This document shows, piece after piece, positions 1 through 64,000 of a stretch of DNA of 64,000 bases. The DNA lies in IMG/VR virus record IMGVR_UViG_3300035698_035310, positions 186,001 through 250,000 of that record. One strand, given 5' to 3'. Below the pieces are notes generated by a model. That model was not told where the DNA came from. It searched no databases and saw nothing but the letters and a program-made list of their open reading frames with translations. The position numbers and the translations under genes were made by a program. Positions within the stretch are counted from its first letter, which is position 1. Each line of letters opens with the position of its first letter.

Positions 1-109
1 TAAATTCAACTCCCATCCATACGATGATTCTTTTGCCCACAATCTCATCACCACGCTATAACAATTGGATATCTTTCTATCATCCGGCATGATTTGGTCT
101 GGAATGGTG

Positions 110-364
110 TCAGTTATCTTCATCATCCACCACGCCGTGCCATCTTAATTTATAACCCATTGAATCTATTTCATCATTAATTTGTATATCTACTGTATTA
201 CTTGTTCTGTTAATGGTATGTGAAAAATCTATTTTATTATCAAATAACCAAAACAGTCTTTCGCGCTCACCTTCTGTTAATACTGCGCCCGTTCTTTCAT
301 GTAGCGTCGATTCTATTATATCTATATTATCACAAGATGATAGTTTTTTGCCCATATGAAACAT
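110..364 (-). CDS. small hypothetical protein with (F/Y)KLxW C-terminal motif
   Basis: Ends ...SMGYKLRWH; a similar tail occurs in 2407, 5628, 7843, 12187 and 54011. Confidence 0.55.
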   Translation of the reverse strand: MFHMGKKLSSCDNIDIIESTLHERTGAVLTEGERERLFWLFDNKIDFSHTINRTSNTVDIQINDEIDSMGYKLRWHGVVDDEDN

Positions 365-785
365 CCTTATGTGTTGATTTAAAATCTAATATCGTTTTTT
401 GTGTAATACCATACTCTTTTATAACTATACCAATCGAATTTTTACTTGCGGTTAACACCGACCAATCTCTATCTGTATATGTATATGACGTATCCACATA
501 AAAAAAATCTAACCACCCTTTCTCAACTGGATTGTTACGACAATCAAAAAATTTATAGTTCATATTTTTATATTCTGTATTGTTTTATGATCTAGATTCA
601 TTATTACAGCTAGCTCGTTTTGCGATAGAGTGTATTTTTCTACATATTTTTCAAGTAGCAAATCGCTCATTGGGTACGTGCTCATTTTTGGAAAAACCCG
701 TCTGTGGTACTCACTAAACAATTCACTAGTAGGTTTAATCTTACCTAACACCGTGCCACCTGGAAGTTTCGTCACTGTTGATCCT

Positions 786-1148
786 CTACTCATCGACCAC
801 CCCTATAGATACATACTTCTCATCCATATTAACTATATCTACCACAGTTAATTGATTCTCCATAACTAAAGCCTCTATCGTGGAATATGTCATATCAAGT
901 GCGCCACCATCAGCAGTGCGACAATATAAACAATACAATCCACCAGCAATATAAACACAGACATGACCAGTAATAATATCTTCATCCTTACGAAGCGTTT
1001 CAACCGCATCACGTAATCCAGGTTCAGCATCAATAAACTTAGCACCATAATCGCCCATCAAACGATTATATTGTTCATCAGTCAATGAATGTATCTCCGC
1101 CGCCAATAACTCTAATAATTCTTTCTCGCCATTTTTATGTTCAGTCAT
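786..1148 (-). CDS. hypothetical protein (start re-assigned to MTEHKNG)
   Basis: ATG overlaps the upstream stop (ATGA) inside GGCACAGTTATGA; ends in TAG. Confidence 0.6.
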   Translation of the reverse strand: MTEHKNGEKELLELLAAEIHSLTDEQYNRLMGDYGAKFIDAEPGLRDAVETLRKDEDIITGHVCVYIAGGLYCLYCRTADGGALDMTYSTIEALVMENQLTVVDIVNMDEKYVSIGVVDE

Positions 1149-1324
1149 AACTGTGCCACACTTATATAATCCTTTAACCAATTCTCTGAATGAAATATAT
1201 ACATCAACCATGATTGAGTGCGTTTATTCTGTATTATATCTTGTATATATATCGCACCCACTTCTTCACGTGCAGCCATTATCGCACCTTCCGGTATATA
1301 CGGGCAATAATGACCAACTGTCAT
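1145..1324 (-). CDS. small paralog of the ...YISVAQL family
   Basis: Tandem duplicate of 1321-1530 (REEV-A-Y--DII-N-R---WL); ATGA overlaps. Confidence 0.6.
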   Translation of the reverse strand: MTVGHYCPYIPEGAIMAAREEVGAIYIQDIIQNKRTQSWLMYIFHSENWLKDYISVAQL

Positions 1325-1530
1325 AACTGTGCCACACTTATATAATAACCCATCAGCCATCTCTCAGAATAAAGCAAGTCCACCAACCATTCACAATCAC
1401 GTTCATTATGTATTATATCATATGTATATCTCGCACACACTTCTTCGCGTGTTCCAGTTACACCATTAGGTCGATACCCTTCATAGTTTTCATATTTAAT
1501 GGTTATAGTTACCATCATAGAATCTGTCAT
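1321..1530 (-). CDS. small paralog of the ...YISVAQL family
   Basis: ATG overlaps the TAA of 1530-2027; paralog of 1145-1324. Confidence 0.6.
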   Translation of the reverse strand: MTDSMMVTITIKYENYEGYRPNGVTGTREEVCARYTYDIIHNERDCEWLVDLLYSERWLMGYYISVAQL

Positions 1531-2027
1531 TATGGTATAACAACCCCCGCAACAGGTGCAACACCAACTATTTCGCATTCTACTTCATACACTATACCAT
1601 CTCTAGTCAACGGGCACATATAAGAAAATTCATCTTTATAACCATTCCATCCAGCAAAACCAAGTGCAACGATAGTAAGCAAACCAATCAACATATGCGC
1701 AATAGAGATAAACCATCCATTGTTTTTATAATAAGATTTCAATGTCGAAAGTTCGGTATTTGGTTTATAACTATTGTAGCCATCGTTGGTTATAAAATAA
1801 TCACCTTTGTTATCTATCTTGAGATCATCTTCAAGTAACATGATGCGAAGCGAACGCTGATAATCAAACAACGATATAGATTCTTTGCTGCCATCTACAT
1901 ATTGATGTGAATCATCAAATATAATACGAAATGAACCATCATCATGATTGGCGTATGATGTTGTGCTATAGACAGAACACAATAAAACCAACACAGCAAT
2001 CAACATCGTATGAATAATTTTCATCAA
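1530..2027 (-). CDS. exported/membrane hypothetical protein
   Basis: N-terminal signal-like hydrophobic stretch and an internal TM segment; GGAG RBS. Confidence 0.65.
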   Translation of the reverse strand: MMKIIHTMLIAVLVLLCSVYSTTSYANHDDGSFRIIFDDSHQYVDGSKESISLFDYQRSLRIMLLEDDLKIDNKGDYFITNDGYNSYKPNTELSTLKSYYKNNGWFISIAHMLIGLLTIVALGFAGWNGYKDEFSYMCPLTRDGIVYEVECEIVGVAPVAGVVIP

Positions 2028-2089
2028 TTTTCTCCATTCATATTAATAATGATTTATTATACCTCTGAACTACTGTTATGTCAAGATAA

Positions 2090-2416
2090 TTATAGATGCA
2101 TAATCCTATATAGTAACACATCGTTGCCTGTTTCACGACACCAATCATCTATATGCATAGAGAATCCATTTAAATGCCAATAACATTTTTGTATTTTACC
2201 ATCATATTGATGTGTTATGACTGCTGGCCCATCTACGCGATGTCTTTCACCATTGATCCACCATGCCATTATATCAAGTTCACCATTTTGAAACCACGAT
2301 GTAAATGCGGGGCCATTTTCACGATGCAATACTGATCGATGTTTATTATCATTAATCCACGATTCTGAATATAATACATCATACTCATGATATTCAAGAA
2401 CGGGGTTCATTTCCAC
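2090..2416 (-). CDS. HRxxGPA-repeat (MORN-like) protein
   Basis: LHRENGPA and RHRVDGPA repeats; tail WCRETGNDVLLYRIM. Confidence 0.75.
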   Translation of the reverse strand: MEMNPVLEYHEYDVLYSESWINDNKHRSVLHRENGPAFTSWFQNGELDIMAWWINGERHRVDGPAVITHQYDGKIQKCYWHLNGFSMHIDDWCRETGNDVLLYRIMHL

Positions 2417-2622
2417 GCCAATTTAAACGCCATAGCGTCTTCCACATATTGGAACCAAAGTGATGTTGCAACTTTTCCGTTTTTACAACTACCCATTTCA
2501 TCTATTCCCCATTTTACATTATACTTGCCTAAATTTTCAGACAACCATTTGGATATATCATCTGAGTAATTTGGTTCGGTTATCCAGTTTTTATCTAACC
2601 ATATTATGGTTTTATCTTTCAT
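2407..2622 (-). CDS. small protein with FKLxW tail
   Basis: ...FQYVEDAMAFKLAWK. Confidence 0.6.
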   Translation of the reverse strand: MKDKTIIWLDKNWITEPNYSDDISKWLSENLGKYNVKWGIDEMGSCKNGKVATSLWFQYVEDAMAFKLAWK

Positions 2623-2944
2623 TTATATTCACGCGTGATCCACTTATACAAATCACATCCCCATTTTTGACGGTTGGTTGATCCAACGTTATTTCACCTT
2701 TATCTGTTAACACGGTTGTAGTGCGATACTTTACTGACACTATATCCAATACGGTGGCTTCGGTGTTACATACCCATTCTGACGTTGTTACATCGGTATA
2801 TAAGGCATATGCGAAAAACGACACTATACATGCCGCCATAATCAATCCACCTTTTTCGCATATAAATTCTAATATTGATAACATATCATATTCCACCTTT
2901 TAATATGATACCCCCAACACAATACGCATTGGGGGATCATAGGT

Positions 2945-4678
2945 TTACTTCGCTAACAGTTTACGTTTTTCTTCTGGCGTCAGGGCTTTGAGTTTATCTT
3001 CAACCGCAGCATCCAAAAGTTTATTATCTTCTGCATCGCGAACCTGTTCGTTATCCGTCTCAACAATTCCTTCGATTTCACCTGTGCGGAGATCGATGGC
3101 GGTGTTATCAAACGATTTAACATCAACAACCGACATTCCACCATCAGCATATTCGATGGCTACAACATCACCCGTCGTAGTGATAGCAAGTTCTACATTA
3201 TCACCAGCGGCGGCGCGGAATACACGGTCAACAGCAGAGTCAATCATAACAAAGTAGGTTTGATTTCCGCTAACTACTTCTGTTCCGATACGTGTTACTG
3301 TGCCCTTAACTGTCTTAATGTCAACCGCACCGGAAACACCAGAACTCATACCACTGTTGCGATGCGCAGATTGATACGCACGCATAGCTTGTCGAACATT
3401 TTTACCAATGCCGAAAACCGCACGATTGGTTCCAGATACAAATCCATATTGTTTGATATTACCATCACCATCTTTGATCGTAGCAGCATACGTAGGCTTA
3501 CCGCCAATATTTACCATGATAGGAAAAGTTGCGGTGTATCCACCAAAGTTAGATACCGCGCCATTAAGAACTTTTTGAGCAGCATCTTCGGTGGGTCCAG
3601 TTACGCGATACATGCGTGCTTCTTTCGTGCGTGTGTCAACCAACACAAATCCAACGGTTCCAGCATCATTGCCAACAGATGTCATACCTGTATACCAACG
3701 CGAACTTCCATCTTTGGTATATACGAGGCTGGTTCCAGTGGTAGTTTTAGTTATGCCATCTTTAGCACCTAAGAATATTTGATTCCACCAACCGTTTTTA
3801 AGTTGACCCCATGCGTCCAATTGATTCGCGATGAAAGTTTCAGGTTGAATGCGATCAATCCATGATGGCGCTGATGCAATGTCATATTCTTTTAATTCAC
3901 CAGTAGTTGGGTTAACAACAACAACGCCATATGCATCATTACCTTTCCAACCTACCGCTTTATCGTATAATGTGACTACCCACCACGGTTCGTTATTATC
4001 ATCCAATTCTAATGTATAATCAGTGATACCGGTTGATGCATAACCACTCAGCCATAGATGACGCTGAACGCCATATGAAAAATACGAATCTTTTGTATAA
4101 TGTAAATTTTTATTCAAATGCATTTCCGCATCGCGATAATTTGTTGCACTTACTACAACATATCCGGGTGTGCCTTCCATTTTGACCCACTTAAATAAAC
4201 CAGAAGGCTCCAATGCTGCAACCCATACCAATTTGCCATTTACACTTTGAATAGACATTGTTCCAATTTTAACCTTAGAACCCAATCCCGCATCTTGCCC
4301 CATTAATTCTTCGGCGCGTTTAACCGCTAGTGCTTGATCAACAACTCGCAATTGCGATAAATCAATAGTTTCTACATCGGTGCGAAAATTGCTTTCTTCA
4401 ACCGATCCAATAAGATTTTTATGACCATCTGTGCTTACCATCCAACTAGAGCCGATGTTAACAGTTATCAGAAATATAAATGATGCTAATAATGTGCCAT
4501 ATCCGAGAAACGATATTCTTGCCGCTCCTATTTTAGTGGCGTATAATCCAATACCTATACCATTTATCATCAACAGCACTAACGCGCTGCTGAACCCCCA
4601 TGCAAATACTGGCATAGCTAAATACCCAAAAATAAAATTAAGTAAAATAAGCCATATGGCAAAAACACCGTTCTTCAT
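2945..4678 (-). CDS. large membrane-anchored protein of unknown function (about 3 N-terminal TM helices plus a beta-rich soluble domain)
   Basis: 577-aa ORF with GGAG RBS and upstream TTGACA promoter; resembles a widespread bacterial/phage uncharacterised family (WVAALE, WIDRIQP motifs). Confidence 0.75.
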   Translation of the reverse strand: MKNGVFAIWLILLNFIFGYLAMPVFAWGFSSALVLLMINGIGIGLYATKIGAARISFLGYGTLLASFIFLITVNIGSSWMVSTDGHKNLIGSVEESNFRTDVETIDLSQLRVVDQALAVKRAEELMGQDAGLGSKVKIGTMSIQSVNGKLVWVAALEPSGLFKWVKMEGTPGYVVVSATNYRDAEMHLNKNLHYTKDSYFSYGVQRHLWLSGYASTGITDYTLELDDNNEPWWVVTLYDKAVGWKGNDAYGVVVVNPTTGELKEYDIASAPSWIDRIQPETFIANQLDAWGQLKNGWWNQIFLGAKDGITKTTTGTSLVYTKDGSSRWYTGMTSVGNDAGTVGFVLVDTRTKEARMYRVTGPTEDAAQKVLNGAVSNFGGYTATFPIMVNIGGKPTYAATIKDGDGNIKQYGFVSGTNRAVFGIGKNVRQAMRAYQSAHRNSGMSSGVSGAVDIKTVKGTVTRIGTEVVSGNQTYFVMIDSAVDRVFRAAAGDNVELAITTTGDVVAIEYADGGMSVVDVKSFDNTAIDLRTGEIEGIVETDNEQVRDAEDNKLLDAAVEDKLKALTPEEKRKLLAK

Positions 4679-4740
4679 AATCAATCTCCTTTAAATTTAT
4701 GTATAATTCAATATATCATTATATGGTAGATGTGTCAAGA

Positions 4741-5133
4741 TCAATCCCAACGCCCCCGTTTCTCCCAATACTTCTTCCACTTATTGAAACTGCCACCACC
4801 TTTGGGATTCATATCAAGACGATACACTGCCAACTTTGTTCGATCCCGCAATCGACGTTCGACTTGCTGTAGATATAACGTCCACGGATCAGGTTTATAT
4901 ATTTTCTTGGAGCCTTTTTTACTATTGCATGTATCACAAGCAACAACAATATTAGTAACCGAATGAATCCGATTGATTTTACTTAATGGAATAACATGAT
5001 CAGCAGTTGCCGATTTACGTGTTAACTTACAACCACAATAGTAACACTTATTGGTTTGATCTTCTAAAATATTATCGCGGTCAATGGTATAAAATATTCT
5101 ATCCATTTTCGATTGAAACTTGATTTTGCTCAT
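4741..5133 (-). CDS. HNH endonuclease
   Basis: CYYCG...TADHVIPLS...NIVVACDTCNSKKG. Confidence 0.9.
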   Translation of the reverse strand: MSKIKFQSKMDRIFYTIDRDNILEDQTNKCYYCGCKLTRKSATADHVIPLSKINRIHSVTNIVVACDTCNSKKGSKKIYKPDPWTLYLQQVERRLRDRTKLAVYRLDMNPKGGGSFNKWKKYWEKRGRWD

Positions 5134-5134
5134 A

Positions 5135-5608
5135 TTATTTTATTTTAATACACCATCGTCTTTTATGTTTTAAATCATACGCCGTAACAAGATAATGCTT
5201 AGATGTCACGACGTGATGATTGTATTGTATTTGTGCACATGATCCTTGTTTTTTATTAGAGAATGTAGCTAACTCCATCGCGATTTCATTTTCTTTAGAT
5301 ATGCTGGCGGCTTCAGAATGATATAATTCAAAATCATCAAGGTATATTTCACCATTAATCGTATAACTAACACCCACAACTATTGTGTCACTGCGAATGT
5401 TTCCACTAGAACTAGATAATAACCCACCAATCCATTTTCCATCCAATATATTATCATCAACGGATATCACCGTAACCATTAATGGTGATAATACAACTGT
5501 TACGGGAGGATGATTTCTATTATACGATTGAACGGCTATATATATAATTGCCAATATCACAATCGCCCAAATAATGTTAAATTTATAAGTACTCAAAAAT
5601 TTGTTCAT
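5135..5608 (-). CDS. membrane-anchored hypothetical protein
   Basis: N-terminal TM helix; GGAG RBS. Confidence 0.6.
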   Translation of the reverse strand: MNKFLSTYKFNIIWAIVILAIIYIAVQSYNRNHPPVTVVLSPLMVTVISVDDNILDGKWIGGLLSSSSGNIRSDTIVVGVSYTINGEIYLDDFELYHSEAASISKENEIAMELATFSNKKQGSCAQIQYNHHVVTSKHYLVTAYDLKHKRRWCIKIK

Positions 5609-6168
5609 TTTTTTCTCCTATATCGTTTTATATCCATCGTAGCATTATAGCCATGCCATCCTCTTCTGACGTTGTATACGCAACATTACCACGATTTGTT
5701 AGTTTTTTAGGGGTAACATTATTCAACGAACGTTTAGATTTATCGGTCAGTGTTCCATTATTACGCATTTCACGTATCTTGTCAACTGTTATAAATCCTT
5801 CATATAATACAACAATGCCAGAACGTTTCATTACAACTGCATATATTTTATTTTCAAAACACCAATCTTCAATTTCAACCAAGTCTATGTCTTCACCGTT
5901 GGGTAATGTTATTTCATATAAATCATGATGTATAAACTTTATCGCACTCAATAATGGTTCTTGAAATATATCTGGAATTTTCTGCATAGTTATCCTTTTA
6001 TTTTTTTTATCGTCACATTTGTGCTAATTAATAAATCTTTTTGGTAGATATCAAACTCGTAAAATATTTCTGCCATATCATAACACACCACAACAATATA
6101 TGTCAAGATGCTTGACACATGTAAATATAGATGATACAGTTTTAATATAACCAATAAAGGAGAATATT

Positions 6169-6435
6169 ATGACTGAAAAAACAATTGCAACACCGACACT
6201 AACGATTTCAAACTGCATCGATTGCCCGAATCATGAAGTCATCAATGATCGTGACCCATCTGATTGGTTCTGTGATGATGACGTTGCCGTTGTGTGCACC
6301 AAAACCCGCAACCCTACACAAAACACACAATCAAAGCATGCATCAGACCATAGCCCTTACAGAGCAATCACAGTGGCATGCCGTCCATATCAAAAACGTA
6401 AAGAAAGTGAAATCCCTGATTGGTGTCCACTATAA
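6169..6435 (+). CDS. Cys-rich small protein, lone plus-strand gene with its own promoter
   Basis: CIDC...C...C...C...IPDWCPL; GGAG RBS; TTGACA at about 6113. Confidence 0.7.
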   Translation: MTEKTIATPTLTISNCIDCPNHEVINDRDPSDWFCDDDVAVVCTKTRNPTQNTQSKHASDHSPYRAITVACRPYQKRKESEIPDWCPL

Positions 6436-6743
6436 TCAATCGTTTTTAAATCGGGTTTCGTATATTATAAATTGCGGTACACACATTTCGACATTTATGG
6501 TAATCATGGTGTGTTCACCATTTTTGCTTTCATACTCGCCCACATAAACAGAATGCACAGTGGCTTTCCAATCATCCTCATCATAGAACATATTAATCCC
6601 AGCGTCGGTATCTTTATAACCCCAACACAGTGATGGTCTATATACAAGATTGCCTTCTCTTGGATCAGCACCAAACTCTGCAAATATAATAGCGTGTGCA
6701 TTTTCATATAACTCAAACGCCATACCCATAGATATTTCTACCA

Positions 6744-7016
6744 TTAATTAACTCCTTTATAAATGCTGCATGGAATAATTTTAGAGTCCGTGCCTAACTT
6801 AACAGCCATAACACCCGACTTCCAACCTATCCAACGAGTGACATATGATACACCGTCAATACATACCGTGTCAAATACAGGTTTAGGTGCCGCTGGCTCC
6901 TCATTAGAGTGTTCAGAGCTAACCGGATCGGCGCATGCCGTTAACGCTAATATAGCAATCATCGGTAAATAAAAAACAAATCGTGGAATATTATCAAACT
7001 TCATGTTATTCTCCAT
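6744..7016 (-). CDS. putative lipoprotein
   Basis: Hydrophobic signal ending LALTA-C; paired Cys (VCIDG...IIPC). Confidence 0.6.
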   Translation of the reverse strand: MENNMKFDNIPRFVFYLPMIAILALTACADPVSSEHSNEEPAAPKPVFDTVCIDGVSYVTRWIGWKSGVMAVKLGTDSKIIPCSIYKGVN

Positions 7017-7030
7017 TAATAATTTATACC

Positions 7031-7828
7031 TTAACCAAGTGTGCCAAATACAGCAAGTATGCCCAATGCATTTGGATTAAACGCAAGAGTTGCCACCAAA
7101 CCAATGGCTAATAGAAATGCTGCCAAGTATCCCATAAGAACACCAGTAAGTTTAAGCCAACTGATATTAACTACGATAGCATCTTTCTTTACGGAAATAG
7201 ATTCAATTGCCATAGATATAATCGTTTGTCCTTTTAAAGCATACACTGGTGATTTTTCCAAGTAACTACGAACCAATGTTGACATGCCTTTATCGACCAG
7301 AGACTTATTGATTTTTAAAAACTTATCTTTTAAATCTGATTCTATTCTGACTGTGGTTGGTTTGTAATAAAACTTGCTTGCGCGATACATTACAGTTCCA
7401 GTTGTATAAGATGTCACATGGCTGGTTTCAGTGGAAAGATTTGCACACCCTTTGCTTAGTTTAGAGGCGACATTTTGTAATTTATCCATCCAACCTTTCT
7501 TTTCGGTGCTTGGCTCAATCTTCAAGCACTTACCAGTTTTGTTGATGTTGGCATTAAGGTCAACTGATAGAAGACCGACATTAGCTGCTGAATTATCCGA
7601 TTCAATTATCTCACCAATTTTAGTGCCGACAACAACTTTATCTACATCAATCGTGTAGATGGATAATTGTTTGGTGATTGGTAATTTCTTTTGAATTTCT
7701 GCATTCAGTGTGGCAACTGGTATATTGATGTTATCCAAATCAAACTGACTGAACACAGTCGCAACTGCACATATGAGTAGAAATACTATCCCTGCACCTG
7801 ATAATAAATATCGTTTAGTTTTTGTCAT
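7031..7828 (-). CDS. DUF1439/YceB-like membrane protein
   Basis: N-terminal TM, LNAEIQKKLPITK and YLEKSPVYAL segments resemble DUF1439; extra C-terminal TM. Confidence 0.45.
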   Translation of the reverse strand: MTKTKRYLLSGAGIVFLLICAVATVFSQFDLDNINIPVATLNAEIQKKLPITKQLSIYTIDVDKVVVGTKIGEIIESDNSAANVGLLSVDLNANINKTGKCLKIEPSTEKKGWMDKLQNVASKLSKGCANLSTETSHVTSYTTGTVMYRASKFYYKPTTVRIESDLKDKFLKINKSLVDKGMSTLVRSYLEKSPVYALKGQTIISMAIESISVKKDAIVVNISWLKLTGVLMGYLAAFLLAIGLVATLAFNPNALGILAVFGTLG

Positions 7829-8480
7829 GTTGTTTCCTTTTGTTATTCCCACCTTAATTTAAACGCCATCATGTTAGTTTCACCCTTTATGTATAACACC
7901 GAATAGTCGTCGCTATCTCTCACAAACCATTCACCATTAACTAAATTCTCGCGGCACCATGCTGCGTAATCTAAAATATAATTATTGCCATCATCTACAT
8001 GAATGCGATACATGGTGTTATTATGACGATGTATGTCTAACATCTATAACCTCTATATGTATATCACTATCTTTGGCATGGTCGATTAATAAATTTATAT
8101 CTAAAAACCATTCATTGTTGGCTGATATATTGGTTATCAACGTTAAATATATTTCCAGTTCAACATTAAGCCCATGTTGAGCAGGTCTGTCGACGTATTC
8201 CGTCGCCACATCAATAAGCACCTAACGTTACAAGTAGGTCTTTCGCTGACATTTGTTCAAGTTTGGCGATACGTTCACGAACCAAATATGAAGCGACAAA
8301 CTCTACTATATCATCGCCCGGAACCTCGATTCTCTCCTCACCAACAATAACTGAAATATCACCAGATAAATCTGAGTTACAAATAAAACGTGTTTCACCA
8401 TGCTCATACGTATGTGACATGCAGTATCTCCTTATATTTCAGTTATGCATATTATATAACACATATGCGTATGGTGTCAA

Positions 8481-9029
8481 TTATTTTATCATCGCTTGTG
8501 CATGATCACTGCTATTTCCACAATACAATGTCGTGGGAGAACCATATAAAGACCAGCCATCCAATAGTGCCTCATTAACTGCATTTGTTATAGCAGAAGA
8601 ACTGGTTTCTGATAACAATTTATATTTTGTAAGTTTTGGTGTTTCATCATTGTCTGATTTAATATCAACATAATCAGGCATATCATCAGATGCGATCCAG
8701 CGACCTGCATCAATGCTGTAAAAATATGTTCCACACGCAAATGATTTATTGGTGTGAATAATTTCTATTGCAGTTTCTAATTCAATGTGTATTCTATCCA
8801 TTGAGATAGTTTGCTCTTTGGTAAACTCCGTGCCGCCATGTTGATCAGTCTTACCTTCGGGTTCGATGCCCAACATTTCTCCAATATCAAAGTATATTCG
8901 ATATCCAGAGTTTCCATATGGGCGCTTGGGATCAATTTTTACTGCACCATATGAATAACTATCATCATGCATGAATACGCTGTTAGCCAATAATGTTATA
9001 TGATCTTCCGTTAATTCAAATTCTCTCAT
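8481..9029 (-). CDS. two-domain protein with C-terminal DUF1737-like domain
   Basis: YKLL...VNEALLDGWSLYGSP pattern. Confidence 0.55.
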   Translation of the reverse strand: MREFELTEDHITLLANSVFMHDDSYSYGAVKIDPKRPYGNSGYRIYFDIGEMLGIEPEGKTDQHGGTEFTKEQTISMDRIHIELETAIEIIHTNKSFACGTYFYSIDAGRWIASDDMPDYVDIKSDNDETPKLTKYKLLSETSSSAITNAVNEALLDGWSLYGSPTTLYCGNSSDHAQAMIK

Positions 9030-9300
9030 TTCATTTCATCTCCTGTTATCCCGTTGCAATTGTAAACGGCCCTTCAAATACTTCTTCGTATTCGTTACTA
9101 CTTAGACCGATATCGAACTCTTTGATAAATATTTGACCATGTTCATTGGGTTCCAAATCTAATACCATATCTCCACCTATACGAATGGCTGCTGTGAGAG
9201 CGCGTATTGCATATATGCATTCAGTTGCACTCATGTCACATAAATCTTCTTCCGATGGTATATTGTCAACTATCGTTTGTGGTTTTAATTTTAGTTTCAT

Positions 9301-9528
9301 TTAATTTGGTCCCATATCTAATGGTATAGAATTGGAATATTTAACCATTGGTTGTGTAAATGTTTTATATCTATGTCCACCTTGTGATAAATTTTCATTT
9401 GTTGCTATTGATCCATATGGTTGCCATCCGTCGAATATCTCTGCATTAACATGCTTGGTTAAAGTTGATTCAGATTCACACGATATTATTTTATATTCTG
9501 ATATTCTTTCCATTAAATTCCTCTTCAA
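9301..9528 (-). CDS. DUF1737-like protein
   Basis: YKII...VNAEIFDGWQPYGS pattern. Confidence 0.6.
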   Translation of the reverse strand: MKRNLMERISEYKIISCESESTLTKHVNAEIFDGWQPYGSIATNENLSQGGHRYKTFTQPMVKYSNSIPLDMGPN

Positions 9529-9959
9529 GTAGTTAAAAATTTTTCACGATCTACTGACAATTGATTAGATTCTTGTCTGAAATAATCAGCATATATTTGA
9601 TCTGTAAATGAAAACATGTATGCTGGTTTTCTATTAGGCATGAATGATTTACTCGTAAATCGATCATCGTTGCTAGGTTCTACATATCCCCATTGAACGG
9701 TATAATCTGCACAACTATAGTTTAATGAATCCAATAATATATCATAACATCTATCCGTGCCATGCCCAAATCTTAATACATGAACTTCATTATGTGGGCG
9801 TGATACGATAGATTCCATTTCGTCTAACGCAACTCTATTACCACCACCATTGGATTCACAACCATGATTAACACAAAATATTAAATCATGCCCATCTTTA
9901 GAGGTTTTTTCCATGTCTGATTCGCCACATATAGGGCAATTTACCCATTCTAACATCAC
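9525..9959 (-). CDS. protein with Lar-like N-terminal zinc ribbon
   Basis: NCPICGES...CVNHGC. Confidence 0.45.
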   Translation of the reverse strand: MMLEWVNCPICGESDMEKTSKDGHDLIFCVNHGCESNGGGNRVALDEMESIVSRPHNEVHVLRFGHGTDRCYDILLDSLNYSCADYTVQWGYVEPSNDDRFTSKSFMPNRKPAYMFSFTDQIYADYFRQESNQLSVDREKFLTT

Positions 9960-10141
9960 AACAATCTCCTTTTATATGCTATCGATTAAACAGTATAACA
10001 TTTATTGCGCTAATGTCAATACCCTATGTCGTTAAGTGATCGTAGTTGTGAGTTTTGGATGACGTTTTAAATCATCAACCCACTGGTCAGAACTAATAGC
10101 CCCAGTATCATCATATAATGTTCGATATAATCTAGTTTTAA

Positions 10142-11668
10142 TCATGTGTACATCGTTTTCATAAGTAATGGATCATTATCGGTATGGACGCAGTACTCTT
10201 CAAGTGAACATACATGGTTATTAAAATACCAAAACACACTTTCTACTTGACCGGTTTCATAATAATATATTTGTGCTGGACCATCATTTCTTTGATATAC
10301 GCTCGAGTCGCCGTCGCGATACCACGCTTCTCCACTGAGGTTTCCTGACATATAATGTGAACGTAATATATATGGAGTTTTAATCATATGTACATCATCT
10401 TCATAAATAATTCATCATTGTTCGTTCGATGACACCATATACGAAACGAACATGTTTCATCATCAAGATAATATGTATATTGCGTTTTTCCCGAAAGGTA
10501 ATAATTTATAATTGCTGGTCCGTCAATTCTGTGATGTTGCCCTTCTAAACACCATTGCTCTGTATCTATGTTGCCTCTTTTATCATATCGTATTATAGCA
10601 GGACCATTGTCTTTATGAATGCAATCATTATTAACCCACACACGACTAGATATATCACCGTTATGATTATAATATATAGCAGCAGGACCATCTGATCTAT
10701 GATGTATATTATTTTCATACCATCTCATGCAATATAATTTACCCGAATGATAATATTCGTTTTCTGTGCGTATTGTCATTTGAACATCATCGTCATAAGA
10801 ATGGGACAATTATCGGTTTTTCTGCACCATGTATTAAAATCATATACCGATCCTTCATAATACCACAACACATAATTAATGTTCCCATAATAAGTATAAT
10901 ATATCAAAGCAGGACCATCATCCCTATGTAATATACCAATTTCGCTACTGTATTCATCGCGCAAATGTTTTTCACCCTCATATACTGAATGTAATTTCGA
11001 AAGCATAGCTGTCTCCAATCAATTTAGATCATTATATCACATTATCAAATAGTGTCAATCAAATCATAATGATATCATCGTCATAAGCAATCGACAGTTA
11101 TTGGTTTTCTTACACCAATCATTTAAAGAAAGATACCATCCATCAAAAAACCAAGAAATATCGGTAATATTATTATTTTCATCAAAATGTATAATAGCGG
11201 GGCCATCATTTCTATGAAAATCACCAAATTTATTAAAATAACATACATGCGTCAATCTGCCGTCTTTTTTATAAAAAGATTGCACAGGATGCACGGGGTT
11301 TTGATCATAATCTAATTCTGGTGGTAATTTCATGTATACATCAATTTCATAAACAATGGACAGTTATTGGTTTCTGTACACCAGTCTTTTAAAGTATAAT
11401 TTTCTCCATTTAAATACCAATTCAATTCTTCGATGTTTCCATTTATGTCATAAAATATTTGTGCAGGACCGTCAATCCTATGCCACCCACACGATGTATA
11501 CCACAGTTCGCGCTTCACATCACCTGCCATGTAATACAGTATATTAGATGGATGACCATCATCGCGGATTAGCCACGATTTTGACCTCAAATCACCAGAT
11601 TGATAATACTCTAATTCAGGATTTGTCATATCTGAATCCATGTTATTTGAACTGATTGATTGTATCAT
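10142..11668 (-). CDS. tandem cluster of five HRxDGPA-repeat paralogs (10142-10387, 10384-10809, 10776-11006, 11064-11333, 11330-11668)
   Basis: Each has HRxDGPAxIxY repeats and the tail WCxxTxN(D/C)(P/R/E)L(L/F)MxM; mostly overlapping stop/start junctions. Confidence 0.8.
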
Positions 11669-12748
11669 CTAATTCAAGTGAAATCTCTTCCAATGCCTCA
11701 AGGACAAGATACCGAATAATTGCGTCATCAGCCGTAGCCAACTCGCGAATAGACTTAATGATTGTGCTTTGTAATGCTTCAATATCATTCGTGTAATTAA
11801 TAGCCATAATAAATCCCTTCAATAAATTTATTTAATATAACAACAGTATAACACTTAATCAACAAGCGTCAAGCAAATCCTTATTTCAAAATAGGCGTTA
11901 ACTCAGCCCATTCGGCTTTTATTTCCGCGCCATCACTAAATCTAACATTATAAAACATTTTTTTACAATCATGTGATTGACCGCCAGCCCATTTATCAAT
12001 CAACCTAACTATTTCTTGTGTAGCAACATGTATTGCTTTATCGCCAGGATTGTATACATGCACATTCGTTGGTGAAGCCAAAGCACATGCTATATGATTG
12101 TCTCTAACAGAATCTGCTATTAATAATACAATAAACACAATTACAAATAGCACAATTATTTTTTCTTTCATAACATCATCCTTTTTTTATTCTTCCCACA
12201 TTAACTTAAATCCAACGATGTCACTTTCTTCTTCAAACCAAAATACAATGTTCTCAACATATTTAAATGTGGGATCAACTGTGAAATAGTAATACCAATC
12301 ACCCGCTAAATTATCATAACACCAATCGTGCATATCTACCGGAATGTTTAGAGGATAAGGAATAGAATACTTATTGCACCATCCCAATATTTTATCTATA
12401 CGAATAGGGTCTCTGTCTGATGATAAATCGCATATATATGAATAAGACAACGTTGTCAAGCAACAACCCTCCCAACAACAGCCAATGTTTTGACTTCCGT
12501 CATATAATGACCTCCCAACTGTAATATTGCAATAGTTCCTGACTGCTGTATGCGCCTTATGAAATACTTATGCCATACATATCTATTGTGACTGAAATCA
12601 CGCGGTCTTCTTAACGTGTTTAATATTACACCGAGATCTAAATCAGCATTGCGTATCTTGTAAAAACTACCAAACGTCGGAAATATACCACCTGCGTGAG
12701 TGTCAGTTCCAGATGATCGTTTTAATGTATCCGCCAGTATAACCATTT

Positions 12749-13228
12749 CTACCAACAAACCCAAATATTAATAACACCTTCGTTGCCATCATCGTCATCT
12801 TCGGCTAAGTGCTTGAATGTGTCGTGCCATACTTGCATGATTTCACGCTGCCAATCTTCTGTCTCTTCATCACAGCAATCCATCGATACACTAACCCAAT
12901 TATATGTATCATTGCGAAATCTACCTTCGTCATCGACGCAGTGTTTCATTTGCCAATGCCAAAAATCCATATATGGACGTTTCTTGAATTTATCATCGGC
13001 GCAATCTTTTTCATATTCTTTGAACCAAATCTGTGATGACCCACGATCCTTGCCATCTGAATCAATCTGTGGATAACCTTTCTTATCATGCCAATCATTG
13101 AAATCGCCAGTACCTGGAAAGAAATGCCGACCAGCATCACGTTGTTTATAACCAAGAATCTTATCTATTGCTCTCGTCATTTCCATAAAGTCATAAAACG
13201 TTACGGTTGTTTTGGTTATTTCAACCAT
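12749..13228 (-). CDS. hypothetical phage protein (start re-assigned to MVEITK)
   Basis: Trp/Asp-rich ORF (RPYMDFWHW). Confidence 0.6.
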   Translation of the reverse strand: MVEITKTTVTFYDFMEMTRAIDKILGYKQRDAGRHFFPGTGDFNDWHDKKGYPQIDSDGKDRGSSQIWFKEYEKDCADDKFKKRPYMDFWHWQMKHCVDDEGRFRNDTYNWVSVSMDCCDEETEDWQREIMQVWHDTFKHLAEDDDDGNEGVINIWVCW

Positions 13229-13831
13229 TAAAAAATACCCGTTTAAGTTTTGTGCGATAATTAGATAATTCACTCTGCACCAAATTTTCACTGGTTTGCG
13301 GATAAATGCCGTGCGCCGTTTGTGTGTATTCACCGCTGCGCACACATGCTAAAACTCGTTCACGCATATCAGGAAACGGCACTAAATCAACCCACGCCTT
13401 TGTGCCCGGTTTATAAAAGAACTTCAATTTTTCCATACTAATCTCCTATTTTAAATGTTTGGAACCAATCGCAATCAATACCGGCTTGTGTGCCGCCAAT
13501 AACGCTTTTATAATTGGTACATGCGGCACCTTCGGTAAATCAGGCACCAACCGCATTACTTCAAAATATGGTACGATTTTTCGCATAATAATTCCTTCCT
13601 ATAAGTGAACCTACAGTATAACACTTATTCAGGTTGAGTCAAGCACCGCGATATCCACATCATACATATGAACCATCTCGAACAACGATTCTTGTGAAAT
13701 TTTATGAAACTCAACTTTCTTGCTAAATTCATCCATCATAAAACCATACCACATAGATTTAAAATCATAATGTAACACAAACCGCAATCCATCATACCCA
13801 TCAAGAAATGTTATATTATAATCAATTACAT

Positions 13832-14233
13832 TCATGTCCACATCAATTTAATAGCCATACAATCTTCTATGCTATATGGCGCAGTCATTTCGTTATCAAG
13901 CAACCACGCCTCTACCTCATGGGTTGATAAATCAACACCACACAAATACCAAATTTCAGATATATCTTTACCTGATCTATAATTGTAGATCAGTGCAGGA
14001 CCATTCAATCTATGTAGTATACCATTATCGTGCCATGATACCCTAACGGCTTCACCATGACTATTAAATTCACATCGTGTGGGTGCACCAGAATCCCGAT
14101 GTAATTTACCATACTTATACCATTTACGCACCTCTGGTATTTTATTATTGCTATCTAGAAATTCTGTAATAATTTGATATTTTTTTGTAGGGTCCGCTTG
14201 ATGTTTTGGAAGCCTACCGCCAGAATCTCTCAT
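13832..14233 (-). CDS. HRxxGPA-repeat protein with xKLMW tail
   Basis: LHRDSGAP, LHRLNGPA; ends EDCMAIKLMWT. Confidence 0.7.
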   Translation of the reverse strand: MRDSGGRLPKHQADPTKKYQIITEFLDSNNKIPEVRKWYKYGKLHRDSGAPTRCEFNSHGEAVRVSWHDNGILHRLNGPALIYNYRSGKDISEIWYLCGVDLSTHEVEAWLLDNEMTAPYSIEDCMAIKLMWT

Positions 14234-16283
14234 TAACTATCCTTTTAACTTACCCAACGCCATTTCTACAAATAACTCCGCATCATCAAGAACTTTAAAC
14301 ACAAACACCGGATTGCTTGTCCATACATTACCCTTAACTATATCACCCGAATATGCACCCGATACCGGATATGCTAACTCTGCATATTCATCCGTGTAAA
14401 TCATATCAACACTATAATCAATTGAATAACTGTCACACCAATAAATCATATTATTTATCGCCGCATATTTGTCATCACCATAACAAAAAGAACAAATCGA
14501 TACAACATATCCACCATGTAATATATTAACAGCCTTCTTATATAGATTCTCATACCTGACATCATGTGCCAAATAACTTGTTATTATACTACTTCCATTC
14601 ATTTAAATAAACACTTAGCCATATCACTCATTAATTTCGCCCCCTATAACTACATCACTATTAACCATACCACTTAATGACACCTGTGACAAATCACTGA
14701 TACTTATAAAAAAATCAATACCAGCAAACGATGCATGATTATACGTCCAACCATTGGCATTATTATCAATAAATACTGTCAAATCGCCGACGGAGTTATA
14801 TTCACATATCTCAATCATGTGGCGTAGATTCTTTATATAATTTCATATATACATACTTCGTTAAACTGCGACAACTATATCCATCATGTATATAACCCTC
14901 GCTTTCCTTGATATACTCTAACATACCAGGCGATTCAATCTGCATGGAACCCAACAAGCCCATCTTATATAAATCCATTATTCTATTCGTATCCATAACA
15001 CCAACATAGCACAGTAAGGCACTTATTACAATATAAGCCATAGGTTTAAGGAAAATATTTCTATGGGTATCAGGCCACGGTTAAAATGTCCACACTTACG
15101 TCATCAATCGTATATATTTCAACCAATTTTTTCTGTGACATAACCCGCTTCAACACACGCAAAAATGATCCATGAAAATAAGTGACACCCAACATTTGAG
15201 TCTCATTATTTTCATCTATAAACATGAATTCATAAAATTTACTATTAAACGACGATCTCTTGTAACTGATGAACCGAACTACCGCCATGAAACACTTACC
15301 CCTTGAATGGTGTCTTAATGATCTCAATCGTGCGAATATATATCACAATAAGAACACTCCGCCTATCAGTAAAAACAATCCCAATACAACACCCATCATC
15401 CCTATAACAATCAAACACTTGGCTTTATCACTCATTCTTTGTCCCTCCGGCGTTTGATATCATCTTGAATTTCAACTTCTAATTCACGTATTCGTTCAAC
15501 ATAATAAGCATCAATGTTTCCCTTATATACCAAATGCTCAGTTATAACAACAGAACACACTTTCAAAATATCAGGAGGGAAATCTTTGTAATTCTTCCTT
15601 AACATAGATGACTTACTATGATCATGTTTATTAAAAAACAAACTTTTACAAAAATTTTGTTGGTTTGATTTAGGAAATATATCAGCGTTAGCAGTAGAAG
15701 AAAATACCACCACCATAAACACCACCGCCAGCAAACATACAATTATAAATATCCTGTGCCTCATCATCAAGATGTGCAATACGCTCCTTGATTAACAAAT
15801 CTATATCAATTACTAACTGTTTAGCTAATAATTCCGCCGCATCTATTTCATCATCTGTCATTAATTATCCCCTTATTGTGGTTCACCAAGAACCATAACC
15901 CCCACCACTACACAAACAAACAAAACTATCAACCAAAAACCCATATTAATTTCCTCATTTTTATTTCTTTTTTAGTTAAACCCACCGCAATTATAAATCG
16001 ATCTGTATATTAATCTGGTCTTGGTTTATCCGCATACGGCGAAATATCAATTCGAATTAACCCATCAGTAGCTACTACATGCTGAAATAAATAACCATCA
16101 GCCGTATACCGAGTTAATCGTTCTGGGGTAAATCCATCAACACGACGACAAAACCATGCCGTAGCAGCTACACATCCCATTCTTCGTTTTTTGGATTTCC
16201 ATTCCAATATTGCCTCATCTATGCACATATTAATTTCCTCCATATAATATCATAATAACACCATGGGACAGTTATGTCAAGAA

Positions 16284-16342
16284 TTATAGATTGGCTTAAA
16301 TCAGCCATTTCAATCGTGGTCTGCCGTGGGGAGGAGACGGTT
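16284..16342 (+). repeat. direct repeat DR1 (about 58 bp), left flank of the inverted gene block
   Basis: ttatagattggcttaaatcagccatttcaatc...ccgtggggaggagacggtt is highly similar to 17977-18034. Confidence 0.8.
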
Positions 16343-16391
16343 GACATCACCAATAACTGTGATATAATAATCTAAACAGTTGGAGACAGTT

Positions 16392-17390
16392 ATGACAGAA
16401 CATCAAATATATCAATTTCGTTCCGGCGAACCCCGTAAAGAAATATTTACCAATGAACAGTTTAAACACCATAGCATTGATGGCCCCTCTGTCATATATT
16501 ATGATAAAAATGGACTTATACGATATACTGAATGGTGGATCGATGGGAAACAATTGCATATTCAAGATTGGTGCGAACTTACTAATAACGATCCCCTACT
16601 TATGAAAGTGAAATACTCATGAACAGACCAGACAAATCAACACAATTCATAATATATTACAATAATGGCGATGGATCAAAAGATACCGACGTCATCGCTA
16701 ATATCGAATGGCGCAATCAACTCGGCGAACTCCATAATAGCAGCGGACCAGCAAAATTGCTACACAAAACAGACGGAACAGAATTTAGGAAACTTTGGTG
16801 CATCCACGGTGTCGCATTTAGTTTCAATGATTGGTGTAAAAAAACCAATAACTGTCCCACACTTATGATGATGATGTATACATGATAAAACCTATATTAA
16901 TATCACATTATTGCGATAACGGCATACTTAAATCAGAACGTTGGATGCGGGATGACAAATGCCACAATACAACCGGACCCGCTATAATTCGATATTATTC
17001 CAACGGTTTAATATATAATATTTGTTGGTATCTAAACGGAGAACAATGCGATATACATCATTGGTGTAGAAAAACCGGTAACGATCCCCTACTTATGAAA
17101 ATGATGTACTCATGACATCATTCAATAACGATGAAAAATATATGGTATTATATAATAAACCCATACGCGAAGCATCATATCATGATGAAACCGATATACT
17201 CAAATCAGAAATTTGGCGAGTTGGTGGACTGTTCCATAAAAATAACGGGCCAGCTATAATCCGATATTATACCGACGGATCAATATATAATGTAAATTGG
17301 TGCCTCAACGGCATTAAATTTGATTTAGAACTATGGTGCCGTAGAACCGATAACGATCCGTTGCTTATGAAAATGATGTATACAGCATAA
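16392..17390 (+). CDS. four tandem HRxxGPA-repeat paralogs (16392-16622, 16619-16885, 16882-17115, 17112-17390), opposite to the local strand
   Basis: H(S/N/K)xxGP(S/A) motif, tails WCxxTxNDPLLMKMMY, ATGA overlaps. Confidence 0.8.
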
Positions 17391-17976
17391 AAACAATTAT
17401 GCTATAATAAAACCATGATGCTAGATGACGAACAAAAACACATAATTCAACTATTCGACATGGGTATGCGTGCAACCATAGAATACTTATATCCACCATT
17501 AAAAGAAAACCCCCATCCACCAAAAAAAATTAGATAAATGGTATACAACAAATGAATGACATCGTAGATATTAAAACAGGAAAACCCGTGCTAGACGAAA
17601 TCAAGTCTAAAGCAGAAGCATCCAAAAAACGCGCAGCAGGAAAACATAACTTCTACGTGAAAGCACGTATCAGCACAGAAACTATTAAAGTATTAAAAGA
17701 AGCGTTGATGACCAGTTCAGTATGCGACGATAACGGTAACGCACTTATCCCATGGACTAAAGAATTAATTGATGAATTAACCAGTGGTGTCACCGACCCC
17801 GGACCTAAAAATAAAAACCGCGATTCTTAATATAAATCGCGCCCTATCCACGCAAATATCGCCGTAATCGACCAACGCAATACATAAAGACCACTATTAT
17901 TACTATACTAAAATCCATTATAATATCCTTTAATTGTTCCCACCAGTATACGACAGTAAGACAGTTATTGCAATAT

Positions 17977-18034
17977 TATAGATTGGCTTAAAACAGCCAT
18001 TCCAATCACATCTACCGTGGGGGGAGACAGTTAT
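17977..18034 (+). repeat. direct repeat DR2
   Basis: ttatagattggcttaaaacagccattccaatc...ccgtgggggagacagttat. Confidence 0.8.
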
Positions 18035-18776
18035 TTTTATTACCCTTTGACATATTGTCTTTAGCCCATAATGGCTGAAGATTTGTGTAATGCATCGCTT
18101 TATGCTGTTCATTTATATCCGATAAATCAAATGATGATAATGGAATAATATGATCTATATGCCAACCATCAGTAGCCCAGTTATCCCAAGACATCCCCAC
18201 CGTAAATTGATTCTCTAAATGTTCCTTTAATGTAGCAATGTCCGTTCCAATCAATTTTAACGCAGATTTAGTCTTCTTAACCCCGCTATTACGTAAATAC
18301 TTACCTAACGCATTTCTAAGATTAATACGCAGTTTAAAAAGTGGATCATTAGCATAGCGTTCCCTTCGAAGTTTATTCCGTATATCCCTTGTTTTACTAG
18401 CATATTTTTTGTCCCATCCAGACTTCAATTGTTTAAACTTTGAAGTTTTTGCGTAAGGAACCCTCCATATATCCCATGAACACTGCTTACAATACGTTTT
18501 TTTATCATAATGACACTTGCCAGAAAAATCACTCGGAAAACTATCTAAATCTTTTATAGTATCACATTTACGACATTTTCTCTTTCCTTCGCTTTGTAGT
18601 ATATGTAACTCTGATACATACTTTTTTTCTTCCATCAACTTTTCAGGGTCTTTGCTATTCTTTATACTTACACACTGCTTGCAACTTCCCCTTAAATATG
18701 AAGGATGATCCCGTATACCTGCTGATGCATAACTGTCTAATGATAATTCCCGATTGCATGTTTTACATTTTTTCAT
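18012..18776 (-). CDS. HNH homing-type endonuclease with N-terminal CxxC modules
   Basis: KKCKTC, RKCRKC; WHIDHIIPLSSFDL...HYTNLQPLWAKDNMSKGN; ATG directly after a TTGACA promoter. Confidence 0.85.
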   Translation of the reverse strand: MKKCKTCNRELSLDSYASAGIRDHPSYLRGSCKQCVSIKNSKDPEKLMEEKKYVSELHILQSEGKRKCRKCDTIKDLDSFPSDFSGKCHYDKKTYCKQCSWDIWRVPYAKTSKFKQLKSGWDKKYASKTRDIRNKLRRERYANDPLFKLRINLRNALGKYLRNSGVKKTKSALKLIGTDIATLKEHLENQFTVGMSWDNWATDGWHIDHIIPLSSFDLSDINEQHKAMHYTNLQPLWAKDNMSKGNKNNCLPPR

Positions 18777-18803
18777 TCGATTACAATAACACACTGGAGA
18801 CAG

Positions 18804-19151
18804 TTATGTCAATCGGTCTAGGGGCTGACAGTTATACAGCGATGGTATATTTTGTTCAGTGCGATTGCGTGATTTGTTATATGCAGTATCAAATTCTTTG
18901 ATTACTTGTTCTAATGACATATCACCAAAATTATACCATTCACCACGTACTTGTATATGCCTAAAATAAAAATGCATCCAACGCTCTGCCCACTTACGAG
19001 TATACGTGTTGTGGACTTTGGATATACTTAGTTTTTCTGGATTGCCTGTTTGTAATGTGCTTAATCTTTTAATAGATGATTTGGCTTCACCTATTTTATA
19101 TAAACTGGTGCTACCATTACGAATAAGATATACATCACCAAATGCGATCAT
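18804..19151 (-). CDS. GIY-YIG (T5orf172-like) endonuclease domain protein
   Basis: VYLI...YKIGEA...RLSTLQTGNP...E..MH..F...VRGEWY. Confidence 0.85.
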   Translation of the reverse strand: MIAFGDVYLIRNGSTSLYKIGEAKSSIKRLSTLQTGNPEKLSISKVHNTYTRKWAERWMHFYFRHIQVRGEWYNFGDMSLEQVIKEFDTAYNKSRNRTEQNIPSLYNCQPLDRLT

Positions 19152-19199
19152 TGGATATTCCTTCCAATCAATGTAGATACAGTATAACAGTTATTCAAA

Positions 19200-20510
19200 T
19201 TATGTCAATTGGTTTAGGGATAAATCAACTATTCTATTAACCATATTTTGTATATCAGAATCTATTACATGAAACAAATACTCGTTTTCTAAATCTACAT
19301 CTTTAGTTTTTTTAAGTAAGCCATCGTCAAAGGCTGATTGATTGCGCATAGATTTATAACCACCAACACGCTCACGCATGTCATCAATCAACCTAGTGGT
19401 ATCAAGGATACCATCTTCATAATATAGATTGATACCAAGATTATTCAAATATGTGTATATATCAACATCGATTGTTAACAAATCCATATAACCATCATAC
19501 TTACGCCAATGATAGTTAAGTTGACGGTTGAAGTATAAATCATACTTACCGCTATCAATATCATTATACACTTGTAATAAATCTTTATGTAAATCATTTA
19601 AATTACACGACGTTATTCTTTCAAATATATCTTTATCAAATGTATTATCATCCATATTATGCAATGGTGACATTTTATGATATATGGTGCATATAACATT
19701 ACCAGTACTACCATCAACAGATATATTATTGACATTGAAAAGAGGTGCACAATGTCTGTAATATGTCCGCAAATAAACAGTTATTTTATTGTCTTTGATT
19801 TCTATTCTAAAAAATGATGAAATTTTAAATAATTTACATAAATCATTATATATACATAGCATATCAGCCGACATATTGGTGAACAAAGCATTAGTAAGAT
19901 CAATGTCACACTTACGGATATAATTCCAAATGATTTGATTGTTATCTGATGTTAAATCATACACGGCTGTATATTTTTTATCAGTCATAATAAAAATAGA
20001 TGAATATAACCCATCGTTGTGGTTTAGGATGTTTTGTACATTTTTCATTATAGTAATAATTTTATTTGATACAATATCGCGTGCTTGATGTAATAATTTA
20101 TTATGTTTTCTAAATAGATCGCGTATACGAATGTATTCTATTTCTTCATTGGTTTTTTCTTTATAAGTCCACTTTCCTGTAATTTTATGTTTATGTAATG
20201 ATTTTTCCATGGCTATTCGTTCAGGTATGGATGCATTTAAAACTTTTTTAACAGCAATAGACAGCAATCCTGCATTAGACACATGAAACCATTCCTTTAC
20301 TTTGATATCTTCGATGTGAAAATGAGAAAGTTGTGACTGTATTGCTTTTTCTGTTATTAGTGCATCTTTTTCTGATCCAGTATATATTACTTTAAATGTG
20401 TCACCGGGACGATAATGATTATTACTTCTACTTTCTGGATTTGTGGTGATACCTGGAGTGACTTGTATTCCATTAGGATATTTTGTTTCATTGATGTATA
20501 CGTAATGCAT
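19200..20510 (-). CDS. protein with N-terminal GIY-YIG/T5orf172-like domain
   Basis: YVYI...PGITTNPESR...EKAIQ..L....VKEWF; C-terminal ~330 aa unassigned. Confidence 0.6.
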   Translation of the reverse strand: MHYVYINETKYPNGIQVTPGITTNPESRSNNHYRPGDTFKVIYTGSEKDALITEKAIQSQLSHFHIEDIKVKEWFHVSNAGLLSIAVKKVLNASIPERIAMEKSLHKHKITGKWTYKEKTNEEIEYIRIRDLFRKHNKLLHQARDIVSNKIITIMKNVQNILNHNDGLYSSIFIMTDKKYTAVYDLTSDNNQIIWNYIRKCDIDLTNALFTNMSADMLCIYNDLCKLFKISSFFRIEIKDNKITVYLRTYYRHCAPLFNVNNISVDGSTGNVICTIYHKMSPLHNMDDNTFDKDIFERITSCNLNDLHKDLLQVYNDIDSGKYDLYFNRQLNYHWRKYDGYMDLLTIDVDIYTYLNNLGINLYYEDGILDTTRLIDDMRERVGGYKSMRNQSAFDDGLLKKTKDVDLENEYLFHVIDSDIQNMVNRIVDLSLNQLT

Positions 20511-20991
20511 GCTATAACCCTTTTATTATTGTTGCAGTCTACAGTATAACACTTATTCAACCAGTGTCAAGTCAGGTTTGGGGGCGAAGTGTAGGGGAGG
20601 GTGGAGATCGTGAGACAGTTATTTGGATGACGTTTCTTTTGTCATCGGATATTCATGCGATAAATCAATAATTGATCCAGTATCGCCATCAGCCGTTATA
20701 TAGGTTATCATATAAACTTCTTCATTAGGTCTATGAACAACATCATATGGAATAATATCATCTACCGTGACAAATTGACGATCTTCACCAGTACCAACCA
20801 ATATCCTATCACCAGGTTTATATGGTGTATTAAATAACGATTCCATTAATCCATCAAAAAAATCATTCAACTCATTAGTTGACATATCCAGTAAACATTC
20901 ATTGCCATCTTCCATGGTGCATTCCTTTCATTGGTTTAATTACAGTATAACACCTTGGGACAATTATGTCAACGACCCACCAAATAAAAGA

Positions 20992-21101
20992 ATAAATACT
21001 ATTATAATAATGAATGTGTCGGGTTGTTTGCGCAACCCACGAAGTTCGAAGGATCGAAACTTCTAACACATTCAATAACTATTTATAGAAGGAATATCAC
21101 A
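20992..21101 (+). ncRNA. structured 5' leader (three-way junction) of the endonuclease gene
   Basis: P1 GAATGTGT 21012-19/ACACATTC 21066-73; P2 GGGTTG/CAACCC; P3 GAAGTTCGA/TCGAAACTTC; bounded by ATAAATA and TATTTATA. Confidence 0.6.
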
Positions 21102-22124
21102 ATGACTAATGCACTCACAACTGAAGATTTCATTCAACGTTCTATAGAAGCGCATAAGCCTTATCACGAACATTATGATTATAGCAAAGCGATCTATATC
21201 AAAACAACTAAAAAAATAACAATTACATGTAAGTTTCATGGCGACTTCGAAGTTATTGCTGCTACCCATCTAGGTGGTGCACATTGCAATAAGTGTAATA
21301 AAATGATTAATTCCATAATAAAAGAAGAAAATATTAGATTGCAAAAAATCGCTAACAATTATGAAATACAAGAAAAAGCAAAGGATTTCTACAACCGTGT
21401 TGATGAACGATTTGGTAGATTCAATTATAGTAAGAGTGTATTTGAAAATATGTCAACACCCATTATAATAAAATGCACTTGGCATGGCGAATTTGAACAA
21501 ACACCAAGTGTTCATTTAAGCCACCTTACAGGCTGTCCTGAGTGTAATCAGTTAGTTGCCAAGTGGCGTAACGATAGAACTACCCCAGCGTTCATTAAAA
21601 AGGCGAGAAAGGTGCATGGATGGCTATATGAATATGATAAAGTAGAATTTATTGATAATAAAACACCCATTACTATCATTTGCCCAGACCATGGTGTATT
21701 CAACCAAACACCATCGAATCACTTAAGGGGTGGAGGATGCCAAAAATGTGGCGGAAGGTTTGGGGCGAAAGAAACTGAATGGATAGAATATATGGAAGAA
21801 CGTATAGGTTATTCACTGGTCACCGACCACACTACCTTAAAGATGGCTGATGGCAAAGTATACTTCCCTGATGCATATGATCCTGACACTAAAACAGTAT
21901 ATGAATTCGATGGTGATTACTACCATGGCAATCCAAATAGATATGCACCTGATCAAACGAACTATACATCAAAGAAAACCATGGGTGAGCTATATGAAGC
22001 CACTCTCAAGAAAAAATCGGATTTAGAAACCAATGGCTATACTGTTTTGTCCATATGGGAAAGCGAATGGGATGCATTCAAGACGACTTTACCTGATAGA
22101 TTTCCTAATATCAAAGCAGCATAA
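21102..22124 (+). CDS. free-standing endonuclease: DUF723-like zinc-finger repeats plus a Vsr/PD-(D/E)xK-like catalytic domain
   Basis: Three YDYSK..Y.....I.I.C..HG.F.Q.P..HL.G..C..C repeats; PDAYD...YEFDGDYYHGNP...WE..W; GAAGGA RBS. Confidence 0.85.
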   Translation: MTNALTTEDFIQRSIEAHKPYHEHYDYSKAIYIKTTKKITITCKFHGDFEVIAATHLGGAHCNKCNKMINSIIKEENIRLQKIANNYEIQEKAKDFYNRVDERFGRFNYSKSVFENMSTPIIIKCTWHGEFEQTPSVHLSHLTGCPECNQLVAKWRNDRTTPAFIKKARKVHGWLYEYDKVEFIDNKTPITIICPDHGVFNQTPSNHLRGGGCQKCGGRFGAKETEWIEYMEERIGYSLVTDHTTLKMADGKVYFPDAYDPDTKTVYEFDGDYYHGNPNRYAPDQTNYTSKKTMGELYEATLKKKSDLETNGYTVLSIWESEWDAFKTTLPDRFPNIKAA

Positions 22125-22298
22125 AAAATAAGCCAAATAAAAAATTTATCGCGGACGAGAAGTCACCCTCATACCCGTACTGTAATAGTATAACGATCCT
22201 ATAAGTGTAAGGTAACAGCCACATGTGAATATATTCCTAGGAATTTTTTTCTATGTGTCATAGGAATATATACTCACGTATAAATTATAGGTAAAAAA

Positions 22299-22735
22299 TC
22301 ACAGTGTGACAGAATAAGTGCGCCAACTTTCATCACAGTGTGAATGAAACTGGAAAAATCATCACAGTGTGTGCATTTTGGAACACGTGTTTTGCTCACA
22401 GTGTGATATTTACCCTCACAGTGTGATTTTTTATCCTCACAGTGTGATATTTGGAACGCTTATCTGCTCACAGTGTGATATTTACCCTCACAGTGTGATT
22501 TTTTATCCTCACAGTGTGATATTTACCCTCACAGTGTGATATTTACCCTCACAGTGTGATTTTTTATCCTCACAGTGTGATATTTGGAACGCTTATCTGC
22601 TCACAGTGTGATTTTTTATCCTCACAGTGTGATATTTACCCTCACAGTGTGATTTTTTATCCTCACAGTGTGATATTTACCCTCACAGTGTGATTTTTTA
22701 TCCTCACAGTGTGATATTTGGAACACACACTGTGA
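22299..22735. repeat. array of 18 direct copies plus 1 inverted copy of the palindromic core TCACAGTGTG(A); candidate origin/iteron or protein-nucleation site
   Basis: Core starts at 22299, 22333, 22362, 22396, 22416, 22437, 22468, 22488, 22509, 22529, 22549, 22570, 22601, 22622, 22642, 22663, 22683, 22704; from 22396 onward spacings are 20/21/31 bp; located at the strand switch. Confidence 0.9.
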
Positions 22736-22857
22736 TGAATGTGAATTATTGAATAACTGTCTCCACCATGTTCCATAACTGTCTCCACACTAGATATAGT
22801 GGGTGTTAATGTGTAATATAGTTGCGCATTATAATTTCGTCATACACTCACAAAGTA

Positions 22858-22945
22858 GAACACTTATAGAACAAAGGTAGTTTTGAATTTTCCATAACAG
22901 ATGTTATGCGATTCTAACGGGGTAAACAGTGAACATAGGTGGAAC
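22858..22945 (+). promoter_or_regulatory. two alphaproteobacterial LexA-type boxes (GAAC-N7-GAAC)
   Basis: GAAC-ACTTATA-GAAC 22858-72; GAAC-ATAGGTG-GAAC 22931-45. Confidence 0.5.
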
Positions 22946-23031
22946 ATTTGTATCATACATAGTCCATATTGGTTTGATATGCATTATATATAATACATTG
23001 TCATAAGTGTTATACTGTGATATAATGTATC

Positions 23032-24891
23032 ATGGGATTAATACTGAATAGAATAGCGTATAGCAAAAATAATTGTTATAGGATAAATTACACATATAAT
23101 GGAGATATGGTGTCCAATGATGGATGGGTTGAGATGTCTTTATTTACGTTTGGCAGGCAAGTTGAACACAATTGGATAACTATGGATATGTTATTGGATA
23201 TGATCAACATTGATTATGAAGTATCTATAAGTGTGGCACAGTTATGAGAGATTTAACGGGTGAGATATTAAAAAGCATAGAGGAATTGATTAATACTACA
23301 TTACCGGATACACCGGAACGCAAAAGGGTTTCTGCACTTGGTGATGAAATACTTGATACATTAAGAATTCATCATGATATTGTAACGACGGTATATATAG
23401 TGAAGACGTTATATATAAAGAAAGATAATGGTAAGTATATTGTCATCAATAAAATGTTTAATGGTACAATATGTATATATAAGTATGACACTATTCTTGA
23501 CATAGTTAAGTTTGGTAAATTTGGATTAGATGAACTCATGAAAATGGATAACACATATGAAGATTCGGTTGTGGCACAGTTATGAGACTACTTAATGAAG
23601 ATCAATTGGAAGAACTTATGGATGCGATGATCAGGGATATGGTGGAGTATGAACTTACGGGTATTGAGGTATTGTTTTGGATGATAGAAGAAATACCACA
23701 ACTTGAAGCTATGGTATATATACGCAATGAATGAAGATGATCGATGGATGATACAGAAGACGATGATACGGAAGGTTCCATTACCGGTTAAGCGTCGTGT
23801 TATGCCGACAGTTATTGCGAATAACGTAGTTGGTGTATCACCGATGGCTCCACCGGTTAAGTCTATTCATACGATGCGGTTTGAGGATTACAGTGATTTA
23901 GAGATGGAAGAGGTTTTATACCGGTTGATTTTTGGCGGGACGGGACATTATTATCAGGTATGGTTATTCAATGAAGTTATTGATAATGATATGATGGTTA
24001 ACAGGGATGTATCAATTGGCAACGTTTGATGTTAGTAAGTTTAATAAGTTTAGGGTGCCAGTTGATAACCATAAAGGTATGTTACATTCTGGTATAAATG
24101 TGTATACGAACCCGTATATAAGATTGTTATCATCGCGCAATGCGCCGATTGAAGATTTAATAATAGTGATATTGAGAAATTCTATTGGTGTTGGTCAAGA
24201 AGCATTATTTAAACATATAAATCCACCGGTATTGGATAGCCATGTTACTATAGAACCCATAGGTGTTGATGAATAGGTCTTATGGGTTTCATAGGTCTTG
24301 AGCCATAGGTTTCATAGCATAGGTGCTATGGGTTTCATAGCATAGGTGCTATGGGTTTCATAGGAATAAAGCTATAGGAGTTATTGATGGCAATAAATGA
24401 TAGCAAATTACGCGGGGTGATTAAGTATACTATAGTTACGGATGATGGAGGGAAACCGATGACAAAGTTATTAGAAACTACTTGGGGAGAAGCCAAACGT
24501 GCATTAATGGAGGATCGTCGTTACACTGTCACTTATAAAGGATTTTCACATGTTGGTGACACTTATATAGATGCAATGTTACAATTAGTTCGATGGCGCA
24601 GTTTGGCGCGTGATGCTACTAATATGCATGAAGAACTGTTTGATATATTGAGTTCATATATAATTGAACGGGATGTATCGATAAGTGTCTTATAGATTAT
24701 TGATGATATTATTAGAATATCGTGCAGAGTTAGTATATCCATATACATATGAAGTATTAACACAAAGTAATACATCATATGTCCGTGTGACTAAAAAGCA
24801 GGAAGTTTTATGTGATATAATTGCGTCGCAGGAAAATTTATCGAAAATTATTTTTATAAATTGCGGAGAAATTTTAATTTCGGAGATTTGA
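23032..24891 (+). CDS. cluster of small AT-rich hypothetical genes with related C-termini (SISVAQL, SVVAQL, DVSIGNV, DVSISVL)
   Basis: ORFs 23032, 23244, 23703, 24007, 24384 and 24685; tails resemble those at 786-1530. Confidence 0.5.
24256..24380. repeat. degenerate tandem repeat of CATAGGTGCTATGGGTTTCATAG
   Basis: Exact ATAGGTGCTAT cores at 24319 and 24342 (23-bp period) with degenerate copies on both sides. Confidence 0.8.
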
Positions 24892-24897
24892 AAATCC

Positions 24898-24980
24898 GTT
24901 CTTGTTTTGTTCTGAATTTTTATTTGTTCTTGTTTTGTTCACGATCTGTTCTATGTTCTACTTTTGTTCTTGTTTTGTTC
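24898..24980. promoter_or_regulatory. array of five GTTC-N7-GTTC (alpha-LexA-type) boxes
   Basis: GTTC at 24898/24909, 24926/24937/24948 and 24955/24966/24977 (11-bp periodicity). Confidence 0.6.
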
Positions 24981-25134
24981 TAATTTCCTATTTTTCCTTT
25001 TTTCAAATATGACTGTTTCCTCCTTGACCCCAAGATACCAGATTTTGACCGTCCTGTCAAGTCTTTTCTTTAGTCCAGTTAGTTGATAGTTGGCACACTT
25101 ATTGCTGTCGCATGAATCGCGCCAAAATAAGTGC

Positions 25135-25253
25135 TTGACAAATTTTTTACTTGGGGGTATAGTTAAGATAGGGAGGGATGAGTGAAATTTAAAATCCAAA
25201 AAAAACTCATCCCTCCCTACGGTCAGTTTAGCACGTATTGAAAAGATGGTCAA
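25135..25253. promoter_or_regulatory. pair of face-to-face sigma70-type promoters, each initiating at AGGGAGGGATGAG
   Basis: Plus: TTGACA 25135, TATAGT 25158, motif 25169-82. Minus: TTGACC 25253-48, TAAACT 25230-25, motif 25219-06. Both have 17-bp spacers. Confidence 0.75.
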
Positions 25254-25528
25254 GTGTTTATTTCATTTTTTTGTATAATTGTGATATAGTGGGGCACTTA
25301 TATAAGGAGTGAATAGAAATTGAAAACGTGTGAATATTGTGAAAGGGAAGTGGTTAGTGAAATTCCCAAGGAGTCTGGCAAGGGTCGATGTTGTGGTATA
25401 GAATGTGGGCACCGTATAATATATGGTATATGGGATGAAGATTGCAGGCAGGTTATTGTTGAAGAAACTGATTGACATATAGAATGGGTGTGGTATGTAT
25501 AGATCATCATTAACCAAAGGAGATTATT

Positions 25529-25768
25529 ATGTCTAAAGCTATTATATCGCATCGCGCCATTTCTGATATGTGTATTGGCATATTGAAGAATCAATCCAAG
25601 ACGGCATTTACATTGGGCGAGTTCCAACAAGTGGCGGTTCCTATTATACAGACGGTGTTCCCTAACAACAACACTGTAAAGGATACGACACGTTATTCTT
25701 TACAGCAGTTACGCGACGCTGGTGTTGTTCGGTTTGTTGACGACGCTGGTATCTACAAAATTCTTTAA
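25529..25768 (+). CDS. stand-alone DpnI C-terminal-like winged-helix domain
   Basis: FTLGEF...VFPNNNTVKDTTRYSLQQLRDAGVVRFV...G.YK resembles the DpnI wH pattern FTL...F.KNNHIKEKIRQQLQILRD..IEF..G.Y. Confidence 0.65.
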   Translation: MSKAIISHRAISDMCIGILKNQSKTAFTLGEFQQVAVPIIQTVFPNNNTVKDTTRYSLQQLRDAGVVRFVDDAGIYKIL

Positions 25769-27864
25769 TCCTTGACGTCATAAGTTAAGTGTGATATGGT
25801 GCAATTAGATTGTTTGAACGGAAGGAACTATTATGGATCGTGAAGCACTTATAGAATTTCTCAAAGAAGAGATGGAACTTGAACTTAGCATTAGTGGTCA
25901 ATACCGCAATGCATTATGTGTTGAGATTAAAATCGGTGGCGAGTCGATAAGCTCGGATATCATTTCTGTTTCTGAATTCACGGATTGAAAGAAAACTCAT
26001 GGCTGATATGTATAACTATCATTTTGTGATGTCTAGTTACTCGCATACTGATAGGCGGCAATTGTGGCAAGTATGTTCTAAGCCATTTATACGGCAAGCA
26101 GACGCAGATACATGGATGGAATATATGCAAAGCGAAGAACCAAAAAAAGAGTTCTTTGTAATTGATCGCGAAATGCCACGTCACCATGATGAAAAATTTG
26201 ATTAGGTGGTTGACGTCATACATTAAGTGTGATATGGTGCAGTTATAATCTGATAGTTTCTGTTATGCCTTTCTTCAAAACATGAGGCACGTGATACAAT
26301 TCATCCTGCAAATGGTAATGTTGGGAACTATCAGATTAGTAAATTTTTGAAAGGAATTTATTATGTCACGATCACGGCGGAAAGTTAAAGATATCAAATG
26401 GCAGAAAGGGAAAGTGTGTCCTAAGTGTCGAAAGGGTAATTTGGTTGGTTGTGGTCAATCCAAGAAGAAAGGACACGAGAAGTGTGTTTTTTGTAGTGTT
26501 TGCAAGGTGGCTAATTTTTAATGGAAAGGAACCAACATGCCTAATGTATTGACGGTATTGAATATCAACAGTCCTTATGATGACACGGTGTCATTGCATA
26601 CTGATTGGCAGGGTGCTTATGAATCAATGGTTGACATGTTGCAATTATGTCATGTTGATTGTTCAAACATCAATCTTGAAGAGTCTGAGATCGATTTTGA
26701 ACTTGAAGACAACAAGGGCGAGTTATGGAAATGCACTATTCATTGTGATGTTGCAGTTCCCACTTGACACTTATTATAAGTGTGATATGGTGCAGTTAAA
26801 TTGAATGGAAAGGAATATACAATGATGCTCACAAAAACGAAAACGGTTGATACACTTATTGATGCGTTTAATGCGTCGGATTCACCCTCGGATCGATATG
26901 CAATTGGTAGTGCATTACGTAGCGAACTGGCGAATTTTGTTAAAAACCTTGATGAAACGATTTTGCCGATTTATCATAAGTGCGTTGTTGCCGATGTTCT
27001 TAAACCGATTAAGGGATAAGGGCAATGGTAAGCGTTGTTGAAAAAAGTGGCATCCGGTTTGTATGTCGTAAGCCAGCAAAGCAAGGCACGTATCTTTGTG
27101 TTGACACGGTTGATTTATATGCCAAGGGGTTAACGATTGGTCCTATACAAACGGCATTTATCAGTGAGAATTGGACATTGCGTTCGGTTAATTTAACTGT
27201 GAATGTGGAGAGGTGGTTGACGCGTAGTGGGCATATTCGCAAAGATTATAAGCGGCTGCATTTTTCTGAAAAAACGATTGAAGAATTGTTAGGAGATAAA
27301 AAATGAGAGTTAATTCGTTTGATTATTTAACAAGTCGTTTGGATCAGTTATCGAAAGATCGCGGCTCTCAGTCAAGCAATACTACGAGCGCATTGTGTAA
27401 CGTGTTCAATATTATGGGATCAATCACCTTTAATGAAATATATGAAGGGTTGGTTGATTATACGAACACAAATCACATGAAATCGGACGACGGATTTGAT
27501 CGTTTTCATGGTTGTGTTGGTGAAGGGTTTCATAAGTATTTCAGGCAAATTGATATGTTTGAAGATTATCAACGACCCGACGGCGAAGAAATTGGTGGTT
27601 ATTTGGATATGATTGCGTGGCATCTTATTGCTGGTAATAAAGCATTTTGGACTGTGTTTGCGGAACTTAGTTGGATTCATCATGAACTCACTAAGAATCC
27701 AGACCTTAATGTTGTTCGGTTGATTCGTGATGTTCGTAATGACGTTGAAGATTATTATGAAGATCAAAAGAAAAAAGATTGACATAATTGTCACACTGTT
27801 GTATAGTTAGATTATAGAAATTCACGCGTATATGTTCGGTGAGTTTTTCCAGCGAAACCTTTCT

Positions 27865-27906
27865 AAAAAATGCCTCACTGATCCTTTCACAGTGGGGCAT
27901 TTTTTT
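27865..27906 (+). terminator. intrinsic terminator
   Basis: AAAAAATGCCTCACTG / CAGTGGGGCATTTTTT. Confidence 0.75.
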
Positions 27907-27967
27907 GTCTTGACATATATGAATGATTGGGTTATCATGGTATACTTAACAATAAAGGGAATATTAC

Positions 27968-28501
27968 ATGAGTGATGATACGATAGACTTTCCGGGAACT
28001 ACGTCTAAAGCTCCGTCGAATGATCATGGTCCAATTATTGATTATAATACATTGATTCGTGCTGCTCATTTGAATGTTGTTAAAGACGCGATTCAAATCG
28101 TTTCGGATACTGGTCCTGCTGAATTCTTTAATATCAATATTACTTATGATTTGATGCACCCTGATTCGGTATCTGAAGAATGGTTGTGGAAGAAATATCC
28201 TGAGAAGATTACCATTATACTTAACAACCAATATGAAAACTTACACGTTGAGGACACTGGCTTTCGTGTCACCTTACATTTCGGTGGTTCTCCGGTTGCG
28301 TTGTTTGTTCCGTTTGATTCTATACTCAGTTATGTTGATATGGTTACGCGGGTTATGTTTTCGTTTGAAGACCCACATGCTAATGAACCAGTTGACAATC
28401 CATTTGAATCGGTTGATACGCCAGATATTAAATTGGTTCCTGATGCTGGCGCGGAAGTTATATCGTTGGACGCATTTAGGGATAAGAATAAAAAGGATTG
28501 A
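27968..28501 (+). CDS. sspB: alphaproteobacterial-type ClpXP adaptor SspB
   Basis: IDY..L...A...VV; KKYPEKITIILNNQY..L.V...GFRVTLHFGG....L.VPFDSI...VD; C-terminal ClpX-binding-type AEVISLDAFR. Confidence 0.85.
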   Translation: MSDDTIDFPGTTSKAPSNDHGPIIDYNTLIRAAHLNVVKDAIQIVSDTGPAEFFNINITYDLMHPDSVSEEWLWKKYPEKITIILNNQYENLHVEDTGFRVTLHFGGSPVALFVPFDSILSYVDMVTRVMFSFEDPHANEPVDNPFESVDTPDIKLVPDAGAEVISLDAFRDKNKKD

Positions 28502-29575
28502 CACCTCCTATAACTGTGCTATGTTAATCATGAATAGTTGAAAGGATTCACAATGGCTGACAATAACAACAAGATTACGTTTGCATTTAATTTGTCCGAT
28601 CTTCCTATGATGGCGGATGCGATGTCGATTGCTGGTTGCACTGCTATGTTATGCGGTCAACCTGCTGCACAGAAACGTTGTGATGAAATCAAAGAAATGA
28701 TTGAAGCCCACATCCCTCCTATACTTAATTTGATTGATGGTGAAGAGTGGATTAATATTGTTTTGCTTTTGGGCAAATCTACCAAATGGAATGTGTATGA
28801 GGGTGGTAGCAGTTGGTCGCGGCATACCCGTTATTACAAAATCATCATTGATGATAAAGTATGGCAATCGAAGGGATGGATTGACGATAAAGTTTCTAAA
28901 ACAGAACGTGCTGCCAATATCGCTGGCTTGGTTGAAGCATTGGACTCTATGGCACCATTGACGACTGAGCGTGATGGCACATTGATTGGTGATGAATTAT
29001 GACTGATAGAATGAAAAAAAAGGGATATCACCTCCATATTGCGATAGCGTCATTAGTTGTTCTAGTGATGATCGTCATCGGTGCCGATGCGTTATATGAA
29101 ACGGGATATAACCACGGCGTCGCGGATACTGATGTCCCTATCATAACGTCTTGCAAGGCTCCGGTCAAGTATAACAAGATCGAACCGGAACGTATGCCAA
29201 AAGTGTTGAATTGTCCATCCACCTTTACGATACTTGCACCGCCTGAAAAAATAAAAGATTGACATCGTCATAGATTGATGTATGATTGGTTCAGTTAAAC
29301 ATTGAAAGGAAATGTTATGAGCAAATTAAAAGAATACGTTGACATGAAAGTTAATTTTATGGCTAAGTTCAATGACCAGCGATTGATTGATGTTGACAAT
29401 CTAACTGAGGCAGATGCAAGTCGTATCTATGCTTCATTGGATAATGATTTGTCGCCGGAAAATCTTGAGCGTGATGGAGAAGCAACCCGCGCAGAGATTC
29501 GTGATAAAAAGGCTTTATTCACTGGAGCGATGTATGTACTTAACTCACTAGGGTTCGTGCATCCACAATCACGTT

Positions 29576-30199
29576 ATGGCTGAAACACTTATACAGGAGA
29601 AACACGTGAACTTTTTTAAACGAGCGATTAAATACATCCGCCTCAAGTGGGCAATCATATCTTTAGATGGCGAGGCGATGGTTTCGTATGATCGTCTAAT
29701 GGGTTTCGCTAGTGGCATGAGTGCCTCGATCAAAGAAGCCCAAGATGCACAAGAAAAAAACGCAATCGTTCGCGAGGAACTTGCCAAAGAAATGGATGAG
29801 GCGAGCGAAAAATTGATACGTGCAATGCGCGTACCCAATATTGTTCCCGATGATAATGTCATTTTTGATGAAAATGGATCACCAATTTATTTAGCGGTTA
29901 AACCACCTCGCCAAGGCGTGCCAGACATTGACACCACTGGTATGACCTTTGAAGAAATTGGTAAGGCGATTGATATTGAACATCATTCAATTGCGGCTCT
30001 TGGAACATACAATGGAAAAATGTATACGCAAAAACAGCGGGTTTTCTTACAGTTGACCAACTTGGGTTATGTCACCACCAACGACGCAAAGGTGATGGGT
30101 ATCAAATGCCTAAGTGCGCGAATATGTGAACTGCGCCAAGATGGTATTGATATCATGACTCAGCCTGAAGACGGATATACTTCTTATCAATTAGTATAA
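29576..30199 (+). CDS. protein with C-terminal helix-turn-helix domain
   Basis: TQKQRV..QL...G.VTTNDA..MGI..LSARI.ELR..G.DI. Confidence 0.65.
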   Translation: MAETLIQEKHVNFFKRAIKYIRLKWAIISLDGEAMVSYDRLMGFASGMSASIKEAQDAQEKNAIVREELAKEMDEASEKLIRAMRVPNIVPDDNVIFDENGSPIYLAVKPPRQGVPDIDTTGMTFEEIGKAIDIEHHSIAALGTYNGKMYTQKQRVFLQLTNLGYVTTNDAKVMGIKCLSARICELRQDGIDIMTQPEDGYTSYQLV

Positions 30200-30210
30200 A
30201 GGATAATATC

Positions 30211-30669
30211 ATGCCGAATTATTGCGAGAATGTTGTAACGATTAAACATCCAGACCCTTTGGTTATCGCTGGATTGGTTGAGGCATTTAATAACGGAAAA
30301 TTCTTTCAATTCGTTGTGCCTATGGATAGTGATATTGACATGGATGCAAACTCCGAGAATGATTCTTTGCCAAATTGGTATAATTGGCGGGTTGATAATT
30401 GGGGAACTAAGTGGGACATTGATCCCACCGATGGGAATGTTATGATTGAATCACCCATTGAAATAAACCTTAGTTTTAATACCGCGTGGTCGCCACCCCT
30501 TGGTGTATATGCCAAATTGTCCGAGCAAGGGTTCACCGTTGATGCAAAGTATCATGAATATGGAATGATGTTCTATGGTACGTTTACCAACGACGAAGAA
30601 ACATGCTCCAATTATGAATCGTTTGAAGAAATTCCTGCTGATATAATGGAAGATTTAGGGATTGCATAA
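30211..30669 (+). CDS. DUF1281/YubB ferredoxin-like fold protein
   Basis: MPNYC.N...WYNWRVDNWGTKWD...FNTAWSPP. Confidence 0.8.
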   Translation: MPNYCENVVTIKHPDPLVIAGLVEAFNNGKFFQFVVPMDSDIDMDANSENDSLPNWYNWRVDNWGTKWDIDPTDGNVMIESPIEINLSFNTAWSPPLGVYAKLSEQGFTVDAKYHEYGMMFYGTFTNDEETCSNYESFEEIPADIMEDLGIA

Positions 30670-30738
30670 TAACACTTGACACTGACATCAATTGTGCTAA
30701 TATCTTGGTATAGTTAATCAATAGAAAGGAAATTCCAC

Positions 30739-31434
30739 ATGGGTTACACTCATTATTTCACACAGAACCGCTCTATCACTGATTCAGAATGGGCGTTGTT
30801 ATGTACAAACATTCGTGAAGTCATCAACGCGGTAAGTGATTCCATTCCGGTGCAATTCGAGTATGATACCAATGAACCTGCGATGCTCGACGATCACATG
30901 ATCCGGTTCAATGGCGTTGAAGATGACGGTCATGAAACATTTATTCTTGAGCGTGAAGGCGCTGGTTTTAGTTTTTGCAAAACCGCACGAAAACCATATG
31001 ACACCGTTGTGACTGCATCATTGTTGATTGCACAAAAGGTTGCGCCGGGTGCATGGGATGTTAGTTCAGATGGCGACTCCGATGATTGGCATGGATTAGA
31101 ATTGGCGACGCAAGTTATTGGTTTGAATTTTGCGGCGGAGTTTAAATCTGCACATCCGGGTGAAAATATTGATGACGATATTCCGTTACTTGGTGAAGCG
31201 CCATTCGTTGGTGGTAAAGTCATTTTCACATCAACGAGTGTATTTAATGATGCCAGCATTAAAACCGAAGACGGTGGGATGGCTGTAATTCATGAAAGCA
31301 ATGATGCATCCGTAACGGCTGAAGATGATTGTGTATTCGTTCGCCTACAGAGTTGGGATGACACACGAGCACATCCAATGTTTAATTCTTTGTTTGGCAA
31401 GCGTATACGCATTACCGTAGAAGTGGAGGACTGA
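30739..31434 (+). CDS. conserved phage hypothetical protein
   Basis: MGYTHYF...FNG...HETF...FCKTARKPYD..V...VSSDG pattern; own promoter. Confidence 0.7.
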   Translation: MGYTHYFTQNRSITDSEWALLCTNIREVINAVSDSIPVQFEYDTNEPAMLDDHMIRFNGVEDDGHETFILEREGAGFSFCKTARKPYDTVVTASLLIAQKVAPGAWDVSSDGDSDDWHGLELATQVIGLNFAAEFKSAHPGENIDDDIPLLGEAPFVGGKVIFTSTSVFNDASIKTEDGGMAVIHESNDASVTAEDDCVFVRLQSWDDTRAHPMFNSLFGKRIRITVEVED

Positions 31435-32418
31435 TATGGAACGCGTTAAAGTTGGTCAAGTGTACATGGACAACGATAAACGTCTCCATGGTGCCAGAAC
31501 GTTACAAGTAACACTGGTTTATTTGGTTGCGATGCCTGATTCCAAGAAAGGTAATTATGGTTGTGCGGCGGAATTCGCCGAGTGTGATGTGTATCTAAAC
31601 GGCGAAGCAACCGGTAAGACTACAACAATTCACACAGCGCGGATGATGAAACCAACAAGCAACGGTTATAAACTGTTGAACGTTCATGTATTGCCTAGAC
31701 TTCAGCACGAACTTAAAGTTGCTGATCGATTGGCAAACACGGTATCGACGATGCTTGAACAACCGACGGCGCAAATACAATACAGCATTCAGGATGTTAA
31801 CAGAACACTGATTGAATATGGCAAAACCCGCGAATCAGTTTTTGCTTGACAGATGCTGAAACTGTGTTATACTTATAACATACAATAATGAAAGGTTTTT
31901 GACGATGGATTTATTTAGAATGATGATCACACCCGTGCATGCAGGTGCTGAAATCAAACGTAACGAAGAGTTGGTTCTAAGCAAAGGCACGCCGGTTATC
32001 GCCGAAATCATTCATCAAGACAATGGTGTGTTCTGCATGCCAGTAGGTGGCAACGTAGGTTCGTGGATATGCGCATCTAAGTTGTTCCGACTAACAAGCC
32101 CCGAGGCACTGATTGCCAGTTGTAGTACGGGTGGGGATATCTAGAGCGATCATGATTTAACGCGTTTGTCACTATTACCAGCGATACGTATTTATACGTC
32201 ACTCCTAACATAAACCAACAGTTTTTATCTAGTAAGTCTTAACGGATATCCCCCGTAATTTTTTATCAACCACAGAGGAGAATAAGACCCATGGCAAAAG
32301 CAACTAAGACTTCAGCAGCACGACCCGTTCGTTCCCCGCGTATCTGTAAGCCAATCAAAAGCTCAACCACGCGACGCAAATAACATGTTTGTTTTCTGAT
32401 AATCACACGCATGTAAAG

Positions 32419-32460
32419 AAACCCCGTGCCGACCTTTGAAACCGGTTAACGGGGTTTTTT
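32419..32460 (+). terminator. intrinsic terminator after a 30-aa basic peptide ORF (32290-32382)
   Basis: AAACCCCGT...ACGGGGTTTTTT. Confidence 0.7.
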
Positions 32461-32500
32461 AATGCTTGACACTTATAGGGTGTTGTGGTATAGTTATAAA

Positions 32501-32620
32501 GATTCACGAAAGTGAAGTTGTCGCACCCTTACCTGGATAGCCCCTTAAAAGGCGACACCTTACTAGGCCGACAAGAAATAAAACCCGATATTGCTGCCCT
32601 GCATATCGGGTTTTATTTTG
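32501..32620 (+). ncRNA. putative small RNA (about 120 nt)
   Basis: TTGACA 32466/TATAGT 32489 promoter, TTCAC-GAAA-GTGAA hairpin, strong terminator ATAAAACCCGATAT/ATATCGGGTTTTAT, no ATG-initiated ORF on this strand. Confidence 0.6.
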
Positions 32621-32720
32621 TCTGAATATATAACTAAACCAATTTAAAAAAAGACTTGACGACATATAAAAATCTGTTATTATCTGGTTATCAGAAAACA
32701 AACACATAAGGATTTATATC

Positions 32721-33521
32721 ATGGCTAAAGTTAAAGACCCAAACGGTTATGTAATTTATCGCGGCCCTTCAATGTTAGATGGTGCGCCTATTGTTATGGT
32801 GGCGACGGGGTTTGCAGATAAGAGTTTGAATAGCAAGACTGGTCATATGATACAGACTTGGATTATTCGGGAAGACATCAATCCGCATGTAGCAACGAAT
32901 TCAGGCGAGGATTCAAGTGTGTGTGGTGCATGCCCACACCGAGGCGACCTTAACCCTGACGTAGATTCGCCTACTGGTTTCAAGAACACTGGACGTTCAT
33001 GTTACGTTAAAGTATGGCAAGCCCCGACTCATGTATGGCGTGCCTTTGAACGTGGTTCATATGATGAAATTTCATTGTATGATATCCCTAATCTATTCAA
33101 GGACAAGGCTGTTCGGTTAGGTTCTTATGGCGACCCTGCGGCTGTTCCGTTTTGGCTAATCGACGCGATTGGTCAATCTAGTGATTTCACAACAGGATAT
33201 ACCCACCAATGGCGTGATTGTGATCGTGATTATGGTAAGTGGCTTATGGCTAGTGCCGATAATAACGCAGACCGGTTTTGGGCGCGTTCCTCTGGATTCA
33301 GAACGTTTCGTGTTCGCGGTGCTGACGACGCATTAGGCAAGAAAGAAATTGCGTGCCCTGCTAGTGAAGAGATGGGTAGAAAGACGAATTGCGCTGAGTG
33401 TAAAGCGTGCGGTGGACACAATGCCAAAGCAAACGTAGACATATCCATCATGACTCATGGTGCATTAAAGAATAACTATTACAAGCGTGCCGACGCGTTT
33501 GAATACAGAAAGGCGGCATAA
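32721..33521 (+). CDS. Cys-rich conserved phage protein of unknown function
   Basis: GPSMLDG.PI...NSKTG.M.QTWI...CG.CPHR...CYV...RLG.YGDP...GYTHQW...CPAS...C..C..C. Confidence 0.75.
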   Translation: MAKVKDPNGYVIYRGPSMLDGAPIVMVATGFADKSLNSKTGHMIQTWIIREDINPHVATNSGEDSSVCGACPHRGDLNPDVDSPTGFKNTGRSCYVKVWQAPTHVWRAFERGSYDEISLYDIPNLFKDKAVRLGSYGDPAAVPFWLIDAIGQSSDFTTGYTHQWRDCDRDYGKWLMASADNNADRFWARSSGFRTFRVRGADDALGKKEIACPASEEMGRKTNCAECKACGGHNAKANVDISIMTHGALKNNYYKRADAFEYRKAA

Positions 33522-35821
33522 TATGAAAAAACGTCCAATTGATATCAGGCGCGAAGGGCTTCATACGCAAGACCCTGCTATAACCTTGAAACAATTATTC
33601 GATTCTACCGATGGTGGATTGTGGGATCATAAAGGTGTTACTGACGCATGGGTATCATATAAGGATTCCAAAGGTCAACTGTATGGTAGCCATAAGTGCG
33701 TCCATGAGGTATGTATCGAAGGACGTGAATACAAAGTATCGCAATCTGCATTACCTAATTGGGGAATTCATATTTTGTTTACGGATGAAGTATATAAACC
33801 AAAAATAAATTATGTGACGCAAATGCGTTCATTAAATTTATTCATTAACTGTTAAAAAGGAGATTGATATGCAATTAGGCGATTCAGTTAAAGATTTAAC
33901 CGGCGACTTCGAGTTGGGTGAAATTATTGATATATATACGAACCGTCACGGCGACCATCCGGTTATTATGTATACGGTCGATTTTGGCGATGATAATGTA
34001 TTTGATCGATTGTTTCATGAAATAAGTGCTTGACTATTGGTTCAGTTATGTTAGATTAACTGTATTGAAATGAAAGGAAACATTATGGCTAAATCGATGT
34101 TTGAAGTTGAATGGATTTCGGAACAGGGTGGTGGACATACCATTTTGTCAGAAGAGGTTGCGGCGGAAGACGAAGGCGAGGCGATGGATGTTGCCTATGA
34201 TGATTATTATTTCTTGAAATTAATATCTGTAAATCATTTATATGACATTGAAGGAGAAACGCCGTGAAAACCAAAAAGATATATGTTACGATTGCGGTAG
34301 AAGTTAAAGAAGACTTCAATATGCAGAAAGCGTATACTGAAATGACATACGCGTTGGATCATGATGATATCGTCGGTACTGAAATCGTTGATGTTGAAAC
34401 ACAATTGAGTCGATATGGATGGGAGGACTGATATGCGCGGCACAAAACCATTAGCCCCTATGTCGAACTGGCACCGGTTGTTGACCATGTTGAGTTTGAA
34501 TGGTGGATCATTATACCGAGCACAACTGTATACTGCCAAACCTAAGATCAAAAAATATGTTGATCATGACGGCAATACCAAATATAAATCAATTCCAGCA
34601 AAAGACCTTCACACTTATATCGATACTGGCAAATTGCGCAAAGTGACTTGTGTATCATCATTTGCGCCATTGTCATATGCATATGAGCATCGGGCGGAAA
34701 GCATGGGATTGGTTCATATTAAAAAATTCAATAATCGCAAATGGATTACGTTGTTGCCAAAGGGACGTGCCGTGTTGGCGATGTTGGATGTTGGAAAGAA
34801 ATGGGTTCCAGAAACGAAAATTGAAAGGGAGTTTATTCGATGAGTAATATCTTTACAGCGCCGTTAGGGCTTGTATACGAAATCGACGATCAGAACTATA
34901 TCACTACTTCCGTGACTATGGACTTAAATGAGATCATCGATACCAACAACGAAGGGTTTCTTGATGCATTATCTATCTATGCTACAGATACTGAATTGTT
35001 AATGGATATTGATTATAAACTTCTGCGCATTGACGAACATGGTGCACTAGTGTTTAGAGTCCATGGCGATTTATCGGCGATCACAGATGACTGATAAACC
35101 AAAATCTAAACGGGGTCGAAAGAAAAAGGAACCGGAACCTCCTACCCCGACGAATTTGGTTCATTGTACATTGATGGCATGCGGCATGGTTCATCTTGAT
35201 CCAGCCAAGTGTCCCAAATGCGGCAATGATGATTCACAGCGCCCACTTAAGTTTGTAGGTGTTCCCATTTATATGACAATTGTTTAGGAGTAGCATATGA
35301 CTAAAATGATTTACACTGTAGTGCGCCGTCCCAAGGTTGGACGTCATGGGTTAACCACCATTGGGTGGGCGGAAGAATGTGGCAGAGAAGCGATTGTCAC
35401 GGGTGGTTATTTACATACTCGACGCACGTTACCGGGGGAACAAACTTATTACACGGCAATCATGACAAAAGCGAACTTTGATAGATGGCTCGGCGACAAA
35501 TTTGAAACCCGTGCACAAGCCGCGTTCGCTATATGGCGTCTATATTATAAAAATGAGCGTGCGAAACGTGATCAAGATAAAGCGAATGAAGCGAATGGAA
35601 AACATGCACGTGCGGTCGGGCGGAAACATAAACGCGAACATCGTGCGACGCCTGAAGGACAAGAAGAACGCCGGTTGATGTTAAATCGTAAAGCAAAAGA
35701 AAAGCGTGATAACATGACGGATGAACAGCGCAAGGCGATCAATGATAAACTTAAGAAACGTCGTGCGCATAAGAAAGAATTCGGTTGACATTGTGGAAAC
35801 ACTTGTTATATTAGTAACATC

Positions 35822-35895
35822 GGGGGCATAGCTCAGTGGTAGAGCAGTGGGTTCTAAACCCTTTGTCGGGAGTTCGACTCTCCCTGCCCTCGCCA
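35822..35895 (+). tRNA. tRNA with CUA anticodon (amber suppressor), Trp-like body
   Basis: Acceptor GGGGGCA/TGCCCTC, D arm GCTC/GAGC, anticodon loop TT-CTA-AA, T arm GGGAG-TTCGACT-CTCCC, G73 and encoded CCA; own TTGACA promoter at 35785. Confidence 0.92.
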
Positions 35896-35915
35896 AATTT
35901 TGAAAGGATATAATC

Positions 35916-36392
35916 ATGTCGGCAATTACTGATTTTTACCAAGGGTTCGGAACTGATGATAAAGGACGCTCACTTGATGATTACTTATTGTTCTCAGATG
36001 AACAATTAGAATCGGTTCATGATTATATCCAGTGGATGTTTCCCAACACGGAAGTCAGCCGATTTAATATCGATGCACCATTGCTTACAGATGCTGACAT
36101 TGAATTGTTTATGAATGACATACCAATGATGAACAATGTAACGTTGGCGTGTGCACGCATGACTAAATTTTATAAGTTTTCCAATATATATGTTGATGCA
36201 GAGAGACAATGGGTTACACAAGGCAATCATAATTTTTTACGACTTACTCGTATGTTGAAATTTCTTCGATCTATAAACAAAAATTATGAAGCAGAGTCGT
36301 TGTTTGTTATGCTTGCTAGAGTTTATTCAGATAATTCATTCGTGGTTGGCAAAGACACACTTCGGTATTGGTTGGACGCAGCAGAGAGTTAA
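35916..36392 (+). CDS. OGFr (opioid growth factor receptor) conserved-region domain protein
   Basis: LESVHDYIQWMFP...HNFLRLTRMLKFL. Confidence 0.85.
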   Translation: MSAITDFYQGFGTDDKGRSLDDYLLFSDEQLESVHDYIQWMFPNTEVSRFNIDAPLLTDADIELFMNDIPMMNNVTLACARMTKFYKFSNIYVDAERQWVTQGNHNFLRLTRMLKFLRSINKNYEAESLFVMLARVYSDNSFVVGKDTLRYWLDAAES

Positions 36393-36568
36393 TGAAATGA
36401 AAAAATGGTTCAGATATAAACGATACACCAAATTTGAAAAAGGCAAACTAGTATTTGATGTTGGTTGGTCATTTTGGATTGGCAAGTTTCATATCCGTTA
36501 TAACAAACAAAACAGTTATAGTGGATTGGGGTTTGAATGGTGGGGCGATGAACCTACATGGTTAGATT

Positions 36569-36592
36569 AAAGCACCTTCGGGTGCTTTTTTT
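36569..36592 (+). terminator. intrinsic terminator with UUCG loop
   Basis: AAAGCACC-TTCG-GGTGCTTTTTTT. Confidence 0.9.
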
Positions 36593-36997
36593 GTCTTGAC
36601 ATATCGCTTGACACTGTTATTATACTGGTAGGGAGGGATGAGTTTTTTCTGGATACATTATGATAAAAATAAGTGCTTGACAATTGGTTCAGTTATGTTA
36701 GTATCATAATCAGAAAAGGGAGATGAAAAATGATTGGATTCTTACTATACATTGTAGCATTATTCATGTTATTGACTATACCATCTAATATATGGATTGT
36801 TCCATTATTGTTTGGTATGTTGTTTCATTGGAAAATGTGGTTGACTGGTATTGCTGCATTCTTTGTAGGAGCAGGGTTCAATAAAAACTTTTAACTGCAT
36901 CAAAATAAATGCTTGACACGACGAAATAACCTGCTAATATCACTACATCAAACGACACTTACGGGCTTTTACTTAACACTAATAGGAGACTATCACC

Positions 36998-39184
36998 ATG
37001 CAAATCAAAACAGAAAATCGAGAAGTTGGGCGTTCCGGCACTTCAAACGAACGGACGTTTAACATCGATATGACTGCCAAGGCATTTAAGATTCTATCCG
37101 ACGGATTGTATTCGGATAAAATTCTTGCTGTTGTTCGTGAACTTTCTTGTAATGCCAAGGATTCACATATCGACGCTGGCAAAAATGACGTGCCTTTCGA
37201 AATTCACCTACCGAATTCACTTGAGCCGTGGTTCGCGGTTACTGATTACGGACTTGGGTTATCACCTGACGATGTATTGGAAATGTATTCCACTTATTTT
37301 GCTTCAACCAAAACGGGTTCAAACGATGTAACGGGGTGTCTTGGACTTGGTTCTAAATCGCCTTTTGCTTATACCGATTCGTTTTCAGTTGAAACACGTT
37401 GGAATGGCACACTTACTGTATTTTCATGTTTCTATAACGAGGCAGGTATCCCCTCAATCGTTATTTTGGGTGACGAAGACGGAATGCCTACCGACGAAGT
37501 GAACGGCGTTACCGTTAAAATGGCTGTAAACGATGGTGACATGCGCGAATTCGCACAAAAGGCAATGAAGGCACTTGATCGCTTTGATCCTGCCCCTATC
37601 GTTACTGGTAACACTGATTATGAAATTGTTACTAAGACTTATACGGTTGAAGGCAAAGGCTGGAAGATGCTTGAACGTGAAAGTTCATATGGTGAAAGCA
37701 AAATCCATGCTATCCAAGGCAATGTAACATATCCAATTAGTTCACAATCATTAGGCGACTTGACAAGCAATCAAGATGCAATTATGGGATTGACAGTTGA
37801 TTTGTTCTTTGATATCGGCGAGTTGGACGTTGCGGCAAACCGCGAGGCGTTGGGTTATGATGAAGCAACGATTAAAAATATCAAGGCTAAACTTGATGCC
37901 GTATCGACTGAAATTGCCCCATTGTTTCAGGATAAATTTAAGGATTGTAAAACACTTTGGGATGCGCGTTTGTTGTTCAAAGAAGTGATCAATCCTTTGA
38001 CATCTGGCTTGCAACGGATTCTATCTGACAACAATGTTGGGTTGAAATGGAAAAAGCAATCACTATCTGATTCGTTCAAATTGGATCGCGATGATTTTCC
38101 TAACGTTCAGATTGTATCATTCCAAAAGAATACACGCGGTGGACGTGGGCAAACTGCGGAATGGAGTTATAACGGTGATATTAAATTCCCCGCCAGTTCC
38201 GATATTCTGTTTTTCTATGACGATGTTGGCAATGGTTCGCATAGCCGAGTGACTCATTTTATGGAAACAAATGGTGACTCTGTTCGTTATCAGCATATGT
38301 TCAAAACCGACGATAAAAAAATGATGAAAAAGATTTCTAAGGCGTTGGGTAATGTTACTATTCAACCTGTAAGCAATCTTGAAAAACGCCCCAAGGCTGT
38401 TCGCCAAGCGCGACGAGTTACATCAAAGGTTTTGGAATATGTTGGACGCGCCCATGATCGCCGTGATAGTTGGAATCCTACTGATCTGGATTTAACGACT
38501 GGTGGTGTTTATGTTATGATTGATCGCTTTAAGGTATATGATTCCAATAATGGTTCAGGACGTGAACGTGAAGATTTTAACACCATTGTCGATTTGGCGA
38601 AAGAACATAAAATCGTTGACTTGACTAACAAGATCGTTTATGGAATTCGTAAAGGTGATGTTGATAAATTGAAAGATGATTCTGGTTGGGTTAATCTTTT
38701 CGACCTGATCCGCGACAAACTTACGGTTGCGGTTAAAAAAGAAAAGGTGGCGCAAGTTATGGCTGACCGTTATGCCTATCACCAGTTTTCAAATGATTTA
38801 TCATCGTTCGTTAATGATATGGATGATACTGATTTGGCAAAGGATTCAGTTATTGGAATATTCAAACGCGCACATGAATATCTTTCAAACCGTGATTCAT
38901 CTAAGGCACAAGCGATTTCAAGTGTTGCGGATAGCGTAGGATTTACGTTAAAATCTGCCAAGCCAAAACACGATCTTGGGAAACTTTGGGACGCTGTTAA
39001 AAATAAGTATCCATTATTGAAACTTGTTTCTGACAGTGATTTGCGCGGCGGTTATTACAACAATCGCGACAACTCTATCAGTGAAAATAACCATGCGGCA
39101 TTGACTGATTATATCGCGATGGTTGACGCAAAAGACGCAGTGCCAGAAAAGCGTAAAATCCTTACGTTGGCCTCGGCGGCATAA
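36998..39184 (+). CDS. rIIA: rIIA protein (GHKL ATPase N-terminus)
   Basis: LSDGLYSDKILAVVRELSCNAKDSH...TDYGLG...STK...GCLGLGSKSPFAYT; directly upstream of rIIB. Confidence 0.9.
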   Translation: MQIKTENREVGRSGTSNERTFNIDMTAKAFKILSDGLYSDKILAVVRELSCNAKDSHIDAGKNDVPFEIHLPNSLEPWFAVTDYGLGLSPDDVLEMYSTYFASTKTGSNDVTGCLGLGSKSPFAYTDSFSVETRWNGTLTVFSCFYNEAGIPSIVILGDEDGMPTDEVNGVTVKMAVNDGDMREFAQKAMKALDRFDPAPIVTGNTDYEIVTKTYTVEGKGWKMLERESSYGESKIHAIQGNVTYPISSQSLGDLTSNQDAIMGLTVDLFFDIGELDVAANREALGYDEATIKNIKAKLDAVSTEIAPLFQDKFKDCKTLWDARLLFKEVINPLTSGLQRILSDNNVGLKWKKQSLSDSFKLDRDDFPNVQIVSFQKNTRGGRGQTAEWSYNGDIKFPASSDILFFYDDVGNGSHSRVTHFMETNGDSVRYQHMFKTDDKKMMKKISKALGNVTIQPVSNLEKRPKAVRQARRVTSKVLEYVGRAHDRRDSWNPTDLDLTTGGVYVMIDRFKVYDSNNGSGREREDFNTIVDLAKEHKIVDLTNKIVYGIRKGDVDKLKDDSGWVNLFDLIRDKLTVAVKKEKVAQVMADRYAYHQFSNDLSSFVNDMDDTDLAKDSVIGIFKRAHEYLSNRDSSKAQAISSVADSVGFTLKSAKPKHDLGKLWDAVKNKYPLLKLVSDSDLRGGYYNNRDNSISENNHAALTDYIAMVDAKDAVPEKRKILTLASAA

Positions 39185-39340
39185 GAAACTCCTACCTAGC
39201 CCGTAGGTGGCAGGGTTGAACGGTGATTGACTTCTTCTGTTTAATCCTGCCAAACTAATTTGAAATGAGTGCTTGACAATATAACAAATGGTGGTAATAT
39301 TCATTATCACATTCGGAAACCAACTAGGAGACTAAAACTT

Positions 39341-40492
39341 ATGAAAACGATTCAAGCCGCAATTATCGCCCAAAATTCAATCACACTTATGATTGACGGG
39401 CAAACTACGCCTATCGCCTCTTCGCATACAAACTATGAAGAAATTCGTGGACTTGCTGCCGCTGGCAACTATGCACCAATTGCATCATTGCTTGATATGG
39501 TTCAGGTTATTAACGACTTTGGTAAAGGACGCGTTACCGTTGAAAACGGTGAAGTTCTTTATGATGGTAAGCCTACCCATAACGCGGTGACTTCGCGTAT
39601 CCTTCAAATGGTTGAAGAAGGTTTGGAAGTTTCACCAATGGTTGCATTCCTTGATAACCTTATGGATAACCCTTCATTCCGTTCCGTTCAACAGTTATAC
39701 GGTTTCTTGGAAGTGAACGACCTTCCGATCACGGAAGACGGTTTCTTTCTTGCCTATAAAATGTGCGCCGAGGTTAATGGTAAATTGACTGATATTCGCA
39801 CGCAAACGTTTGATTATAGCGTTGGCGCAAAACCTGCCGAAATGCCACGTAACGAAGTGAACGAAGACCCTGATCAAACTTGTTCTTCTGGTTTGCACGT
39901 ATGCGCCCAAGGTTATCTTGGTTCATACAGTTCTGGCGAACATACGATTTTGGTTAAAGTTAATCCTGCCGATGTTGTTGCAGTTCCGACTGACTACAAT
40001 AACGCCAAAATGCGGGTAAGCAAACATGAAACCGTTTGTAAGGTTACTGCGCGAACTCGCGGTGCTGTATATACCAGTGCGGTTTATACCCCTTCGGCGG
40101 ATTCAAAAAGCACACTGGTAAATGGCGATGATTTGCTTACGCTGGATGAAGCAGTTGACGTTCTTGGGCTTAAGGGTGCTAAAAATCCAATTGCCGCACT
40201 ACGTAAGCGCCTATCGCGTGCAAAGCTGACTTCTAACCCTAAACTCAAGTCGGTTTTCAAAGATGGTGTTGAAATGATTCAAATCATCCAAACGGAGGCC
40301 GACGATGTTGAAGTTGCTGACGATTCGGTTATGACTCACGTTGATGCAATCGCATACTTTGCCAAGCAAAACAAAGCCAATGGCAAGGCACAACCAGCCG
40401 ACCCGAAAGCGGCATTGCGTAAAATGCTTAATCGTGAATCTGCTTGCAAGCGCGTTTACGTTGATGGTGTTGAGATGATCAAAATTCTTTAA
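39341..40492 (+). CDS. rIIB: rIIB protein with a duplicated C-terminal extension
   Basis: FLDNLMDNPS.RSV.QLYGFL....LPITEDG.FLAYK...MPRNEV.EDP.QTCS.GLHV...VKVNPADVV.VP.DYNNAKMR. Confidence 0.92.
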   Translation: MKTIQAAIIAQNSITLMIDGQTTPIASSHTNYEEIRGLAAAGNYAPIASLLDMVQVINDFGKGRVTVENGEVLYDGKPTHNAVTSRILQMVEEGLEVSPMVAFLDNLMDNPSFRSVQQLYGFLEVNDLPITEDGFFLAYKMCAEVNGKLTDIRTQTFDYSVGAKPAEMPRNEVNEDPDQTCSSGLHVCAQGYLGSYSSGEHTILVKVNPADVVAVPTDYNNAKMRVSKHETVCKVTARTRGAVYTSAVYTPSADSKSTLVNGDDLLTLDEAVDVLGLKGAKNPIAALRKRLSRAKLTSNPKLKSVFKDGVEMIQIIQTEADDVEVADDSVMTHVDAIAYFAKQNKANGKAQPADPKAALRKMLNRESACKRVYVDGVEMIKIL

Positions 40493-40867
40493 CCCGAATG
40501 TGATATAGGGTAAATAAAAGGGGGTTGGTAGAAATGCCAGCCCCTTTTTTATCATAAAGGAGTCGTTATGACATATTACAGTGATTATCCAAGTGTTCCA
40601 ATTGGCGGGAGCAATCCTTATTATAAGTGTTCATATTGTGGCATATCTGATCCACAAATCAATGGCACCCTTGAAGGGCATTATGAAGATTGTGAATATC
40701 GTATCATCAAAGAATTGGAACTACGCATCAAAGAATTAGAAGCAAACCCATAGCGTTCGACCCATAGGTGCTATGGGTTTTTTGCTATAGAACCTATAGA
40801 AATAGTTCTTGACAATTGGTTCAGTTAGTCTATAATACCTTTATAACTTAAACGAAGGGAAATACAA

Positions 40868-41404
40868 ATGGGCGCACAATTAAACACGATGGAAGTAGAC
40901 GGTAAAGCATCACGTGAAGAAGTGGTGATGCAATTCAACACCCGTTGCGAACAAGATGGATATGAAATGGGTCATTCTTATTCAGGTTCGTTTTCGCAGT
41001 TTGCTGGTTTATCATTTACCAATAAACATTTTTATACCGAACAGGAAGCCTACGATTACATTGATGTGAATGGTGAAAAATGGGGACCGGCGGTTGCTGT
41101 TAAGTATACTGCGATTGAACCATCCAAGCGACTGATCGCGCACAACAAAGCAATCATGGCATTGAGTCAAAAAATTCATGATGCGAGATATAAATTGCGC
41201 AACGCAAATGAAAAAATGCGTATCAACAATCGCAAAGATAAACCAGCGTATGTGGTTAAAGCGGAAGCGGCATTTGAACGGGTGAAAAAATCTATTGAAC
41301 CCAAGATTGCAGACCGAAAACTACAACGCAATAAAACCGAGACGACGCTCGCCGCGAAATCGAAAGACGTTCGCTGGTTGATGGGCGGTTGGTGTTCCTC
41401 TTAA
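40868..41404 (+). CDS. hypothetical phage protein
   Basis: Own promoter (TTGACA 40809, TATAAT 40831); E.GHSYSG...KWGPA...GGWCSS. Confidence 0.7.
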   Translation: MGAQLNTMEVDGKASREEVVMQFNTRCEQDGYEMGHSYSGSFSQFAGLSFTNKHFYTEQEAYDYIDVNGEKWGPAVAVKYTAIEPSKRLIAHNKAIMALSQKIHDARYKLRNANEKMRINNRKDKPAYVVKAEAAFERVKKSIEPKIADRKLQRNKTETTLAAKSKDVRWLMGGWCSS

Positions 41405-42298
41405 ACTTTAAATAAAATTCAGAAAATGTCAAGAGAAATCTTGACATTTTTTGTTATATTATTATTCCAGAAAAAACTCATCCCTCCCTACCATAAGAAT
41501 ACCATATTCAACATATAAGTCAAGCATTTATTTGCACTTGACATAAAAATAAATACGGTTATAATGGTAGTTCAATTAAAAGGAGATGATATGACTATTA
41601 AAACAAAAGGATTACTTATAACCTTTCTATATGTTATGTTGGGGTTAGTTTCATATATGATGATAGGCGACTTTACAGTGTTCGCTTGGATTGATCCTTG
41701 GGTATATATATACATGGCATTGTGGCCTTTGATTTGGGCATGGACATTCATCAAGTGGGCTGCGATCATTGCGGTGATTGTAATTGTTGGTATTATTGCC
41801 CATGAAAAATGGAGTAAATAAGTTCAAAATAAGTGCTTGACTCTTGGTGCACTTAGTTCTATGGTGCACCAACTGCAACGAATCAGAAAGGTAACTCCGA
41901 TGTTTGATATCAAAAACTCACTACGCGAAATGACCGCTCAATTCGACGAAATCGTAAAACACGATTTATCCGAAACACCTACCGTTTTGGCTATGATTCA
42001 TTTTCGCAATAAGTTAATTGAATTTCAATTAGCACCACACCTTGTTGATAAAGTGGTTGCGAAACTCGACATCACACTTCCACAAAACCTCGACGAAGAA
42101 ACAATGGAAGCGGTATTTGAATATCTTGAAGGGGTTGCGAAACTTGCTCTGCATTGTTGGGAAGCGACGACAATACACTTTAACAATAGCGAAGATGTAT
42201 TTTTCAGCATGTTCGATGATGTTGAGTTAAAAATCACTTAACGCTTGACAGTTGGTGCACTTAGTTGTAAGGTGCATCAACTGAAAAGGAGATGACCG

Positions 42299-42769
42299 AT
42301 GTTCGAACTTAAAATCACAGACTTGAAAGACGCACCCACGATTGGGTTGGGTTGGGCAACTAAAACAGTTAGCCTGCTTGATACATCTGGTATTGCGAAT
42401 CCATTCTTTGGTGAAGGACATCAAAAGTTTTTCATGGACGATCTTGATAATGAAAAACAAGAATGTCATCGTCCCGGAATGCAACACGCACCCAAAATGA
42501 AAGACATCCTGAATATACTTACATTCACGGAAACTTTCACCGATGAAGACAAAGTATTGATTCATTGTCATGGCGGCATGTGTCGTTCCCCCGCTGTATC
42601 CATGTTGGCGTTGATTCAACATGGTATGACTAAAGAAGACGCGTTTAAAATGGTTATGGAAGTTCGTCCCGTGGCAATGACAAATTACCTTGTTATCCGA
42701 TTGGGTGATGTAGCCTTGGGTTTGAATGGCGAACTAATTCAGTTTATGAATGGAATTGATTTTGATTAG
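42299..42769 (+). CDS. protein tyrosine/dual-specificity phosphatase-like protein
   Basis: CX5R loop LIHCHGGMCRSPA; VRP.A..N downstream. Confidence 0.85.
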   Translation: MFELKITDLKDAPTIGLGWATKTVSLLDTSGIANPFFGEGHQKFFMDDLDNEKQECHRPGMQHAPKMKDILNILTFTETFTDEDKVLIHCHGGMCRSPAVSMLALIQHGMTKEDAFKMVMEVRPVAMTNYLVIRLGDVALGLNGELIQFMNGIDFD

Positions 42770-43045
42770 TTGACATTCTAAATATATATGCTATTCTAAA
42801 AATAGAAAAACAAATGAAAGGTTTATATGATGAATATTTTAAATTTTATCGCTGGCGAAATTCTTCACAAAGAAGGATGGTCGCTTGAAGGTTTGACAGA
42901 ACGAGTGCAACTTGGTATAGTTATGATCGGAAGTAACCCGTTTATTGAACAGGGGTTAGCGGTTCAACAATATCTATTTGGATAAGGATTCCATTATGAC
43001 AAAATTCAACAAAGAAATTGTTGGTGATGTACAGCGGTTCGGACT

Positions 43046-43558
43046 ATGATTCCAAACCTTACCAGCGATGGTGACAATTGGGTCAATGGTTCGATTGGTG
43101 TGTTTAAAATTTGCGCCAAAGTTTTTTCTGAACCATCAGTTTTTGGTATCAAGAATGGACGCATTAGCAAATTGCAAGTGTGCGATACTTCACAATTACA
43201 TTGGGGTTTTGATGGTTGTTATTTGAATTATGACCGTGGTTGGGATATGCGCCCAAAGAATGAACCAGAACGTAAGTTCTTAAATGACTTGCTTACTGCA
43301 TTCGGCGATGATATCATGGAAGGCGACGACTATGTTTGGTATGACCTTTATGGTTATGCAGATCAAGCCGCGTTTGATCGGTTAGATCGCGAACATTTGA
43401 TGTCAGTTGATACCAAAAACGAGGCGCTTGAAGAAGCGCAAGGTTACATCAAACATGATGACGCATTTGATATCATCAAAGTTCGATGTTCCGATGATGA
43501 AGACGATGACGAAGTTATCTTGAAAAAAGACTTGACGGAAAAGGCGGTTGCTGTATAA
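43046..43558 (+). CDS. hypothetical protein
   Basis: W..G....KVFSEPS.FGI..GRISKL...NYDRGWD; its stop overlaps the -10 of the next promoter. Confidence 0.65.
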   Translation: MIPNLTSDGDNWVNGSIGVFKICAKVFSEPSVFGIKNGRISKLQVCDTSQLHWGFDGCYLNYDRGWDMRPKNEPERKFLNDLLTAFGDDIMEGDDYVWYDLYGYADQAAFDRLDREHLMSVDTKNEALEEAQGYIKHDDAFDIIKVRCSDDEDDDEVILKKDLTEKAVAV

Positions 43559-43564
43559 TACAAT

Positions 43565-44150
43565 TATTGAATTCGCCCGAAAGGGCACACGAGTTGCTAG
43601 GACCACGGTGTGTATACGCACTGAATAGAACAGAGGTTCTAACCCTCTGAATTCCAGTTAGGTTTGCTGGATTATGGAATAGCCGACATGCGACGGTATG
43701 GTCTGGTGAAATCATAATAGTTCAATAGCATTAAATTTGTTACGCTGGAACTGAAATGAAGGCGTTACTATGGGAAGCCATTTAAGGTGAGTGGTTCAGT
43801 GCTTAACGAAGATGATATGTCTGGAGTGGTCCAGTGAAAATAGGACGAGTCAAAACGTCAACATATTAGCTTCCCGAATTAATTATTGCTGGTAAGGTTC
43901 TGCTCAAGCGTTCATAGCGTAGAGATAAACTGCAAAAGATGATAAAATCCGTAAGGAGTTTGTTCCACTTGTAGTGAATGATGGTTCGGGTATTAGTAGT
44001 GCCCTTATGCAAAGTGCAAATCCCATCACAGCAAAACATAGTTAATATCGTTGAACTCTATCCTATTGGAAGGTGAAACTGAAATCCGTATGGCAAAGTA
44101 ATCGATTTAGATCATGCGAAGTTATTAGGTTACGATATTATTAGTTAAAT
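43565..44150 (+). ncRNA. large structured RNA, unit A (about 590 nt)
   Basis: Promoter TTGACG 43532/TATAAT 43554; nested helices 43565-71/43721-27, 43772-78/43869-75, 43886-91/44029-34, 44043-51/44132-40; GNRA hairpins; no ORF of 60 aa or more on the plus strand. Confidence 0.7.
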
Positions 44151-44189
44151 AATGCTTGACAGTTTATGTATGTTGAGGTATTATAAAGA

Positions 44190-44860
44190 ATAGAATGTGA
44201 TGGAAGGTTGGTATCTTCTTCGGTGGCACAAACCACGGGTAGCTTAAATACCAGAACGTAAGTTCAGAAAAGCACATTCCCTAAGTTTAGGTTAAAAGCA
44301 TCGAGGCGTAGTGGCTGGTAGGTGTTATAACCTTAGCGAAATGTAGCGGCACTGGTTGGGTTTACACGACTTGGCAAAGACTGCATCAGAGTAGCTTGAA
44401 ATGGGTGGTGCCGATACGAAGGCAGATGATATAGGGAGTGCGCACAAACTATATTATTTCATGCGGAGCATGGACACGCAGGATTTGCCCAAATGGGCAC
44501 ACGAGCTTGCGATAGTGTACGATGCACGACGTACCTAGAATACAGCCGGTAGTGAGCCAGTAAAGTTACACTCACAAGGAGGTTGCTAGGACATTTAATG
44601 ATGTAACACATTGAATGTATATGGGTTAACCATTGAAGCAGAGTGGGTTTAATTCCTACGCGCATTTCCAATTCCCGAAAGGGAATACGACGTTGGTATG
44701 TTGATCGTCGGCAAATACATCGGCACCCGTGTTAACCTTGGAGTACACGTTAAATAAATCCAAGGGATAGGTTCGCCCTATGCCCGATGATTCTACAGGG
44801 AAATGGTTGTTGAATCACTTGTGTAGAGAACCCCCCTCTGCTAATACCAACCAAAAAATA
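44190..44860 (+). ncRNA. large structured RNA, unit B (about 670 nt)
   Basis: Promoter TTGACA 44156/TATTAT 44179; helices 44193-99/44273-79 and 44638-43/44836-41; H-type pseudoknot 44728-65; GNRA hairpins; shares motifs with unit A. Confidence 0.7.
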
Positions 44861-45420
44861 TAGGGAGCGTGGCTGAAATGTAGCAAATCAGGTGTGTCAC
44901 GTAAGTTAATCTACTGAAAATTTGTTGCCCCTGCCTAAGTGGGTTAATTGGGTTTTATAGAAAAGTAGTATATAATATGTAGGGAATTTGCGAAAGAACG
45001 TAAGTGGAGCCGATACAAGTGATAGGAAATTAGACCTTGACGTGGACGCTAAGAAGTTTACAATCTGAATTTCAAAACAATTCATCGTGGTGATACTTAA
45101 CACCAGTAGAACAAATAACAGTAAGGAACGATGGAGCCGGATATCCATGCTATAAAAAACCGGCATACTTATTCGCCCGAATGGGCAAACAGTTTTGGAT
45201 TAAATGGGCGTAGCTCATTAGCGGTGAAGACGTAAGTGCTTCTTTATTAAGAAACGCATAAGTGACATTCGCGATGTCATGGGGTGAAATCCCTCAATCC
45301 AAATTTAACTATACGCAGGGCAATCCCGTAAGACGTAAGTGTTTCCAAATCACAAGACCTCCTTTCGTTAAATATTGTGATTGAATGAAGCCCCATCAGC
45401 ATCCAGCGGTGGGGTTTTGT
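44860..45420 (+). ncRNA. structured RNA, unit C, with a tRNA-like T-loop subdomain and terminator
   Basis: ATTCGCCCGAATGGGCA (45171) is nearly identical to 43571; 8-bp helix 45194-201/45296-303 enclosing GGGGTGAAATCCC; terminator-like hairpin 45390-45420; boundaries uncertain. Confidence 0.5.
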
Positions 45421-46102
45421 TTTTCCAATCATGCTCCCACATAACGACAAGATTATAACCCGAATCTTTAATAAGTGTTTCTTTTTTAAGTGTATTCTCA
45501 TATAGATGTTTGAACGGTTGTTTATTTGATGGATTTAGTTTGGTATGATCGGTGGTATTTGGATTACCATGCCAATAATCGCCGTGAAATTCATAAACCG
45601 TATTAGTCGTTGGATTATAACCATCCACTATGAATTGATTTATTTTAACTTGGCGATGATTTCTATCATTTGGAAGACCGATTGCATCAAGCCATTTTGT
45701 TTCTGATTTAGAAACATTATTGGTGCATTTTGCACAACCGCGACCTGATATATGATCTGTTGGGCGTTGCGTAAAGATACCATGTTTTTTGCATATTATA
45801 TTAATATTTGTTCGTTTATTAACATATATAGATTGTGAATAGTCATATTTACCACTGTGTGCAATATTGGATAAGATAATAAATTCATTCAATGTTCTTG
45901 TTTGTGTGATATTGCAACACTTATTGCATCCAATGCTACGTATATGATCGGCTGCACGTTGTTCAAATATACCATGATCGTCGCATATTATTTTTATTTT
46001 AGAATGTGAATGACTATATTCAACTAATGAATAATCATATACATCACCGTGAACGGCGATAGCTTCTTGTATGAATTTAGTGGTGGTTTTTCTTCTTGAC
46101 AT
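45368..46102 (-). CDS. free-standing endonuclease (DUF723-like repeats plus Vsr-like domain)
   Basis: YDYS.VEY....KIKIIC..HG.FEQ...DH...GC..C twice; VDGY...YEFHGDYWHGNP...MWEHDW. Confidence 0.85.
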   Translation of the reverse strand: MSRRKTTTKFIQEAIAVHGDVYDYSLVEYSHSHSKIKIICDDHGIFEQRAADHIRSIGCNKCCNITQTRTLNEFIILSNIAHSGKYDYSQSIYVNKRTNINIICKKHGIFTQRPTDHISGRGCAKCTNNVSKSETKWLDAIGLPNDRNHRQVKINQFIVDGYNPTTNTVYEFHGDYWHGNPNTTDHTKLNPSNKQPFKHLYENTLKKETLIKDSGYNLVVMWEHDWKNKTPPLDADGASFNHNI

Positions 46103-46207
46103 GTGTTATCCTTCCGGGTTATAAATACGTGTGGCGGTTGGATTACCTTCCGGTGTCCAATGTGATGAATGTTCGTAGCAAACATCACGCCGTCATTTTT
46201 ATTTATC
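46103..46207 (-). ncRNA. structured 5' leader of the endonuclease gene
   Basis: GATAAATA...GTGATG/CATCAC hairpin, ACC-GGAA-GGT GNRA hairpin, TATTTATA, GGAAGGA RBS; aligns with 58299-58402. Confidence 0.65.
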
Positions 46208-46673
46208 ATTATTTCCTTGACATATAATATCAAACTGGTATTATAATAAAAACCACATAGGAGATTTAACAATGAAAAAGTTCTGGATTATTTTTAGCAC
46301 TACGTCTGACCCAAGACGATGTTCGAAACCAACACGAGAGGCGAAAAAGCATTATGATAAAGAAAAAGCCTTGACTGAGTTGAACAGACTTGCTAAACAA
46401 GAACGAGGCAGAGAATTTATTTTGTTGGAATCTATTTGTTCTGCTGTTGTAACAGATGTTGCAATCACGCCGCATACCTGATGCAAATATTTTGGATCAT
46501 ATTTAACTTATCAGGCAATCCAGAACGGGAATCAAAACCCGCCTATAAGTTAAAGCAATACACCGATGAACAAAAAGCATTGGCAGAATTGGAACGCTTA
46601 TCAAAGTTTTATACTGGACAAAAATATGTCCTAATGGAAACCGTTGGTTATGCCGACAAAGATGGAGTTAAAA

Positions 46674-47207
46674 ATGCCAAAATCTAAAGGAATGATTCTA
46701 CCTAACCCAAATCGTAAGGCTGGCGACTTGGTTGTATATGGCTTGATCCCCACCGATCTACCGTCGTTGCGTGAACCTAATGGCGTTGGCTCTAAGGGTG
46801 GAAAATGCGCAGCGCATGGGCATCACGGGGGCGTTCAAATGCTTAAGTATGCCAATCATCCAGACGTCCAAGCATACATCGAAGACGGTAATGCACATGG
46901 CGCGGATTACTTTAATACGTGTATCACACTTGATGCACATAGCAAACAGATTGATTCAATCATCGAAACCGCACAGTTGTTGGGTTATGTTGCTGATAAA
47001 GTAACTGACCCAGAATATCCGTGGTTCGTTGATCGTGAGACTGCTAAGTGGATGGACACTGATAACGTTCAGATCATTTGGGACGTCCAGAAAGGTAACA
47101 CGGTTCTTGCTCTTCGTAAAGCAACGACGTTTGGTTGGTTGCTAGGCGACAAAGGTAATGATCCAATTTTTCGTGGGCTGGTTGGCGCACTTACATTAGC
47201 TGAATAG
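46674..47207 (+). CDS. Pth2-like (peptidyl-tRNA hydrolase II fold) protein
   Basis: LIPTDL...GKCAAHGHH...CITL...VTDP.YP...TTFG; GGAG RBS. Confidence 0.5.
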   Translation: MPKSKGMILPNPNRKAGDLVVYGLIPTDLPSLREPNGVGSKGGKCAAHGHHGGVQMLKYANHPDVQAYIEDGNAHGADYFNTCITLDAHSKQIDSIIETAQLLGYVADKVTDPEYPWFVDRETAKWMDTDNVQIIWDVQKGNTVLALRKATTFGWLLGDKGNDPIFRGLVGALTLAE

Positions 47208-47661
47208 AAAGGGCACATTATGACACTTAATGAATGGTCAACCATCTGCACAATCAAACAAGAGCCTTCATACCGATTCGTCGGCAATGAAGGCGTTGTT
47301 GCTCTACGCATGGAACGTAAGTGTTGGCTGCGTGTCAAAGGCGACAAGACATATACCGTAACCCCATTGGGTGAAGGAATTTACACTGAAAACAAAGACA
47401 CGTGGAACGACGAAAGTCGTTTCAAACTTTGAATACGCATACCAGAAGGAACGAGTAATGAATAAACAATATGAAGACGTCGACTTTGATACACTTAATA
47501 ACGAATTTGCGAACGAACGAATAAGTGATTTTCCAGATGGATTAATCAAAGATACGACAATAGTCGTCGATCAGTATGGATTTAAAATAAAAAACCCAAC
47601 ATTAGAAATCGAAGAGGATGGATTCATAACTGTATTCCCACCAATCATAAAAGAATAAAAG

Positions 47662-47700
47662 AAAACCCATAGGTCTAATTCAATAGCACCTATGGGTTTT
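47662..47700. terminator. bidirectional terminator-like inverted repeat containing the ATAGCACCTAT core
   Basis: AAAACCCATAGG/CCTATGGGTTTT between convergent genes. Confidence 0.75.
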
Positions 47701-47715
47701 TCTATATGGGTTCTA

Positions 47716-48366
47716 TTAGAATGTCATGCAATTTTCTATGACTCGAAGTTGAACATTTCCTAAACTGCGATGTCTGGTTTGTTTTAGGTTGAGTTTGAAT
47801 TTAATATCATCACTTTCTTCTAAGACTTTAGCAAACAGTTCGGGTTGCATTGTTAATCCAATATACAATAACCGCATAGTGCTTAATATCTTTCTTATTG
47901 GTTTGTCGAGTACAACTATTTCCTTGCCGGTAATAAGTGCGATAAACTTATCAAGGTTCATACAACCACGCACTGAGTTGCATTCGGAACAAGCCATAGC
48001 AAAGTTATGCTTGAAATTAGAACCACCTTTTGTCCTTGCAACAACATGTTCAACCGTGGCGCGGTTAGTGTCGTGGTGTGGAATCGCATCACCGTCGTCC
48101 AGTTTTGGATACCACATTGGGTCACCACAATAGCAGCATCTATGATTTTGTGCTTCTAATAATTTGATATTGCGGCGGCGGAGAAATCGAGTATTTCTAC
48201 CGCGTTTATTTTTACGCGTATTTTCTTTAGTTTTTTCTACGTTGCCACCATTAGCCGCATCATTCTCGAGACGTAGCGCACGCACTTCTTCGAGAGACAT
48301 GCCTTTTTCTCGCTCACGTTTGTGTTTTCGTTTTTCGGTTCGTCTGAGTTTTCCTAATGGTGTCAT
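47716..48366 (-). CDS. HNH endonuclease
   Basis: CCYCG...ATVEHVV....GGSN...N.AMAC.ECN..RG. Confidence 0.85.
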   Translation of the reverse strand: MTPLGKLRRTEKRKHKREREKGMSLEEVRALRLENDAANGGNVEKTKENTRKNKRGRNTRFLRRRNIKLLEAQNHRCCYCGDPMWYPKLDDGDAIPHHDTNRATVEHVVARTKGGSNFKHNFAMACSECNSVRGCMNLDKFIALITGKEIVVLDKPIRKILSTMRLLYIGLTMQPELFAKVLEESDDIKFKLNLKQTRHRSLGNVQLRVIENCMTF

Positions 48367-48419
48367 TACAAATCCTTTCAGTGGGGATAGTATAGAACCA
48401 TCCCCACTGATGTCAAGGG

Positions 48420-48959
48420 TTATCGCATTTGTTTATGAATCAGTGAACCACCGTTTGGCTTACGCTTACACTTAGGGTGATATCGATTTTCTGCGTTTGC
48501 AAGTTTACGCTGTCTTGGTATCACTGTGCCACAATCTTTGCATGTATATGTATGCTTTGCGACTTTCTTGCGTATTTCGTTAAGAATGGTAGATGAACCA
48601 CATCGTTTAACGTTCGTTATTCCAAGATCAAACATTATTACACGCCATTCTCTACCATGTGCAGCAATCTTTCTGCCATTGATATAAGAACCAAATCGTT
48701 CTTTGACGAGTATGTGTGCTGTTTCATGTAGCAGTGTGTTAATAAAATCATCCATTTCTTCTGGTTTCACTGCACCATGCAAATAATATTCGCTGGTTAC
48801 TTCGACCAGTTTCTTGGAATACTTACAGCAACCAAAGCGATTCTTTGCACGCCAATTGATTGCGAATTTCCATTGTTCTAATGCATCAAAATCATCACCA
48901 GCCGCGTTTCTAACACGATCTAATAAATCGAATTTTTCAAGATATGTAAGAAGTTTCAT
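48420..48959 (-). CDS. SprT-like zinc metalloprotease
   Basis: TLLHETAH...HGREW..IM...G; C-terminal YTCKDCG. Confidence 0.85.
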   Translation of the reverse strand: MKLLTYLEKFDLLDRVRNAAGDDFDALEQWKFAINWRAKNRFGCCKYSKKLVEVTSEYYLHGAVKPEEMDDFINTLLHETAHILVKERFGSYINGRKIAAHGREWRVIMFDLGITNVKRCGSSTILNEIRKKVAKHTYTCKDCGTVIPRQRKLANAENRYHPKCKRKPNGGSLIHKQMR

Positions 48960-50865
48960 GGTAGTTCCTTCCGTTTCAATAAGTGCATTAGATACTATAG
49001 TGTATATGATGTCAACACTTTATTTTCACTTGACACCATTGTGCAATCGTGTATAGTGATAATCCAAACAACGAAAGGAACCGTTATGTTATCAGAAGAA
49101 GAAAAACGTTTTATTGCATTTTGTGCCGAACTTGGCAAACTTTCCGTGAAACATGGCGTTACCATTTATTCATGTGGTGGTGTTACTATTCACGACGTGC
49201 CATTATTAGAAGTGCTTTACATCGACGATGTATCAAGTGGTGATTTGGATTCAGTTATTGTAGAAAAGGAAATATAATGCCAACACTAAACATATGGGAA
49301 TTACCGGACAACACTGAAGTTGTTTATATCGACGTTGAAGGAAATCGTGTAACTGGTCGATTGGTAGAGAATTATGGTTCATATTTTGAATTCGTGCCAA
49401 AAGACGAAGATGCAAGTATGATGATTATGCATGACGTGGTTGATACCGTTGTTAAAGTCAGCGCAATAAAAACGGTTTCATTTGATTTTATCATGGATTC
49501 GTTTGTGTCTATACAGGCACCCGAAGGCACTGATCCTGATACATTGATTGAAAAAGCGATGATTGCGTTTCATGATTTATTGGCTGCGAATCAAGCCGAT
49601 GTCATATTTGATTCAACCATTCCAACATCTGAAAACACCGACCCATATGGAAACAAGTTATGAAAATATTTGAACCCATCGAACAATTATTTGATGAAAT
49701 GGAAGAGACCGGCATTAATATTGCACGCGCCGCAATAAGTGTCGAACTGAAAGCATTGAATGAAATGTTTCCGCGTCATACGTTCATGTATGAAGGACGA
49801 CAATGTTTGGATTATGTCAAGGTTTCGCCGCCGTTGCTTGGTGAAGAAAAACTTGTACCTTGGACATTTTCTGGTCCTAATTATTGGGATGGCAGGGCGA
49901 GTCAATTCCCCGCAATACAAAACATGGTGGAACACTTACAGCGGATTAATGATATCCATACCGAGTTGACTGTAATTACCCGCCGCAATACTGGTGTAGA
50001 AGAAGTTTTCTAAACAAAGGGGTTGACATAGCCCCTTGACTTCCCTACTATACTGGTAGGGAGGGATGAGGTTTATTTGGCTGCGAAAAATAACTGCACC
50101 AAAATGAAATAAAGTATTGACACCTTCTATCCAACCTGTATAATACCCACAGATTGAACGAAACGACTTACCCCGAAGGAACGAACAAATGGCTGATTCA
50201 AATTTTGTAGCGAAGCGAGTAGATGCCGGTGTCCCAATATGGACAATATTTGCTTACGGTAGGGACATTGGTTCTGCTACGGTTTTCGATTGGGAAGACG
50301 AAGGCCCAATGGCAACTGTTCGTTATGGGTATGATGATTTACCAGTTACGTTTTCGGGTTCTTCTATACGCGATGTATTGGCTAAGGTTGGCGCATTTTT
50401 GCGCACCATTGATTCTGATATGGAAGGCGAAGCCGCCGCCGAGTATTATAGCGAAGTTACAGGACCAATGGAAGCGGCGGAGCGTTTAGCAGAACGCGGG
50501 TATCGGGATGATGACCCTATTTGGTAATAGGGGTTGACATTAGGAATTGGGTGGTCTATAACGCCCTGAACTTAACAAAGGAACAAACAAATGTATAGCG
50601 TATATGATAGTTCGAGAGACCCGCGCATGGTAATACCCGAAGTTATGGCACGGACTGTATTCGATAGTATTATCGGCGAGTGGAAAATTGCCAAGTTAAA
50701 GGGTGGCGAAACTGAACGACGGTTTAAAGTTAAAGAATCGGCGCAATTCGTATTCGATAAACTTGGCGGTTTTACTATTTGTTTTATTGAAGGCGACTTA
50801 ATAATTAAGGGTTGACTCGCCCAATCCAATAGGCTATACAATAGGTCAACCAACGGAGAGAGATT

Positions 50866-52374
50866 ATGCAAATACCAGAAATCACACTTTCAACGCAGCA
50901 AGTTAATATTCTTGATTGGGTTAAATCAGGAAAAGGTAATGTCATTATCGAAGCTGTAGCTGGCAGTGGTAAGACCTTCACATTGGTTGAAGCCGTTAAG
51001 TTGATGGTAGGCACTGTATTCCTTGGTGCTTATAACTCTGCTATGGGTTATGAGTTGAAGGAAAAAACCAAGGGCATGAAAAATGTTCGGGCTGGCACGT
51101 TCCATAGTGCAGGCTTTGGCGCACTTCAATATCGTTACGGAAAAATGCAAGTTGATGCTAACAAAGTGCGAGATATCGTTAATGGTATGGCGGAGGGCGA
51201 CGACTTGTTTGCTGTATACGGCAACTTCATTAACAAGATGGTAGCACTTGCCAAGGATTCCGGCATTGGGTTCTTTAATAAAATTAACGACCCTATCATG
51301 TGGAATGAACTTGTTGATAAGCACGACCTTATGGATCAACTCGACGAACACTTAACAGTTGATGTTGGTATTCAGTTATCAATGGACGTCTTAAAGGCAT
51401 CTAACTCTAATCTTAAAGTTATTGATTTTAGTGATATGATTTATCTTGTATTGTTAAACAACCTCCGCCTTTTCCAACAAGATTGGGTTTTGGTTGACGA
51501 AGCCCAAGATACCAATAGCACGCGACGCGCACTGGCAAAGAAAATGTTAAAACCCGGTGGGCGTTTGATCGCGGTTGGTGATCCTCGCCAAGCAATCTTT
51601 GGCTTCACTGGTGCTGATTCCGATGCGCTGGACTTGATCTCCAAGGACTTCGGTACAACGACGCTTCCTTTGACTAGCACGTTCCGTTGCCCTAAATCGG
51701 TTGTTAAACACGCCCAACAATGGGTATCACACATTGAAGCGTATGATACTAATATCGAAGGCGAAGTTATCAACGCTAAATTCGACGACGTGTTCGGTGA
51801 AAAATCCGAATATAAGTTTACCGGTTCCGATGCAATCATTTGCCGCCTTAACGCGCCTATCGTTGAACTTGCATTCAAGTTGATTCGTAAGGGTGTTCCT
51901 TGCCGCATTGAAGGTAGAGATATCGGCACACAACTTGCAGCACTTGCAAACAAGTGGAAAGTAGTCCGCCTTGACGCCTTACGCAATCGCCTTGAGAAGT
52001 ATAAGGAACGTGAAGTATCTAAGGCTATGGCAAAAGGGCAAGAACAGAAAGCCGGTAGCATTACTGACCGCGTGGGCTGCCTTAATGTTCTTATCGAACG
52101 CGCCGAAGAAAAGAAACTTGACGTTGCTGGTTTGATTGTAATGATCAAGGGCATGTTTTCAGACGCCCAAGATAAAACCACAAATAAGAACATTTTGGTT
52201 TTATCATCCGTTCATAAATCAAAAGGTAAAGAATGGCCTAGAGTGTTCTTGTTAGGACGCCAAGAAAATATGCCAAGTCCTTTTGCTAGACAGACATGGC
52301 AACTTTTACAAGAGGATAACCTTATCTACGTTGCTGTAACGAGGGCGATGGAAACGTTAATCGAAGTGGATTAA
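50866..52374 (+). CDS. UvrD/Rep-like superfamily 1 helicase
   Basis: Walker A AVAGSGKT; VDEAQD; VGDPRQAIFGF; TFRCP; SVHKSKGKEW; YVAVTRA. Confidence 0.93.
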   Translation: MQIPEITLSTQQVNILDWVKSGKGNVIIEAVAGSGKTFTLVEAVKLMVGTVFLGAYNSAMGYELKEKTKGMKNVRAGTFHSAGFGALQYRYGKMQVDANKVRDIVNGMAEGDDLFAVYGNFINKMVALAKDSGIGFFNKINDPIMWNELVDKHDLMDQLDEHLTVDVGIQLSMDVLKASNSNLKVIDFSDMIYLVLLNNLRLFQQDWVLVDEAQDTNSTRRALAKKMLKPGGRLIAVGDPRQAIFGFTGADSDALDLISKDFGTTTLPLTSTFRCPKSVVKHAQQWVSHIEAYDTNIEGEVINAKFDDVFGEKSEYKFTGSDAIICRLNAPIVELAFKLIRKGVPCRIEGRDIGTQLAALANKWKVVRLDALRNRLEKYKEREVSKAMAKGQEQKAGSITDRVGCLNVLIERAEEKKLDVAGLIVMIKGMFSDAQDKTTNKNILVLSSVHKSKGKEWPRVFLLGRQENMPSPFARQTWQLLQEDNLIYVAVTRAMETLIEVD

Positions 52375-52399
52375 CTATGGTTTTTTGATAAATACTTAT

Positions 52400-53134
52400 A
52401 TGGTAAAACGCAAAACAACAGAACAGTTTATACAAGAATCGACTGCAATTCATGGTGATGTATATGATTATTCATTGACCAATTATATCAATAGACGTAC
52501 CAAAGTAAAAATAATATGCACCGTTCATGGTATATATGAACAAACTGCGGGAAATCATTTATATCAAAAACAAGGTTGCTCAAAATGTGCCGGTGATAAA
52601 CAGGCATCGAGACAGCGAAAATCACTATCACAGTTTATTCAAGAGGCAACAATAGTTCACGATTCTTTATATGATTATTCGTTGGTGGATTACAATCATA
52701 CTGATATAAAAGTAAAAATAATATGCCCAACGCATGATATATTTAAGCAAACGCCGCATGATCATTTACATGGAAAAGGTTGCCCTAAATGCGTTCATAC
52801 TATATCAAAAGGTGAAACTAACTGGCTTAATCGCATTGGTTTACCAGACGATACACAACATAGACAAGTGCGCTTGCCTATGAATAATAATAAAAATCGA
52901 AGGGTTGATGGTTATGATCCATTAACCAATACTGTTTATGAATTTCATGGTGATTACTGGCATGGCAACCCCGCACGTTTTAATCTCGATGATATAAACC
53001 CAACCATTAAAAAACCATACAGACAACTCTATGAAGCCACCTTAACCAAGGAAGTGCTTATCAAAGATTCCGGTTATAATCTTGTAGTTATGTGGGAGCA
53101 TGATTGGAAAGCTCATCCCTCCCTAACAGTATAA
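52400..53134 (+). CDS. free-standing endonuclease (DUF723-like repeats plus Vsr-like domain)
   Basis: Paralog of 45368 and 57561; GATAAATA at 52387 just before the ATG, no structured leader. Confidence 0.85.
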   Translation: MVKRKTTEQFIQESTAIHGDVYDYSLTNYINRRTKVKIICTVHGIYEQTAGNHLYQKQGCSKCAGDKQASRQRKSLSQFIQEATIVHDSLYDYSLVDYNHTDIKVKIICPTHDIFKQTPHDHLHGKGCPKCVHTISKGETNWLNRIGLPDDTQHRQVRLPMNNNKNRRVDGYDPLTNTVYEFHGDYWHGNPARFNLDDINPTIKKPYRQLYEATLTKEVLIKDSGYNLVVMWEHDWKAHPSLTV

Positions 53135-55814
53135 TATTAAATTACTCGTAAAAAAGCAATGATTATTTTTATAATATGACGTAAATTACTTGTTGACATT
53201 GGTTCAGTTAGTTTGTAATATCTTTTTATCAGAACATCATACATTCACAAATGAAAGATTGAAAATAATGCCAACATATCGAAAAAGAATACTCATATCA
53301 GAATTCGCTGAACCAGAAATATTTTTTGAATATAAAGGTGTGAAAATATATCATACTTATACAGACAATGCTGAAACACTTTCATCATTGAATTTTGACC
53401 GTGATTGTAAAAGCAAGCGGTTGTTTACCACGAACAAAAAATGCGGCATGGTTCCCATGTTTGATGTTTATTTTGAAAACGATCTTCGTGTATGGGACAA
53501 ACAATCAAAAAATGAAACCCGTGGGGTGTTTAACATTCAAAACATTCCAAATCCTAAAGGGCATCATATTACGACTCATGCTGGTATTTCAAGAGTTCTT
53601 ATGGAAGCAATTGACACCGGTTGGATTAAAACTAATAAAACACCAGAGTGTATTCACGATTGTCATATACTCGCACATCCAAAATAATCACATCAAGGGG
53701 AGAAGTAAAACCTTTTCCCCTTGACTAACTTTAATAAGTGTGCTATGAATATATCATAATTGAAAAGGATACGAAAATGCATAACGCAGATGTTCTACAT
53801 AATGCCTTACTTACCGCAACGATGATGATGCGTAAAGGTCGTGCGTTTAAGATTGTTAGATATTCACCCAAACAAGAAACGGTTTATTATAGACCATTTT
53901 TCGCCAACGACCTGACTGACATACGCACTGACGAGTTGGATCACTTGTGCGACGATGATTCGATTCAGTTATTCACCACAACGCAACTCGAAACACAATA
54001 AGGAAAACCGATGCAAACTTATACCACCCCACGCTTAACGAACATAAGTGATACATTTCGCGCCGACGTTGCTGCGGGTGAATTAACTACATGGTGTGAA
54101 GAAAACAGTGTAGGTGCTTGGTTCATCCACGCCGTTGATCATGTGGAGTTTGAATTCCCCACAGATGCCAAACAATTTATGATGAAGTTTTGGGAGCTAG
54201 ACTCCTAAAAATCCCCCCGCATGTTCCTACGCAAGTAATGAAGACACTCCATGCGGGGGTTCTTTTTGTTTTGGCGCACCCAAAAAAAGCTCATCCCTCC
54301 CTATCAGCATAATAGCAGGGTCAATAGATAAGTCAACCATTATTATTAAAAATAAACCATTGACAACGGCTTTTGTATTTTATATAATATATAGATTGAA
54401 AAGGAGAATTGAAATGTCGCGCACTTATCGTAAGCTTCCTTATTGGTCAAATGATCCAAAATTAACACGTGAGCGAGGCTCCAAATGGACTGGCATGCGT
54501 GTTTTTGTTGCTCCTAATGGAAATGTATTCGGTTGGGATGATGAAGCCCTACGTAAAAAATCATCTAAACGTCGCACCAATCGCATTCGCCGTTTGATGG
54601 GCAAGAAAGAAATTGTTCTTGCCGTTGCTGCTATGGCAGAAGACGCAATGGAAGACCTCAACGAAATGATGGATTGGGAAGCCGAAGAGTATTGCGATAC
54701 ATATTACGACGAGTATGAATTGTCTGAATGGGCTGATTGGAAACAGCGTGAAATTGATGATCAAGCAATTGAAGAATATTATTTAAATGAAGACCCATAT
54801 TATTACGATTTTGATTATTAAGGGTTGACATCACTATTTGATTTCGTTATGATTCATCCAAGCTAACAACACAACATAAATCTTGAAAGGATTTAACTAT
54901 GGCTAATAAATTCACAATCACACGCACTTATGATCGCGATGAAATTATTGACACAGTTAATAAATCCATTGAACAAAACGGAACATATCATCAAATCAAA
55001 TCGTTGCTTGATACTTTATATACTGGATGGTTTTTTGATATAGAAACGGCTTGCGAAGTTGAATTGATTTTACGCGAAAAGGGCGATTTTATTCGCGAGT
55101 TTTATCAAGAACGGCTAGACGAAATGAATGCTGCCAAGAAATTTGACTTGGTATAACTATTCACTTAAGATAACAACACAACATAAATCTTGAAAGGATT
55201 TAACAATGTCTAAAACAATTTCCCGCGTAGACTTCATTGAACTTATGGCAGATGCTGCAATGCGACTTCCAGTAACACGCAAGCGCAAGCCAGAGGATGA
55301 CCCATCTGAATTCATCGACTTGTTTGATTATGATGCAATGTCAAACGAATGGTCGAAAGGTGTTCAGTGGCTTCGTGGCGTTGGTGATAGTGGCACTTAT
55401 AAAGTTCCGACACCCGATGGAACATTCAAGCGCGTTCCAATGCGAACTATTGCTGAAATGCCAGCGTTCATTCAAGAGATTGTTACCGAGGCACAAACTC
55501 ATTTGAATATCGATTCGATTGTCGAGATCGCTTAACTAATCTTTAATCATTCGGTGCGATACTTCTTTATGAAAGGAGTATCGCACATGATTGATTTTTT
55601 ATTATACTATTCACTTGGTGGGGTTGTTTGGTGTGTATGGACTGAAGTTCTACACCGGAAAGGATTCTTAGCCAGACTAGGGTTGATTGTATTCATCCCT
55701 TTTGTTGCAATCACTTTAATGTTGGAATCAATACGAAATTAGTTATTGACTCTTTTATTAAAAAATGGTACACTTAGTTATACACTTATTATTAACATTT
55801 GAAAAGGAATTGTA

Positions 55815-56315
55815 ATGAGACGTTCATTAAAATTAGTATTAGCCTCGATGTTGATCGTGGCGCTATCCGGTTGTGTTACACAAGGGAGTGGCGGCGGCGT
55901 TGGCACTAAAGGTTTGCTTGGCGGTCTTCTAGGGGCTGGCGTTGGCGGATATGCCGGTTCAAATATCGGCGGTGGTAAAGGCAAACTTGCTGCTACTGCA
56001 ATCGGCGTTCTTGCTGGTGCATGGCTTGGAAATAACGTTGGAAACACGCTTGACGACGTTGATCGGTTGAAATCGCAAAAGGTAACACAACGCGCACTTG
56101 AACGAAATCCGCAAGGTTCTCCAGCGGTTTGGTCGAACCCCACCAATCGAACCTCGGGAACCACGACACCGACTCGAACGTATAAGTCACGAAATAATGA
56201 AGATTGTCGAACATATAAACAATCAATAGTTATCAATGATAAAATTGAAACAAAACATGGAACTGCATGTAGAATAAATGGGCTTTGGGTAGAACAACAA
56301 CCGCCCGGCTCATAA
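55815..56315 (+). CDS. glycine-zipper lipoprotein resembling the Rickettsia 17-kDa surface antigen family
   Basis: Lipobox LSG-C20; GGLLGAGVGG...G.GKLAATAIG.L.GA..G..VG..LD..D...W.NP....SG...P.R.....C R.Y.....G.ACR. Confidence 0.85.
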   Translation: MRRSLKLVLASMLIVALSGCVTQGSGGGVGTKGLLGGLLGAGVGGYAGSNIGGGKGKLAATAIGVLAGAWLGNNVGNTLDDVDRLKSQKVTQRALERNPQGSPAVWSNPTNRTSGTTTPTRTYKSRNNEDCRTYKQSIVINDKIETKHGTACRINGLWVEQQPPGS

Positions 56316-56644
56316 TATTAAAGATAAAACCAATCTTTTTTTCTATCATCTTTTAAATATTTAATAGTTGACAAACTGAAATAATTTGGTATAGTTAAAT
56401 CATCAACAAACACAAACAACGAAAGAAGAGGCTTAAGACGATGGGTAAAACATTTTCGCGTGATCCAGATAGTGACAATTATGCAGGTGGACATATGAAG
56501 GCAAATCGCCAAGAAACAAAATTCCGCCGACAAAAATCGGTTCGGAAAGATGCATTGCTAGACGAAAGCATGCAACCTGATGAACCAACTTATGGCAAAC
56601 ACACGGATGATTTTAGCCCACGGAAAGACGGCTGGTAATCAATT

Positions 56645-56676
56645 AAAAAGGGAAGCAGAAATGCTTCCCTTTTTTT
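56645..56676 (+). terminator. intrinsic terminator
   Basis: AAAAAGGGAAGCA-GAAA-TGCTTCCCTTTTT. Confidence 0.9.
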
Positions 56677-57560
56677 ATGCTTGACACTGGTTTAGTTAAT
56701 TGCTATGTTAAATCGTCGTTGCCCAAGAAAGCGGGTTGATAAAGACTTGACTGACACTACGAAGTGTTCTATTGATTAATCATAACAACAAAAAGGAACC
56801 GAGTATGACTACAGCAGAAGTAATCCCTTTCGCCGTTCTTAAAGCCAAGATCGATGACCGTGACATTACACCAGAAGCAATTGAAGAAGCATCGTTTTCA
56901 CCCGAGGTTGAAGCTGATGTTTTGACAAATTTGCTGGTATCCGGTTTATACAAAGGCATGACGAATTCTGGCATTGACACCCTTTCGGATGTAAATCAAG
57001 AATTACTTGGTGTTATATATGAAATGGTTGGCGCGGTTGTTGATCGCAAATATAAATTGTTTAATGAATTCAATGCAATACGTGATATTCAAGCCGAAAA
57101 GGGCGATGTTCAACTTGAAACAAATGTTTTTCTAAAACCAAAACAGGAGACAACTGATGCCTAAAGCCGTAACGCAATATGAAACATTCGACGGAAAAGT
57201 ATTCTCCGACGAAAATGCCGCTGAACAATGGGAACGCAATACAAATAAAGCAAACGCAATCATATCGATGTTTCCGAACAACGGTCATCTTTCATCTGGC
57301 GATTTCTATCAGTTATCAAGAGATTTGATTAGCACCGCGAGAATTAAACTTGCCGATGCTTTAACTCGTGGCGGCTTCGATGACGAAATGATTAAAGCAT
57401 TTCGTGATAATACCAGCGATGTAATCGGACGCTATCTCGACGACGGCGGTTCAACATATTATAAAGCATGGTGGTTATTTTCTTGTATTGACAATCAAGG
57501 GCGGATGTTCAATCAACCGTTCTTTGCCAATAATCCAAGAGAAATAAGAGATGAAGTTTC

Positions 57561-58298
57561 CTATTGATTCTTCCAATCATTTTCCCATATCGTGACAAGA
57601 TTATAGCCGTGAGATTTAATAAGAGTCTCACGGTTCATAGTCTTTTGATATAACTCGCCGAATGATTTTTTATTATTGGTGTTGATATGTTCGGGATTGT
57701 GTGTATTAGGATTCCCATGCCAATAATCACCATAGAACTCATATATGGTATTTGTGTCAGGGTCATAACCGTCTGGATATATCCATTGATTATTTAATAT
57801 TAAAGTTCGTCGCCTATAATCATTTGTATCAGGTAATCCAATATGATCAAGCCACGATTTTTCCATATATGATTTATTCTGTATAGTTAATGGTCGCAAC
57901 ATAATGGCGCACTTATTACATCCATGATTTAAATGTGCTGATGGTTCTTGTTGAAATATTCCATGTTCAGGGCAAATGATATTCACCTTTGTATGCGTGT
58001 TATGATAATCAACTAATGAATAATTATATTTATCGCCATGTTTTATCAACGATTTTTGTATAAATTTTAATGTAGTTCCCCGTATTTTATCTGAATTATT
58101 TTTTATTGCACATTTAATACAGCCTTTTCCACTACTAGTGTGCGAACAAGGCGTCTGTTCAAATATTCCATGAGTTGTGCATATTATTTTAACTTTGGTA
58201 TGGGCGGCAATATATATAGACAATGAATAGTCATATCTATCACCATGAATGGCGATAGCATCTTGAATGAATTTTGAGGTAGTTTTTCTTCTTGACAT
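57561..58298 (-). CDS. free-standing endonuclease (DUF723-like repeats plus Vsr-like domain)
   Basis: Same N-terminus MSRRKTT as 45368; PDGYD...YEFYGDYWHGNP...IWENDW. Confidence 0.85.
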   Translation of the reverse strand: MSRRKTTSKFIQDAIAIHGDRYDYSLSIYIAAHTKVKIICTTHGIFEQTPCSHTSSGKGCIKCAIKNNSDKIRGTTLKFIQKSLIKHGDKYNYSLVDYHNTHTKVNIICPEHGIFQQEPSAHLNHGCNKCAIMLRPLTIQNKSYMEKSWLDHIGLPDTNDYRRRTLILNNQWIYPDGYDPDTNTIYEFYGDYWHGNPNTHNPEHINTNNKKSFGELYQKTMNRETLIKSHGYNLVTIWENDWKNQ

Positions 58299-58402
58299 GT
58301 GATATCCTTCCGGTTATAAATACATTGGCGGTAGGACTTACCTTCCGGTGTCCATGTGATACATACTTGAAATATGTATCACACCGCTCCTATCTATTTA
58401 TC
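58299..58402 (-). ncRNA. structured 5' leader of the endonuclease gene
   Basis: Perfect 10-bp hairpin GTGATACATA/TATGTATCAC (58356-82), ACC-GGAA-GGT hairpin, TATTTATA, GGAAGGA RBS. Confidence 0.65.
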
Positions 58403-58479
58403 TTTTTTATTATTAAAACCCTTGACAATGATGGATGTTTGCTTTATATCTAAATCAACTTTAATGAAAAGGAATTATT

Positions 58480-59325
58480 ATGAAACTCATAGCGATTAAT
58501 GCAGATATCACCACGTTGGAAGTTGATTGTATCGTAAATGCATCTAATCCAGCACTAATGCATGGCGGTGGGGTATGCGGTGCAATATTTGAAGCCAGTG
58601 GCGCAAATGAACTTGCGGGATTTATTGCGCAGAACTATGGGCTAGGATGCTTAACAGGGCAAGTAGTTGTGACTCCGGGGTTCAACCTACCGGCGAAGTT
58701 CATCTTGCACACTGTCGGGCCTGATATGCGCCTATATGCACAAGAAGCGGGTGATACATTGTTGCAGTTATGTTATATCAACTGTATTGAGGCGGCATTC
58801 GATGAAGGGTTGACTTCTATTGCCTTCCCTGCTATCAGTACTGGAATCTTTGGATTTGATAAAAAACGTGCTGCTACGATTGCAGTTACTACATTGATGG
58901 ACTACAGTGGTAGCGAAGATATCGAAATTACCTTTGCTTGCTTTGGCGATGAAGATACCGCAATAGTTCAAGCCGCGATTGATGATGAAGATGCATCACG
59001 GCATTATCTATCATGGTCAATGTATAATGAACAATACGATATTGATTCGGCGGCTGGAAAGTGTGACATTGAAGGCGATTGGGAAGTGTTATACGCTGAC
59101 TTATCTACGGATGTTCCTACTGGCATTTACATGGTATCAACAACCTATGATGGCAACCTCGGTGTAGCGAAAGGCGTTGTTATCAATGATGGTGTATTCG
59201 ATATCGACCAAACCCTACGCGCTTGTGCGGTTGCCCGTAACAATGCAGGATATTGGGGAACTTTTCTTGAAGGATTGGATTGGAATAGCGAAACCGAAGA
59301 ATTTACAGCACACTTCGGTTCTTAA
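58480..59325 (+). CDS. macrodomain (ADP-ribose binding/hydrolase) protein with C-terminal extension
   Basis: DITTLEVDCIVNASN..L..GGGV.GAIF...PAKFILHTVGP...SIAFPAISTGIFGF. Confidence 0.92.
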   Translation: MKLIAINADITTLEVDCIVNASNPALMHGGGVCGAIFEASGANELAGFIAQNYGLGCLTGQVVVTPGFNLPAKFILHTVGPDMRLYAQEAGDTLLQLCYINCIEAAFDEGLTSIAFPAISTGIFGFDKKRAATIAVTTLMDYSGSEDIEITFACFGDEDTAIVQAAIDDEDASRHYLSWSMYNEQYDIDSAAGKCDIEGDWEVLYADLSTDVPTGIYMVSTTYDGNLGVAKGVVINDGVFDIDQTLRACAVARNNAGYWGTFLEGLDWNSETEEFTAHFGS

Positions 59326-59953
59326 CACTTGACATCATCGATTAAGTGTTCTATGGTTCACTTAACAACGAAAGGATAATACAATGTCGGAAATTCGCCA
59401 CAAAGTAACATTCATGCATGAGGTAGATGGAAAAGACGAACCCTTGACCGTGATGTATGTTTATCGTATTCCACAACTCAACGAAATTGTAGTTATGTTG
59501 GATTCGAAAATTCGATATCGGGTTCTTGAGGTTCTTAATATTATTGATGATCGAAACATCGATTTTAAAAAAGATTATATAACGATGTGTGAAATCGAAT
59601 ATTTCATCAAAGTGTCTTGGAAATAATATACAAAGCCTTGACTCTATTATCTAATAGTGTTAAATAACATCATGGAACTAAACGACCTCCCATCGGTTGC
59701 AGCAATGCACCAACACAAGAACCCCGATCAGAAACGGAATGAACGTCGTATGCAGGAATTTATAACTGACGATATGATACACCCCGACGAGCCAGCACCA
59801 CAACATAGGTCGCCTTCGTTGTTGAATGACACCGCCTCGACAGTTGTGTTCGAGGCTGGCATTGATACACCGCAAATGAGCCGCGATTGTATCATTGCTA
59901 TATATGAAAAAATATTGGGTGGCAATCCAGAAACTGAACTTAAAAATCTTTTT

Positions 59954-60631
59954 GCTTGACATTGGTTCAGTTAGTTGCTATAAAGTAGGTAACTTAACCC
60001 GAAAGGAAACATGATGAGTGATCAAGTAGAAAGCCTGTTAAATGACGTCGTGAAAGATTTTCGCGAAAAAACTCTCGCCAAAGCAATTGGTGATCATGTC
60101 GGAAAAGTCACAGTTCAACATGCAATCACCCTTTTCAAACTGACGACAATTATTTCTGCATTCATGGCAATGTTTAAGTTTGCCGCGTTGGGTGGATTCG
60201 TAACGATGAGTTGGGGTTGGGTTGCATTTGTATTCTTGTTGCCACTTCCAATTGCGTTTTTTGATGCAATCGCTCTTTCATATGTTGCACATCGTATATA
60301 TGATAAGGACGAGTCATGAAAATTGATACCTCACGACTTGCAAATATTATGCGCATCGCGTATAACAATCATCACATGAACATGGGTAGCCGTTATTTCT
60401 GCAATCGCACCGATGAGATATTATATAACACAATGCGTCGGGCAAACTTAACTGGTTTAGATTTTTTGGATTGCAGCACGATGTCAAAGAACATATCAAC
60501 AGTTATGCATGGGTTGTTGCCGTGGAGCAATGATTTATATGAAGAACTTCGTGCATTGTTATTTGTAGAAACCGCTTGACTCTGGTTCAGTTAGTTGCTA
60601 TAAAGTAGGTAACTTAACCCGAAAGGAAACA
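59954..60631 (+). repeat. two copies of a 58-bp promoter/RBS cassette (59954-60011 and 60574-60631)
   Basis: gcttgac(at/tc)tggttcagttagttgctataaagtaggtaacttaacccgaaaggaaaca; 2 mismatches. Confidence 0.9.
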
Positions 60632-60633
60632 CA

Positions 60634-61473
60634 ATGTTCACTTATACCGCAAAAGAAATCAAAAGCCATATATACAATCATTATAAAATTGATGATGATA
60701 CTGGCAGGGTCGACGAAGTGTTCGGATGGACTAACTACGGCGTTGATGATTTTCGTGAAGCATTGTCGCACGGTATCGAAGTGGCGTTACATAATCACAT
60801 CGAAAAATCAAAGAAATTATCTACGCGTTTGCGTATTTTGGCTGGTAAGTGGTTGAAATCTAAAACCATTATCGACGCCATATTTAAATTGGAAGGCAAT
60901 GTTGTCGACCTGCATGATACCATCACATTGCTCATCGCGTTAAAGCATCGTATCAGAAACGCAACCGATCTATCCGACGCAGATCGCCCATCTTATACAT
61001 ATCGTGCCAAAGTGTCCGATTCGTTGCGCGACGAATGTAGCAAATATATTAAAATTACAACATTGCGCGACGATGAATTGTTTGTATTGGATTCTCCTCT
61101 TTTGGTATGGAGGAACAACGACGACAACAAGTTTTATTCGGTTGCCCACGACTTCGAAATCCGCGAACATCGCGTAGGTGTAGCGGGTTATGAACATGAT
61201 CTTGCCAAAGGGGCTGTATCGGTTTCATACTTGATGCATAACTTTAAAACTGATTACACACAATATGGTGTATCATATGATGCAGAAACCGGAAACTATT
61301 TGCATTGTTCAGTGAATTGTAATGGACCCGAACGCATCGAAAGTTATGAAATTTTCTATGCCAATATCGAAGACGCGATTATGGAATCTAAAAAAGGAAT
61401 TGCGGCATTGAAGAAGAAAAATCGTGCTGTAACAAAAGCCGCAACTGAACACCTTGATAGATTAGCCGCATGA
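60634..61473 (+). CDS. hypothetical protein
   Basis: 279-aa ORF after a duplicated promoter cassette with GAAAGGA RBS. Confidence 0.7.
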   Translation: MFTYTAKEIKSHIYNHYKIDDDTGRVDEVFGWTNYGVDDFREALSHGIEVALHNHIEKSKKLSTRLRILAGKWLKSKTIIDAIFKLEGNVVDLHDTITLLIALKHRIRNATDLSDADRPSYTYRAKVSDSLRDECSKYIKITTLRDDELFVLDSPLLVWRNNDDNKFYSVAHDFEIREHRVGVAGYEHDLAKGAVSVSYLMHNFKTDYTQYGVSYDAETGNYLHCSVNCNGPERIESYEIFYANIEDAIMESKKGIAALKKKNRAVTKAATEHLDRLAA

Positions 61474-62198
61474 TCGGATATTTTATCGCTATCGTTTTTG
61501 CCTTGACACTTGTGTTGTTTGGTTCTATAACTGTAACCAACGACGCCGAGACGTGTGTCAAGGCGGAACGCGAGATTTACATGACCTGCACTGAAAGGTA
61601 ATACAATGGATTTTACTGGAATATTTTACTTACTTGTCGTGATGTATAATTTGTTTATGCTTTGGAATATATCTGCTTACAGTTTTTCCGCGTTCGTGAT
61701 ATACAAAGTGCCGACATTTTTAATCGCGGGTGGTATGCTTTGGCTTGCGTTGACCCATTTCGGTTTTCTTATACAGGTGGGATAATGTATTTTCTTGGCG
61801 GCATAGTTGCGCTATTGCCTTGGTTGGGGGGTGTCTACCATGTAATCGTAGCACCCAAACCTGAAAAAAAGAAACGAGAGAAAAACGAACATCTTTCGAT
61901 GTGTTATCCAAACCCATCTACAACTATAATTCGTGCTTCAAGATATACATCGTTCATGATAGTTCGTGAACACGATGAAACATACACTGTTTATGAATGC
62001 AGGCACCTTACCAAACTTCGAGCAAACATGAATAGTAAATTGAGGTGCGGCAACAAATTAACCGCCGAAGGTGCTAGAGCACTTGTAACTGCATTAAGCA
62101 TTGAAAGCGAATGGGTCGATACACCAATAGTATTCGATTAGTGCTTGACAGTGGTTCAGTTAGTTGCTATAACAAGGCAACAGATAAAGGACAATCAA

Positions 62199-62807
62199 AT
62201 GAAAACGCTTCGTAAAAAACTTCTTGAACTTGAACAGATAAATGTTGATCTGCACAAACTCAAAGCACCCATCGATAAGAAACTTAAAAAGAATTGGGAA
62301 GCGATCAAAGTCGTCAGAAAATCTATTGATGAAGAAGACATTGCGACAATGCTCAAGTTAGGCGTTGATTGGAAATTTCTTTTGAAACCGGCTAATGATT
62401 TTGGCAGTACCGAGATGTATAATTATTTCGACACCCAAGTGCATGAATTGGGAATGCATTCCGGCGGACGCTGGAGAGACACGCGACAGCCAGTGGTGTC
62501 AATCATGCTAACACATGGCGACGAGAAAAGCCTTATGAATAACATCGCAGGAGTTAAACTTCTTTCACCGTTTTATGAACAGGTTGACGGTGCGGTTCCG
62601 TTTGCAATATTTGATCATGGTTTGTCAGAATATGCAGTATATTCAATGACTTATAACCCAACAACCAATGAAGTTATTCTAAAGACATTGCGTCATGGCA
62701 GAACCGAAGAGAATTTCCTTGGGGCGTTGCCGGATGCTATGAAGCACATACAAGATCATCATTGGTATGATGGGAAAGAAGAAGATCATGACGACGATGA
62801 TTATTAA
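62199..62807 (+). CDS. hypothetical protein (start re-assigned to MKTLRK)
   Basis: AAGGA RBS; promoter with GGTTCAGTTA box upstream. Confidence 0.7.
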   Translation: MKTLRKKLLELEQINVDLHKLKAPIDKKLKKNWEAIKVVRKSIDEEDIATMLKLGVDWKFLLKPANDFGSTEMYNYFDTQVHELGMHSGGRWRDTRQPVVSIMLTHGDEKSLMNNIAGVKLLSPFYEQVDGAVPFAIFDHGLSEYAVYSMTYNPTTNEVILKTLRHGRTEENFLGALPDAMKHIQDHHWYDGKEEDHDDDDY

Positions 62808-62863
62808 TTAGTGCTTGACAGCGATTTGGATAACTGCTATACAATGATCATCTTAAACAAAAG

Positions 62864-63079
62864 GTGGACAACATGACCGACAAACCAAAATTCTTATTCG
62901 AATATACAGTTGTGTATTCAAAAGGTGCAACGTCAGCACGGTCTGATCTTAAAGACCGAGTCGAAGAACTTCTTAATGATGGATGGGAGTTGGCTGGCGG
63001 TGTTGCTATGAATGAAACCGATAAATTGTTCAGTATATGTCAGGCATTAACCAAAAAGGTGGAACTTCACTATGATTAA
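62864..63079 (+). CDS. DUF1737/DUF4177-like small protein
   Basis: ...VEELLNDGWELAGGVA. Confidence 0.5.
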   Translation: MDNMTDKPKFLFEYTVVYSKGATSARSDLKDRVEELLNDGWELAGGVAMNETDKLFSICQALTKKVELHYD

Positions 63080-64000
63080 TACATTTGCAAAAGGCGACAG
63101 CGTTCGCGTGCATCATCAGTATACGCATTTCACCACCATTGGTGTTGATATGACTGTCACCGACGTTGTCATTGAAGACGTTGACGGCGAACTGGTAACG
63201 TTTTATGAAACCAATAAGCCATGTTCAGTTAATGGCCCATATTACAACGACTTTGAGTTGGTCAAACTGGACGATACATCGAAACCATTTATCTTTAAGA
63301 TGGCAATCGCATAGCTTCCATAGCAAAATAGCCATAGCACCTATAGGAAATAACCTATAGAAGCTATGGTTTTTTCACTCGACAATGGTATAGTTAATTG
63401 GTATAACTGTATCAACTTGAAAAGGAACCGTTATGAAATTCACATACAGAACACGCCACATTCCTTCTGGATCAATATCAGATACCGATGTTGAATGCTA
63501 TACCGAAGTTGATTTTTTACGGTACTTGAACAAATGGAATGTTGAAGGTAGGGGTTGGTATATATACACCGCTGTTAGCATAACGAATCATTTCCCAATG
63601 GCAGGCGCTGCACACGCCCTGAGTAATACAGTTATCGTCCGTAAACCATTGCGCGATATGGATGGAGTCAACGCGGACGGTGGATACTGGCAGTCAATTA
63701 CCGAAACAACCCATTAACATTAACAAAAGGGAACGATCATGACCGACAATAAACGAAAGACTGAACTCGATGCCGCTGACATAGCCAAGATCATCGGAAC
63801 TATTTGTGGTCTTATTGCAATCGCTTTTGCAATGTGGCATCTTGGCAGTTGGATTCATTGGGAATACTTAACCAAGCCGCATGTTCTCGATGCGATGTGT
63901 GAAGTTATCGACCCGGCGACGTTCAATGACCCGACAATTTGTCATCGGGAATAAGTGTGTCATAAATGACACAGGTGTGATATAATTATCACACATTGAA

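Follow-up and report, generated by a model that had tools for sequence, protein, structure and literature searches.

A conserved module with features of antisense-type control in front of homing-endonuclease genes in a salt-lake giant phage and its uncultured relatives

Several known systems offer points of comparison for the module described here. In IS10/Tn10, the promoters pIN and pOUT face each other and the structured antisense RNA-OUT pairs through a loop with the ribosome-binding region of RNA-IN, while the outward promoter can also drive neighbouring genes. In the T4 family, homing-endonuclease genes such as I-TevI, segB and Aeh1 mobE are preceded by a late promoter and a hairpin that sequesters the ribosome-binding site (PMC2988022), and all T4 nuclease genes except segD are co-oriented with their neighbours. 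The T4-like cyanophage S-PM2 produces CfrI, an RNA of about 225 nt that runs antisense to a homing-endonuclease gene and to psbA (PMC2984593). The PeSL cassettes of T4-type phages are short repeated units, combining an early promoter with a terminator hairpin, that flank variable genes in plastic regions and are tied to orphan genes in general (PMC2839356, PMC4122927). Finally, in type I toxin-antitoxin loci in which the antitoxin RNA pairs through repeats, such as par/Fst of pAD1 and tisB/IstR-1, a short repeat transcribed in the opposite direction gives an RNA complementary to the initiation or standby region of a harmful gene.

We analysed a window of 64,000 nucleotides (positions 186,001 to 250,000 of IMG/VR record IMGVR_UViG_3300035698_035310), part of a 359-kb genome of an uncultured phage from a salt-lake metagenome. 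A sequence-only reading had proposed that three dispersed endonuclease genes in this window share a leader containing a three-way RNA junction, with a T4-type late promoter on the opposite strand, and that a fourth paralogue lacks it. This observation was confirmed in all its sequence statements, and it proved to be larger than first described. The three copies, named E21, E46 and E58 after their approximate positions (in kb) in the window, each contain an ATAAATA box, a three-way junction, TATTTATA (reading TATAAATA on the other strand), a Shine-Dalgarno sequence and an ATG. The features of the three copies and of the fourth paralogue are as follows.

20944-20972, - strand: sigma-70-like promoter (TTGACA-17-TATACT, 11 of 12 matches, TG) just beyond E21, pointing at the divergent gene 20915-20619
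20992-20998, + strand: E21 sense box ATAAATA (late-promoter-like), preceded by A
21011-21074, + strand: E21 three-way junction, with P1 21011-21019/21066-21074, P2 21021-21027/21032-21038 and P3 21041-21049/21054-21063 (MFE -27.3 kcal/mol); the P3 loop region GAAGGA (21048-21053) repeats the Shine-Dalgarno sequence
21080-21087: TATTTATA on the + strand; on the - strand the E21 antisense box TATAAATA, facing the junction
21088-21104, + strand: E21 translation initiation region, with the Shine-Dalgarno sequence GAAGGAA at 21088-21094 and ATG at 21102
21102-22124, + strand: nuclease gene, 340 aa, DUF723 / phrog_559 / phrog_681
45368-46102, - strand: nuclease gene, 244 aa (phrog_559/681), a lone - strand gene next to + strand neighbours
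46100-46117, - strand: E46 translation initiation region CCGGAAGGATAACACATG, ATG at 46102; predicted duplex with its own antisense RNA -21.6 kcal/mol
46120-46127: TATTTATA on the - strand (46127-46120); on the + strand the E46 antisense box TATAAATA
46133-46191, - strand: E46 three-way junction, with P1 46191-46189/46135-46133, P2 46188-46179/46171-46162 and P3 46160-46152/46147-46138; the antisense fold is more stable (-26.0 against -19.0 kcal/mol)
46146-46153, - strand: E46 mimic of the translation initiation region, CCGGAAGG at the P3 tip, identical to 46117-46110
46200-46206, - strand: E46 sense box ATAAATA (46206-46200), preceded by G
46217-46244, + strand: sigma-70-like promoter (TTGACA-16-TATTAT, 11 of 12 matches, TG) beyond E46, pointing at the + strand gene that starts at 46272
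52388-53134, + strand: fourth paralogue without the module, with box ATAAATA at 52388-52394, then CTTAT, then ATG at 52400 (GATAAATA only 5 nt before the ATG); co-oriented with its neighbours
57561-58298, - strand: nuclease gene, 245 aa (phrog_681/559), a lone - strand gene between + strand genes
58296-58314, - strand: E58 translation initiation region ACCGGAAGGATATCACATG, ATG at 58298; predicted duplex -17.9 kcal/mol
58315-58322: TATTTATA on the - strand (58322-58315); on the + strand the E58 antisense box TATAAATA
58328-58387, - strand: E58 three-way junction, with P1 58387-58383/58332-58328, P2 58382-58371/58367-58356 and P3 58353-58347/58342-58334
58341-58361, - strand: E58 mimics of the translation initiation region; ACCGGAAGG (58349-58341) equals 58314-58306, and TATCACATG (58361-58353) equals 58304-58296, which includes the start codon
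58395-58401, - strand: E58 sense box ATAAATA (58401-58395), preceded by G

To test whether the junction exceeds chance, we first folded the cores against dinucleotide shuffles, which gave z = -5.3 for E21, -4.9 for E58 and -1.6 for E46, so that E46 is weak on its own. A regular-expression search of the whole genome then identified 10 such elements, including the three in the window, each located 11-27 nt upstream of a nuclease-like ORF. More than 50 further copies occur in other uncultured phage contigs. On a 53-sequence alignment made with a covariance model, 88.4% of cells pair, in comparison with 66.6% in shuffles, and 299 cells are doubly changed, in comparison with 91 in shuffles (0 of 500 shuffles reach the observed value in either case). 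The covariation score was 0.50, against 0.10 or less for slid partners, and every P2 and P3 pair, together with 3 of 4 P1 pairs, shows compensatory changes. Although the alignment is fitted to the model, so that these counts lean towards it, covariation strongly supports the junction.

Next, we wanted to determine whether the module is linked to DUF723/Vsr-like nucleases, as the sequence-only reading had suggested. This link was not supported. The module precedes at least three unrelated nuclease families in this genome, including GIY-YIG, HNH-like and DUF723-like genes, and two copies elsewhere precede TnpB-like genes, whereas no match was found at the loci of 73 distant homologues of the window's nuclease. 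A conserved structured unit does, however, accompany nuclease genes: it is absent from 76 related loci that lack the nuclease, and it lies inside a 1.5-kb segment specific to the nuclease-bearing phage. In a search against Rfam only tRNA matched at gathering thresholds, and nothing fell on the elements at E values up to 5.

Comparison of each copy with its own gene revealed that the P3 loop copies the translation initiation region. The best match between each core and its own initiation region scores 7.1, against 5.3 for permuted partners (z=13.4, 0 of 10,000 permutations), and where this match falls in the P3 half of the core (33 of 52 elements) it covers positions -14 to -4. The match is copy-specific, although the mimic in E21 is only a generic GAAGGA, and the result was replicated on 11 new metagenome contigs (z=5.2, 1 of 20,000). 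Since P3 copies the ribosome-binding region, only the opposite-strand RNA is complementary to it. The predicted duplex of the antisense RNA with its own initiation region is -14.3 kcal/mol, compared with -10.1 for non-cognate pairs (z=-12.9), the cognate partner ranks first of 52 in 16 cases, and the anti-initiation-region segment is 62% unpaired, against 38% overall. In contrast, two controls gave no signal: complementarity between the sense leader and its own initiation region is no better than for non-cognate pairs (z=-0.7), and the far-side flank shows none against the core (z=-0.5 and -0.9). Against an antisense reading, mismatches between the mimic and the initiation region are not biased towards G·U-tolerated changes (16 against 26).

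To probe which strand carries the structure, we compared the folds of the two strands and the non-Watson-Crick positions in helices. The antisense fold is more stable in 37 of 52 elements (p=0.002). Single non-Watson-Crick positions inside helices comprise 77 A·C, 31 G·U and 18 other (p=1e-5), so that A·C, which reads as G·U on the opposite strand, is tolerated about 2.5 times more often than G·U; the new set gives 17 against 8. However, this A·C excess disappears where both neighbours are co-directional with the nuclease (9 against 9, n=8), and may therefore partly reflect strand-biased mutation.

T4-type late promoters consist of a (T/N)ATAAATA box about 6 nt upstream of the transcription start. 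In this genome ATAAATA is enriched 5.6-fold in intergenic DNA, and 67 of the 90 intergenic boxes lie within 150 nt upstream of a same-strand gene start, typically 20-40 nt from the start codon. ATAAATA or NATAAATA is the predicted late promoter in phage CBB (also reported there for GAP32) and in T4-like cyanophages (PMC5259590, PMC2984593). We therefore consider that the ATAAATA at the 5' end is best read as a late-promoter box, and that the flanking inverted repeat is better read as two face-to-face promoters than as an RNA stem. Both boxes are present in every element, but they were part of the search patterns, so their invariance is partly due to how copies were found. The spacing from the antisense box to the closing stem peaks at 4-5 nt. 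Searches of the genome with T4 gp55, phrog_234 and phrog_12791 detected no gp55-type late sigma factor, although one of these searches matched nothing in any control genome either and a divergent sigma factor could be missed.

Taken together, these results tentatively favour, as the best of the available readings but at less than even confidence, a portable control module for selfish nuclease genes. In this view two T4-type late promoters, NATAAATA on the gene strand and TATAAATA on the opposite strand, face each other about 70-80 bp apart across DNA that encodes the junction. The gene-strand promoter would give the nuclease mRNA, with the junction at or near its 5' end, whereas the opposite promoter would give an RNA that starts at the closing stem, carries the mirror-image junction and does not overlap the ribosome-binding site of the nuclease. 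This antisense RNA would display, in a hairpin loop, 7-13 nt complementary to the Shine-Dalgarno sequence and spacer, and is proposed to pair with that region and with the fully complementary leader, so holding nuclease translation down; promoter collision may add to this. Complementarity to the leader itself would, however, compete with binding at the initiation region. The neighbouring gene is divergent in 31 of 47 cases, and there the same transcript would run on into that gene, so that the insertion would also supply an outward promoter. The analysis itself establishes the anatomy, the covariation, the match between loop and ribosome-binding site, the link to nuclease genes and the distribution; that the boxes are promoters, that both RNAs exist and that their pairing represses the nuclease is inferred from sequence, since no RNA run was listed for this phage or for a related one. 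The sequence-only reading had offered a cis-regulatory RNA that travels with the nuclease, an antisense control unit or an RNA cofactor, and its interpretation is thus partly supported, the antisense unit being the option that fits best.

Other explanations seem less likely, though two of them retain some support. The module could be a sense-strand 5' leader only, in which the junction protects the mRNA from 5'-end-dependent decay, the Shine-Dalgarno copy in the P3 loop acts as a ribosome standby or loading site, and TATTTATA is an AU-rich enhancer, a processing site, or pairs with ATAAATA in read-through transcripts. The sense box lies 0-12 nt from the closing stem, which would place the junction at or near the 5' end, other nuclease genes in this genome have a box followed by a single hairpin, G·U pairs (31) still exceed each of the other mismatch types, and T4 relatives carry a hairpin just upstream of the ribosome-binding site of a homing-endonuclease gene (seg43(25), PMC2988022). 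Yet a standby site that binds the constant 16S rRNA tail would not need spacer and flank bases to co-vary copy by copy, A·C outnumbers G·U, and the final A of TATTTATA is kept but has no pairing partner, because the sense box is mostly preceded by G in this genome. We regard this reading as unlikely, and as slightly less likely still the possibility that the module is mainly a DNA-level promoter and recombination cassette similar to the PeSL elements, repeated promoter-plus-stem-loop units that insulate transcription around an insertion, restart the neighbouring gene and give homology for shuffling genes, the RNA fold and the mimic being secondary.

In favour of such a cassette, the same module fronts unrelated nuclease families, which implies module swapping, outward sigma-70-like promoters lie directly beyond two of the three window copies, the nucleases are mostly lone genes in reverse orientation among + strand genes, and the module sits in indel-rich regions that also hold tRNA genes. 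However, P2 sequences are almost wholly different between copies, leaving little homology for recombination, compensatory changes and wobble tolerance point to selection at the RNA level, no terminator-like site was found at any window copy, and the covariation between loop and ribosome-binding site is left unexplained. It is very unlikely that the junction is an RNA partner of the nuclease, such as a guide or cofactor, or a small ribozyme that shapes the 5' end of the mRNA. Two copies do precede TnpB-like genes, and lariat-capping ribozymes occur upstream of eukaryotic homing-endonuclease ORFs, but one fold serves unrelated enzyme families, junction sequences differ between the two subfamilies with no conserved core, Rfam gave no match even at lenient thresholds, and the variable loop tracks the ribosome-binding site, not a DNA target.

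We found no prior description of this conserved module of about 90 bases. It shares with IS10 a mobile nuclease-type gene, facing promoters (here at the level of motifs only), of which the outward one, likewise inferred here, can also drive neighbouring genes, and complementarity of the predicted antisense RNA to the initiation region through an exposed loop. In IS10, however, the antisense RNA physically overlaps the initiation region and forms a single hairpin, whereas here complementarity comes from a separate copy of that region inside the element, the fold is a three-way junction and the promoters are phage late-type boxes. As in the T4 family, a late-promoter box lies immediately upstream of the nuclease gene together with a structured leader, and expression is presumably restricted in time or amount, but the Shine-Dalgarno sequence lies 0-27 nt beyond the element rather than inside the structure, and most of the nuclease genes are reversed relative to their neighbours. 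CfrI offers a precedent for an antisense RNA opposite a homing-endonuclease gene in a phage group with NATAAATA late promoters, but it is not a repeated module and no mimic of the initiation region is known to have been reported for it. In comparison with PeSLs, this module has two late boxes and a junction without a U-tract, and is tied specifically to nuclease genes. In comparison with type I toxin-antitoxin loci, the protein is a 220-390-aa DNA nuclease and not a small membrane peptide, and the context is that of phage late genes and not a plasmid or chromosomal addiction locus.

It is possible, though still doubtful, that these elements represent a widespread, undescribed class of governor module that selfish nuclease genes of the GIY-YIG, HNH, DUF723-like and TnpB types carry with them in large T4-like phages. 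In this case an antisense RNA launched from a mirror-image late promoter would display, on its three-way junction, a loop that co-evolves with the ribosome-binding site of the nuclease and silences it, and where the neighbour is divergent the same transcript would restart that gene, which would make the insertion nearly harmless. The copy-specific match between the P3 loop and the ribosome-binding site is unusually directly open to experiment through compensatory mutations. The module could serve as a compact, programmable translational repressor design. It adds a candidate RNA family that Rfam lacks, and would also mark mobile nuclease cassettes in metagenomes. Homing endonucleases must be expressed enough to spread, yet little enough not to damage their phage, and a single portable module shared by unrelated nuclease families would be a general answer to the question, largely unanswered outside the T4 model, of how free-standing ones manage this.

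The DNA of the 359,044-bp viral contig that contains the window (bases 186001-250000; 36% GC) is found almost only in salt-lake metagenome runs. The phage encodes homologues of RIIA (728 aa) and RIIB (407 aa), located at 36998-40492 (+) in the window, which place it in the broad T4-like group. However, DNA searches and RIIA protein searches against cultured phages found no close relative, the best protein match being only about 30% identical, and gave no annotated or transcriptome-backed relative. We therefore consider this to be an uncultured giant phage of the wider T4-like world. The window also encodes a tRNA with anticodon CUA (35822-35895, +), which is amber-reading, is labelled Pyl by ARAGORN and has an Rfam tRNA score of 65 bits. 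Since TAG is used as a normal stop in 55 of 515 crude gene calls, general recoding is not evident.

Inspection of the three leaders in the window, E21, E46 and E58 (upstream of the nuclease genes starting at 21102, 46102 and 58298, respectively), confirmed every sequence statement made in the sequence-only reading. Each site consists of ATAAATA, a closing stem (P1) with two hairpins inside it (P2 and P3), TATTTATA, a purine-rich Shine-Dalgarno sequence and ATG. Minimum-free-energy folds give the three-way junction in all three sites and, when compared with dinucleotide shuffles, the cores score z = -5.3 (E21), -4.9 (E58) and -1.6 (E46). An ATG-TAT-TTA-TAA mini-ORF upstream of the gene occurs only in E58, and the possibility of an upstream ORF was therefore dropped. 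The fourth paralogue, at 52400, has only GATAAATA, five bases before its ATG. Several genes, including two nuclease paralogues, likewise have the ATAAATA box only 3-8 nt before the ATG (window 52388-52402, +; genome positions 28633, 25821, 96282, 99826, 106778 and 41392). If the box is a late promoter, these would be leaderless or nearly leaderless mRNAs. Other nuclease genes in this genome show different or simpler arrangements, as follows.

Genome 345740-345862 (-): nuclease-like gene with the ATAAATA box followed by a single long hairpin and no second box, a simpler relative of the module.
Genome 23576-23669 (-): as above, box and single long hairpin without a second box.
Genome 180089-180191 (+): as above, box and single long hairpin without a second box.
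Window 48367-48418 (-), upstream of the HNH gene 47716-48366: a different nuclease control design, in which TTGACA-17-TATACT lies inside a 10-bp inverted repeat (CAGTGGGGAT...ATCCCCACTG) that ends just before the Shine-Dalgarno sequence.

To determine how widespread the element is, we searched the whole genome for ATAAATA followed, after 50-110 bases, by TATTTATA. This gave ten such elements, each located 11-27 nt upstream of an ORF of 224-340 aa. These ORFs fall into at least three unrelated groups, namely GIY-YIG with NUMOD3, Cys-rich HNH-like proteins (phrog_1271, phrog_23051) and the DUF723 / phrog_559 / phrog_681 group that includes the window's genes. A covariance model built from eight copies found nothing else in the genome. 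Since it misses the two 96-nt copies (E21 and the one at genome position 313969), counts of copies are lower bounds. As the sequence-only reading had suggested that the leader might be linked to DUF723/Vsr-like nucleases, we searched with the model beside 73 distant homologues of the window's nuclease in IMG/VR. No hit was obtained, and linkage to that protein family is rejected. In contrast, pattern scans followed by the model found the element nine times in an 82-kb contig, in about 33 more distinct viral contigs and in further metagenome contigs, giving roughly 60 copies in all. In those contigs the downstream ORFs are again homing endonucleases of many PHROG families, together with two TnpB-like transposase genes (phrog_506, phrog_12300; sequences L180, 1722-2930, -, and L201, 10345-11553, +). 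Module-bearing and other nuclease genes are also embedded in tRNA gene clusters at 20-30 kb (L001, L017) and 126 kb (L012) of the genome, with 11 tRNA matches at gathering score or above in L017 and 2 in L012, which recalls segB in T4. The module therefore goes with mobile nuclease genes in general within a group of phages, and not with one protein family. The interpretation offered in the sequence-only reading is thus only partly supported, since the module does accompany nuclease genes but does not follow the family proposed.

The element travels with the nuclease. A conserved neighbouring gene of one module-bearing phage has 78 related loci in IMG/VR. Only the two loci from that same phage type carry the module. 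In comparison with the nearest relative (82% protein identity), a 1.5-kb segment is replaced by an unrelated 0.5-kb segment. The 1.5-kb segment holds the reversed nuclease gene, the module and a divergent 124-aa Cys-rich ORF (sequence L335, 3348-3722, +), which may be cargo of the cassette. The divergent neighbours in the window (46272-46481, 58480-59325 and 20619-20915) have no PHROG match. Alignment of salt-lake contigs to window positions 56500-60500 gave fragmentary coverage and no empty-site variant.

We next assessed the structure on 53 elements aligned to the model. In this alignment 88.4% of cells pair, compared with 66.6% in shuffles, and 299 cells carry changes on both sides, compared with 91 in shuffles (0 of 500 shuffles reach the observed value). 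The covariation score is 0.50, against at most 0.10 when partners are slid by one to three columns. All ten P2 pairs, three of four P1 pairs and all five P3 pairs show compensatory changes. The alignment is fitted to the model, which favours it, but P2 sequences are visibly unrelated between copies yet always self-complementary. The ATAAATA/TATTTAT pairing never varies and hence gives no evidence for an RNA stem.

ATAAATA is 5.6-fold denser in intergenic than in coding DNA and, of the 90 intergenic boxes, 67 lie within 150 nt upstream of a same-strand gene start, usually 20-40 nt from the start codon. The same motif is the predicted late promoter of the giant phage CBB, and is reported there for GAP32 as well (PMC5259590), whilst NATAAATA plays that role in T4-like cyanophages (PMC2984593). 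The element is thus best read as two late-promoter boxes facing each other, although this reading is inference, since no gp55-like sigma factor was detected in searches of the genome and searches for sequencing runs listed only DNA runs or none.

A new feature of the element is a copy of the ribosome-binding region in P3. In nearly every element the P3 loop repeats the gene's own Shine-Dalgarno sequence together with its flanking and spacer bases, as in E46 (CCGGAAGG), in E58 (ACCGGAAGG, plus TATCACATG, which includes the start codon) and elsewhere (GGATAGTATA, AGGAATGTAAA and GGAGCAGAT). The best match of each core to its own initiation region scores 7.1, compared with 5.3 for permuted partners (z=13.4, 0 of 10,000). 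In the 33 of 52 elements whose best match falls in the P3 half of the core, it covers positions -14 to -4, and the result repeats on eleven newly retrieved contigs (z=5.2). The far-side flank shows no such relation. TGTCAAG, which is seen upstream of several copies, turned out to be the reverse of a TTGACA -35 box on the other strand and is not a duplicated gene start. The sense leader is not complementary to the initiation region (z=-0.7). In energy terms, the opposite-strand RNA would pair with its own initiation region at -14.3 kcal/mol, against -10.1 for non-cognate pairs (z=-12.9). However, a test for G·U-tolerant mismatches between the mimic and the initiation region went the wrong way or was uninformative (16 against 26). 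A constant partner such as 16S rRNA cannot explain copy-specific covariation, but a partner made from the same locus can.

A second new feature is strand asymmetry. The reverse-complement fold is more stable in 37 of 52 elements. Among single non-Watson-Crick positions inside helices, A·C, which corresponds to G·U on the opposite RNA, occurs 77 times, G·U 31 times and all other types 18 times, and the new set gives 17 A·C against 8 G·U. Where both neighbours run the same way as the nuclease, however, the counts are 9 against 9, and strand-biased mutation may therefore contribute to the A·C excess.

With respect to context, most genes in this genome are on the + strand, and most module-bearing nuclease genes are lone - strand genes among them. 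Across all elements, the gene on the far side is divergent in 31 of 47 cases and co-directional in 16. The opposite-strand RNA, if made, would therefore sometimes be a leader for a neighbour and sometimes be purely antisense. Sigma-70-like promoters with 11 of 12 matches point away from the nuclease just beyond two of the three window copies, and no terminator-like site was found at any window copy.

Searches of Rfam at gathering and lenient thresholds gave nothing on the elements. Full-text searches on homing endonucleases with antisense RNAs or late promoters found only T4-family reviews, a review that covers CfrI, and the PeSL papers. The type of control that we propose has precedents, since it would work like IS10 RNA-OUT or like type I antitoxin RNAs that pair through repeats. 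Alternative explanations are a sense-only leader that stabilizes the mRNA or loads ribosomes, a PeSL-like promoter and recombination cassette, and an RNA cofactor or ribozyme. With regard to the last of these, a hammerhead-like core was considered, but on inspection by eye the junction sequences do not fit.

From these results we tentatively propose a mechanism, in the knowledge that the layout, the covariation and the copy-specific match to the initiation region come directly from the sequence analysis, whereas the activity of the boxes as promoters, the existence of both RNAs and any effect on translation are inferred. In this view there are two face-to-face late promoters, and the nuclease mRNA starts with the junction. 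The opposite RNA, read from the TATAAATA strand, would start at the closing stem, with a box-to-stem spacing that peaks at 4-5 nt. It would show an anti-ribosome-binding-site loop that pairs with the nuclease's initiation region and with the leader, and this would limit translation of the nuclease. Where the neighbour is divergent, the same RNA would restart that gene.

What the first reader, a model, noticed from the sequence alone, without database searches (positions are those of the whole stretch)
22299..22735. Helically phased palindromic repeat array at the transcription divergence point
Seen: 18 direct copies plus one inverted copy of TCACAGTGTG(A), an 11-bp palindrome; from 22396 onward they are spaced 20, 21 or 31 bp (2 or 3 helical turns) by only about three linker types. 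The array is flanked by AT-rich DNA, an inverted repeat (TATTCCTA/TAGGAATA near 22230-22268) and tandem TAACTGTCTCC boxes (22754-22778). Genes run leftward on one side and rightward on the other. Inference: a replication origin (iterons), a partition/centromere-like site, a packaging or genome-end site, or a decoy for a dimeric regulator.
Basis: partly seen in the sequence, partly recalled or inferred. Interest (0 to 1): 0.6.

Follow-up and report, generated by a model that had tools for sequence, protein, structure and literature searches.

The report
Phased repeat array at phage genome end
A real, helically phased array of 19 copies of an 11-bp palindrome lies exactly where sequencing depth doubles in a ~570-kb uncultured salt-lake phage, so it most likely marks the start of a very long terminal repeat (the physical DNA end and packaging start), not a conventional origin or centromere.

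Summary
There are 18 direct copies and 1 inverted copy of the 11-bp palindrome (10-mer TCACAGTGTG) at 22299-22735. The 11-mer occurs nowhere else in the 359-kb record. Sixteen palindrome centres lie on one helical face (best period 10.27 bp, coherence 0.98).

The window belongs to a huge T4-superfamily phage of the Rak2/Atu_ph07/XacN1 clade. It maps as a closed ~570-kb circle in independent assemblies, so the 'provirus' label looks like a trimming artefact.

The new result is a depth step. In two deep salt-lake runs, the contig left of the array has depth 33.4 and 14.9. The contigs to its right, over at least 32 kb, have 72-73 and 30-36. Array unitigs match the right side per copy. No assembly forks at the array.

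Known relatives carry 20-66 kb direct terminal repeats. In XacN1 the repeat holds rIIA/rIIB and an amber-suppressor tRNA, as this block does. XacN1 also has a phased short-motif cluster 125-228 bp from one repeat end.

Best reading (confidence about 0.45): a sub-terminal protein-binding array at the start of a terminal repeat of at least 32 kb, probably ~58 kb, serving packaging or end definition.

Rivals are an iteron origin, an early-promoter operator array, a centromere (no Par or tubulin genes found) and an inert minisatellite. Raw-read mapping would decide.

The parts
22233..22269 (.). AT-rich inverted repeat (TATTCCTA ... TAGGAATA) that includes the perfect 12-bp palindrome ATTCCTAGGAAT. 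It lies just left of the array and is a candidate place for the depth boundary or a cut.
   Evidence: Sequence read. The pattern is unique in the genome. Its role is inferred only.
22299..22372 (+). Three outlying copies of the 11-bp palindrome, spaced 34 and 29 bp and not individually phased. The third copy ends in T instead of A.
22380..22393 (.). GGAACACGTGTTTT, holding the 10-bp palindrome AACACGTGTT (22382-22391), between the outliers and the regular array. The GGAAC word recurs in every C-type linker.
   Evidence: AACACGTGTT occurs 3 times in 359 kb.
22396..22714 (+). Regular array of 15 direct copies of C-TCACAGTGTGA-T with linkers A (unit 20 bp), B (21 bp) and C (31 bp). There is one T-tract per unit, a 133-bp higher-order repeat, and all palindromes lie on one helical face.
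   Evidence: Per-copy depth is 80-89 in X1 and 27-31 in X2, which matches the right flank.
22725..22735 (-). Single inverted copy that closes the array.
22754..22788 (+). Two direct TAACTGTCTCCAC boxes 22 bp apart, unique in the genome. Possibly a second protein site between the array and the first rightward promoters.
   Evidence: Function not tested.
22998..23026 (+). Strong sigma-70-like promoter (TTGTCA, 17-bp spacer, TG-n-TATAAT) in front of the first rightward small ORFs. A second one lies at 23073-23100.
   Evidence: 11 of 12 positions match. Such sites are enriched in both blocks flanking the array. These are consensus matches only.
20944..20972 (-). Sigma-70-like promoter for the leftward block. 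The true divergence point lies between 20915 and 21024.
21024..22124 (+). HNH-type homing-endonuclease-like gene (called as 340 aa in ENA) between the leftward block and the array. It belongs to a cluster of mobile nuclease genes: 19200-20510 and 18804-19151 (GIY-YIG/T5orf172) and 18012-18794 (endonuclease VII-like).
   Evidence: A natural variant lacks 13632-20538.
22423..54893 (+). Stretch shown to be at about twice the depth of the left flank, that is, the minimum extent of the proposed terminal repeat. The inferred full extent is to about genome 266.1 kb, outside the window. It holds tRNA(CUA) at 35822-35895, rIIA at 36998-39184 and rIIB at 39269-40492.
   Evidence: The far boundary is inferred only from a GC drop and a convergent strand switch.

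Best explanation
The array is a sub-terminal, multi-site protein-binding platform at the start of a very long direct terminal repeat (DTR) of a ~570-kb huge phage. It marks the place where virion DNA begins and where packaging or end definition is specified.

**Proposed mechanism.** Replication gives concatemers that carry one copy of the repeat block per unit. A phage DNA-binding protein, most likely the terminase small subunit or an accessory specificity or end-binding factor, occupies the 16 phased palindromes on one face of the helix. The T-tract in each linker pre-bends the DNA, so that ~330 bp can wrap around or run along an oligomer. A cut is made just left of the regular array, somewhere in 22125-22422. 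DNA is then packaged rightward through the early genes. Packaging ends only after the block has been passed a second time, so each virion carries the block at both ends.

**What is shown.** The array is real, unique and phased. Depth about doubles at it and stays doubled for at least 32 kb. The array belongs to the doubled side. Assemblies close into a circle and do not fork here. Relatives have long DTRs.

**What is inferred.** The doubling is a DTR rather than some other structure. Its far end is near genome 266.1 kb, giving a repeat of ~58 kb and virion DNA of ~628 kb. The array is what a packaging or end-binding protein recognises. The cut position and the packaging direction are also inferred.
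For: 1. **Depth step.** In run X1 the 24,631-bp contig that ends inside the array (window -2208 to 22422) has depth 33.4. The contigs at 22695-24337 and 24334-54893 have 71.9 and 73.0. In X2 the values are 14.9 against 35.9 and 30.3. The 1.6-kb contig just right of the array is as AT-rich as the left flank, so GC bias does not explain the step. The right side is a plateau, not a gradient. The two low-depth runs X3 and X4 are also thinner and patchier on the left.
2. **Array depth.** Array-internal unitigs divided by their multiplicity give 80-89 (X1) and 27-31 (X2). The array therefore sits on the 2x side, and its assembled copy number is about right.
3. **Contig breaks.** The contig ends at genome 183,792 and 240,893 coincide with internal repeats of at least 31 bp. 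They are not strain forks.
4. **Closed circle.** One ENA contig of 570,549 bp holds the window, the start of G000 and the DNA polymerase. Its coordinates wrap around, giving a circle of ~570.4 kb. Four assemblies give 0.2-1 Mb contigs through the array. A JGI contig of 570,750 bp holds the same array, and no contig with another left flank was found. A closed circle plus a 2x block is the classical signature of a collapsed long DTR. The XacN1 DTR was found in exactly this way (PMC5852040).
5. **Clade prior.** The DNA polymerase is 42-45% identical to those of Phosso, Atu_ph07, fHe-Yen9-04 and Serratia BF. Long DTRs are documented in this clade: XacN1 65,875 bp, CBB 22,456 bp and Sharanji 20,668 bp (PMC11895373).
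6. **Architectural parallel with XacN1.** Its DTR contains rIIA/rIIB (two places in the record) and CUA suppressor tRNAs. Here the 2x block holds rIIA/rIIB and a tRNA(CUA). The XacN1 DTR end lies in a divergent intergenic gap. Eleven of the 40 GTTAA/TTAAC sites in 40 kb are packed 125-228 bp inside that end, spaced 11, 20 or 22 bp. The other DTR boundary has no such cluster. CBB has a 1.2-kb non-coding start of its DTR with a 125-bp cluster of short repeats.
7. **Composition.** A GC-richer block (0.38-0.45 against ~0.35) runs from about genome 211 kb to a sharp drop and a convergent strand switch at 266.1 kb.
Against: - Depth comes from Logan contigs (one mean value per contig), not from raw reads. 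The two deep runs may be the very samples the record was assembled from.
The second boundary and the 1x level of the rest of the genome are therefore unverified.
- Structural strain variation does exist on the left side. A variant lacks 6.9 kb. A mixture of strains that share only the right side is not strictly excluded.
- No terminase gene was found in the 359 kb held. No binding protein is identified, and the neighbouring small ORFs are orphans.
- No homologous array exists in any relative. The parallels with XacN1 and CBB are analogies of position, not sequence homology.
- No short 'bracket' repeat is shared between the array region and the presumed far boundary.
- Strong host-type promoters are enriched on both sides of the array. 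That fits a regulatory hub equally well.
Confidence: 0.45

Rival explanations
1. Iteron-type replication origin. A phage initiator binds the phased direct repeats, wraps the DNA as in the lambda O-some or in plasmid Rep-iteron complexes, and melts the adjacent AT-rich DNA. The depth step would then reflect extra copies of origin-proximal DNA.
For: - The direct, directional 20/21-bp units are in helical phase.
- Both flanks are AT-rich, at GC 0.32.
- B-type linkers followed by the next copy read TTATCCTCA. By my own reading, that is one mismatch from the DnaA-box consensus TTATCCACA.
- The array sits between divergent early-type promoter-rich blocks.
Against: - The depth change is a step with a flat plateau of at least 32 kb on one side only. 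It is not a peak or a gradient.
- GC skew follows gene strand everywhere in the 359 kb, so the flip here carries no independent origin signal.
- No initiator-like gene is recognisable among the neighbours.
- Eighteen copies is far more than typical iteron sets.
- From my own knowledge, the DnaA-box mismatch falls in the conserved CACA part.
Confidence: 0.2
2. Operator array or protein sink. A phage regulator, or a titrated host factor, coats the array. It either controls the divergent early promoters through looping or roadblock (shut-off of early transcription), or it is sequestered there as on a decoy.
For: - The array lies ~300 bp upstream of strong sigma-70-like promoters at 22998-23026 and 23073-23100, and 1.4 kb from the leftward promoter.
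- Both flanking blocks are enriched in such promoters.
- A leftward promoter-like site (22312-22284) overlaps the first copy.
- Small winged-helix proteins are encoded 2.8 and 6.8 kb downstream (25529-25768 DpnI_C-like; 29576-30199 HTH_39).
Against: - This reading does not explain the depth step.
- The motif occurs at no other promoter in 359 kb, so it is not a general operator.
- Sixteen phased sites upstream of one promoter cluster is an unusual architecture for regulation.
- No regulator is linked to the array.
Confidence: 0.15
3. Partition (centromere-like) site of a plasmid-like or carrier-state form, in the manner of parC, sopC or tubC. Adaptor dimers coat phased repeats and are moved by a ParA, ParM or TubZ motor.
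For: Tandem phased units that each carry a short palindrome resemble R1 parC, pSK41 parC and F sopC; that comparison rests on my own knowledge. The IMG/VR label is 'provirus'.
Against: - No ParB_N, AAA_31 (ParA) or tubulin family match was found in the 359 kb held, and the control genomes were positive.
- No par-like operon lies next to the array.
- The 'provirus' label is best explained by trimming of a 570-kb phage contig at cell-like translation genes.
- The clade consists of virulent myoviruses.
- The 211 kb not held here were not searched.
Confidence: 0.05
4. Functionless minisatellite, or a boundary of strain-variable DNA. The array expanded by slippage or unequal exchange. The depth step would then come from a mixture of strains that share the right side but differ on the left.
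For: - The higher-order 133-bp structure shows recent duplication.
- A 10-copy form exists.
- The left block is rich in mobile nuclease genes, and a 6.9-kb deletion variant exists in another sample.
Against: - The perfectly conserved 11-mer and the strict helical phasing across three different linker lengths (0.9% by chance) argue for selection on protein binding.
- Five assemblies run through the array without a fork.
- The 24.6-kb left contig is unbroken in the deep runs.
- The ratio is close to 2 in both deep runs.
Confidence: 0.1

Closest known systems
Long direct terminal repeats of Rak2/XacN1-clade jumbo phages (XacN1 65,875 bp; vB_PcaM_CBB 22,456 bp; Sharanji 20,668 bp)
   Same: - Same broad clade by DNA polymerase.
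- The repeat is detected as a 2x-depth block in a collapsed assembly.
- The XacN1 DTR carries rIIA/rIIB and tRNA(CUA), as does the 2x block here.
- One XacN1 DTR end lies in a divergent non-coding gap with a phased cluster of a short motif.
- The CBB DTR starts with 1.2 kb of non-coding DNA that holds short repeats.
   Different: - There is no sequence homology beyond rIIA/rIIB.
- The motifs differ: GTTAA in XacN1 and TAGAYGG-like in CBB, against an 11-bp palindrome here.
- The array here is far larger and more regular, with 19 perfect copies.
- Here the DTR itself is inferred from contig depth, not proven.
- As far as I read them, none of those papers describes the sub-terminal clusters as functional elements.
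Terminase recognition sites built from clustered or phased repeats (P1 pac hexamer clusters, SPP1 pacL/pacR with bent DNA, lambda cosB R sites). This comparison rests on my own knowledge and is not tested here.
   Same: Several copies of a short motif lie next to the cut site. The DNA is intrinsically bent and is wrapped by an oligomeric small terminase. The site sits at the start of the packaged molecule.
   Different: Those sites have 3-7 motif copies and lie beside the terminase genes. Here there are 19 copies, and no terminase gene lies nearby or anywhere in the 359 kb held. The cut itself is not mapped.
Iterons of lambda ori and of theta plasmids
   Same: Direct repeats of ~20 bp with internal dyad symmetry, in helical phase and next to AT-rich DNA.
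   Different: Iteron sets usually have 3-7 copies and are linked to an initiator gene. No such gene is seen here, and the depth pattern is a step, not a peak.
Type Ib/II/III plasmid centromeres (R1 parC, pSK41 parC, F sopC, tubC)
   Same: Tandem phased repeats that adaptor dimers coat into a superhelical complex.
   Different: No motor or adaptor genes were found. The genome is that of a lytic-type huge phage.
Reiterated short repeats at termini of other terminase-packaged linear genomes (T7/T3 concatemer-junction repeats; DR2 arrays of the herpesvirus 'a' sequence). This comparison rests on my own knowledge.
   Same: Arrays of about 7-12-bp units lie directly beside the terminal repeat or cleavage site of a genome that is cut from concatemers.
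   Different: The lineages and motifs are unrelated. The role of those arrays is itself only partly understood.

Membership tests
Long direct terminal repeat (T5/SPO1/XacN1-type genome ends) | A contiguous block at twice the read depth of the rest of a circularly closed assembly | tested here: inconclusive
   The left edge is seen: depth goes from 33.4 to 72-73 (X1) and from 14.9 to 30-36 (X2), with a plateau of at least 32 kb. The assembly is a closed circle.
Long direct terminal repeat (T5/SPO1/XacN1-type genome ends) | Fixed molecule ends (read-start pile-ups or end sequencing) at both repeat boundaries | not testable with these tools
   All runs are held as contigs, which cannot show starts or ends.
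Long direct terminal repeat (T5/SPO1/XacN1-type genome ends) | No alternative junction (fork) at the boundary in assemblies | tested here: met
   The IMG record, four long ENA contigs and one JGI contig of 570,750 bp all run through the array. The metagenome scan found no other flank.
pac/cos terminase recognition site | Repeated binding motifs next to a mapped terminase cut | tested here: inconclusive
   The motifs are present and phased. The cut is not mapped.
pac/cos terminase recognition site | Linkage to terminase genes (usual, not universal) | tested here: not met
   There is no Terminase_6N or Terminase_6C match in the 359 kb. None of the 20 largest ORFs is a terminase. The other 211 kb were not searched.
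Iteron replication origin | Phased direct repeats plus an adjacent AT-rich unwinding region | tested here: met
Iteron replication origin | Adjacent initiator (Rep/O-like) gene | tested here: not met
   The neighbours are homing-endonuclease-like genes and orphan small ORFs with no initiator family.
Iteron replication origin | Replication-driven strand-skew switch independent of transcription | tested here: not met
   Skew tracks gene strand throughout the record. The flip coincides with a 27-kb minus-strand block.
Partition centromere (parC/sopC/tubC) | Cognate motor (ParA/ParM/TubZ) and adaptor genes, usually adjacent | tested here: not met
   ParB_N, AAA_31 and Tubulin are absent from the 359 kb, and the control genomes were positive. 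ParM and ribbon-helix-helix adaptors were not searched.
CRISPR array | Repeats of about 24-40 bp separated by unique spacers | tested here: not met
   The repeat is 11 bp and there are only three recurring 'spacers'.
Described RNA family | Match to an Rfam covariance model | tested here: not met
   There is no match over the array. The only hit is a sub-threshold one on a hairpin at 25170-25220.

The most novel reading that the evidence does not exclude
The array is the cis-acting element that defines the ends of a ~628-kb virion chromosome: a ~570-kb unique map plus a ~58-kb direct terminal repeat, the second longest phage DTR after XacN1. A dedicated protein would polymerise on the 16-19 phased palindromes and set where the terminase cuts and duplicates the repeat. 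It could also protect or anchor the first-entering end. Together with the phased GTTAA cluster in XacN1, this would give a general 'sub-terminal phased repeat' rule for long-DTR jumbo phages. It would also give a first handle on how repeats tens of kb long are measured and regenerated.
Probability: 0.3. Interest if true: 0.7.

Novelty: new variant of a known kind. Interest (0 to 1): 0.6.

Why it matters
How phages with terminal repeats tens of kilobases long recognise, cut and regenerate their ends is unknown. To my knowledge, no cis element has been defined for any jumbo or huge phage of this clade.

A unique, highly regular, testable DNA element that sits exactly at the depth boundary would give a concrete target for binding, cleavage and deletion experiments. 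It would also give a search image (phased short repeats next to a depth step) for finding true ends in metagenomic huge-phage genomes, which are routinely reported as 'circular'.

There is a practical point as well. This record is labelled a 359-kb provirus. It appears instead to be part of a ~570-kb phage that encodes a release factor, EF-G, GreA, GroES and ClpX.

Tried and rejected
**Relatives carrying a homologous array: none found.**
- Megablast of 4 kb against GenBank phages was blank.
- An exact-pattern scan of IMG/VR gave only 7 single chance matches.
- Two protein-seeded scans of viral contigs (SspB-like and rIIA) were blank.
- A word-index protein search with the SspB-like protein returned only itself.
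- A pattern scan of JGI metagenome contigs returned only the same genome.

**Literature and RNA families.** A literature search for the motif gave only primers and V(D)J papers. Rfam gave nothing over the array.

**Terminase.** The Pfam terminase families and PHROG scans of the 20 largest ORFs found none in the 359 kb.

**Partition genes.** None were found.

**Neighbouring small ORFs as candidate binders.** Pfam, PHROGs and two Atlas searches were uninformative, with Atlas model pLDDT of 0.50-0.56. I therefore did not spend structure predictions on them.

**'Bracket' repeats.** No repeat is shared between the array region and the presumed far boundary at 264.5-274 kb. There are only chance 11-13-mers.

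**Other readings of the motif.**
- CRP-like reading: neighbouring half-sites give TGTGA-N9/10-TCACA, not N6. Rejected on my own knowledge of the consensus.
- parS-like reading of GGAACACGTGTTTT: only the central CACGTG matches. Rejected.

**HNH gene as a packaging nuclease (HK97-style HNH next to cos).** I considered this. The gene belongs to a cluster of mobile nuclease genes and is of a different, larger type. It remains an unsupported possibility.

**Comparative contig counts** left and right of the array in low-coverage assemblies were too weak to use as depth evidence.

**Single-strand folding** of the array (z = -13) is a trivial consequence of the palindromes.

**One mistyped call.** A paper search failed on a term that was too short.
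Full report
**1. The observation**

The sequence at 22299-22735 contains 18 exact direct copies of TCACAGTGTG and one inverted copy at 22726-22735. With one mismatch allowed, both strands give 37 matches, against 4.0 +/- 2.1 in dinucleotide shuffles. The unit is the 11-mer TCACA-G-TGTGA, a palindrome around a central base that is always G on the + strand. With its conserved flanks (C before, T-W-TTT after) the unit is directional.

The first three copies are spaced 34, 29 and 34 bp. From 22396 on there are 15 copies with only three linker types, giving units of 20, 21 and 31 bp. These are arranged as [A B C][A B A A B C][B A B A B C'], where C' runs into the inverted copy. Tandem Repeats Finder sees the 133-bp higher-order unit 2.5 times, so the array grew by duplication of blocks.

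The centres of the 16 regular copies fit a 10.27-bp helical period with coherence 0.977. Because only three unit lengths are independent, the fair null is random triples of lengths, and 0.9% of those do as well. Each linker carries one T-tract, so the tracts are in phase too. By established knowledge of A-tract bending, that predicts a coherent intrinsic curve.

The 11-mer occurs nowhere else in the 359-kb record. The flanks are AT-rich. The inverted repeat near 22233-22269 and the two TAACTGTCTCCAC boxes are present.

One detail of the finding is inexact. The gene directly left of the array (21024-22124, HNH endonuclease-like) is on the + strand, and the leftward block begins at 20915.

**2. 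What genome this is**

The window is bases 186,001-250,000 of a 359,044-bp IMG/VR record labelled 'provirus'. It has no close relative in GenBank phages.

- rIIA and rIIB (36998-40492) and a T4-type family B DNA polymerase are present.
- The polymerase is 42-45% identical to those of Sinorhizobium phage Phosso, Agrobacterium phage Atu_ph07, Yersinia fHe-Yen9-04, Serratia BF and related Erwinia phages. That places it in the Rak2-like/Atu_ph07/XacN1 jumbo clade.
- Exact-protein look-ups put the window, the first gene of the record and the polymerase all on one ENA MEGAHIT contig of 570,549 bp. The coordinates wrap around, which implies a closed circle of ~570.4 kb.
- A JGI contig of 570,750 bp holds the identical array.
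- Just outside the start of the IMG record lie genes for a peptide-chain release factor, GreA, Cpn10, an ADP-ribosylglycohydrolase and an AIR-synthase-like protein. EF-G and ClpX follow inside the record.

The 'provirus' trimming therefore probably reflects these cell-like genes, and the element is a ~570-kb huge phage. The runs that hold it are salt-lake metagenomes.

**3. The new fact: a depth step at the array**

I laid Logan contigs (k = 31) of four runs on 20500-25500. The contigs break in the array, as expected for repeats longer than k.

| Contig (window coordinates) | Depth in X1 | Depth in X2 |
|---|---|---|
| Left of the array, 24,631 bp (-2208 to 22422) | 33.4 | 14.9 |
| Right, 22695-24337 | 71.9 | 35.9 |
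| Right, 24334-54893 | 73.0 | 30.3 |

- The first right-hand contig is as AT-rich as the left flank, so GC bias is not the cause. In X1 the right side is flat over 32 kb, so this is not a replication gradient.
- Array-internal unitigs, divided by their multiplicity in the assembly, give 80-89 (X1) and 27-31 (X2) per copy. The regular array therefore belongs to the high-depth side, and the assembled copy number is roughly right.
- The far ends of both long contigs coincide with internal repeats of at least 31 bp (genome 183,790-183,821 and 240,864-240,897), not with strain forks.
- The two low-depth runs X3 and X4 are also thinner and patchier on the left.

Limits:
- Each depth is one mean value per contig.
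- X1 and X2 may be the source samples.

**4. Interpretation of the step**

A closed circular assembly that contains a block at twice the depth and has no fork at the block edge is the standard signature of a collapsed long direct terminal repeat. XacN1's 65,875-bp DTR was discovered in exactly this way (PMC5852040).

Long DTRs recur in this clade: CBB has 22,456 bp (record feature) and Sharanji has 20,668 bp by PhageTerm (PMC11895373).

The parallel with XacN1 goes further.
- Its DTR carries rIIA/rIIB, which occur at two places in the record, and two CUA suppressor tRNAs. The 2x block here carries rIIA/rIIB and a tRNA with anticodon CUA at 35822-35895.
- The XacN1 DTR end at 65,875 lies in a divergent non-coding gap (65,391-66,126).
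- 125-228 bp inside that end, 11 of the 40 GTTAA/TTAAC sites of a 40-kb stretch are packed into ~100 bp, with spacings of 11, 20 and 22 bp.
- The other XacN1 DTR boundary has no such cluster.
- CBB starts its DTR with 1.2 kb of non-coding DNA that holds a 125-bp cluster of short TAGAYGG-like repeats.

A GC-richer block runs from about genome 211 kb to a sharp drop with a convergent strand switch at 266.1 kb. If that is the far edge, the repeat is ~58 kb and the virion DNA ~628 kb. This far edge is an inference only, and no shared 'bracket' sequence was found there.

A strain mixture is the main alternative for the step.
- Structural variation does exist on the left. One ENA contig joins window 20539 to 13631, so it lacks 6.9 kb that includes three homing-endonuclease-like genes.
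- Against a mixture in the deep runs: the left contig is unbroken over 24.6 kb, and five assemblies pass the array without a fork.

**5. Most likely mechanism**

I take the array to be a multi-site platform for a phage DNA-binding protein at the start of the terminal repeat.
- The palindromes, all on one face, and the phased T-tracts would let ~330 bp wrap around or run along an oligomer.
- The most economical candidate is the small terminase subunit or a specificity or end-binding factor.
- The cut would fall just left of the regular array (22125-22422). That interval holds the outlying copies, the AACACGTGTT palindrome and the ATTCCTAGGAAT palindrome.
- Packaging would proceed rightward.

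The array, the step and the side of the step are shown. The binder, the cut and the direction are inferred. My confidence in this reading is about 0.45.

**6. Rivals**

- **Iteron origin (0.2).** The anatomy fits: phased direct repeats, AT-rich flanks, and near-DnaA boxes (TTATCCTCA) formed by B linkers plus the next copy. However, the skew flip only follows gene strand, no initiator gene is seen, and a one-sided plateau is not what an origin gives.
- **Operator array or sink (0.15).** Strong host-type promoters lie 260-340 bp to the right and are enriched in both flanking blocks. But the motif is used nowhere else, and this reading does not explain the depth.
- **Centromere (0.05).** ParB_N, AAA_31 and tubulin are absent from the 359 kb.
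- **Inert minisatellite or strain boundary (0.1).** A 10-copy form exists. But perfect conservation of the 11-mer and the phasing across three linker lengths argue for function.

**7. Comparison with what is known, and novelty**

In working terms the array most resembles terminase recognition regions built from clustered, bent repeats (P1 pac, SPP1 pac, lambda cosB). It also resembles the reiterated short repeats beside the termini of T7/T3 and herpesviruses. Both comparisons rest on my own knowledge.

It is not shown to be a member of any of these. The cut is unmapped and no terminase gene is linked. It also shares anatomy with iterons and with parC-type centromeres, but it fails their linkage criteria in the DNA available.

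I rate it a new variant of a known kind: an unusually large and regular sub-terminal array in a huge phage, and possibly the first candidate cis element for long-DTR formation in this clade.

**8. What could not be done**

- Raw reads were not available.
- The 211 kb of the phage outside the IMG record could be sampled only through exact-protein look-ups.
- No relatives with a homologous region exist in any collection searched.

Noticed in passing
Whole record. ENA ERZ27315719 k141_202852 (loci L038, L042, L055) and JGI Ga0222634_1000003 (L065).: The 359-kb 'provirus' is a piece of a ~570-kb circularly closed contig. Just outside the trimmed start lie a release factor (PCRF/RF-1), GreA, Cpn10, an ADP-ribosylglycohydrolase and an AIRS-like gene, and EF-G and ClpX lie just inside. 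It looks like a huge phage with many translation and proteostasis genes, not a prophage.
   Followed up: partly
window 35822-35895 (+): A tRNA with anticodon CUA (amber suppressor; ARAGORN calls it tRNA-Pyl) lies just upstream of rIIA. XacN1 carries two such tRNAs in its DTR. I did not examine whether in-frame TAG codons occur in this phage.
   Followed up: no
window 24273-24363: Four tandem ~23-bp units between two small ORFs, each a hairpin-forming GCTATG-GGTTT-CATAGC. This also breaks the k=31 contigs. It could act at the RNA level (processing or attenuation).
   Followed up: no
window 24900-25260: A non-coding stretch with TTTGTTCT-type repeats (24923-24995). It also has a TTGACA-17-TATAGT promoter-like site at 25135-25163, followed by a long hairpin (25172-25220). 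Several unrelated contigs in three runs join or leave exactly at 25195-25220, so the hairpin element is shared with other loci or genomes. The only Rfam hit is a sub-threshold miRNA-like match.
   Followed up: partly
window 23727-24029 (+): A 100-aa ORF whose residues ~22-63 match only the first ~45 positions of the T4 Gp23 major-capsid family (Pfam E = 4e-7). It is a free-standing capsid-propeptide-like fragment among early small ORFs.
   Followed up: no
window 18012-22124, and ENA contig L057: A cluster of mobile nuclease genes: an endonuclease VII-like gene, two GIY-YIG/T5orf172 genes and an HNH/DUF723 gene. In another sample, a natural variant joins window 20539 directly to 13631, so it lacks 6.9 kb that includes three of them.
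   Followed up: partly
window 23230-23247 and 23568-23585: Two consecutive small ORFs end in the same 17-nt string GTGGCACAGTTATGAGA, with stop and start overlapping (ATGA). This is a repeated translational-coupling junction.
   Followed up: no
window 27968-28501 (+): An SspB-like adaptor protein (Pfam E = 2e-17) is encoded in a phage that also encodes ClpX and a Lon/Clp-type ATP-dependent protease. That suggests phage-directed proteolysis. No homologue was found by the word-index search.
   Followed up: partly
L016 (XacN1, AP018399.1) record positions 65,647-65,750: A helically phased cluster of 11 GTTAA/TTAAC sites lies 125-228 bp inside the XacN1 DTR end. It is absent from the other DTR boundary. 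I did not see it mentioned in the parts of the XacN1 paper that I read.
   Followed up: partly
ENA contig L040 (ERZ27315625 k141_78046), equivalent to window 22172-23941: The array has 10 direct copies plus 1 inverted copy instead of 18+1. It is 174 bp shorter and has identical flanks. This is either a copy-number allele or a collapse at k = 141.
   Followed up: partly

Follow-up and report, generated by a model that had tools for sequence, protein, structure and literature searches.

The window analysed here comprises 64,000 bp, bases 186001-250000 of an IMG/VR virus record (G000; 359,044 bp, 36% GC) recovered from a salt-lake metagenome. It contains a short non-coding array of GTTC tetramers, which start on the plus strand at 24898, 24909, 24926, 24937, 24948, 24955, 24966 and 24977. 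Exact GTTC-N7-GTTC pairs (boxes) begin at 24898, 24926, 24937, 24955 and 24966, and the five overlap because GTTCs are shared between pairs; at most three or four of the 15 bp sites can be occupied simultaneously. The 15-mer GTTCTTGTTTTGTTC occurs three times in the array. These positions confirm the eight tetramers and five exact pairs in 83 bp that a preliminary description of the sequence had reported, as well as its two additional boxes at 22858 and 22931, both of which are on the minus strand. The only other box of the array type in the G000 record is GTTCACGTTTTGTTC, a perfect match to the class consensus described below. The array and the features that surround it are listed in Table 1.

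Table 1. Features at and around the GTTC array. Positions refer to the window unless marked G000.
Feature	Position	Strand	Remarks
Endonuclease VII/Lar-like gene	18012-18794	-	homing-endonuclease-like
T5orf172 gene	19200-20510	-	homing-endonuclease-like
HNH gene	21024-22124	+	homing-endonuclease-like
Palindrome array, TCACAGTGTGA	22299-22714		18 copies, mostly 20-21 bp apart
Isolated box GTTCTATAAGTGTTC	22858-22872	-	126 bp upstream of the -35 of promoter 22998-23026
Isolated box GTTCCACCTATGTTC	22931-22945	-	53 bp upstream of the -35 of promoter 22998-23026
Small ORFs with common C-terminal motif	23032-24695	+	
ATAGGTGCTATGGGTTTCATAGC-like 23 bp repeat	24257-24363		four copies, between two small ORFs
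Last small ORF of the upstream gene cluster	24685-24891	+	68 aa
Whole GTTC cluster	24898-24980	+	eight GTTC, five overlapping GTTC-N7-GTTC boxes; layout [2]-17-[3]-7-[3]; non-coding
Box 1, GTTCTTGTTTTGTTC	24898-24912	+	7 bp past the stop codon of ORF 24685-24891
Boxes 2 and 3, GTTCTTGTTTTGTTC and GTTCACGATCTGTTC	24926-24951	+	three phased GTTC, the middle one common to both boxes
Boxes 4 and 5, GTTCTACTTTTGTTC and GTTCTTGTTTTGTTC	24955-24980	+	three phased GTTC, 7 bp offset from the preceding triplet
Promoter-like TTGACA-17-TATCTT	25032-25060	-	upstream TG; consensus match only
Sigma-70-type promoter TTGACA-17-TATAGT	25135-25163	+	first of 17 stereotyped promoter modules
Two facing copies of conserved leader AGGGAGGGATGAGT	25170-25218		belong to + promoter 25135 and - promoter 25253-25225
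Winged-helix protein gene	25529-25768	+	79 aa; DpnI_C domain (Pfam score 32.8 bits, cut-off 23); no second such gene in G000
Promoter modules in the window	25135-25253 (two, facing), 36630, 41489, 50058, 53124, 54302		more up to G000 263 kb
CUA-anticodon tRNA gene	35822-35895		
CUA-anticodon tRNA gene	G000 28369-28446		
Class-consensus box GTTCACGTTTTGTTC	G000 257954, within 257949-257971 (window ~71950)		outside the window; immediately follows an intrinsic terminator; promoter module ~20 bp away

The array follows a cluster of plus-strand genes, and no intrinsic terminator is found between the last ORF of that cluster and the array. Its end is 155 bp from the -35 hexamer at 25135, which is the nearest on the plus strand, and the nearest -35 hexamer on the minus strand is 75 bp away. 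No promoter-like site is present inside 24898-24980, and the array neither overlaps nor abuts a promoter that it might control, as a LexA operator would. The minus-strand promoter-like site at 25032-25060, if active, would send transcripts leftward through the array. The 17 near-identical promoter modules are distributed over G000 211-263 kb on both strands and have the form TTGACT-N17-(TG)TATTAT-N6-AGGGAGGGATGAG-T7-GGA. Some of them aim into terminators, such that the transcripts would be only ~70 nt. Conservation of the leader is suggestive of phage-specific control acting when transcription starts or immediately afterwards; the leader hairpin gave only a sub-threshold chance match in Rfam. 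The winged-helix gene, 550 bp downstream of the array, codes for no LexA or CI-type domain.

Other repeats and genes occur to the left of the array. The TCACAGTGTGA palindromes are absent elsewhere in the 359-kb record, sit next to the point where coding strand and GC-skew sign change, and are candidates for an origin or for an operator array of another protein. The small ORFs just upstream of the GTTC array end in related motifs (YEVSISVAQL, YEDSVVAQL, RDVSIGNV, RDVSISVL), and look like a paralogous family. The strand switch at 18012-22124 is populated by the three homing-endonuclease-like genes. A flanking 436-aa protein with a T5orf172 domain, taken to be homing-endonuclease-like, has no homologue, and for another flanking protein no homologue exceeds 55% identity. 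Comparisons by megablast, and by blastn with cultured phages, found no close relatives in which the orthologous region could be compared. The array is identical in contigs from four other salt-lake runs and, with no differences among these contigs, there is no signal of constraint on it.

The clustering of GTTC is far beyond chance. The preliminary description had proposed counting the box against shuffled sequence; the window contains seven GTTC-N7-GTTC against 1.39 expected, and none of 100 dinucleotide shuffles reaches seven. The array is the densest plus-strand GTTC cluster of the whole 359-kb record, and half of the record's 14 N7 pairs fall within 2.2 kb. Sixty genomes simulated with a first-order Markov model gave at most six GTTC per 83 bp, compared to the eight observed, and at most two N7 pairs per 100 bp, compared to five. 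The same description had raised a plain 11 bp tandem duplication as an alternative, and this does not hold: TRF finds a period of 11 with 65% matches, 15% indels and a score of 41, and invariant cores are combined with variable spacers and unrelated flanks. A broader version, in which the array has no specific partner and is simply a T-rich, intrinsically bent or duplicated spacer, draws on the base composition of the plus strand (63% T, with T-tracts about one helical turn apart) and on the occurrence of 11 bp TGTTC minisatellites in many phyla. We consider it very improbable, given that GTTC is kept in all eight units despite the differing spacers, that identical 15-mers sit in unrelated flanks, and that both the array unit and the [3]-7-[3] layout recur in unrelated phages. 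Readings at the RNA level, as a Rho rut site or as A-rich repeats bound by Hfq, were rejected; the plus strand has more G than C, and other arrays do not preserve the A-rich pattern.

The direct repeat GTTC-N7-GTTC is the LexA box of Alphaproteobacteria, among them Caulobacter, Rhodobacter and Sinorhizobium (PMC8565304, PMC9578287), and a validated Caulobacter box, GTTCttgttatGTTC, is one base away from the main G000 box (bioRxiv 10.1101/2025.01.26.634973). Genuine operators were sampled from 301 Pseudomonadota genomes by taking the regions upstream of 40 lexA and 40 recA genes; all 40 lexA regions belong to the lower-scoring LexA type, and the recA genes are from genomes with that LexA type or with the LysRS type. 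The box is present in 38 of the 40 lexA upstream regions, located 30-215 bp upstream and mostly 45-100 bp before the gene, and in 18 of the 40 recA regions. Three phased GTTC, forming two overlapping boxes, are seen in five of the 40 lexA regions.

Position weight matrices were built over the nine non-core positions from 44 lexA-type and 18 recA operators of the alphaproteobacterial type. Genuine operators score 2.9 with the lexA matrix and 3.0 with the recA matrix (leave-one-out), and the G000 array boxes range from 1.0 to 7.0 and from 0.6 to 6.5, respectively, box 1 scoring 4.2 and 4.5. The outlying G000 boxes score 1.6 to 7.6 with the lexA matrix; the highest of these, at 22858, gives 7.6 with this matrix but -2.0 with the recA set, and the box at G000 257954 gives 5.7 with the recA matrix. 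Boxes of other phage contigs score 2.3 and 2.85 (the latter for 133 viral boxes), composition-matched random spacers -4.0 and -5.1, and T-rich random spacers 0.8 and 0.3, for the lexA and recA matrices in turn. The phage boxes thus score as genuine lexA and recA operators do, far above the composition nulls, and moderately above the T-rich null. Because only non-core positions are scored, the likeness extends beyond GTTC itself, and part of the score reflects T-richness.

The five array boxes, together with those at 22858, 22931 and G000 257954, share with the alphaproteobacterial SOS box the core, the 7 bp spacing and the direct-repeat orientation, along with a T-rich spacer and a T before the second GTTC, and the arrangement in pairs and in three phased GTTC is also that of lexA promoters. 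They differ in that eight GTTC are packed into 83 bp, whereas a cellular promoter has one or two boxes, and in that the array is off the promoter, has a tighter class spacer consensus, and belongs to a phage whose alphaproteobacterial host is putative. The class spacer has G at position 3 and T at position 6, in agreement with the recA operators and not with the lexA operators, which unlike the phage class have G at spacer position 6. The preliminary description had noted no lexA gene in the window, and this extends to the whole 359-kb record, in which neither a LexA DNA-binding domain nor an S24 peptidase is present anywhere. Its view that these are LexA boxes, acting by titration or by coupling the promoters at 25.1-25.3 kb to DNA damage, fares unevenly: the GTTC cores, the fit of the non-core positions and the alphaproteobacterial kin of the phage speak for LexA sites, and the lack of promoter overlap and the absence of arrays from cultured relatives speak against.

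An alphaproteobacterial host appears likely from the relationships of several G000 proteins. Among cultured phages, the DNA polymerase is closest to those of two jumbo phages, Phosso of Sinorhizobium (45%) and Atu_ph07 of Agrobacterium (43%), the helicase to Brevundimonas and Dinoroseobacter phages, and rIIA to Roseobacter phages, at identities of 29-51% overall and with a record GC content of 36%. Homologues of the class-I LysRS are found almost only in those sampled genomes that have the box-regulated, lower-scoring LexA type (39 of 40 such genomes). Shine-Dalgarno ORFs and sigma-70-like promoters indicate that the host is not one of the Bacteroidota. We also considered the TctA transporter as a host marker and discarded it, the plasmid matches being at or below 35% identity and a strong match being present in none of the 301 Pseudomonadota genomes.

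Similar clusters appear, from their sequences, in many unrelated marine phages, and are present on dozens of unrelated IMG/VR contigs. When IMG/VR is scanned for the main G000 box accompanied by another pair, 27 loci of 31-48% GC with 4 to 16 GTTC each are recovered. The consensus TTTTGTTC[A/T][C/T]G is common to G000 and many unrelated IMG/VR phage contigs, and the G000 units conform to the unit profile GTTC-[T/A/C]-[C/T]-G-T-T-T-T. Requiring only three GTTC-N7-GTTC boxes gives at least 118 loci, and among the first 80 the array class accounts for about 15-20, the remainder being minisatellites or coding repeats. Runs of 11 bp-spaced GTTC in 18 arrays are mostly of length 2 (33 of 58) or length 3 (12 of 58) and are separated by variable gaps, and this construction from pairs points to a reader with two half-sites, i.e. 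a dimer. The [3]-7-[3] part of the G000 layout is also present in the unrelated contig L017. Terminases of some array contigs are closest to those of Pelagibacter, Roseobacter, Paracoccus and Sinorhizobium phages. For one array lineage, group A, the prophage relatives of the terminase are at 34-38% identity and are not informative; they reside in genomes mostly without a class-I LysRS match, and most without an alpha-type LexA match.

The distribution of the clusters has clear limits. None is present in 13 cultured phages of Alphaproteobacteria, all with background counts only, among which are the closest jumbo relatives, Atu_ph07 and Phosso, and relatives whose known hosts have LexA. Nor are there arrays in Methylophilales phage Venkman and phage C72C1, which have other or unknown hosts. 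In a scan of cellular genomes for arrays of at least five GTTC, most matches are coding repeats or perfect minisatellites and come from a wide range of phyla, a spread that makes this pattern too generic to use, and there are no alphaproteobacterial arrays among the 120 cellular matches listed. The one protein clearly common to G000 and a group of array contigs, DUF7227, was set aside as a partner, since 14 further homologues have no arrays nearby. Concentration of arrays near contig ends was also rejected, there being no clear enrichment when true contig coordinates are used.

In other contigs the arrays are mostly near packaging genes. A large terminase gene is within 4 kb of the array in 19 of the 27 contigs, and in about eight lineages the arrays are just upstream of terS/terL, often with C-runs and AGCAAGCT. 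A T5-like contig contains two arrays 3 to 4.6 kb upstream of its terminase gene; pre-early genes occupy the corresponding region of a related Vibrio phage, also T5-like. Short repeats also build P1 pac, lambda cosB and SPP1 pac. The array could accordingly be a cis site for DNA handling, either for recognition by the small terminase (pac or cosB-like) or as origin iterons, and in G000 it is only 2.2 kb from the 18-copy iteron array, near the sign change of coding strand and GC skew. Like parC/ParR, tubC/TubR, P1 pac and lambda cosB, it consists of short phased direct-repeat blocks, which in those systems are cooperatively bound by small proteins, and the arrays of other phage contigs adjoin terS. 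It differs from them in having no partner NTPase or terminase nearby in G000 and in being made of pairs with variable gaps rather than continuous iterons. Moreover, no terminase was found in the 359-kb record (no match to Terminase_6N, and none among 40 large ORFs scanned), and a position beside terminase genes or at a genome end, as for pac or cosB, is seen in many other array contigs and not in G000. The small terminase subunits beside the arrays are from unrelated families, for which a common recognition sequence is unexpected; arrays are not clearly enriched at contig ends; and, at the level of contigs, those from independent runs cross the array without breaks or pile-ups. A DNA-handling site in G000 is thus improbable. 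A partition centromere of the parC/ParR or tubC/TubR type finds no support, the downstream genes encoding proteins of 51-159 aa with one winged helix and with no NTPase family in a Pfam scan.

We note that at loci L011-L037 (for example L017 9770-9930, L026 6890-7080 and L023 711-1000) the clusters are accompanied by runs of 6-8 C and by AGCAAGCT-type palindromes upstream of terS. This composite of cluster, C-run and AGCAAGCT is common to unrelated lineages and may mark their cos or pac region.

Alternatively, a dimeric protein other than LexA, dedicated to direct repeats, could use the boxes as operators and control the neighbouring block of promoters; the resemblance of its sites to SOS boxes would then be due to coincidence or convergence. 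Candidates are the phage's own 79-aa winged-helix protein and a host response regulator of the OmpR/PhoB kind. Such regulators bind head-to-tail to repeats spaced by 11 bp, and the ArcA site (TGTTA-N6-TGTTA), the TorR site (CTGTTCATAT) and those of PhoB/PhoP have the same architecture, with several pairs per site, positions upstream of promoters, and half-sites TGTT(A/C) similar to those of the array; the array half-site, however, matches no published one exactly. A separate reader would also account for a tight consensus that departs from lexA operators at two spacer positions, for the placement of the array upstream of promoters, where activators usually bind, for the proximity of the winged-helix gene, and for cultured alphaproteobacterial phages having no arrays. 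Weighing against it, near the arrays there is no protein family common to the lineages, and none shared by G000 and the array contigs within 3 kb of them; relatives of the winged-helix protein (L009, L010) are without arrays, as are other occurrences of DUF7227; and GTTC-N7-GTTC is the site of no known regulator except alphaproteobacterial LexA (PMC8565304). Overall we regard a dedicated non-LexA reader as somewhat unlikely.

The array is best explained, as far as sequence comparison can indicate, as three to four simultaneously usable 15 bp direct-repeat operators of the alphaproteobacterial LexA type. We tentatively propose, as a scenario that is plausible without being probable, that host LexA dimers load on the array, which would serve as an SOS-dependent roadblock or insulator, or as a sink. 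LexA dimers would occupy three to four of the sites, and the bound protein would most likely form a roadblock or insulator between the two transcription units, or would block leftward transcription from the promoter-like site at 25060. This form of action is favoured by the lack of promoter overlap, the lack of a terminator after the upstream unit, and the 155 bp before the promoter modules; the same 155 bp to the -35 at 25135 makes classical operator occlusion of the 25.1-25.3 kb promoters unlikely. The roadblock would be lifted upon RecA-activated cleavage of LexA, for example when replication of the phage makes single-stranded DNA, and in a replicating genome the array sites would additionally, and secondarily, soak up LexA.

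G000 and the many unrelated phages with similar clusters may in this way read or soak up the host SOS switch. A distinctly unlikely extension is that LexA-operator clusters are a recurrent device of phages of Alphaproteobacteria, either as a LexA sponge that multiplies with the genome or as a LexA-gated barrier before late or packaging genes, by which SOS would be switched on or read without DNA damage and without a phage-encoded repressor or anti-repressor.

Phage switches wired to host LexA are familiar from CTXphi, coliphage 186 tum and Bacillus phage GIL01, in which the phage genome contains sites for host LexA and expression follows the SOS state, as might apply to the putative G000 sites. 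Those phages are temperate and time their induction with one or two LexA boxes over a promoter, whereas G000 has a promoter-less cluster in a jumbo phage that is probably virulent. A second parallel is datA, a titration site for DnaA, where good sites likewise cluster without a promoter to regulate and act by binding a protein away; it differs in that a full-text search of the literature found no description of a phage-borne LexA sink. Near-consensus boxes clustered away from promoters in a jumbo phage would, if bound by LexA, represent a different use of the SOS repressor, with the phage DNA as a sink or gated barrier, and clusters of this class also adjoin packaging genes in dozens of unrelated uncultivated phages. 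Should LexA not bind, a widespread and sharply defined phage motif, TTTTGTTCACG pairs, awaits its reader.

The genome as a whole is that of a jumbo phage with Atu_ph07 and Phosso as relatives. Its gene products include AspRS, class-I LysRS, an EF-G-like factor, ClpX, Lon, topoisomerase II, PRPP synthetase, the TctA transporter and a protein containing major-vault-protein domains. A contig of 570,750 bp has exact copies of G000 proteins, and the phage genome is therefore probably larger than the IMG/VR 'provirus' record, which would be a mis-trimmed piece of it. There are 32 tRNA genes in total, and the two with CUA anticodons (Table 1) are amber suppressors, designated tRNA-Pyl by ARAGORN. TAG is the rarest stop codon and ends 34 of 301 long open frames.

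What the first reader, a model, noticed from the sequence alone, without database searches (positions are those of the whole stretch)
25135..54336. Seven dispersed promoters that all initiate on the same AGGGAGGGAUGAG sequence
Seen: TAGGGAGGGATGAG occurs at 25169(+), 25219(-), 36629(+), 41490(-), 50057(+), 53125(-) and 54303(-). In each case a plausible -35/-10 pair (16-17 bp spacer) puts +1 on or next to the A, and six copies continue with a T-rich run (five as ...TTT..TGG). No ORF of 60 aa or more follows in register, four copies point against the local gene direction, and two face each other 23 bp apart. Inference: a family of short phage RNAs whose 5' end is a Shine-Dalgarno (GGAGG) jammed against an AUG. 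Possible roles are a 30S/anti-SD sponge, an antagonist of alphaproteobacterial CCUCC-loop sRNAs (cuckoo/alpha-r14 type), or a DNA site for a phage factor at +1.
Basis: partly seen in the sequence, partly recalled or inferred. Interest (0 to 1): 0.78.

Follow-up and report, generated by a model that had tools for sequence, protein, structure and literature searches.

The report
Phage promoter cassettes sharing one RNA start
A giant salt-lake phage carries 17 strong host-type promoters that all start transcription on the same ten letters (AGGGAGGGAU, a ribosome-binding-site look-alike), and about half make only short, gene-less RNAs; this looks like a new kind of phage regulatory RNA or promoter element whose partner is still unknown.

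Summary
TAGGGAGGGATGAG occurs 7 times exactly in the window against 0.13 expected. The whole 359-kb phage record holds 17 promoter-linked copies, all in one 52-kb block of small + strand early-type genes. Every copy has TTGAC-N16/17-(TGn)TATTAT, then exactly 6 nt, then the A, so the predicted RNA begins AGGGAGGGAU. Positions +1 to +10 are perfect in 16 of 17 copies and conservation decays from +11. Nine copies point antisense from intergenic gaps; seven of them run into terminators and should give 65-100-nt RNAs. Eight point sense and are usually followed by an ordinary promoter, then the gene. Short metagenome contigs of relatives carry the same cassette, some at orthologous sites. Cellular genomes, other viral contigs and Rfam do not. 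The AUG-led mini-ORF is not conserved. The core pairs strongly with a generic 16S 3' tail (-13 kcal/mol, top 1.5% of the phage's own RBSs) with the AUG inside the duplex. That pairing does not explain the invariance of positions 1, 2 and 8-10. Best reading, at about 0.35: cassettes producing RNAs with a 5'-terminal Shine-Dalgarno mimic or seed. A DNA/RNA-polymerase-level element is nearly as likely. No RNA data exist.

The parts
25135..25182 (+). Cassette c25169: -35 TTGACA 25135-25140, -10 TATAGT 25158-25163, predicted TSS A at 25170, core AGGGAGGGAT 25170-25179. It faces c25219; the two 14-mers form a perfect inverted repeat 23 bp apart.
25206..25253 (-). Cassette c25219: -35 TTGACC 25253-25248, -10 TAAACT 25230-25225, predicted TSS 25218, core 25218-25209, then a U8-GG tract.
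36596..36652 (+). Cassette c36629 (sense): -35 36596-36601, second TTGAC in the spacer, -10 TATTAT 36618-36623, TSS 36630, core 36630-36639, T-run then TGG to 36652. It directly follows a terminator hairpin.
   Evidence: conserved in relatives L126 and L128
36677..36894 (+). Ordinary downstream promoter P2 of the conserved-spacer class (TTGACA-att-GGTTCAGTTA...TAGTAT, 36677-36704), followed by an RBS and a 54-aa gene at 36730-36894; rIIA-like gene at 36998-39184.
41412..41523 (-). Orphan antisense unit c41490: -35 TTGACT 41523-41518, -10 TATTCT 41501-41496, TSS 41489, core 41489-41480, U-run-GG, A-rich linker, terminator hairpin 41450-41423 (GTCAAGATTTCTCTTGAC) and U tail. Predicted RNA about 75-80 nt.
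41538..41565 (+). Divergent ordinary consensus promoter (TTGACA-16-TATAAT) for the next + gene (called at 41591). Its -35 lies about 14 bp from the -35 of c41490.
50023..50080 (+). Cassette c50057 (sense): -35 50023-50028, -10 TACTAT 50046-50051, TSS 50058, core 50058-50067, GTTTATTTGG tract.
50117..50144 (+). Ordinary consensus promoter P2 (12/12 match) about 93 nt downstream of the c50057 TSS; gene at 50189-50527.
53112..53159 (-). Cassette c53125: -35-like TTGCTT about 53159-53154, -10 TATTAT 53136-53131, TSS 53124, core 53124-53115. It lies inside the 3' end of a + strand DUF723 (homing-endonuclease-like) gene and has no U-run-GG or nearby terminator.
54206..54336 (-). Orphan antisense unit c54303: -35 TTGACT 54336-54331, -10 TATTAT 54314-54309, TSS 54302, core 54302-54293, U-run-GGG, hairpin about 54259-54214, U tail 54211-54207. 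Predicted RNA about 97 nt.
54360..54388 (+). Divergent ordinary consensus promoter (TTGACA-17-TATAAT) for the gene at 54414-54821.

Best explanation
These are a distinct class of host-sigma70 early promoter cassettes. Their defining part is the first ten transcribed bases, so every transcript begins pppAGGGAGGGAU, usually followed by GAG, a U-run and GG(A). I think the element most likely acts as RNA: a 5'-terminal Shine-Dalgarno mimic or seed that base-pairs with a CCUCC-containing RNA, most probably the 3' tail of 16S rRNA on the 30S subunit, without starting translation. In the orphan antisense units this would give abundant, terminated 65-100-nt RNAs that hold the partner, acting as a decoy or sponge. 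In the sense units it would put a bound 30S at the very 5' end of long-leader early mRNAs, giving 5'-end protection or a standby site in the manner of STAB-SD. Shown: the copies, their promoter geometry, the fixed +1 register, the terminators, the strong complementarity, the lack of a conserved ORF, and the presence in related phages. Inferred: the TSS, RNA accumulation, the partner and the effect.
For: There are 17 copies, all with the core exactly 7 nt after a near-consensus -10. In this genome +1 to +10 is perfect in 16 of 17 copies; the one change, A5G, keeps a G.U pair, and conservation decays from +11. Seven antisense copies have no downstream gene and run into bidirectional terminators. 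An identical hairpin, GTCAAGATTTCTCTTGAC, occurs exactly 3 times in 359 kb, each time as such a terminator, so at least three units share both a 5' end and a 3' end like paralogous RNA genes. The core pairs over all 10 nt with a generic 16S tail at -12 to -13 kcal/mol. That is the top 1.5% of the phage's 460 scored RBSs (median -6.3) and the top 0.045% of random 10-mers. The AUG lies inside the duplex, whereas real genes have 5-7 nt of spacing. The mini-ORF is not conserved: it runs 2 to more than 25 codons, has stops at codon 3 or 5, and 3 members lack ATG. The same cassette occurs in relatives, including orthologous sites upstream of rIIA with flanks 70-76% identical. It is absent from cellular genomes (3 chance hits in about 600 Gb) and from other viral contigs. 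Ordinary mRNAs of this phage carry their RBS within about 15-25 nt of the TSS, and only the motif RNAs lack one. Precedent: STAB-SD is an SD near the 5' end that binds 16S, does not initiate translation and blocks 5' decay (PMC4113751). The phage also encodes a bS21 homolog, the protein next to the SD/anti-SD helix (PMC9723584).
Against: There is no RNA evidence at all. Among permutations of its own letters the core is only in the top 6% for anti-SD pairing. Positions 1, 2 and 8-10 add little energy yet never vary, and a better SD would have U at position 8. Some other sequence-specific constraint must therefore exist. The core is not predicted to be more single-stranded than shuffled-core controls. 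In the convergent pair it is locked in a perfect 14-bp hairpin. No complementary target exists in the phage genome. The host, and so its 16S tail, is unknown. A sponge for 30S would also compete with the phage's own weaker RBSs. The core identity seen in relatives is circular, because they were found by exact core match.
Confidence: 0.35

Rival explanations
1. The element works at the DNA or RNA-polymerase level. The invariant +1 to +10 would be an initial-transcribed-sequence element or an operator that marks a promoter class. For example, a very stable rG:dC hybrid followed by a weak rU:dA tract could give a long-lived promoter-proximal stalled polymerase that acts as an insulator or roadblock between a terminator and the next gene promoter. 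Alternatively it could be the binding site of a phage regulator that times this class. The RNA would be a by-product.
For: The 10-nt length equals the RNA length at promoter escape, and the invariance includes positions that pairing does not need. The cassettes work in either orientation and always sit in a gap, 45-144 bp after the upstream gene and before the next gene, usually next to an ordinary promoter. A convergent pair 49 bp apart (TSS to TSS) makes sense as a two-way barrier but not as RNA genes. The RNA bodies are unconserved. The same block has a second promoter class defined by an embedded conserved DNA element in the spacer, with about 22 copies. Lineage-specific palindromes (GGAATATATTCC, GGTTAAC) follow the core in some relatives.
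Against: Many G-rich sequences would give an equally stable hybrid, so invariance needs a specific binder that has not been identified. The orphan units carry dedicated terminators, including one conserved hairpin, which suggests the RNA ends matter. The U-run-GG does not match the consensus elemental pause at its key -10 position, and there is no -10-like sigma-pause element (read from the sequence, own knowledge). No sigma, AsiA or T7-type polymerase gene was found (two of these searches lacked a positive control).
Confidence: 0.3
2. The RNAs are decoys for an RNA-binding protein that recognises GGA or SD-like motifs, such as CsrA/RsmA. The core would be two overlapping A-R-GGA units (AGGGA plus AGGGAUG), with a third GGA about 15 nt downstream.
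For: AGGGAUG fits the CsrA high-affinity consensus A-R-GGA-U-G (own knowledge), which would explain the invariance of G8-A9-U10-G11. GGA recurs at +22 to +24 in 7 of 17 copies, and one RNA (genome 252383) has 6 GGA motifs. A proteobacterial host is likely.
Against: GGA is not enriched in the RNA bodies: 1.35 per 100 nt against a background of 1.0-1.4. Each RNA has only 2-3 sites and they are not placed in hairpin loops. It is unknown whether the host has CsrA, and the phage encodes none. This model does not require the strict +1 anchoring.
Confidence: 0.1
3. The RNAs are trans-acting base-pairing RNAs whose 5' seed targets a host RNA containing AUCCCUCCCU, such as a C-rich regulatory sRNA loop or an mRNA. 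That would make them anti-sRNAs or regulators rather than ribosome binders.
For: A contiguous, sharply bounded 10-nt invariant block at the extreme 5' end, then a U-rich tract, a variable body and an intrinsic terminator, is the layout of 5'-seed Hfq-type sRNAs (own knowledge). A perfectly complementary target would explain all ten invariant positions.
Against: There is no target in the phage genome. The host is unknown, so no target could be sought. Seed accessibility is not supported. The sense copies are fused to mRNAs.
Confidence: 0.1
4. The AUG is used: the cassettes would be minigenes or leader peptides (M-S/T-F-F-W or stop) that stall ribosomes or sequester tRNAs.
For: 28 of 31 members have ATG. 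Codon 2 is Ser or Thr through AGT, AGC, ACC, ACT and TCT, and many copies have a stop or TGG at codon 5.
Against: The AUG lies within or 1 nt from the SD duplex, whereas real genes have 5-7 nt of spacing. ORF length runs from 2 to more than 25 codons, some copies have stops at codon 3 while the downstream nucleotide register is still kept, three members lack ATG, and one ortholog reads MIFFFG.
Confidence: 0.05
5. The conservation is only a by-product of PeSL-type recombination and homogenisation of early promoter/terminator cassettes, and the +1 core has no function of its own.
For: The setting is a hyperplastic block of small ORFs, each with a consensus early promoter and a stem-loop, as described for PeSLs (PMC2839356, PMC4122927).
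Against: Conservation is discontinuous: the -35, the -10 and +1 to +13 are fixed while the spacers and flanks differ between copies. The core is kept in relatives whose flanks are only 70-76% identical. Nine of 17 copies point away from any gene.
Confidence: 0.05

Closest known systems
STAB-SD of Bacillus thuringiensis cry3A and the SP82 phage polypurine 5' stabiliser (PMC4113751; Hue et al. 1995, cited in PMC3997798 ref. 179)
   Same: Both are SD-like purine tracts at or near the RNA 5' end that are complementary to the 16S 3' end and are not used to start translation. One precedent comes from phage early RNA.
   Different: Those are single elements on one mRNA in Gram-positive hosts with RNase J1. 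Here there are 17 copies anchored exactly at +1, half on gene-less antisense RNAs, in a phage with a probably proteobacterial host, and the invariance goes beyond what pairing needs.
PeSL (promoter-early stem-loop) cassettes of T4-type phages (PMC2839356, PMC4122927)
   Same: Both are repeated composite terminator plus sigma70-consensus early promoter units between small ORFs in a plastic early region of a large T4-related phage.
   Different: PeSLs are defined by promoter and stem-loop, point with the gene they serve, and are not reported to have a conserved transcribed core. Here the defining part is the first 10 transcribed bases, and 9 of 17 copies are antisense orphans.
5'-seed, terminator-ended bacterial sRNAs in multi-copy families (RybB/OmrA-B type, Qrr type; own knowledge)
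   Same: They share an own promoter, an invariant seed at the exact 5' end, a U-rich tract, a variable body and an intrinsic terminator, with several paralogs carrying one seed.
   Different: No target is known here, the seed is a purine-only SD look-alike, the element is phage-encoded in 17 copies, and some copies are fused to mRNA leaders.
Lambda oop RNA (own knowledge)
   Same: It is a short (77 nt) phage RNA made from an orphan promoter pointing against the neighbouring gene and ending at a nearby terminator.
   Different: oop is single-copy and acts as an antisense RNA to cII. Here the overlap with the upstream mRNA is limited to the terminator, and the shared feature is the 5' end.
Purine-rich initial transcribed sequences of strong phage early promoters (T5 N25, T7 A1; own knowledge)
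   Same: These are strong sigma70 early promoters whose first 10-20 transcribed bases are G/A-rich and SD-like, and which influence promoter escape.
   Different: Those sequences differ from promoter to promoter, whereas here ten bases are identical across 17 promoters and across related phages.

Membership tests
Host sigma70-type promoter | -35 TTGACA, 16-18 bp spacer, -10 TATAAT (often TGn-extended), purine start about 7 nt downstream | tested here: met
   All 17 copies and the relatives fit. The A lies exactly 6 nt after the -10 hexamer in 31 of 31 members.
Host sigma70-type promoter | Experimentally mapped transcription start | not testable with these tools
   Only DNA runs hold the phage and no RNA run was listed.
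PeSL cassette | Repeated sigma70-consensus early promoter with an adjacent stem-loop, in a hyperplastic region of small ORFs of a T4-type phage | tested here: met
   The block of small + strand genes carries rIIA/rIIB homologs, with stem-loops abutting or overlapping the -35.
PeSL cassette | The promoter serves the ORF cassette that follows it, in the same orientation | tested here: not met
   9 of 17 copies point antisense with no gene for more than 4 kb.
PeSL cassette | Mediates recombination (mini-circles, indels between close relatives) | not testable with these tools
   The runs hold one identical strain, so no variants are available.
STAB-SD / 5' polypurine stabiliser | SD-like sequence complementary to the 16S 3' end | tested here: met
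   dG is -12 to -13 kcal/mol with a generic tail, in the top 1.5% of phage RBSs and the top 0.045% of random 10-mers. The host's own tail is unknown.
STAB-SD / 5' polypurine stabiliser | Located at or near the RNA 5' end and not used for initiation | tested here: met
   The predicted +1 is the first base of the core. The AUG lies inside the duplex and no ORF is conserved. The TSS is inferred, not measured.
STAB-SD / 5' polypurine stabiliser | Precedes and stabilises an mRNA | tested here: not met
   9 of 17 units have no downstream gene. Stabilisation itself is not testable here.
5'-seed trans-acting sRNA | Own promoter and intrinsic terminator giving a discrete small RNA | tested here: met
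   Seven antisense units have predicted RNAs of 65-100 nt, and three share an identical terminator hairpin. This does not hold for the sense units.
5'-seed trans-acting sRNA | Accessible seed with an identifiable complementary target | tested here: inconclusive
   Accessibility is no better than for shuffled cores. There is no target in the phage, and the host is unknown.
CsrB/RsmZ-type protein sponge | Many GGA motifs, mostly in hairpin loops | tested here: not met
   GGA is not enriched beyond the core, at 1.35 per 100 nt against 1.0-1.4.
Minigene / leader peptide | Properly spaced SD and AUG with a conserved short ORF | tested here: not met
   The spacing is 1 nt or negative against 5-7 nt in real genes. 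ORF length and sequence are not conserved and three members lack ATG.
Any Rfam family | Match at the gathering threshold | tested here: not met
   The only hit in the window is the tRNA.
T7-type single-subunit RNAP promoter (TATAGGGAGA-like start) | Conserved -17 to -1 specificity region and a phage single-subunit RNAP gene | tested here: not met
   Upstream conservation is -35/-10 of sigma70 type. There is no PF00940 hit, though that search had no positive control.

The most novel reading that the evidence does not exclude
The phage makes a multi-copy family of small decoy RNAs whose invariant 5' end captures the anti-Shine-Dalgarno tail of host 30S subunits. These would act together with the phage-encoded bS21 protein, which sits on that same helix, to re-programme which mRNAs the ribosome pool accepts early in infection. 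That would be an RNA-plus-protein ribosome takeover system not described for any virus.
Probability: 0.1. Interest if true: 0.9.

Novelty: new variant of a known kind. Interest (0 to 1): 0.62.

Why it matters
Early promoter cassettes in large phages have been treated as plain promoters or as recombination sites. Here one class is defined by what it transcribes: an invariant ten-base RNA 5' end that looks like a super-strong ribosome-binding site, repeated 17 times, half the time with no gene attached, and kept in related phages from other environments. If the RNA is the active part, it would be a new family of phage regulatory or decoy RNAs aimed at the ribosome or at an SD-binding factor, in a phage that also carries its own bS21. 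If the DNA is the active part, it would be a new way of marking a promoter class by its initial transcribed sequence. Either result is directly testable, because the promoters are consensus sigma70 and should work in E. coli or in vitro.

Tried and rejected
1. Exact 14-mer in IMG/VR: 101 single hits, none with a promoter in front, so all are chance.
2. Megablast of 6 kb against the phage collection found nothing. The rIIA-like protein is at most about 31% identical to known phages, and the search for related loci found no relative in viral contigs.
3. Rfam: no family.
4. Conserved mini-ORF MSFFW: rejected, because relatives and paralogs break it.
5. CsrB-like multi-GGA sponge: GGA is not enriched.
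6. Seed accessibility test: no difference from shuffled cores.
7. Targets in the phage genome: none beyond the copies themselves.
8. Phage-encoded partners: no CsrA, sigma70_r2 or Hfq. RegB, AsiA and T7-type RNAP searches also found nothing, but those three had no positive control.
9. RNA-seq evidence: only DNA runs hold the phage, and none was listed for RNA.
10. Strain microdiversity as an unbiased constraint test: the four runs hold an identical strain. The only differences come from paralogous DUF723 genes, and the loose ends at the motif come from other copies.
11. Cellular genomes: 3 isolated hits in about 600 Gb, so this is not a host element.
12. A sigma70-dependent pause element or a consensus elemental pause in the U-run-GG: not matched on reading the sequence.
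13. The paper by Hue et al. 1995 could not be read and is cited only through a review's reference list.


Full report
OBSERVATION. Chance expectation is 0.13, and none of 100 dinucleotide-preserving shuffles reached seven. The window is bases 186,001-250,000 of a 359,044-bp virus record. That record was cut from a 570,750-bp metagenome contig from salt-lake samples. Allowing mismatches, the genome holds 17 promoter-linked copies, all between 211,169 and 263,261 and none in the other 300 kb. Eight are on the + strand and nine on the - strand.

ANATOMY. Every copy has TTGAC(A/T), a 16-17 bp spacer, a -10 close to TATTAT (often with TGn), exactly six bases, and then the A. The predicted transcript therefore begins AGGGAGGGAU. 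In this genome, where I searched with mismatches allowed, +1 to +10 is perfect in 16 of 17 copies; the exception is A5 to G. Conservation is 16/17 at +11 and +12 and 12/17 at +13, followed by a T-rich run and often GG(A) at +22 to +24. The spacers and flanks differ between copies, so this is position-specific constraint and not recent duplication. Seven copies also have a second TTGAC in the spacer.

SETTING. My own crude gene map and public gene calls agree. The copies lie in one block of small + strand genes (genome 207-266 kb) that includes rIIA- and rIIB-like, SspB-like, UvrD, macro-domain and DUF723 genes. Nearly every gene there has its own consensus sigma70 promoter 15-25 nt ahead of an AAAGGA-type RBS. 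The motif promoters are different, because none is followed directly by an RBS.

TWO LAYOUTS. (a) Antisense copies (nine in total). Seven sit in intergenic gaps with the TSS 65-111 bp from the end of the upstream gene. They run through the U-run-GG and an A-rich linker into a bidirectional terminator shared with that gene, giving predicted RNAs of about 65-100 nt with no ORF and no - strand gene for more than 4 kb. The hairpin GTCAAGATTTCTCTTGAC occurs exactly three times in the record, each time as such a terminator and in the same orientation. The other two antisense copies are one inside the 3' end of a DUF723 gene and one in the convergent pair. (b) Sense copies (eight). For five, an ordinary promoter was scored 81-227 nt downstream (TSS to TSS), and others are visible by eye; an RBS and gene follow. 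In the divergent cases the two -35 elements are only about 12-22 bp apart. The two copies at 25169(+) and 25219(-) face each other with TSSs 49 bp apart, and their RNAs would fold into a perfect 14-bp 5' hairpin.

RELATIVES. A composite pattern of promoter plus core found the source contig and about 16 short contigs from other metagenomes. Five of these are ordinary promoter-RBS-gene cases, consistent with chance. Twelve (L115, L117-L120, L122, L124-L126, L128, L132, L133) are true members, and several carry two copies within 1-2 kb. L126 and L128 are orthologous to the copy upstream of rIIA, with flanks 70-76% identical, and L117 is orthologous to the copy at genome 257,255. In the three-way alignment the terminator stem varies by compensatory changes. 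The -35, the second TTGAC, the -10, the core and the downstream promoter are conserved. Relatives show both the tandem and the divergent layouts. One caveat applies: relatives were found by exact core match, so their core identity is circular. The same pattern gave only three isolated hits in about 600 Gb of prokaryotic genomes. The 14-mer gave only promoter-less single hits in IMG/VR, and Rfam has nothing. The element is therefore specific to this phage lineage.

IS THE AUG USED? After the core many copies read ATG-AGY-TTT-TTY-TGG (MSFFW), and codon 2 is Ser or Thr through five different codons, which looked like coding constraint. Across 31 members, however, the ORF runs from 2 to more than 25 codons. 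Two members have a stop at codon 3 while still keeping the downstream nucleotide register. One ortholog reads MIFFFG, and three members have ATC, ATA or ATT in place of ATG. Real genes of this phage have 5-7 nt between the SD duplex and the start codon, whereas here the AUG lies inside the duplex. I reject a conserved peptide.

SD MIMICRY. With a generic bacterial 16S tail (textbook sequence; the host is unknown), the core pairs over all ten bases with one bulged rRNA base, at -12.2 kcal/mol, or -13.0 with GAG included. The median of 460 phage RBSs is -6.3, and only 1.5% are as strong. Only 0.045% of random 10-mers of intergenic composition do as well. The control weakens this reading: 53 of 840 permutations of the same letters pair as well or better. 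Single changes at positions 1, 2, 8, 9 and 10 cost at most about 2 kcal/mol, yet these positions never vary, and U at position 8 would extend the pairing (compare AGGGAGGUGA at -15.8 kcal/mol among the permutations). Anti-SD pairing therefore explains G3-G7 but not the whole invariant block. The core reads as A-(GGGA)x2-U, which also fits two A-R-GGA units of the CsrA type (own knowledge), but GGA is not enriched in the RNA bodies. Folding gives no sign that the core is kept single-stranded.

POSSIBLE PARTNERS. The 359-kb record encodes no CsrA, Hfq or sigma70-family protein. Searches for RegB, AsiA and T7-type RNAP also found nothing, but they lacked a positive control. The record does encode an 80-aa bS21 homolog (E = 3e-15, above the Pfam cutoff; genome 53,219-53,461), whose nearest clusters are viral bS21. 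bS21 contacts the SD/anti-SD helix (PMC9723584). In Flavobacteria, ribosomes lacking it selectively read SDs stronger than -13 kcal/mol (PMC9976891). That link is suggestive only. The SspB-like gene is nearest to Pseudomonadota clusters, and the promoters and RBSs are of the classical type, so a proteobacterial host is likely.

WHAT IT MOST LIKELY IS. Two readings fit nearly equally well. RNA-level reading (about 0.35 for the SD-mimic/30S version, plus about 0.2 for other RNA partners): the exact +1 anchoring, the dedicated terminators on gene-less units, the SD likeness and the following U-rich tract are what one expects of RNAs whose 5' end is the active part. The closest precedent is STAB-SD and the SP82 polypurine stabiliser (PMC4113751; PMC3997798 ref. 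179). Those elements bind 30S near the 5' end without translation. In this phage every ordinary mRNA already has an RBS close to its 5' end, and only the motif RNAs would otherwise lack one. DNA/polymerase-level reading (about 0.3): ten bases is the length of RNA at promoter escape. The invariance exceeds pairing needs, orientation is irrelevant, the cassettes always sit between a terminator and the next gene, and the convergent pair makes sense as a barrier. In addition, the same block has a second promoter class marked by an embedded DNA element. The general setting matches PeSL cassettes of T4-type phages (PMC2839356, PMC4122927). PeSLs have no described transcribed core and point with their genes, so I do not file this element as a PeSL.

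LIMITS. No RNA data exist. The four DNA runs hold one identical strain, so no population test was possible. The TSS, RNA ends and gene map are predictions. The 16S tail used is generic. Only 359 of the 570 kb of the source contig were searched.

VERDICT. The element is a real, lineage-specific, multi-copy promoter-plus-5'-leader cassette with no described counterpart. Its mechanism remains open between an RNA 5' SD mimic or seed and an initial-transcribed-sequence or operator element.

Noticed in passing
window 34039-75685 (genome 220,039-261,685), e.g. 36677-36704, 40809-40836, 53193-53221: A second promoter class: about 22 + strand promoters share a conserved spacer, cTTGAC(A/T)nT-GGTTCAGTTA-gTTGC-TATAA(A/C). 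Each sits directly ahead of an RBS and gene, and the class is conserved in relatives L126 and L128. Several have C or A instead of T at the last -10 position, so they may need a phage factor.
   Followed up: partly
genome G000:C1:53,219-53,461 (+), outside the window (L139:1456-1698): The phage encodes an 80-aa ribosomal protein bS21 homolog (Pfam PF01165, E = 3e-15). Its nearest clusters are viral bS21.
   Followed up: partly
window 35822-35895 (+): A tRNA with anticodon CUA (amber suppressor type; ARAGORN labels it Pyl) with its own consensus promoter just upstream (-10 ending at 35812). TAG is the rarest stop among long ORFs (5 of 88), so TAG may be read through at some stage.
   Followed up: no
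window 24892-25003: Iteron-like direct repeats (GTTCTTGTTTTGTTC, 3-4 copies, period about 28-29 bp) lie about 170 bp to the left of the convergent motif pair, in a 430-bp gene-free gap. This is a possible origin or protein-binding array.
   Followed up: partly
window 41428-41445; genome 257,918-257,935 and 259,680-259,697 (all - strand): An identical 18-nt hairpin, GTCAAGATTTCTCTTGAC, occurs exactly three times in 359 kb, each time as the bidirectional terminator behind an antisense motif unit.
   Followed up: yes
window 43559-45368: A 1.8-kb stretch with almost no called gene, in an otherwise tightly packed block, with consensus promoters at about 43532-43559 and 44156-44184. It could hold a non-coding RNA, or genes broken by in-frame TAG codons.
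   Followed up: no
window 45368-46102(-), 52400-53134(+), 57561-58298(-); HNH-like 47716-48366(-): Three paralogous DUF723 genes (244-245 aa, homing-endonuclease-like) and an HNH gene are scattered in both orientations through the early block. Motif copy c53125 overlaps the 3' end of one of them.
   Followed up: no
whole record: The 359,044-bp 'provirus' record is part of a 570,750-bp metagenome contig (Ga0222634_1000003), and a 570,549-bp ENA contig also carries it. The real genome may therefore be much larger than the record, and the provirus call may be a trimming artefact.
   Followed up: no
relatives L118, L120, L132 and L115, L119, L124, L133: Lineage-specific palindromes follow the shared core at about +21 to +35: GGA(A/T)TATATTCC in one group of contigs and GGTTAAC(...)GTTAACC in another. 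This hints at a lineage-specific second partner, either a hairpin or a dimeric protein site.
   Followed up: partly

What the first reader, a model, noticed from the sequence alone, without database searches (positions are those of the whole stretch)
27968..28501. Phage-encoded SspB adaptor for the host ClpXP protease
Seen: full alpha-type SspB fold motifs plus the C-terminal SLDAFR ClpX-docking motif, and a promoter immediately upstream (TTGACA near 27910). Established: alpha-SspB tethers ssrA-tagged substrates to ClpX. Inference: the phage redirects or saturates ClpXP, which in alphaproteobacteria controls cell-cycle regulators.
Basis: partly seen in the sequence, partly recalled or inferred. 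Interest (0 to 1): 0.6.

Follow-up and report, generated by a model that had tools for sequence, protein, structure and literature searches.

The report
Giant-phage SspB adaptor with own ClpXP
A giant salt-lake phage carries a genuine alpha-type SspB protease adaptor, but it also carries its own ClpX, ClpP, ClpA and ClpS, so the adaptor most likely serves a phage-borne protein-degradation kit rather than only hijacking the host's.

Summary
Its closest solved relatives by sequence are the Caulobacter and Agrobacterium alpha-type SspB proteins. Its predicted core fold matches Caulobacter SspB (TM 0.90, rmsd 1.5 A). It ends in VISLDAFRDK, the tail motif kept by nearly all alpha-type homologues. 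A TTGACA-N17-TATCAT promoter-like site lies 30 nt upstream.

The interpretation needs revising. The genome is a T4/Rak2-like giant phage: a 359-kb record cut from a ~570-kb contig from salt-lake metagenomes. It encodes its own canonical ClpX, a ClpP, a ClpA-like ATPase, ClpS and a stand-alone ClpX zinc-finger protein. A sister phage contig also carries both SspB (30% identical) and ClpX (81%).

The nearest SspB relatives sit in phage-like gene arrays. On a quick tree they group apart from bacterial SspB at moderate support. Eleven of the 18 grouped sequences, this one included, share a conserved N-terminal extension, and those share altered core residues.

Phage SspB-like genes were already reported (pf16 gp18, RAY gp039, phiKZ-like phages). 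This is therefore a new member of a known kind. ClpX binding and cargo remain untested: the complex prediction gave no verdict. An alphaproteobacterial host is not shown.

The parts
27865..27905 (+). Terminator-like hairpin (16-bp stem, then a U run) that closes the upstream transcription unit
   Evidence: strand folding: -21.2 kcal/mol, z -5.81, 0 of 200 shuffles as stable
27910..27938 (+). Sigma-70-like promoter TTGACA-N17-TATCAT, one of 38 such sites in the window (early-gene type)
   Evidence: 11/12 match; pattern occurs 38 times against 1.6 expected, strand-consistent with genes
27955..27960 (+). Shine-Dalgarno-like AAGGGA, 7 nt before the ATG
   Evidence: read directly from the sequence
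27968..28501 (+). sspB-like gene, 177 aa (P0001)
   Evidence: ORF; Pfam SspB 64 bits; identical protein on contigs from several metagenome samples
27968..28033 (+). N-terminal extension, residues 1-22, with the conserved short motif MSDD-x-I-x-F-P; lower-confidence, probably disordered; absent from bacterial alpha-SspB
   Evidence: Shared by 11 of the 150 best representatives, all on the phage side of the tree; F8 kept in 90% or more of alignment A2; pLDDT 67-68
28034..28372 (+). SspB substrate-binding core, residues 23-135: long N-terminal helix plus beta-sandwich
   Evidence: pLDDT above 90; TM 0.90 and rmsd 1.5 A to Caulobacter SspB 2QAS
28373..28456 (+). Variable acidic/proline-rich linker, residues 136-163
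   Evidence: pLDDT 63-81, no secondary structure; unconserved in alignments
28457..28486 (+). C-terminal tail motif VISLDAFRDK, residues 164-173: the alpha-type counterpart of the SspB ClpX-binding (XB) segment
   Evidence: Aligns with VVSLDAFRKK of 2NYS; L167/D168/F170/R171 kept in 87-99% of homologues; unique in the genome

Best explanation
The gene encodes a functional alpha-type SspB tethering adaptor of a giant T4/Rak2-like phage from a salt lake.

Shown here:
- It has the SspB core fold, a flexible linker and the family's conserved C-terminal tail motif.
- It has its own sigma-70-like early-type promoter, placed after a terminator.
- The same genome encodes a canonical ClpX with the zinc-finger N-domain that SspB tails dock on, plus ClpP, a ClpA-like ATPase and ClpS.
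- SspB and ClpX are co-carried in a sister phage.

Inferred:
- Early in infection the host RNA polymerase transcribes the gene.
- The dimeric core binds a peptide tag on cargo. By default these are ssrA-tagged, incomplete polypeptides, which should surge when host mRNAs are destroyed.
- The VISLDAFR tail docks on ClpX N-domains. The main partner is the phage's own ClpX, and host ClpX is possibly engaged as well.
- This lowers the Km for degradation by ClpXP, which recycles amino acids and keeps proteostasis going in a phage that also carries 32 tRNAs and an EF-G-like gene within the 359-kb record, and release-factor-like and GroES genes just beyond its left end on the same contig.
For: Family, fold and tail.

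Promoter and terminator.

Phage nature: DNA polymerase phrog_262, RIIA and tail fibre. The nearest DNA polymerases are Phosso at 45% and Atu_ph07 at 43%.

Phage Clp kit:
- ClpX, 419 aa, with zf-C4_ClpX at E 8e-16 and AAA_2.
- ClpX motifs GPTGCGKT, IDEIDK, GYVG, RKH, IGF and GARGLR are all present.
- ClpP at E 2e-80.
- ClpA-like protein, 752 aa, with Clp_N and two AAA modules.
- ClpS at E 1.4e-30.

Co-carriage: contig qPBGTKUL (256,814 bp) holds SspB homologue P0004 and ClpX P0153 (81% identical) in the same EF-G-like/AAA/ClpX synteny.

The SspB phage lineage is old and maintained:
- All six contexts I inspected, the window's own included (P0001, P0002, P0004, P0015, P0007, P0021), lie in phage-like arrays of small unannotated same-strand genes. 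Only three of those contigs are long (30.6 kb or more).
- The tail motif is retained throughout.

General mechanism of SspB (native domain binds the tag, disordered C-terminal segment binds the ClpX N domain): PMC9963277.

The XB-ZBD interaction is conserved across species and works wherever the motif sits in the polypeptide: PMC12373786.
Against: - No binding was shown. The one complex prediction gave no verdict.
- Several residues strongly conserved in bacterial alpha-SspB are changed in this protein and in the sequences that share its N-terminal extension: H54 to F/Y, H55 to N/C/S, Q86 to N, F89 to Y, P125 to variable. The cargo therefore need not be the ssrA tag.
- The phage has no tmRNA gene.
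- The phage ClpX N-domain lacks the L-L-Y/T-L-Y residues that precede the first Cys in bacterial ClpX. Its tail-binding surface may differ.
- The nearest cultured relatives, Atu_ph07 and Phosso, have ClpX but no SspB. SspB is therefore not obligatory for phage ClpX.
- Expression was never observed; no RNA runs hold the sequence.
Confidence: 0.58

Rival explanations
1. This is the first reader's model: the adaptor acts on the host ClpXP. It redirects or saturates it, for example by competing with host adaptors for ClpX N-domains, and so perturbs host regulated proteolysis such as cell-cycle control in an alphaproteobacterium.
For: - The gene is of early-promoter type.
- The alpha-type tail motif is nearly identical to the bacterial consensus, so host ClpX of an alphaproteobacterium should accept it.
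- SspB-ClpX docking works across species (PMC12373786).
- SspB would be made before phage ClpX accumulates if ClpX is expressed later; this was not tested.
Against: - The phage brings its own ClpX, ClpP, ClpA and ClpS, and co-carriage of SspB and ClpX is conserved in a sister phage.
- The host is unknown, and no host signal comes from ClpX.
- Nothing links the protein to cell-cycle substrates.
Confidence: 0.17
2. It is a retargeted degrader. The phage lineage kept the ClpX-docking tail but remodelled the peptide groove and gained an N-terminal motif. It delivers a non-ssrA cargo, such as a host defence or regulatory protein or a phage early protein that must be cleared, to ClpXP.
For: - Signature substitutions occur at positions conserved in bacterial alpha-SspB: G49 to P, H54 to Y/F, H55 to N/C/S, Q86 to N (in all of them), F89 to Y. 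They were measured in the 11 sequences that share the N-terminal extension. W72 is invariant in the 12 aligned phage-side sequences.
- The N-terminal MSDD-x-I-x-F-P extension is found in 11 sequences, all on the phage side of the tree.
- SspB diverges far faster than its neighbours. SspB is 30% identical where ClpX is 81% in the same phage pair, and 34% where a nearby 266-aa protein is 64%. That is as expected for a host- or target-tracking surface.
- E. coli SspB is known to carry a second cargo, RseA (cited in PMC5587285).
Against: - Which residues line the alpha-SspB groove could not be checked, because Chien et al. 2007 is not held.
- The changes are conservative (Q to N, H to Y/N) and could simply track a host-specific ssrA tag.
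- No candidate cargo was identified.
Confidence: 0.15
3. It is an inhibitor or decoy rather than a deliverer. It shields tagged proteins from ClpAP or blocks ClpX N-domains, perhaps together with the phage's stand-alone ClpX zinc-finger protein, to protect phage proteins from degradation.
For: - SspB blocks ClpAP recognition of ssrA-tagged proteins in E. coli (PMC9963277).
- A competitive-inhibitor role was proposed for phage pf16 SspB (PMC5587285).
- The genome has a ZBD-only protein of 122 aa that could bind XB tails.
Against: - The full adaptor architecture (core, linker and tail) is conserved, and an intact ClpX/ClpP pair is co-encoded. This fits delivery better.
- There is no evidence of a truncated or altered tail.
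Confidence: 0.07
4. It is a non-functional passenger gene recently picked up from a bacterium.
For: - SspB is absent from Atu_ph07 and Phosso.
- It lies in a region of small accessory genes.
Against: - The best bacterial identity is only about 30-40%.
- The nearest relatives are phage-borne and group together on the quick tree.
- Fold-critical residues and both terminal motifs are conserved across that lineage.
- GC content and promoter are those of the phage.
Confidence: 0.03

Closest known systems
Caulobacter crescentus SspB-alpha (PDB 2QAS/2QAZ) and Agrobacterium AGR_C_3712p (2NYS)
   Same: They share the Pfam family and the core fold (TM 0.90-0.91, rmsd 1.3-1.5 A). Both have the same architecture of core, variable linker and a C-terminal [VI][VI]SLDAFR[KD]K tail.
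   Different: - Identity is only 26-30%.
- The phage protein has a 22-residue N-terminal extension with a conserved I-x-F-P motif.
- Residues conserved in bacteria are changed: HH to FN, QHQ to NNQ, D-P to D-M.
- It is encoded by a phage, next to unrelated early genes, and not in a bacterial chromosome.
Phage-encoded SspB-like proteins: Pseudomonas phage pf16 gp18, Erwinia phage RAY gp039, and phiKZ-like and other jumbo phages (Noxifer, PhiPA3, 201phi2-1, Rebecca, phiA8-29)
   Same: These are SspB-fold proteins encoded by large lytic phages and annotated or proposed as ClpXP adaptors. RAY gp039 is cytoplasmic (PMC5587285; PMC10299810; BFVD hits).
   Different: - They belong to a different SspB lineage. 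tblastn finds none of them.
- BFVD TM-scores are at most 0.54 and identity at most 18%.
- The protein matches no PHROG.
- I did not check whether those phages carry their own ClpX.
Clp gene sets of Rak2-like giant phages (Agrobacterium phage Atu_ph07, Sinorhizobium phage Phosso)
   Same: These are the nearest cultured relatives by DNA polymerase (43-45%). They encode ClpX (50-55% identical to this phage's). Atu_ph07 is reported to carry ClpX, ClpA, ClpB, ClpP and ClpS.
   Different: Neither genome has an SspB by the Pfam profile. This phage lineage adds the ClpX adaptor and a stand-alone ClpX zinc-finger protein.
E. coli / H. influenzae SspB (1OU8, 1OX9, 8ET3)
   Same: Same general fold (TM 0.58-0.69) and the same tethering logic.
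   Different: There is no detectable sequence match by phmmer. The tail motif is different: LRVVK-type against SLDAFR-type.

Membership tests
SspB (Pfam PF04386), alpha-proteobacterial type | Sequence matches the family profile above the curated threshold | tested here: met
   64.1 bits against a cut-off of 27, E 1.9e-17; 1628 homologues at E<=1e-3
SspB (Pfam PF04386), alpha-proteobacterial type | SspB core fold, closest to the alpha-type structures | tested here: met
   AF2 pLDDT 85.7; 2QAS TM 0.90 with rmsd 1.5 A; 2NYS TM 0.91; gamma-type TM 0.58-0.69
SspB (Pfam PF04386), alpha-proteobacterial type | Disordered linker ending in the conserved C-terminal tail motif ([VI][VI]SLDxFRKK) | tested here: met
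   VISLDAFRDK at residues 164-173; aligned to 2NYS; conservation 87-99%
SspB (Pfam PF04386), alpha-proteobacterial type | The tail binds the ClpX N-terminal zinc-binding domain | tested here: inconclusive
   Complex prediction of phage ClpX 1-55 (two copies) with SspB 141-177: score 0.20 against a mark of 0.34, no verdict
SspB (Pfam PF04386), alpha-proteobacterial type | The core binds the N-terminal part of the ssrA tag | not testable with these tools
   Host and its tag are unknown. Groove residues of SspB-alpha could not be looked up. Several conserved core residues are changed.
SspB (Pfam PF04386), alpha-proteobacterial type | Homodimer | not tested
   The long N-terminal helix (residues 26-48) is present in the model. 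No dimer was modelled.
Previously reported phage SspB-like proteins (pf16 gp18, RAY gp039, phiKZ-like) | Encoded in a bona fide phage genome | tested here: met
   T4-type DNA polymerase, RIIA and tail fibre; relatives Phosso and Atu_ph07
Previously reported phage SspB-like proteins (pf16 gp18, RAY gp039, phiKZ-like) | Detectable sequence or close structural kinship to those proteins | tested here: not met
   The only tblastn hit in 50,697 phage records is a mislabelled bacterial fragment. BFVD TM at most 0.54, identity at most 18%. No PHROG.
Phage-borne Clp proteolysis kit (as in Atu_ph07) | The phage encodes a ClpX with an N-terminal zinc finger and a ClpP-docking IGF loop, plus ClpP | tested here: met
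   A ClpA-like ATPase and ClpS are also present.

The most novel reading that the evidence does not exclude
The phage SspB lineage may be a remodelled, fast-evolving 'degrader'. The conserved N-terminal MSDD-x-I-x-F-P peptide would be a second docking motif: XB-like for ClpX zinc-binding domains, or for another Clp component. The altered groove would capture a host defence or regulatory protein. The phage's stand-alone ClpX zinc-finger protein would soak up host adaptors. Together these would make a phage-autonomous, retargeted ClpXP pathway.
Probability: 0.15. Interest if true: 0.75.

Novelty: new member of a known kind. Interest (0 to 1): 0.42.

Why it matters
No phage-encoded SspB has a demonstrated function. 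This locus offers a self-contained set of parts from one genome: adaptor, ClpX, ClpP, ClpA, ClpS and a zinc-finger-only protein. They can be reconstituted in vitro to ask why giant phages carry their own regulated proteolysis.

The phage-side SspB relatives keep the ClpX-docking tail while the cargo-binding core diverges quickly (30% identity where ClpX is 81%). That would be a natural example of adaptor retargeting. [quoted passage not shown]

The finding also flags a likely ~570-kb phage genome that a provirus caller appears to have truncated.

Tried and rejected
- **Complex prediction.** Complex prediction of phage ClpX N-domain dimer (with Zn) and the SspB tail scored 0.20 and 0.18 against a mark of 0.34, which is no verdict. 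I do not use it either way.
- **Word-index protein search** with SspB found only the protein itself. I therefore used the exhaustive search once, because relatives and novelty were open.
- **IMG/VR scans** with the single protein and with the phage-clade alignment found no relative. The 89-sequence alignment was too diverse to scan with.
- **Metagenome scan** returned 80 loci. All have GC of 0.43 or more (79 of them 0.49-0.69) and share only SspB with this genome, so they are bacterial and not phage relatives. Their records cannot be searched for ClpX.
- **The only phage-database hit**, MT836065.1, is a bacterial fragment: alaS, thyA and folA lie beside sspB.
- **Host inference from ClpX failed.** Identity is 54-59% to gamma-, alpha- and beta-proteobacteria alike, and the zinc-finger domain is no closer to alpha than to gamma.
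- **PHROGs and NCBIfam** gave nothing useful for SspB. Neighbouring genes have no informative families.
- **Papers not held.** The papers that define the SspB-alpha groove and the ZBD-XB contacts (Chien 2007, Lessner 2007, Thibault 2006) are not held. Residue-level statements about them are not made.
- **No tmRNA** was found in the 359-kb record by ARAGORN, and no RNA family other than a tRNA was found in the window by Rfam.
- **TAG recoding**, suggested by two tRNA(CTA) genes, was tested and not supported. No alternative genetic code was used.
- **Reads.** No RNA runs hold the sequence.
- **Motif search.** A search for other proteins with XB-like tails or the N-terminal motif in the genome found none.

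Full report
**1. The observation**

The ORF is real. window:27968-28501 on the + strand encodes 177 residues. The ATG is preceded by AAGGGA 7 nt upstream.

- It passes the Pfam SspB model well above threshold: 64.1 bits against 27, E 1.9e-17.
- Against all PDB sequences it finds only the alpha-proteobacterial type. These are Caulobacter SspB (2QAS, 2QAZ) and the Agrobacterium orthologue 2NYS, at E 6e-12 to 3e-10. The E. coli and H. influenzae proteins are not found.
- An AlphaFold2 model built on 89 homologues has mean pLDDT 85.7. The core, residues 23-135, is above 90. Both termini have lower confidence.
- The core superposes on 2QAS at TM 0.90 and rmsd 1.5 A. On gamma-type SspB structures it reaches only TM 0.58-0.69.
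In the 2NYS alignment, VVSLDAFRKK pairs with VISLDAFRDK.
- Nearly all of the best 150 homologues end in [VI][VI]SLDxFRKK. L167, D168, F170 and R171 are kept in 87-99% of the 78 homologues that lack the N-terminal extension.
- The motif occurs once among 1182 ORFs of the genome.

The promoter is also real as a pattern.

- TTGACA-N17-TATCAT lies at 27910-27938.
- TTGACA-N16-18-TATNNT occurs 38 times in the window against 1.6 expected. Sites are on the - strand up to about 25 kb (one exception at 16,341) and on the + strand after that (one exception at 48,389), following the genes.
- A strong hairpin with a U run at 27865-27905 precedes it.
- The gene is therefore a separately promoted unit of the early, host-polymerase type.

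**2. What the genome is**

The window lies at 186,001-250,000 of a 359,044-bp virus record with 36% GC and 32 tRNA genes.

- It has a T4-type DNA polymerase, RIIA (window 36998-39184) and tail-fibre-like proteins.
- Its nearest cultured relatives by polymerase are Sinorhizobium phage Phosso (45%) and Agrobacterium phage Atu_ph07 (43%), followed by Rak2-like phages of enterobacteria.
- The record is labelled 'provirus', but it is a piece of a ~570.5-kb contig.
- The 9.6 kb beyond its left end has the same GC and the same promoter motif. It carries more giant-phage-style genes: GroES, GreA, a release-factor-like gene and an ADP-ribosylglycohydrolase.
- The cut therefore looks like an artefact.
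- The sequence recurs in salt-lake metagenomes from 11 studies. No RNA run holds it.

**3. The key context: the phage has its own Clp system**

Profile searches of the genome found the following.

- A 419-aa ClpX (C1:5982-7241) with the zinc-finger N-domain, and with Walker A and B, GYVG pore loop, RKH loop, IGF loop and sensor-2 motifs.
- A 208-aa ClpP, E 2e-80, with GQAASMG and IHQP motifs read from the sequence. A second, divergent ClpP-like protein is also present.
- A 752-aa ClpA-like ATPase.
- ClpS.
- A 122-aa protein that is a ClpX zinc finger fused to an unrelated C-terminal domain.

Atu_ph07 was already reported to carry seven Clp-family genes (PMC6102473). Atu_ph07 and Phosso both have ClpX, but neither has SspB by the Pfam profile.

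**4. Relatives of this SspB**

The word-index search found only the protein itself. Because relatives and novelty were open, I ran the exhaustive search. It gave 1628 homologues, the best only 37% identical.

- Eleven of the top 150 share an N-terminal extension with the motif MSDD-(G)-I-I-x-F-P that bacterial alpha-SspB lacks.
- In a quick maximum-likelihood tree, these eleven plus seven others fall on one side of a branch (SH-aLRT 89) against 71 others. The careful tree did not finish, so this support is moderate.
- All six contexts I could inspect on that side (P0001, P0002, P0004, P0015, P0007, P0021) are arrays of small, unannotated, same-strand genes. Three of those contigs are under 5 kb.
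- One context, L031, has 40.6% GC, the same promoter motif and a 266-aa protein 64% identical to window 32721-33521.
- The controls are bacterial. P0011 sits among metabolic genes. The 'phage' hit MT836065.1 carries alaS, thyA and folA. Eighty metagenome loci have GC of 0.43-0.69, 79 of them 0.49 or more, and share nothing but SspB with this genome.
- Against the bacterial consensus, the eleven extension-bearing sequences change G49 to P, H54 to Y/F, H55 to N/C/S, Q86 to N (in all of them), F89 to Y and P125 to variable. W72 is invariant in the 12-sequence alignment of these plus P0002.

**5. Co-carriage with ClpX**

A ClpX 81% identical to the phage's (P0153) lies on the same 256,814-bp contig (key qPBGTKUL, ERZ24794644) as SspB homologue P0004. 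It has the same EF-G-like/AAA/ClpX synteny.

P0004 is only 30% identical to this SspB. The adaptor has therefore been kept alongside phage ClpX while diverging much faster than it.

**6. Mechanism**

Established knowledge comes from two papers.

- SspB's native domain binds the first residues of the ssrA tag. A disordered C-terminal region ends in a segment that binds the ClpX N domain. SspB also blocks ClpAP recognition of tagged proteins (PMC9963277).
- The XB-ZBD interaction is conserved across species and is independent of where the motif sits (PMC12373786).

My recollection, which I could not check because Chien et al. 2007 is not held, is that the alpha-type tail has the same role.

I therefore take the protein to be a working tethering adaptor whose most economical partner is the phage's own ClpXP. 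Host ClpX remains a possible second partner. Cargo is ssrA-tagged polypeptides by default. The altered core residues and the N-terminal motif leave room for a retargeted cargo.

Binding itself was not shown. The single complex prediction gave no verdict.

**7. Comparison and novelty**

Phage SspB-like genes are on record.

- pf16 gp18 was said to be the first, with a proposed competitive role at RseA (PMC5587285).
- RAY gp039 is a cytoplasmic 'putative SspB-like ClpXP adaptor' (PMC10299810).
- BFVD lists SspB-like folds in phiKZ-like and other phages.

These belong to another SspB lineage: TM at most 0.54, identity at most 18%, and no tblastn or PHROG match.

This is therefore a new member of a known kind. 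It is an alpha-type, phage-specific SspB lineage linked to a phage-encoded ClpXP. It is not a new kind of system.

**8. Limits**

- The host is unassigned.
- No expression data exist.
- The groove residues are not mapped.
- No alternative genetic code was used; TAG recoding was tested and not supported.

Noticed in passing
window 35822-35895 (+); also genome C1:28369-28446: There are two tRNA genes with anticodon CTA (amber-suppressor type; ARAGORN calls them tRNA-Pyl). Reading TAG through adds less ORF cover than TGA or TAA would. TAG still ends 34 of 301 long ORFs. There is therefore no sign of TAG recoding.
   Followed up: partly
whole window; strand switch near 25,060/25,135: TTGACA-N16-18-TATNNT occurs 38 times against 1.6 expected. 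Sites lie on the - strand up to about 25 kb and on the + strand after it, with one exception each way (16,341 + and 48,389 -). Most small genes have their own site. This looks like two divergent blocks of early genes read by the host sigma-70 polymerase.
   Followed up: partly
L198:1-9653 (beyond the left end of the 359-kb record): The record is part of a ~570.5-kb contig. The flank has the same 36% GC and the same promoters. It encodes GroES, GreA/GreB, a release-factor-like protein, a NADAR-domain protein and an ADP-ribosylglycohydrolase. The 'provirus' boundary looks artefactual, and the phage may be about 570 kb.
   Followed up: partly
genome C1:150342-150710 (-) and the two ORFs upstream of it (L008:1264-2496): There is a stand-alone ClpX zinc-finger protein of 122 aa. 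Its C-terminal domain recurs in two adjacent paralogues, and all three end in ..FKLRW[IL]. It could bind adaptor tails as a decoy or scaffold.
   Followed up: no
genome C1:1618-3735, 4768-5928, 143868-146126, 97806-98042, 324828-325454, 296983-297627: The genome carries a large proteostasis and translation set: an EF-G-like protein (705 aa), an AAA ATPase next to ClpX, a ClpA-like ATPase, ClpS, ClpP and a second ClpP-like protein.
   Followed up: partly
P0001 vs P0004; ClpX vs P0153 (sister contig of 256,814 bp): Between the same two phages, SspB is 30% identical while ClpX is 81%. In L031, SspB is 34% identical while a nearby 266-aa protein is 64%. The adaptor evolves unusually fast.
   Followed up: partly
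window 35916-36392 (+): A 158-aa protein matches the OGFr_N family (opioid growth factor receptor conserved region) at E 6e-13. This is an odd family for a phage.
   Followed up: no
window ~23766-23888 (+): A 113-aa ORF matches only the first ~40 positions of the T4 Gp23 major-capsid profile (28.5 bits). No full Gp23 or Terminase_6C match was found in the 359-kb record.
   Followed up: no
L030 (MT836065.1, 'UNVERIFIED: Bacteriophage sp.', human faecal sample): This is the only phage-database record with a relative of this SspB. It carries alaS, thyA, folA and a typical sspB at 50% GC, so it looks like a bacterial fragment filed as a phage.
   Followed up: yes
window 36998-40492 (+): RIIA (728 aa, phrog_612, E 5e-127) is followed by a 407-aa ORF without a Pfam match that sits where RIIB would be.
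   Followed up: no
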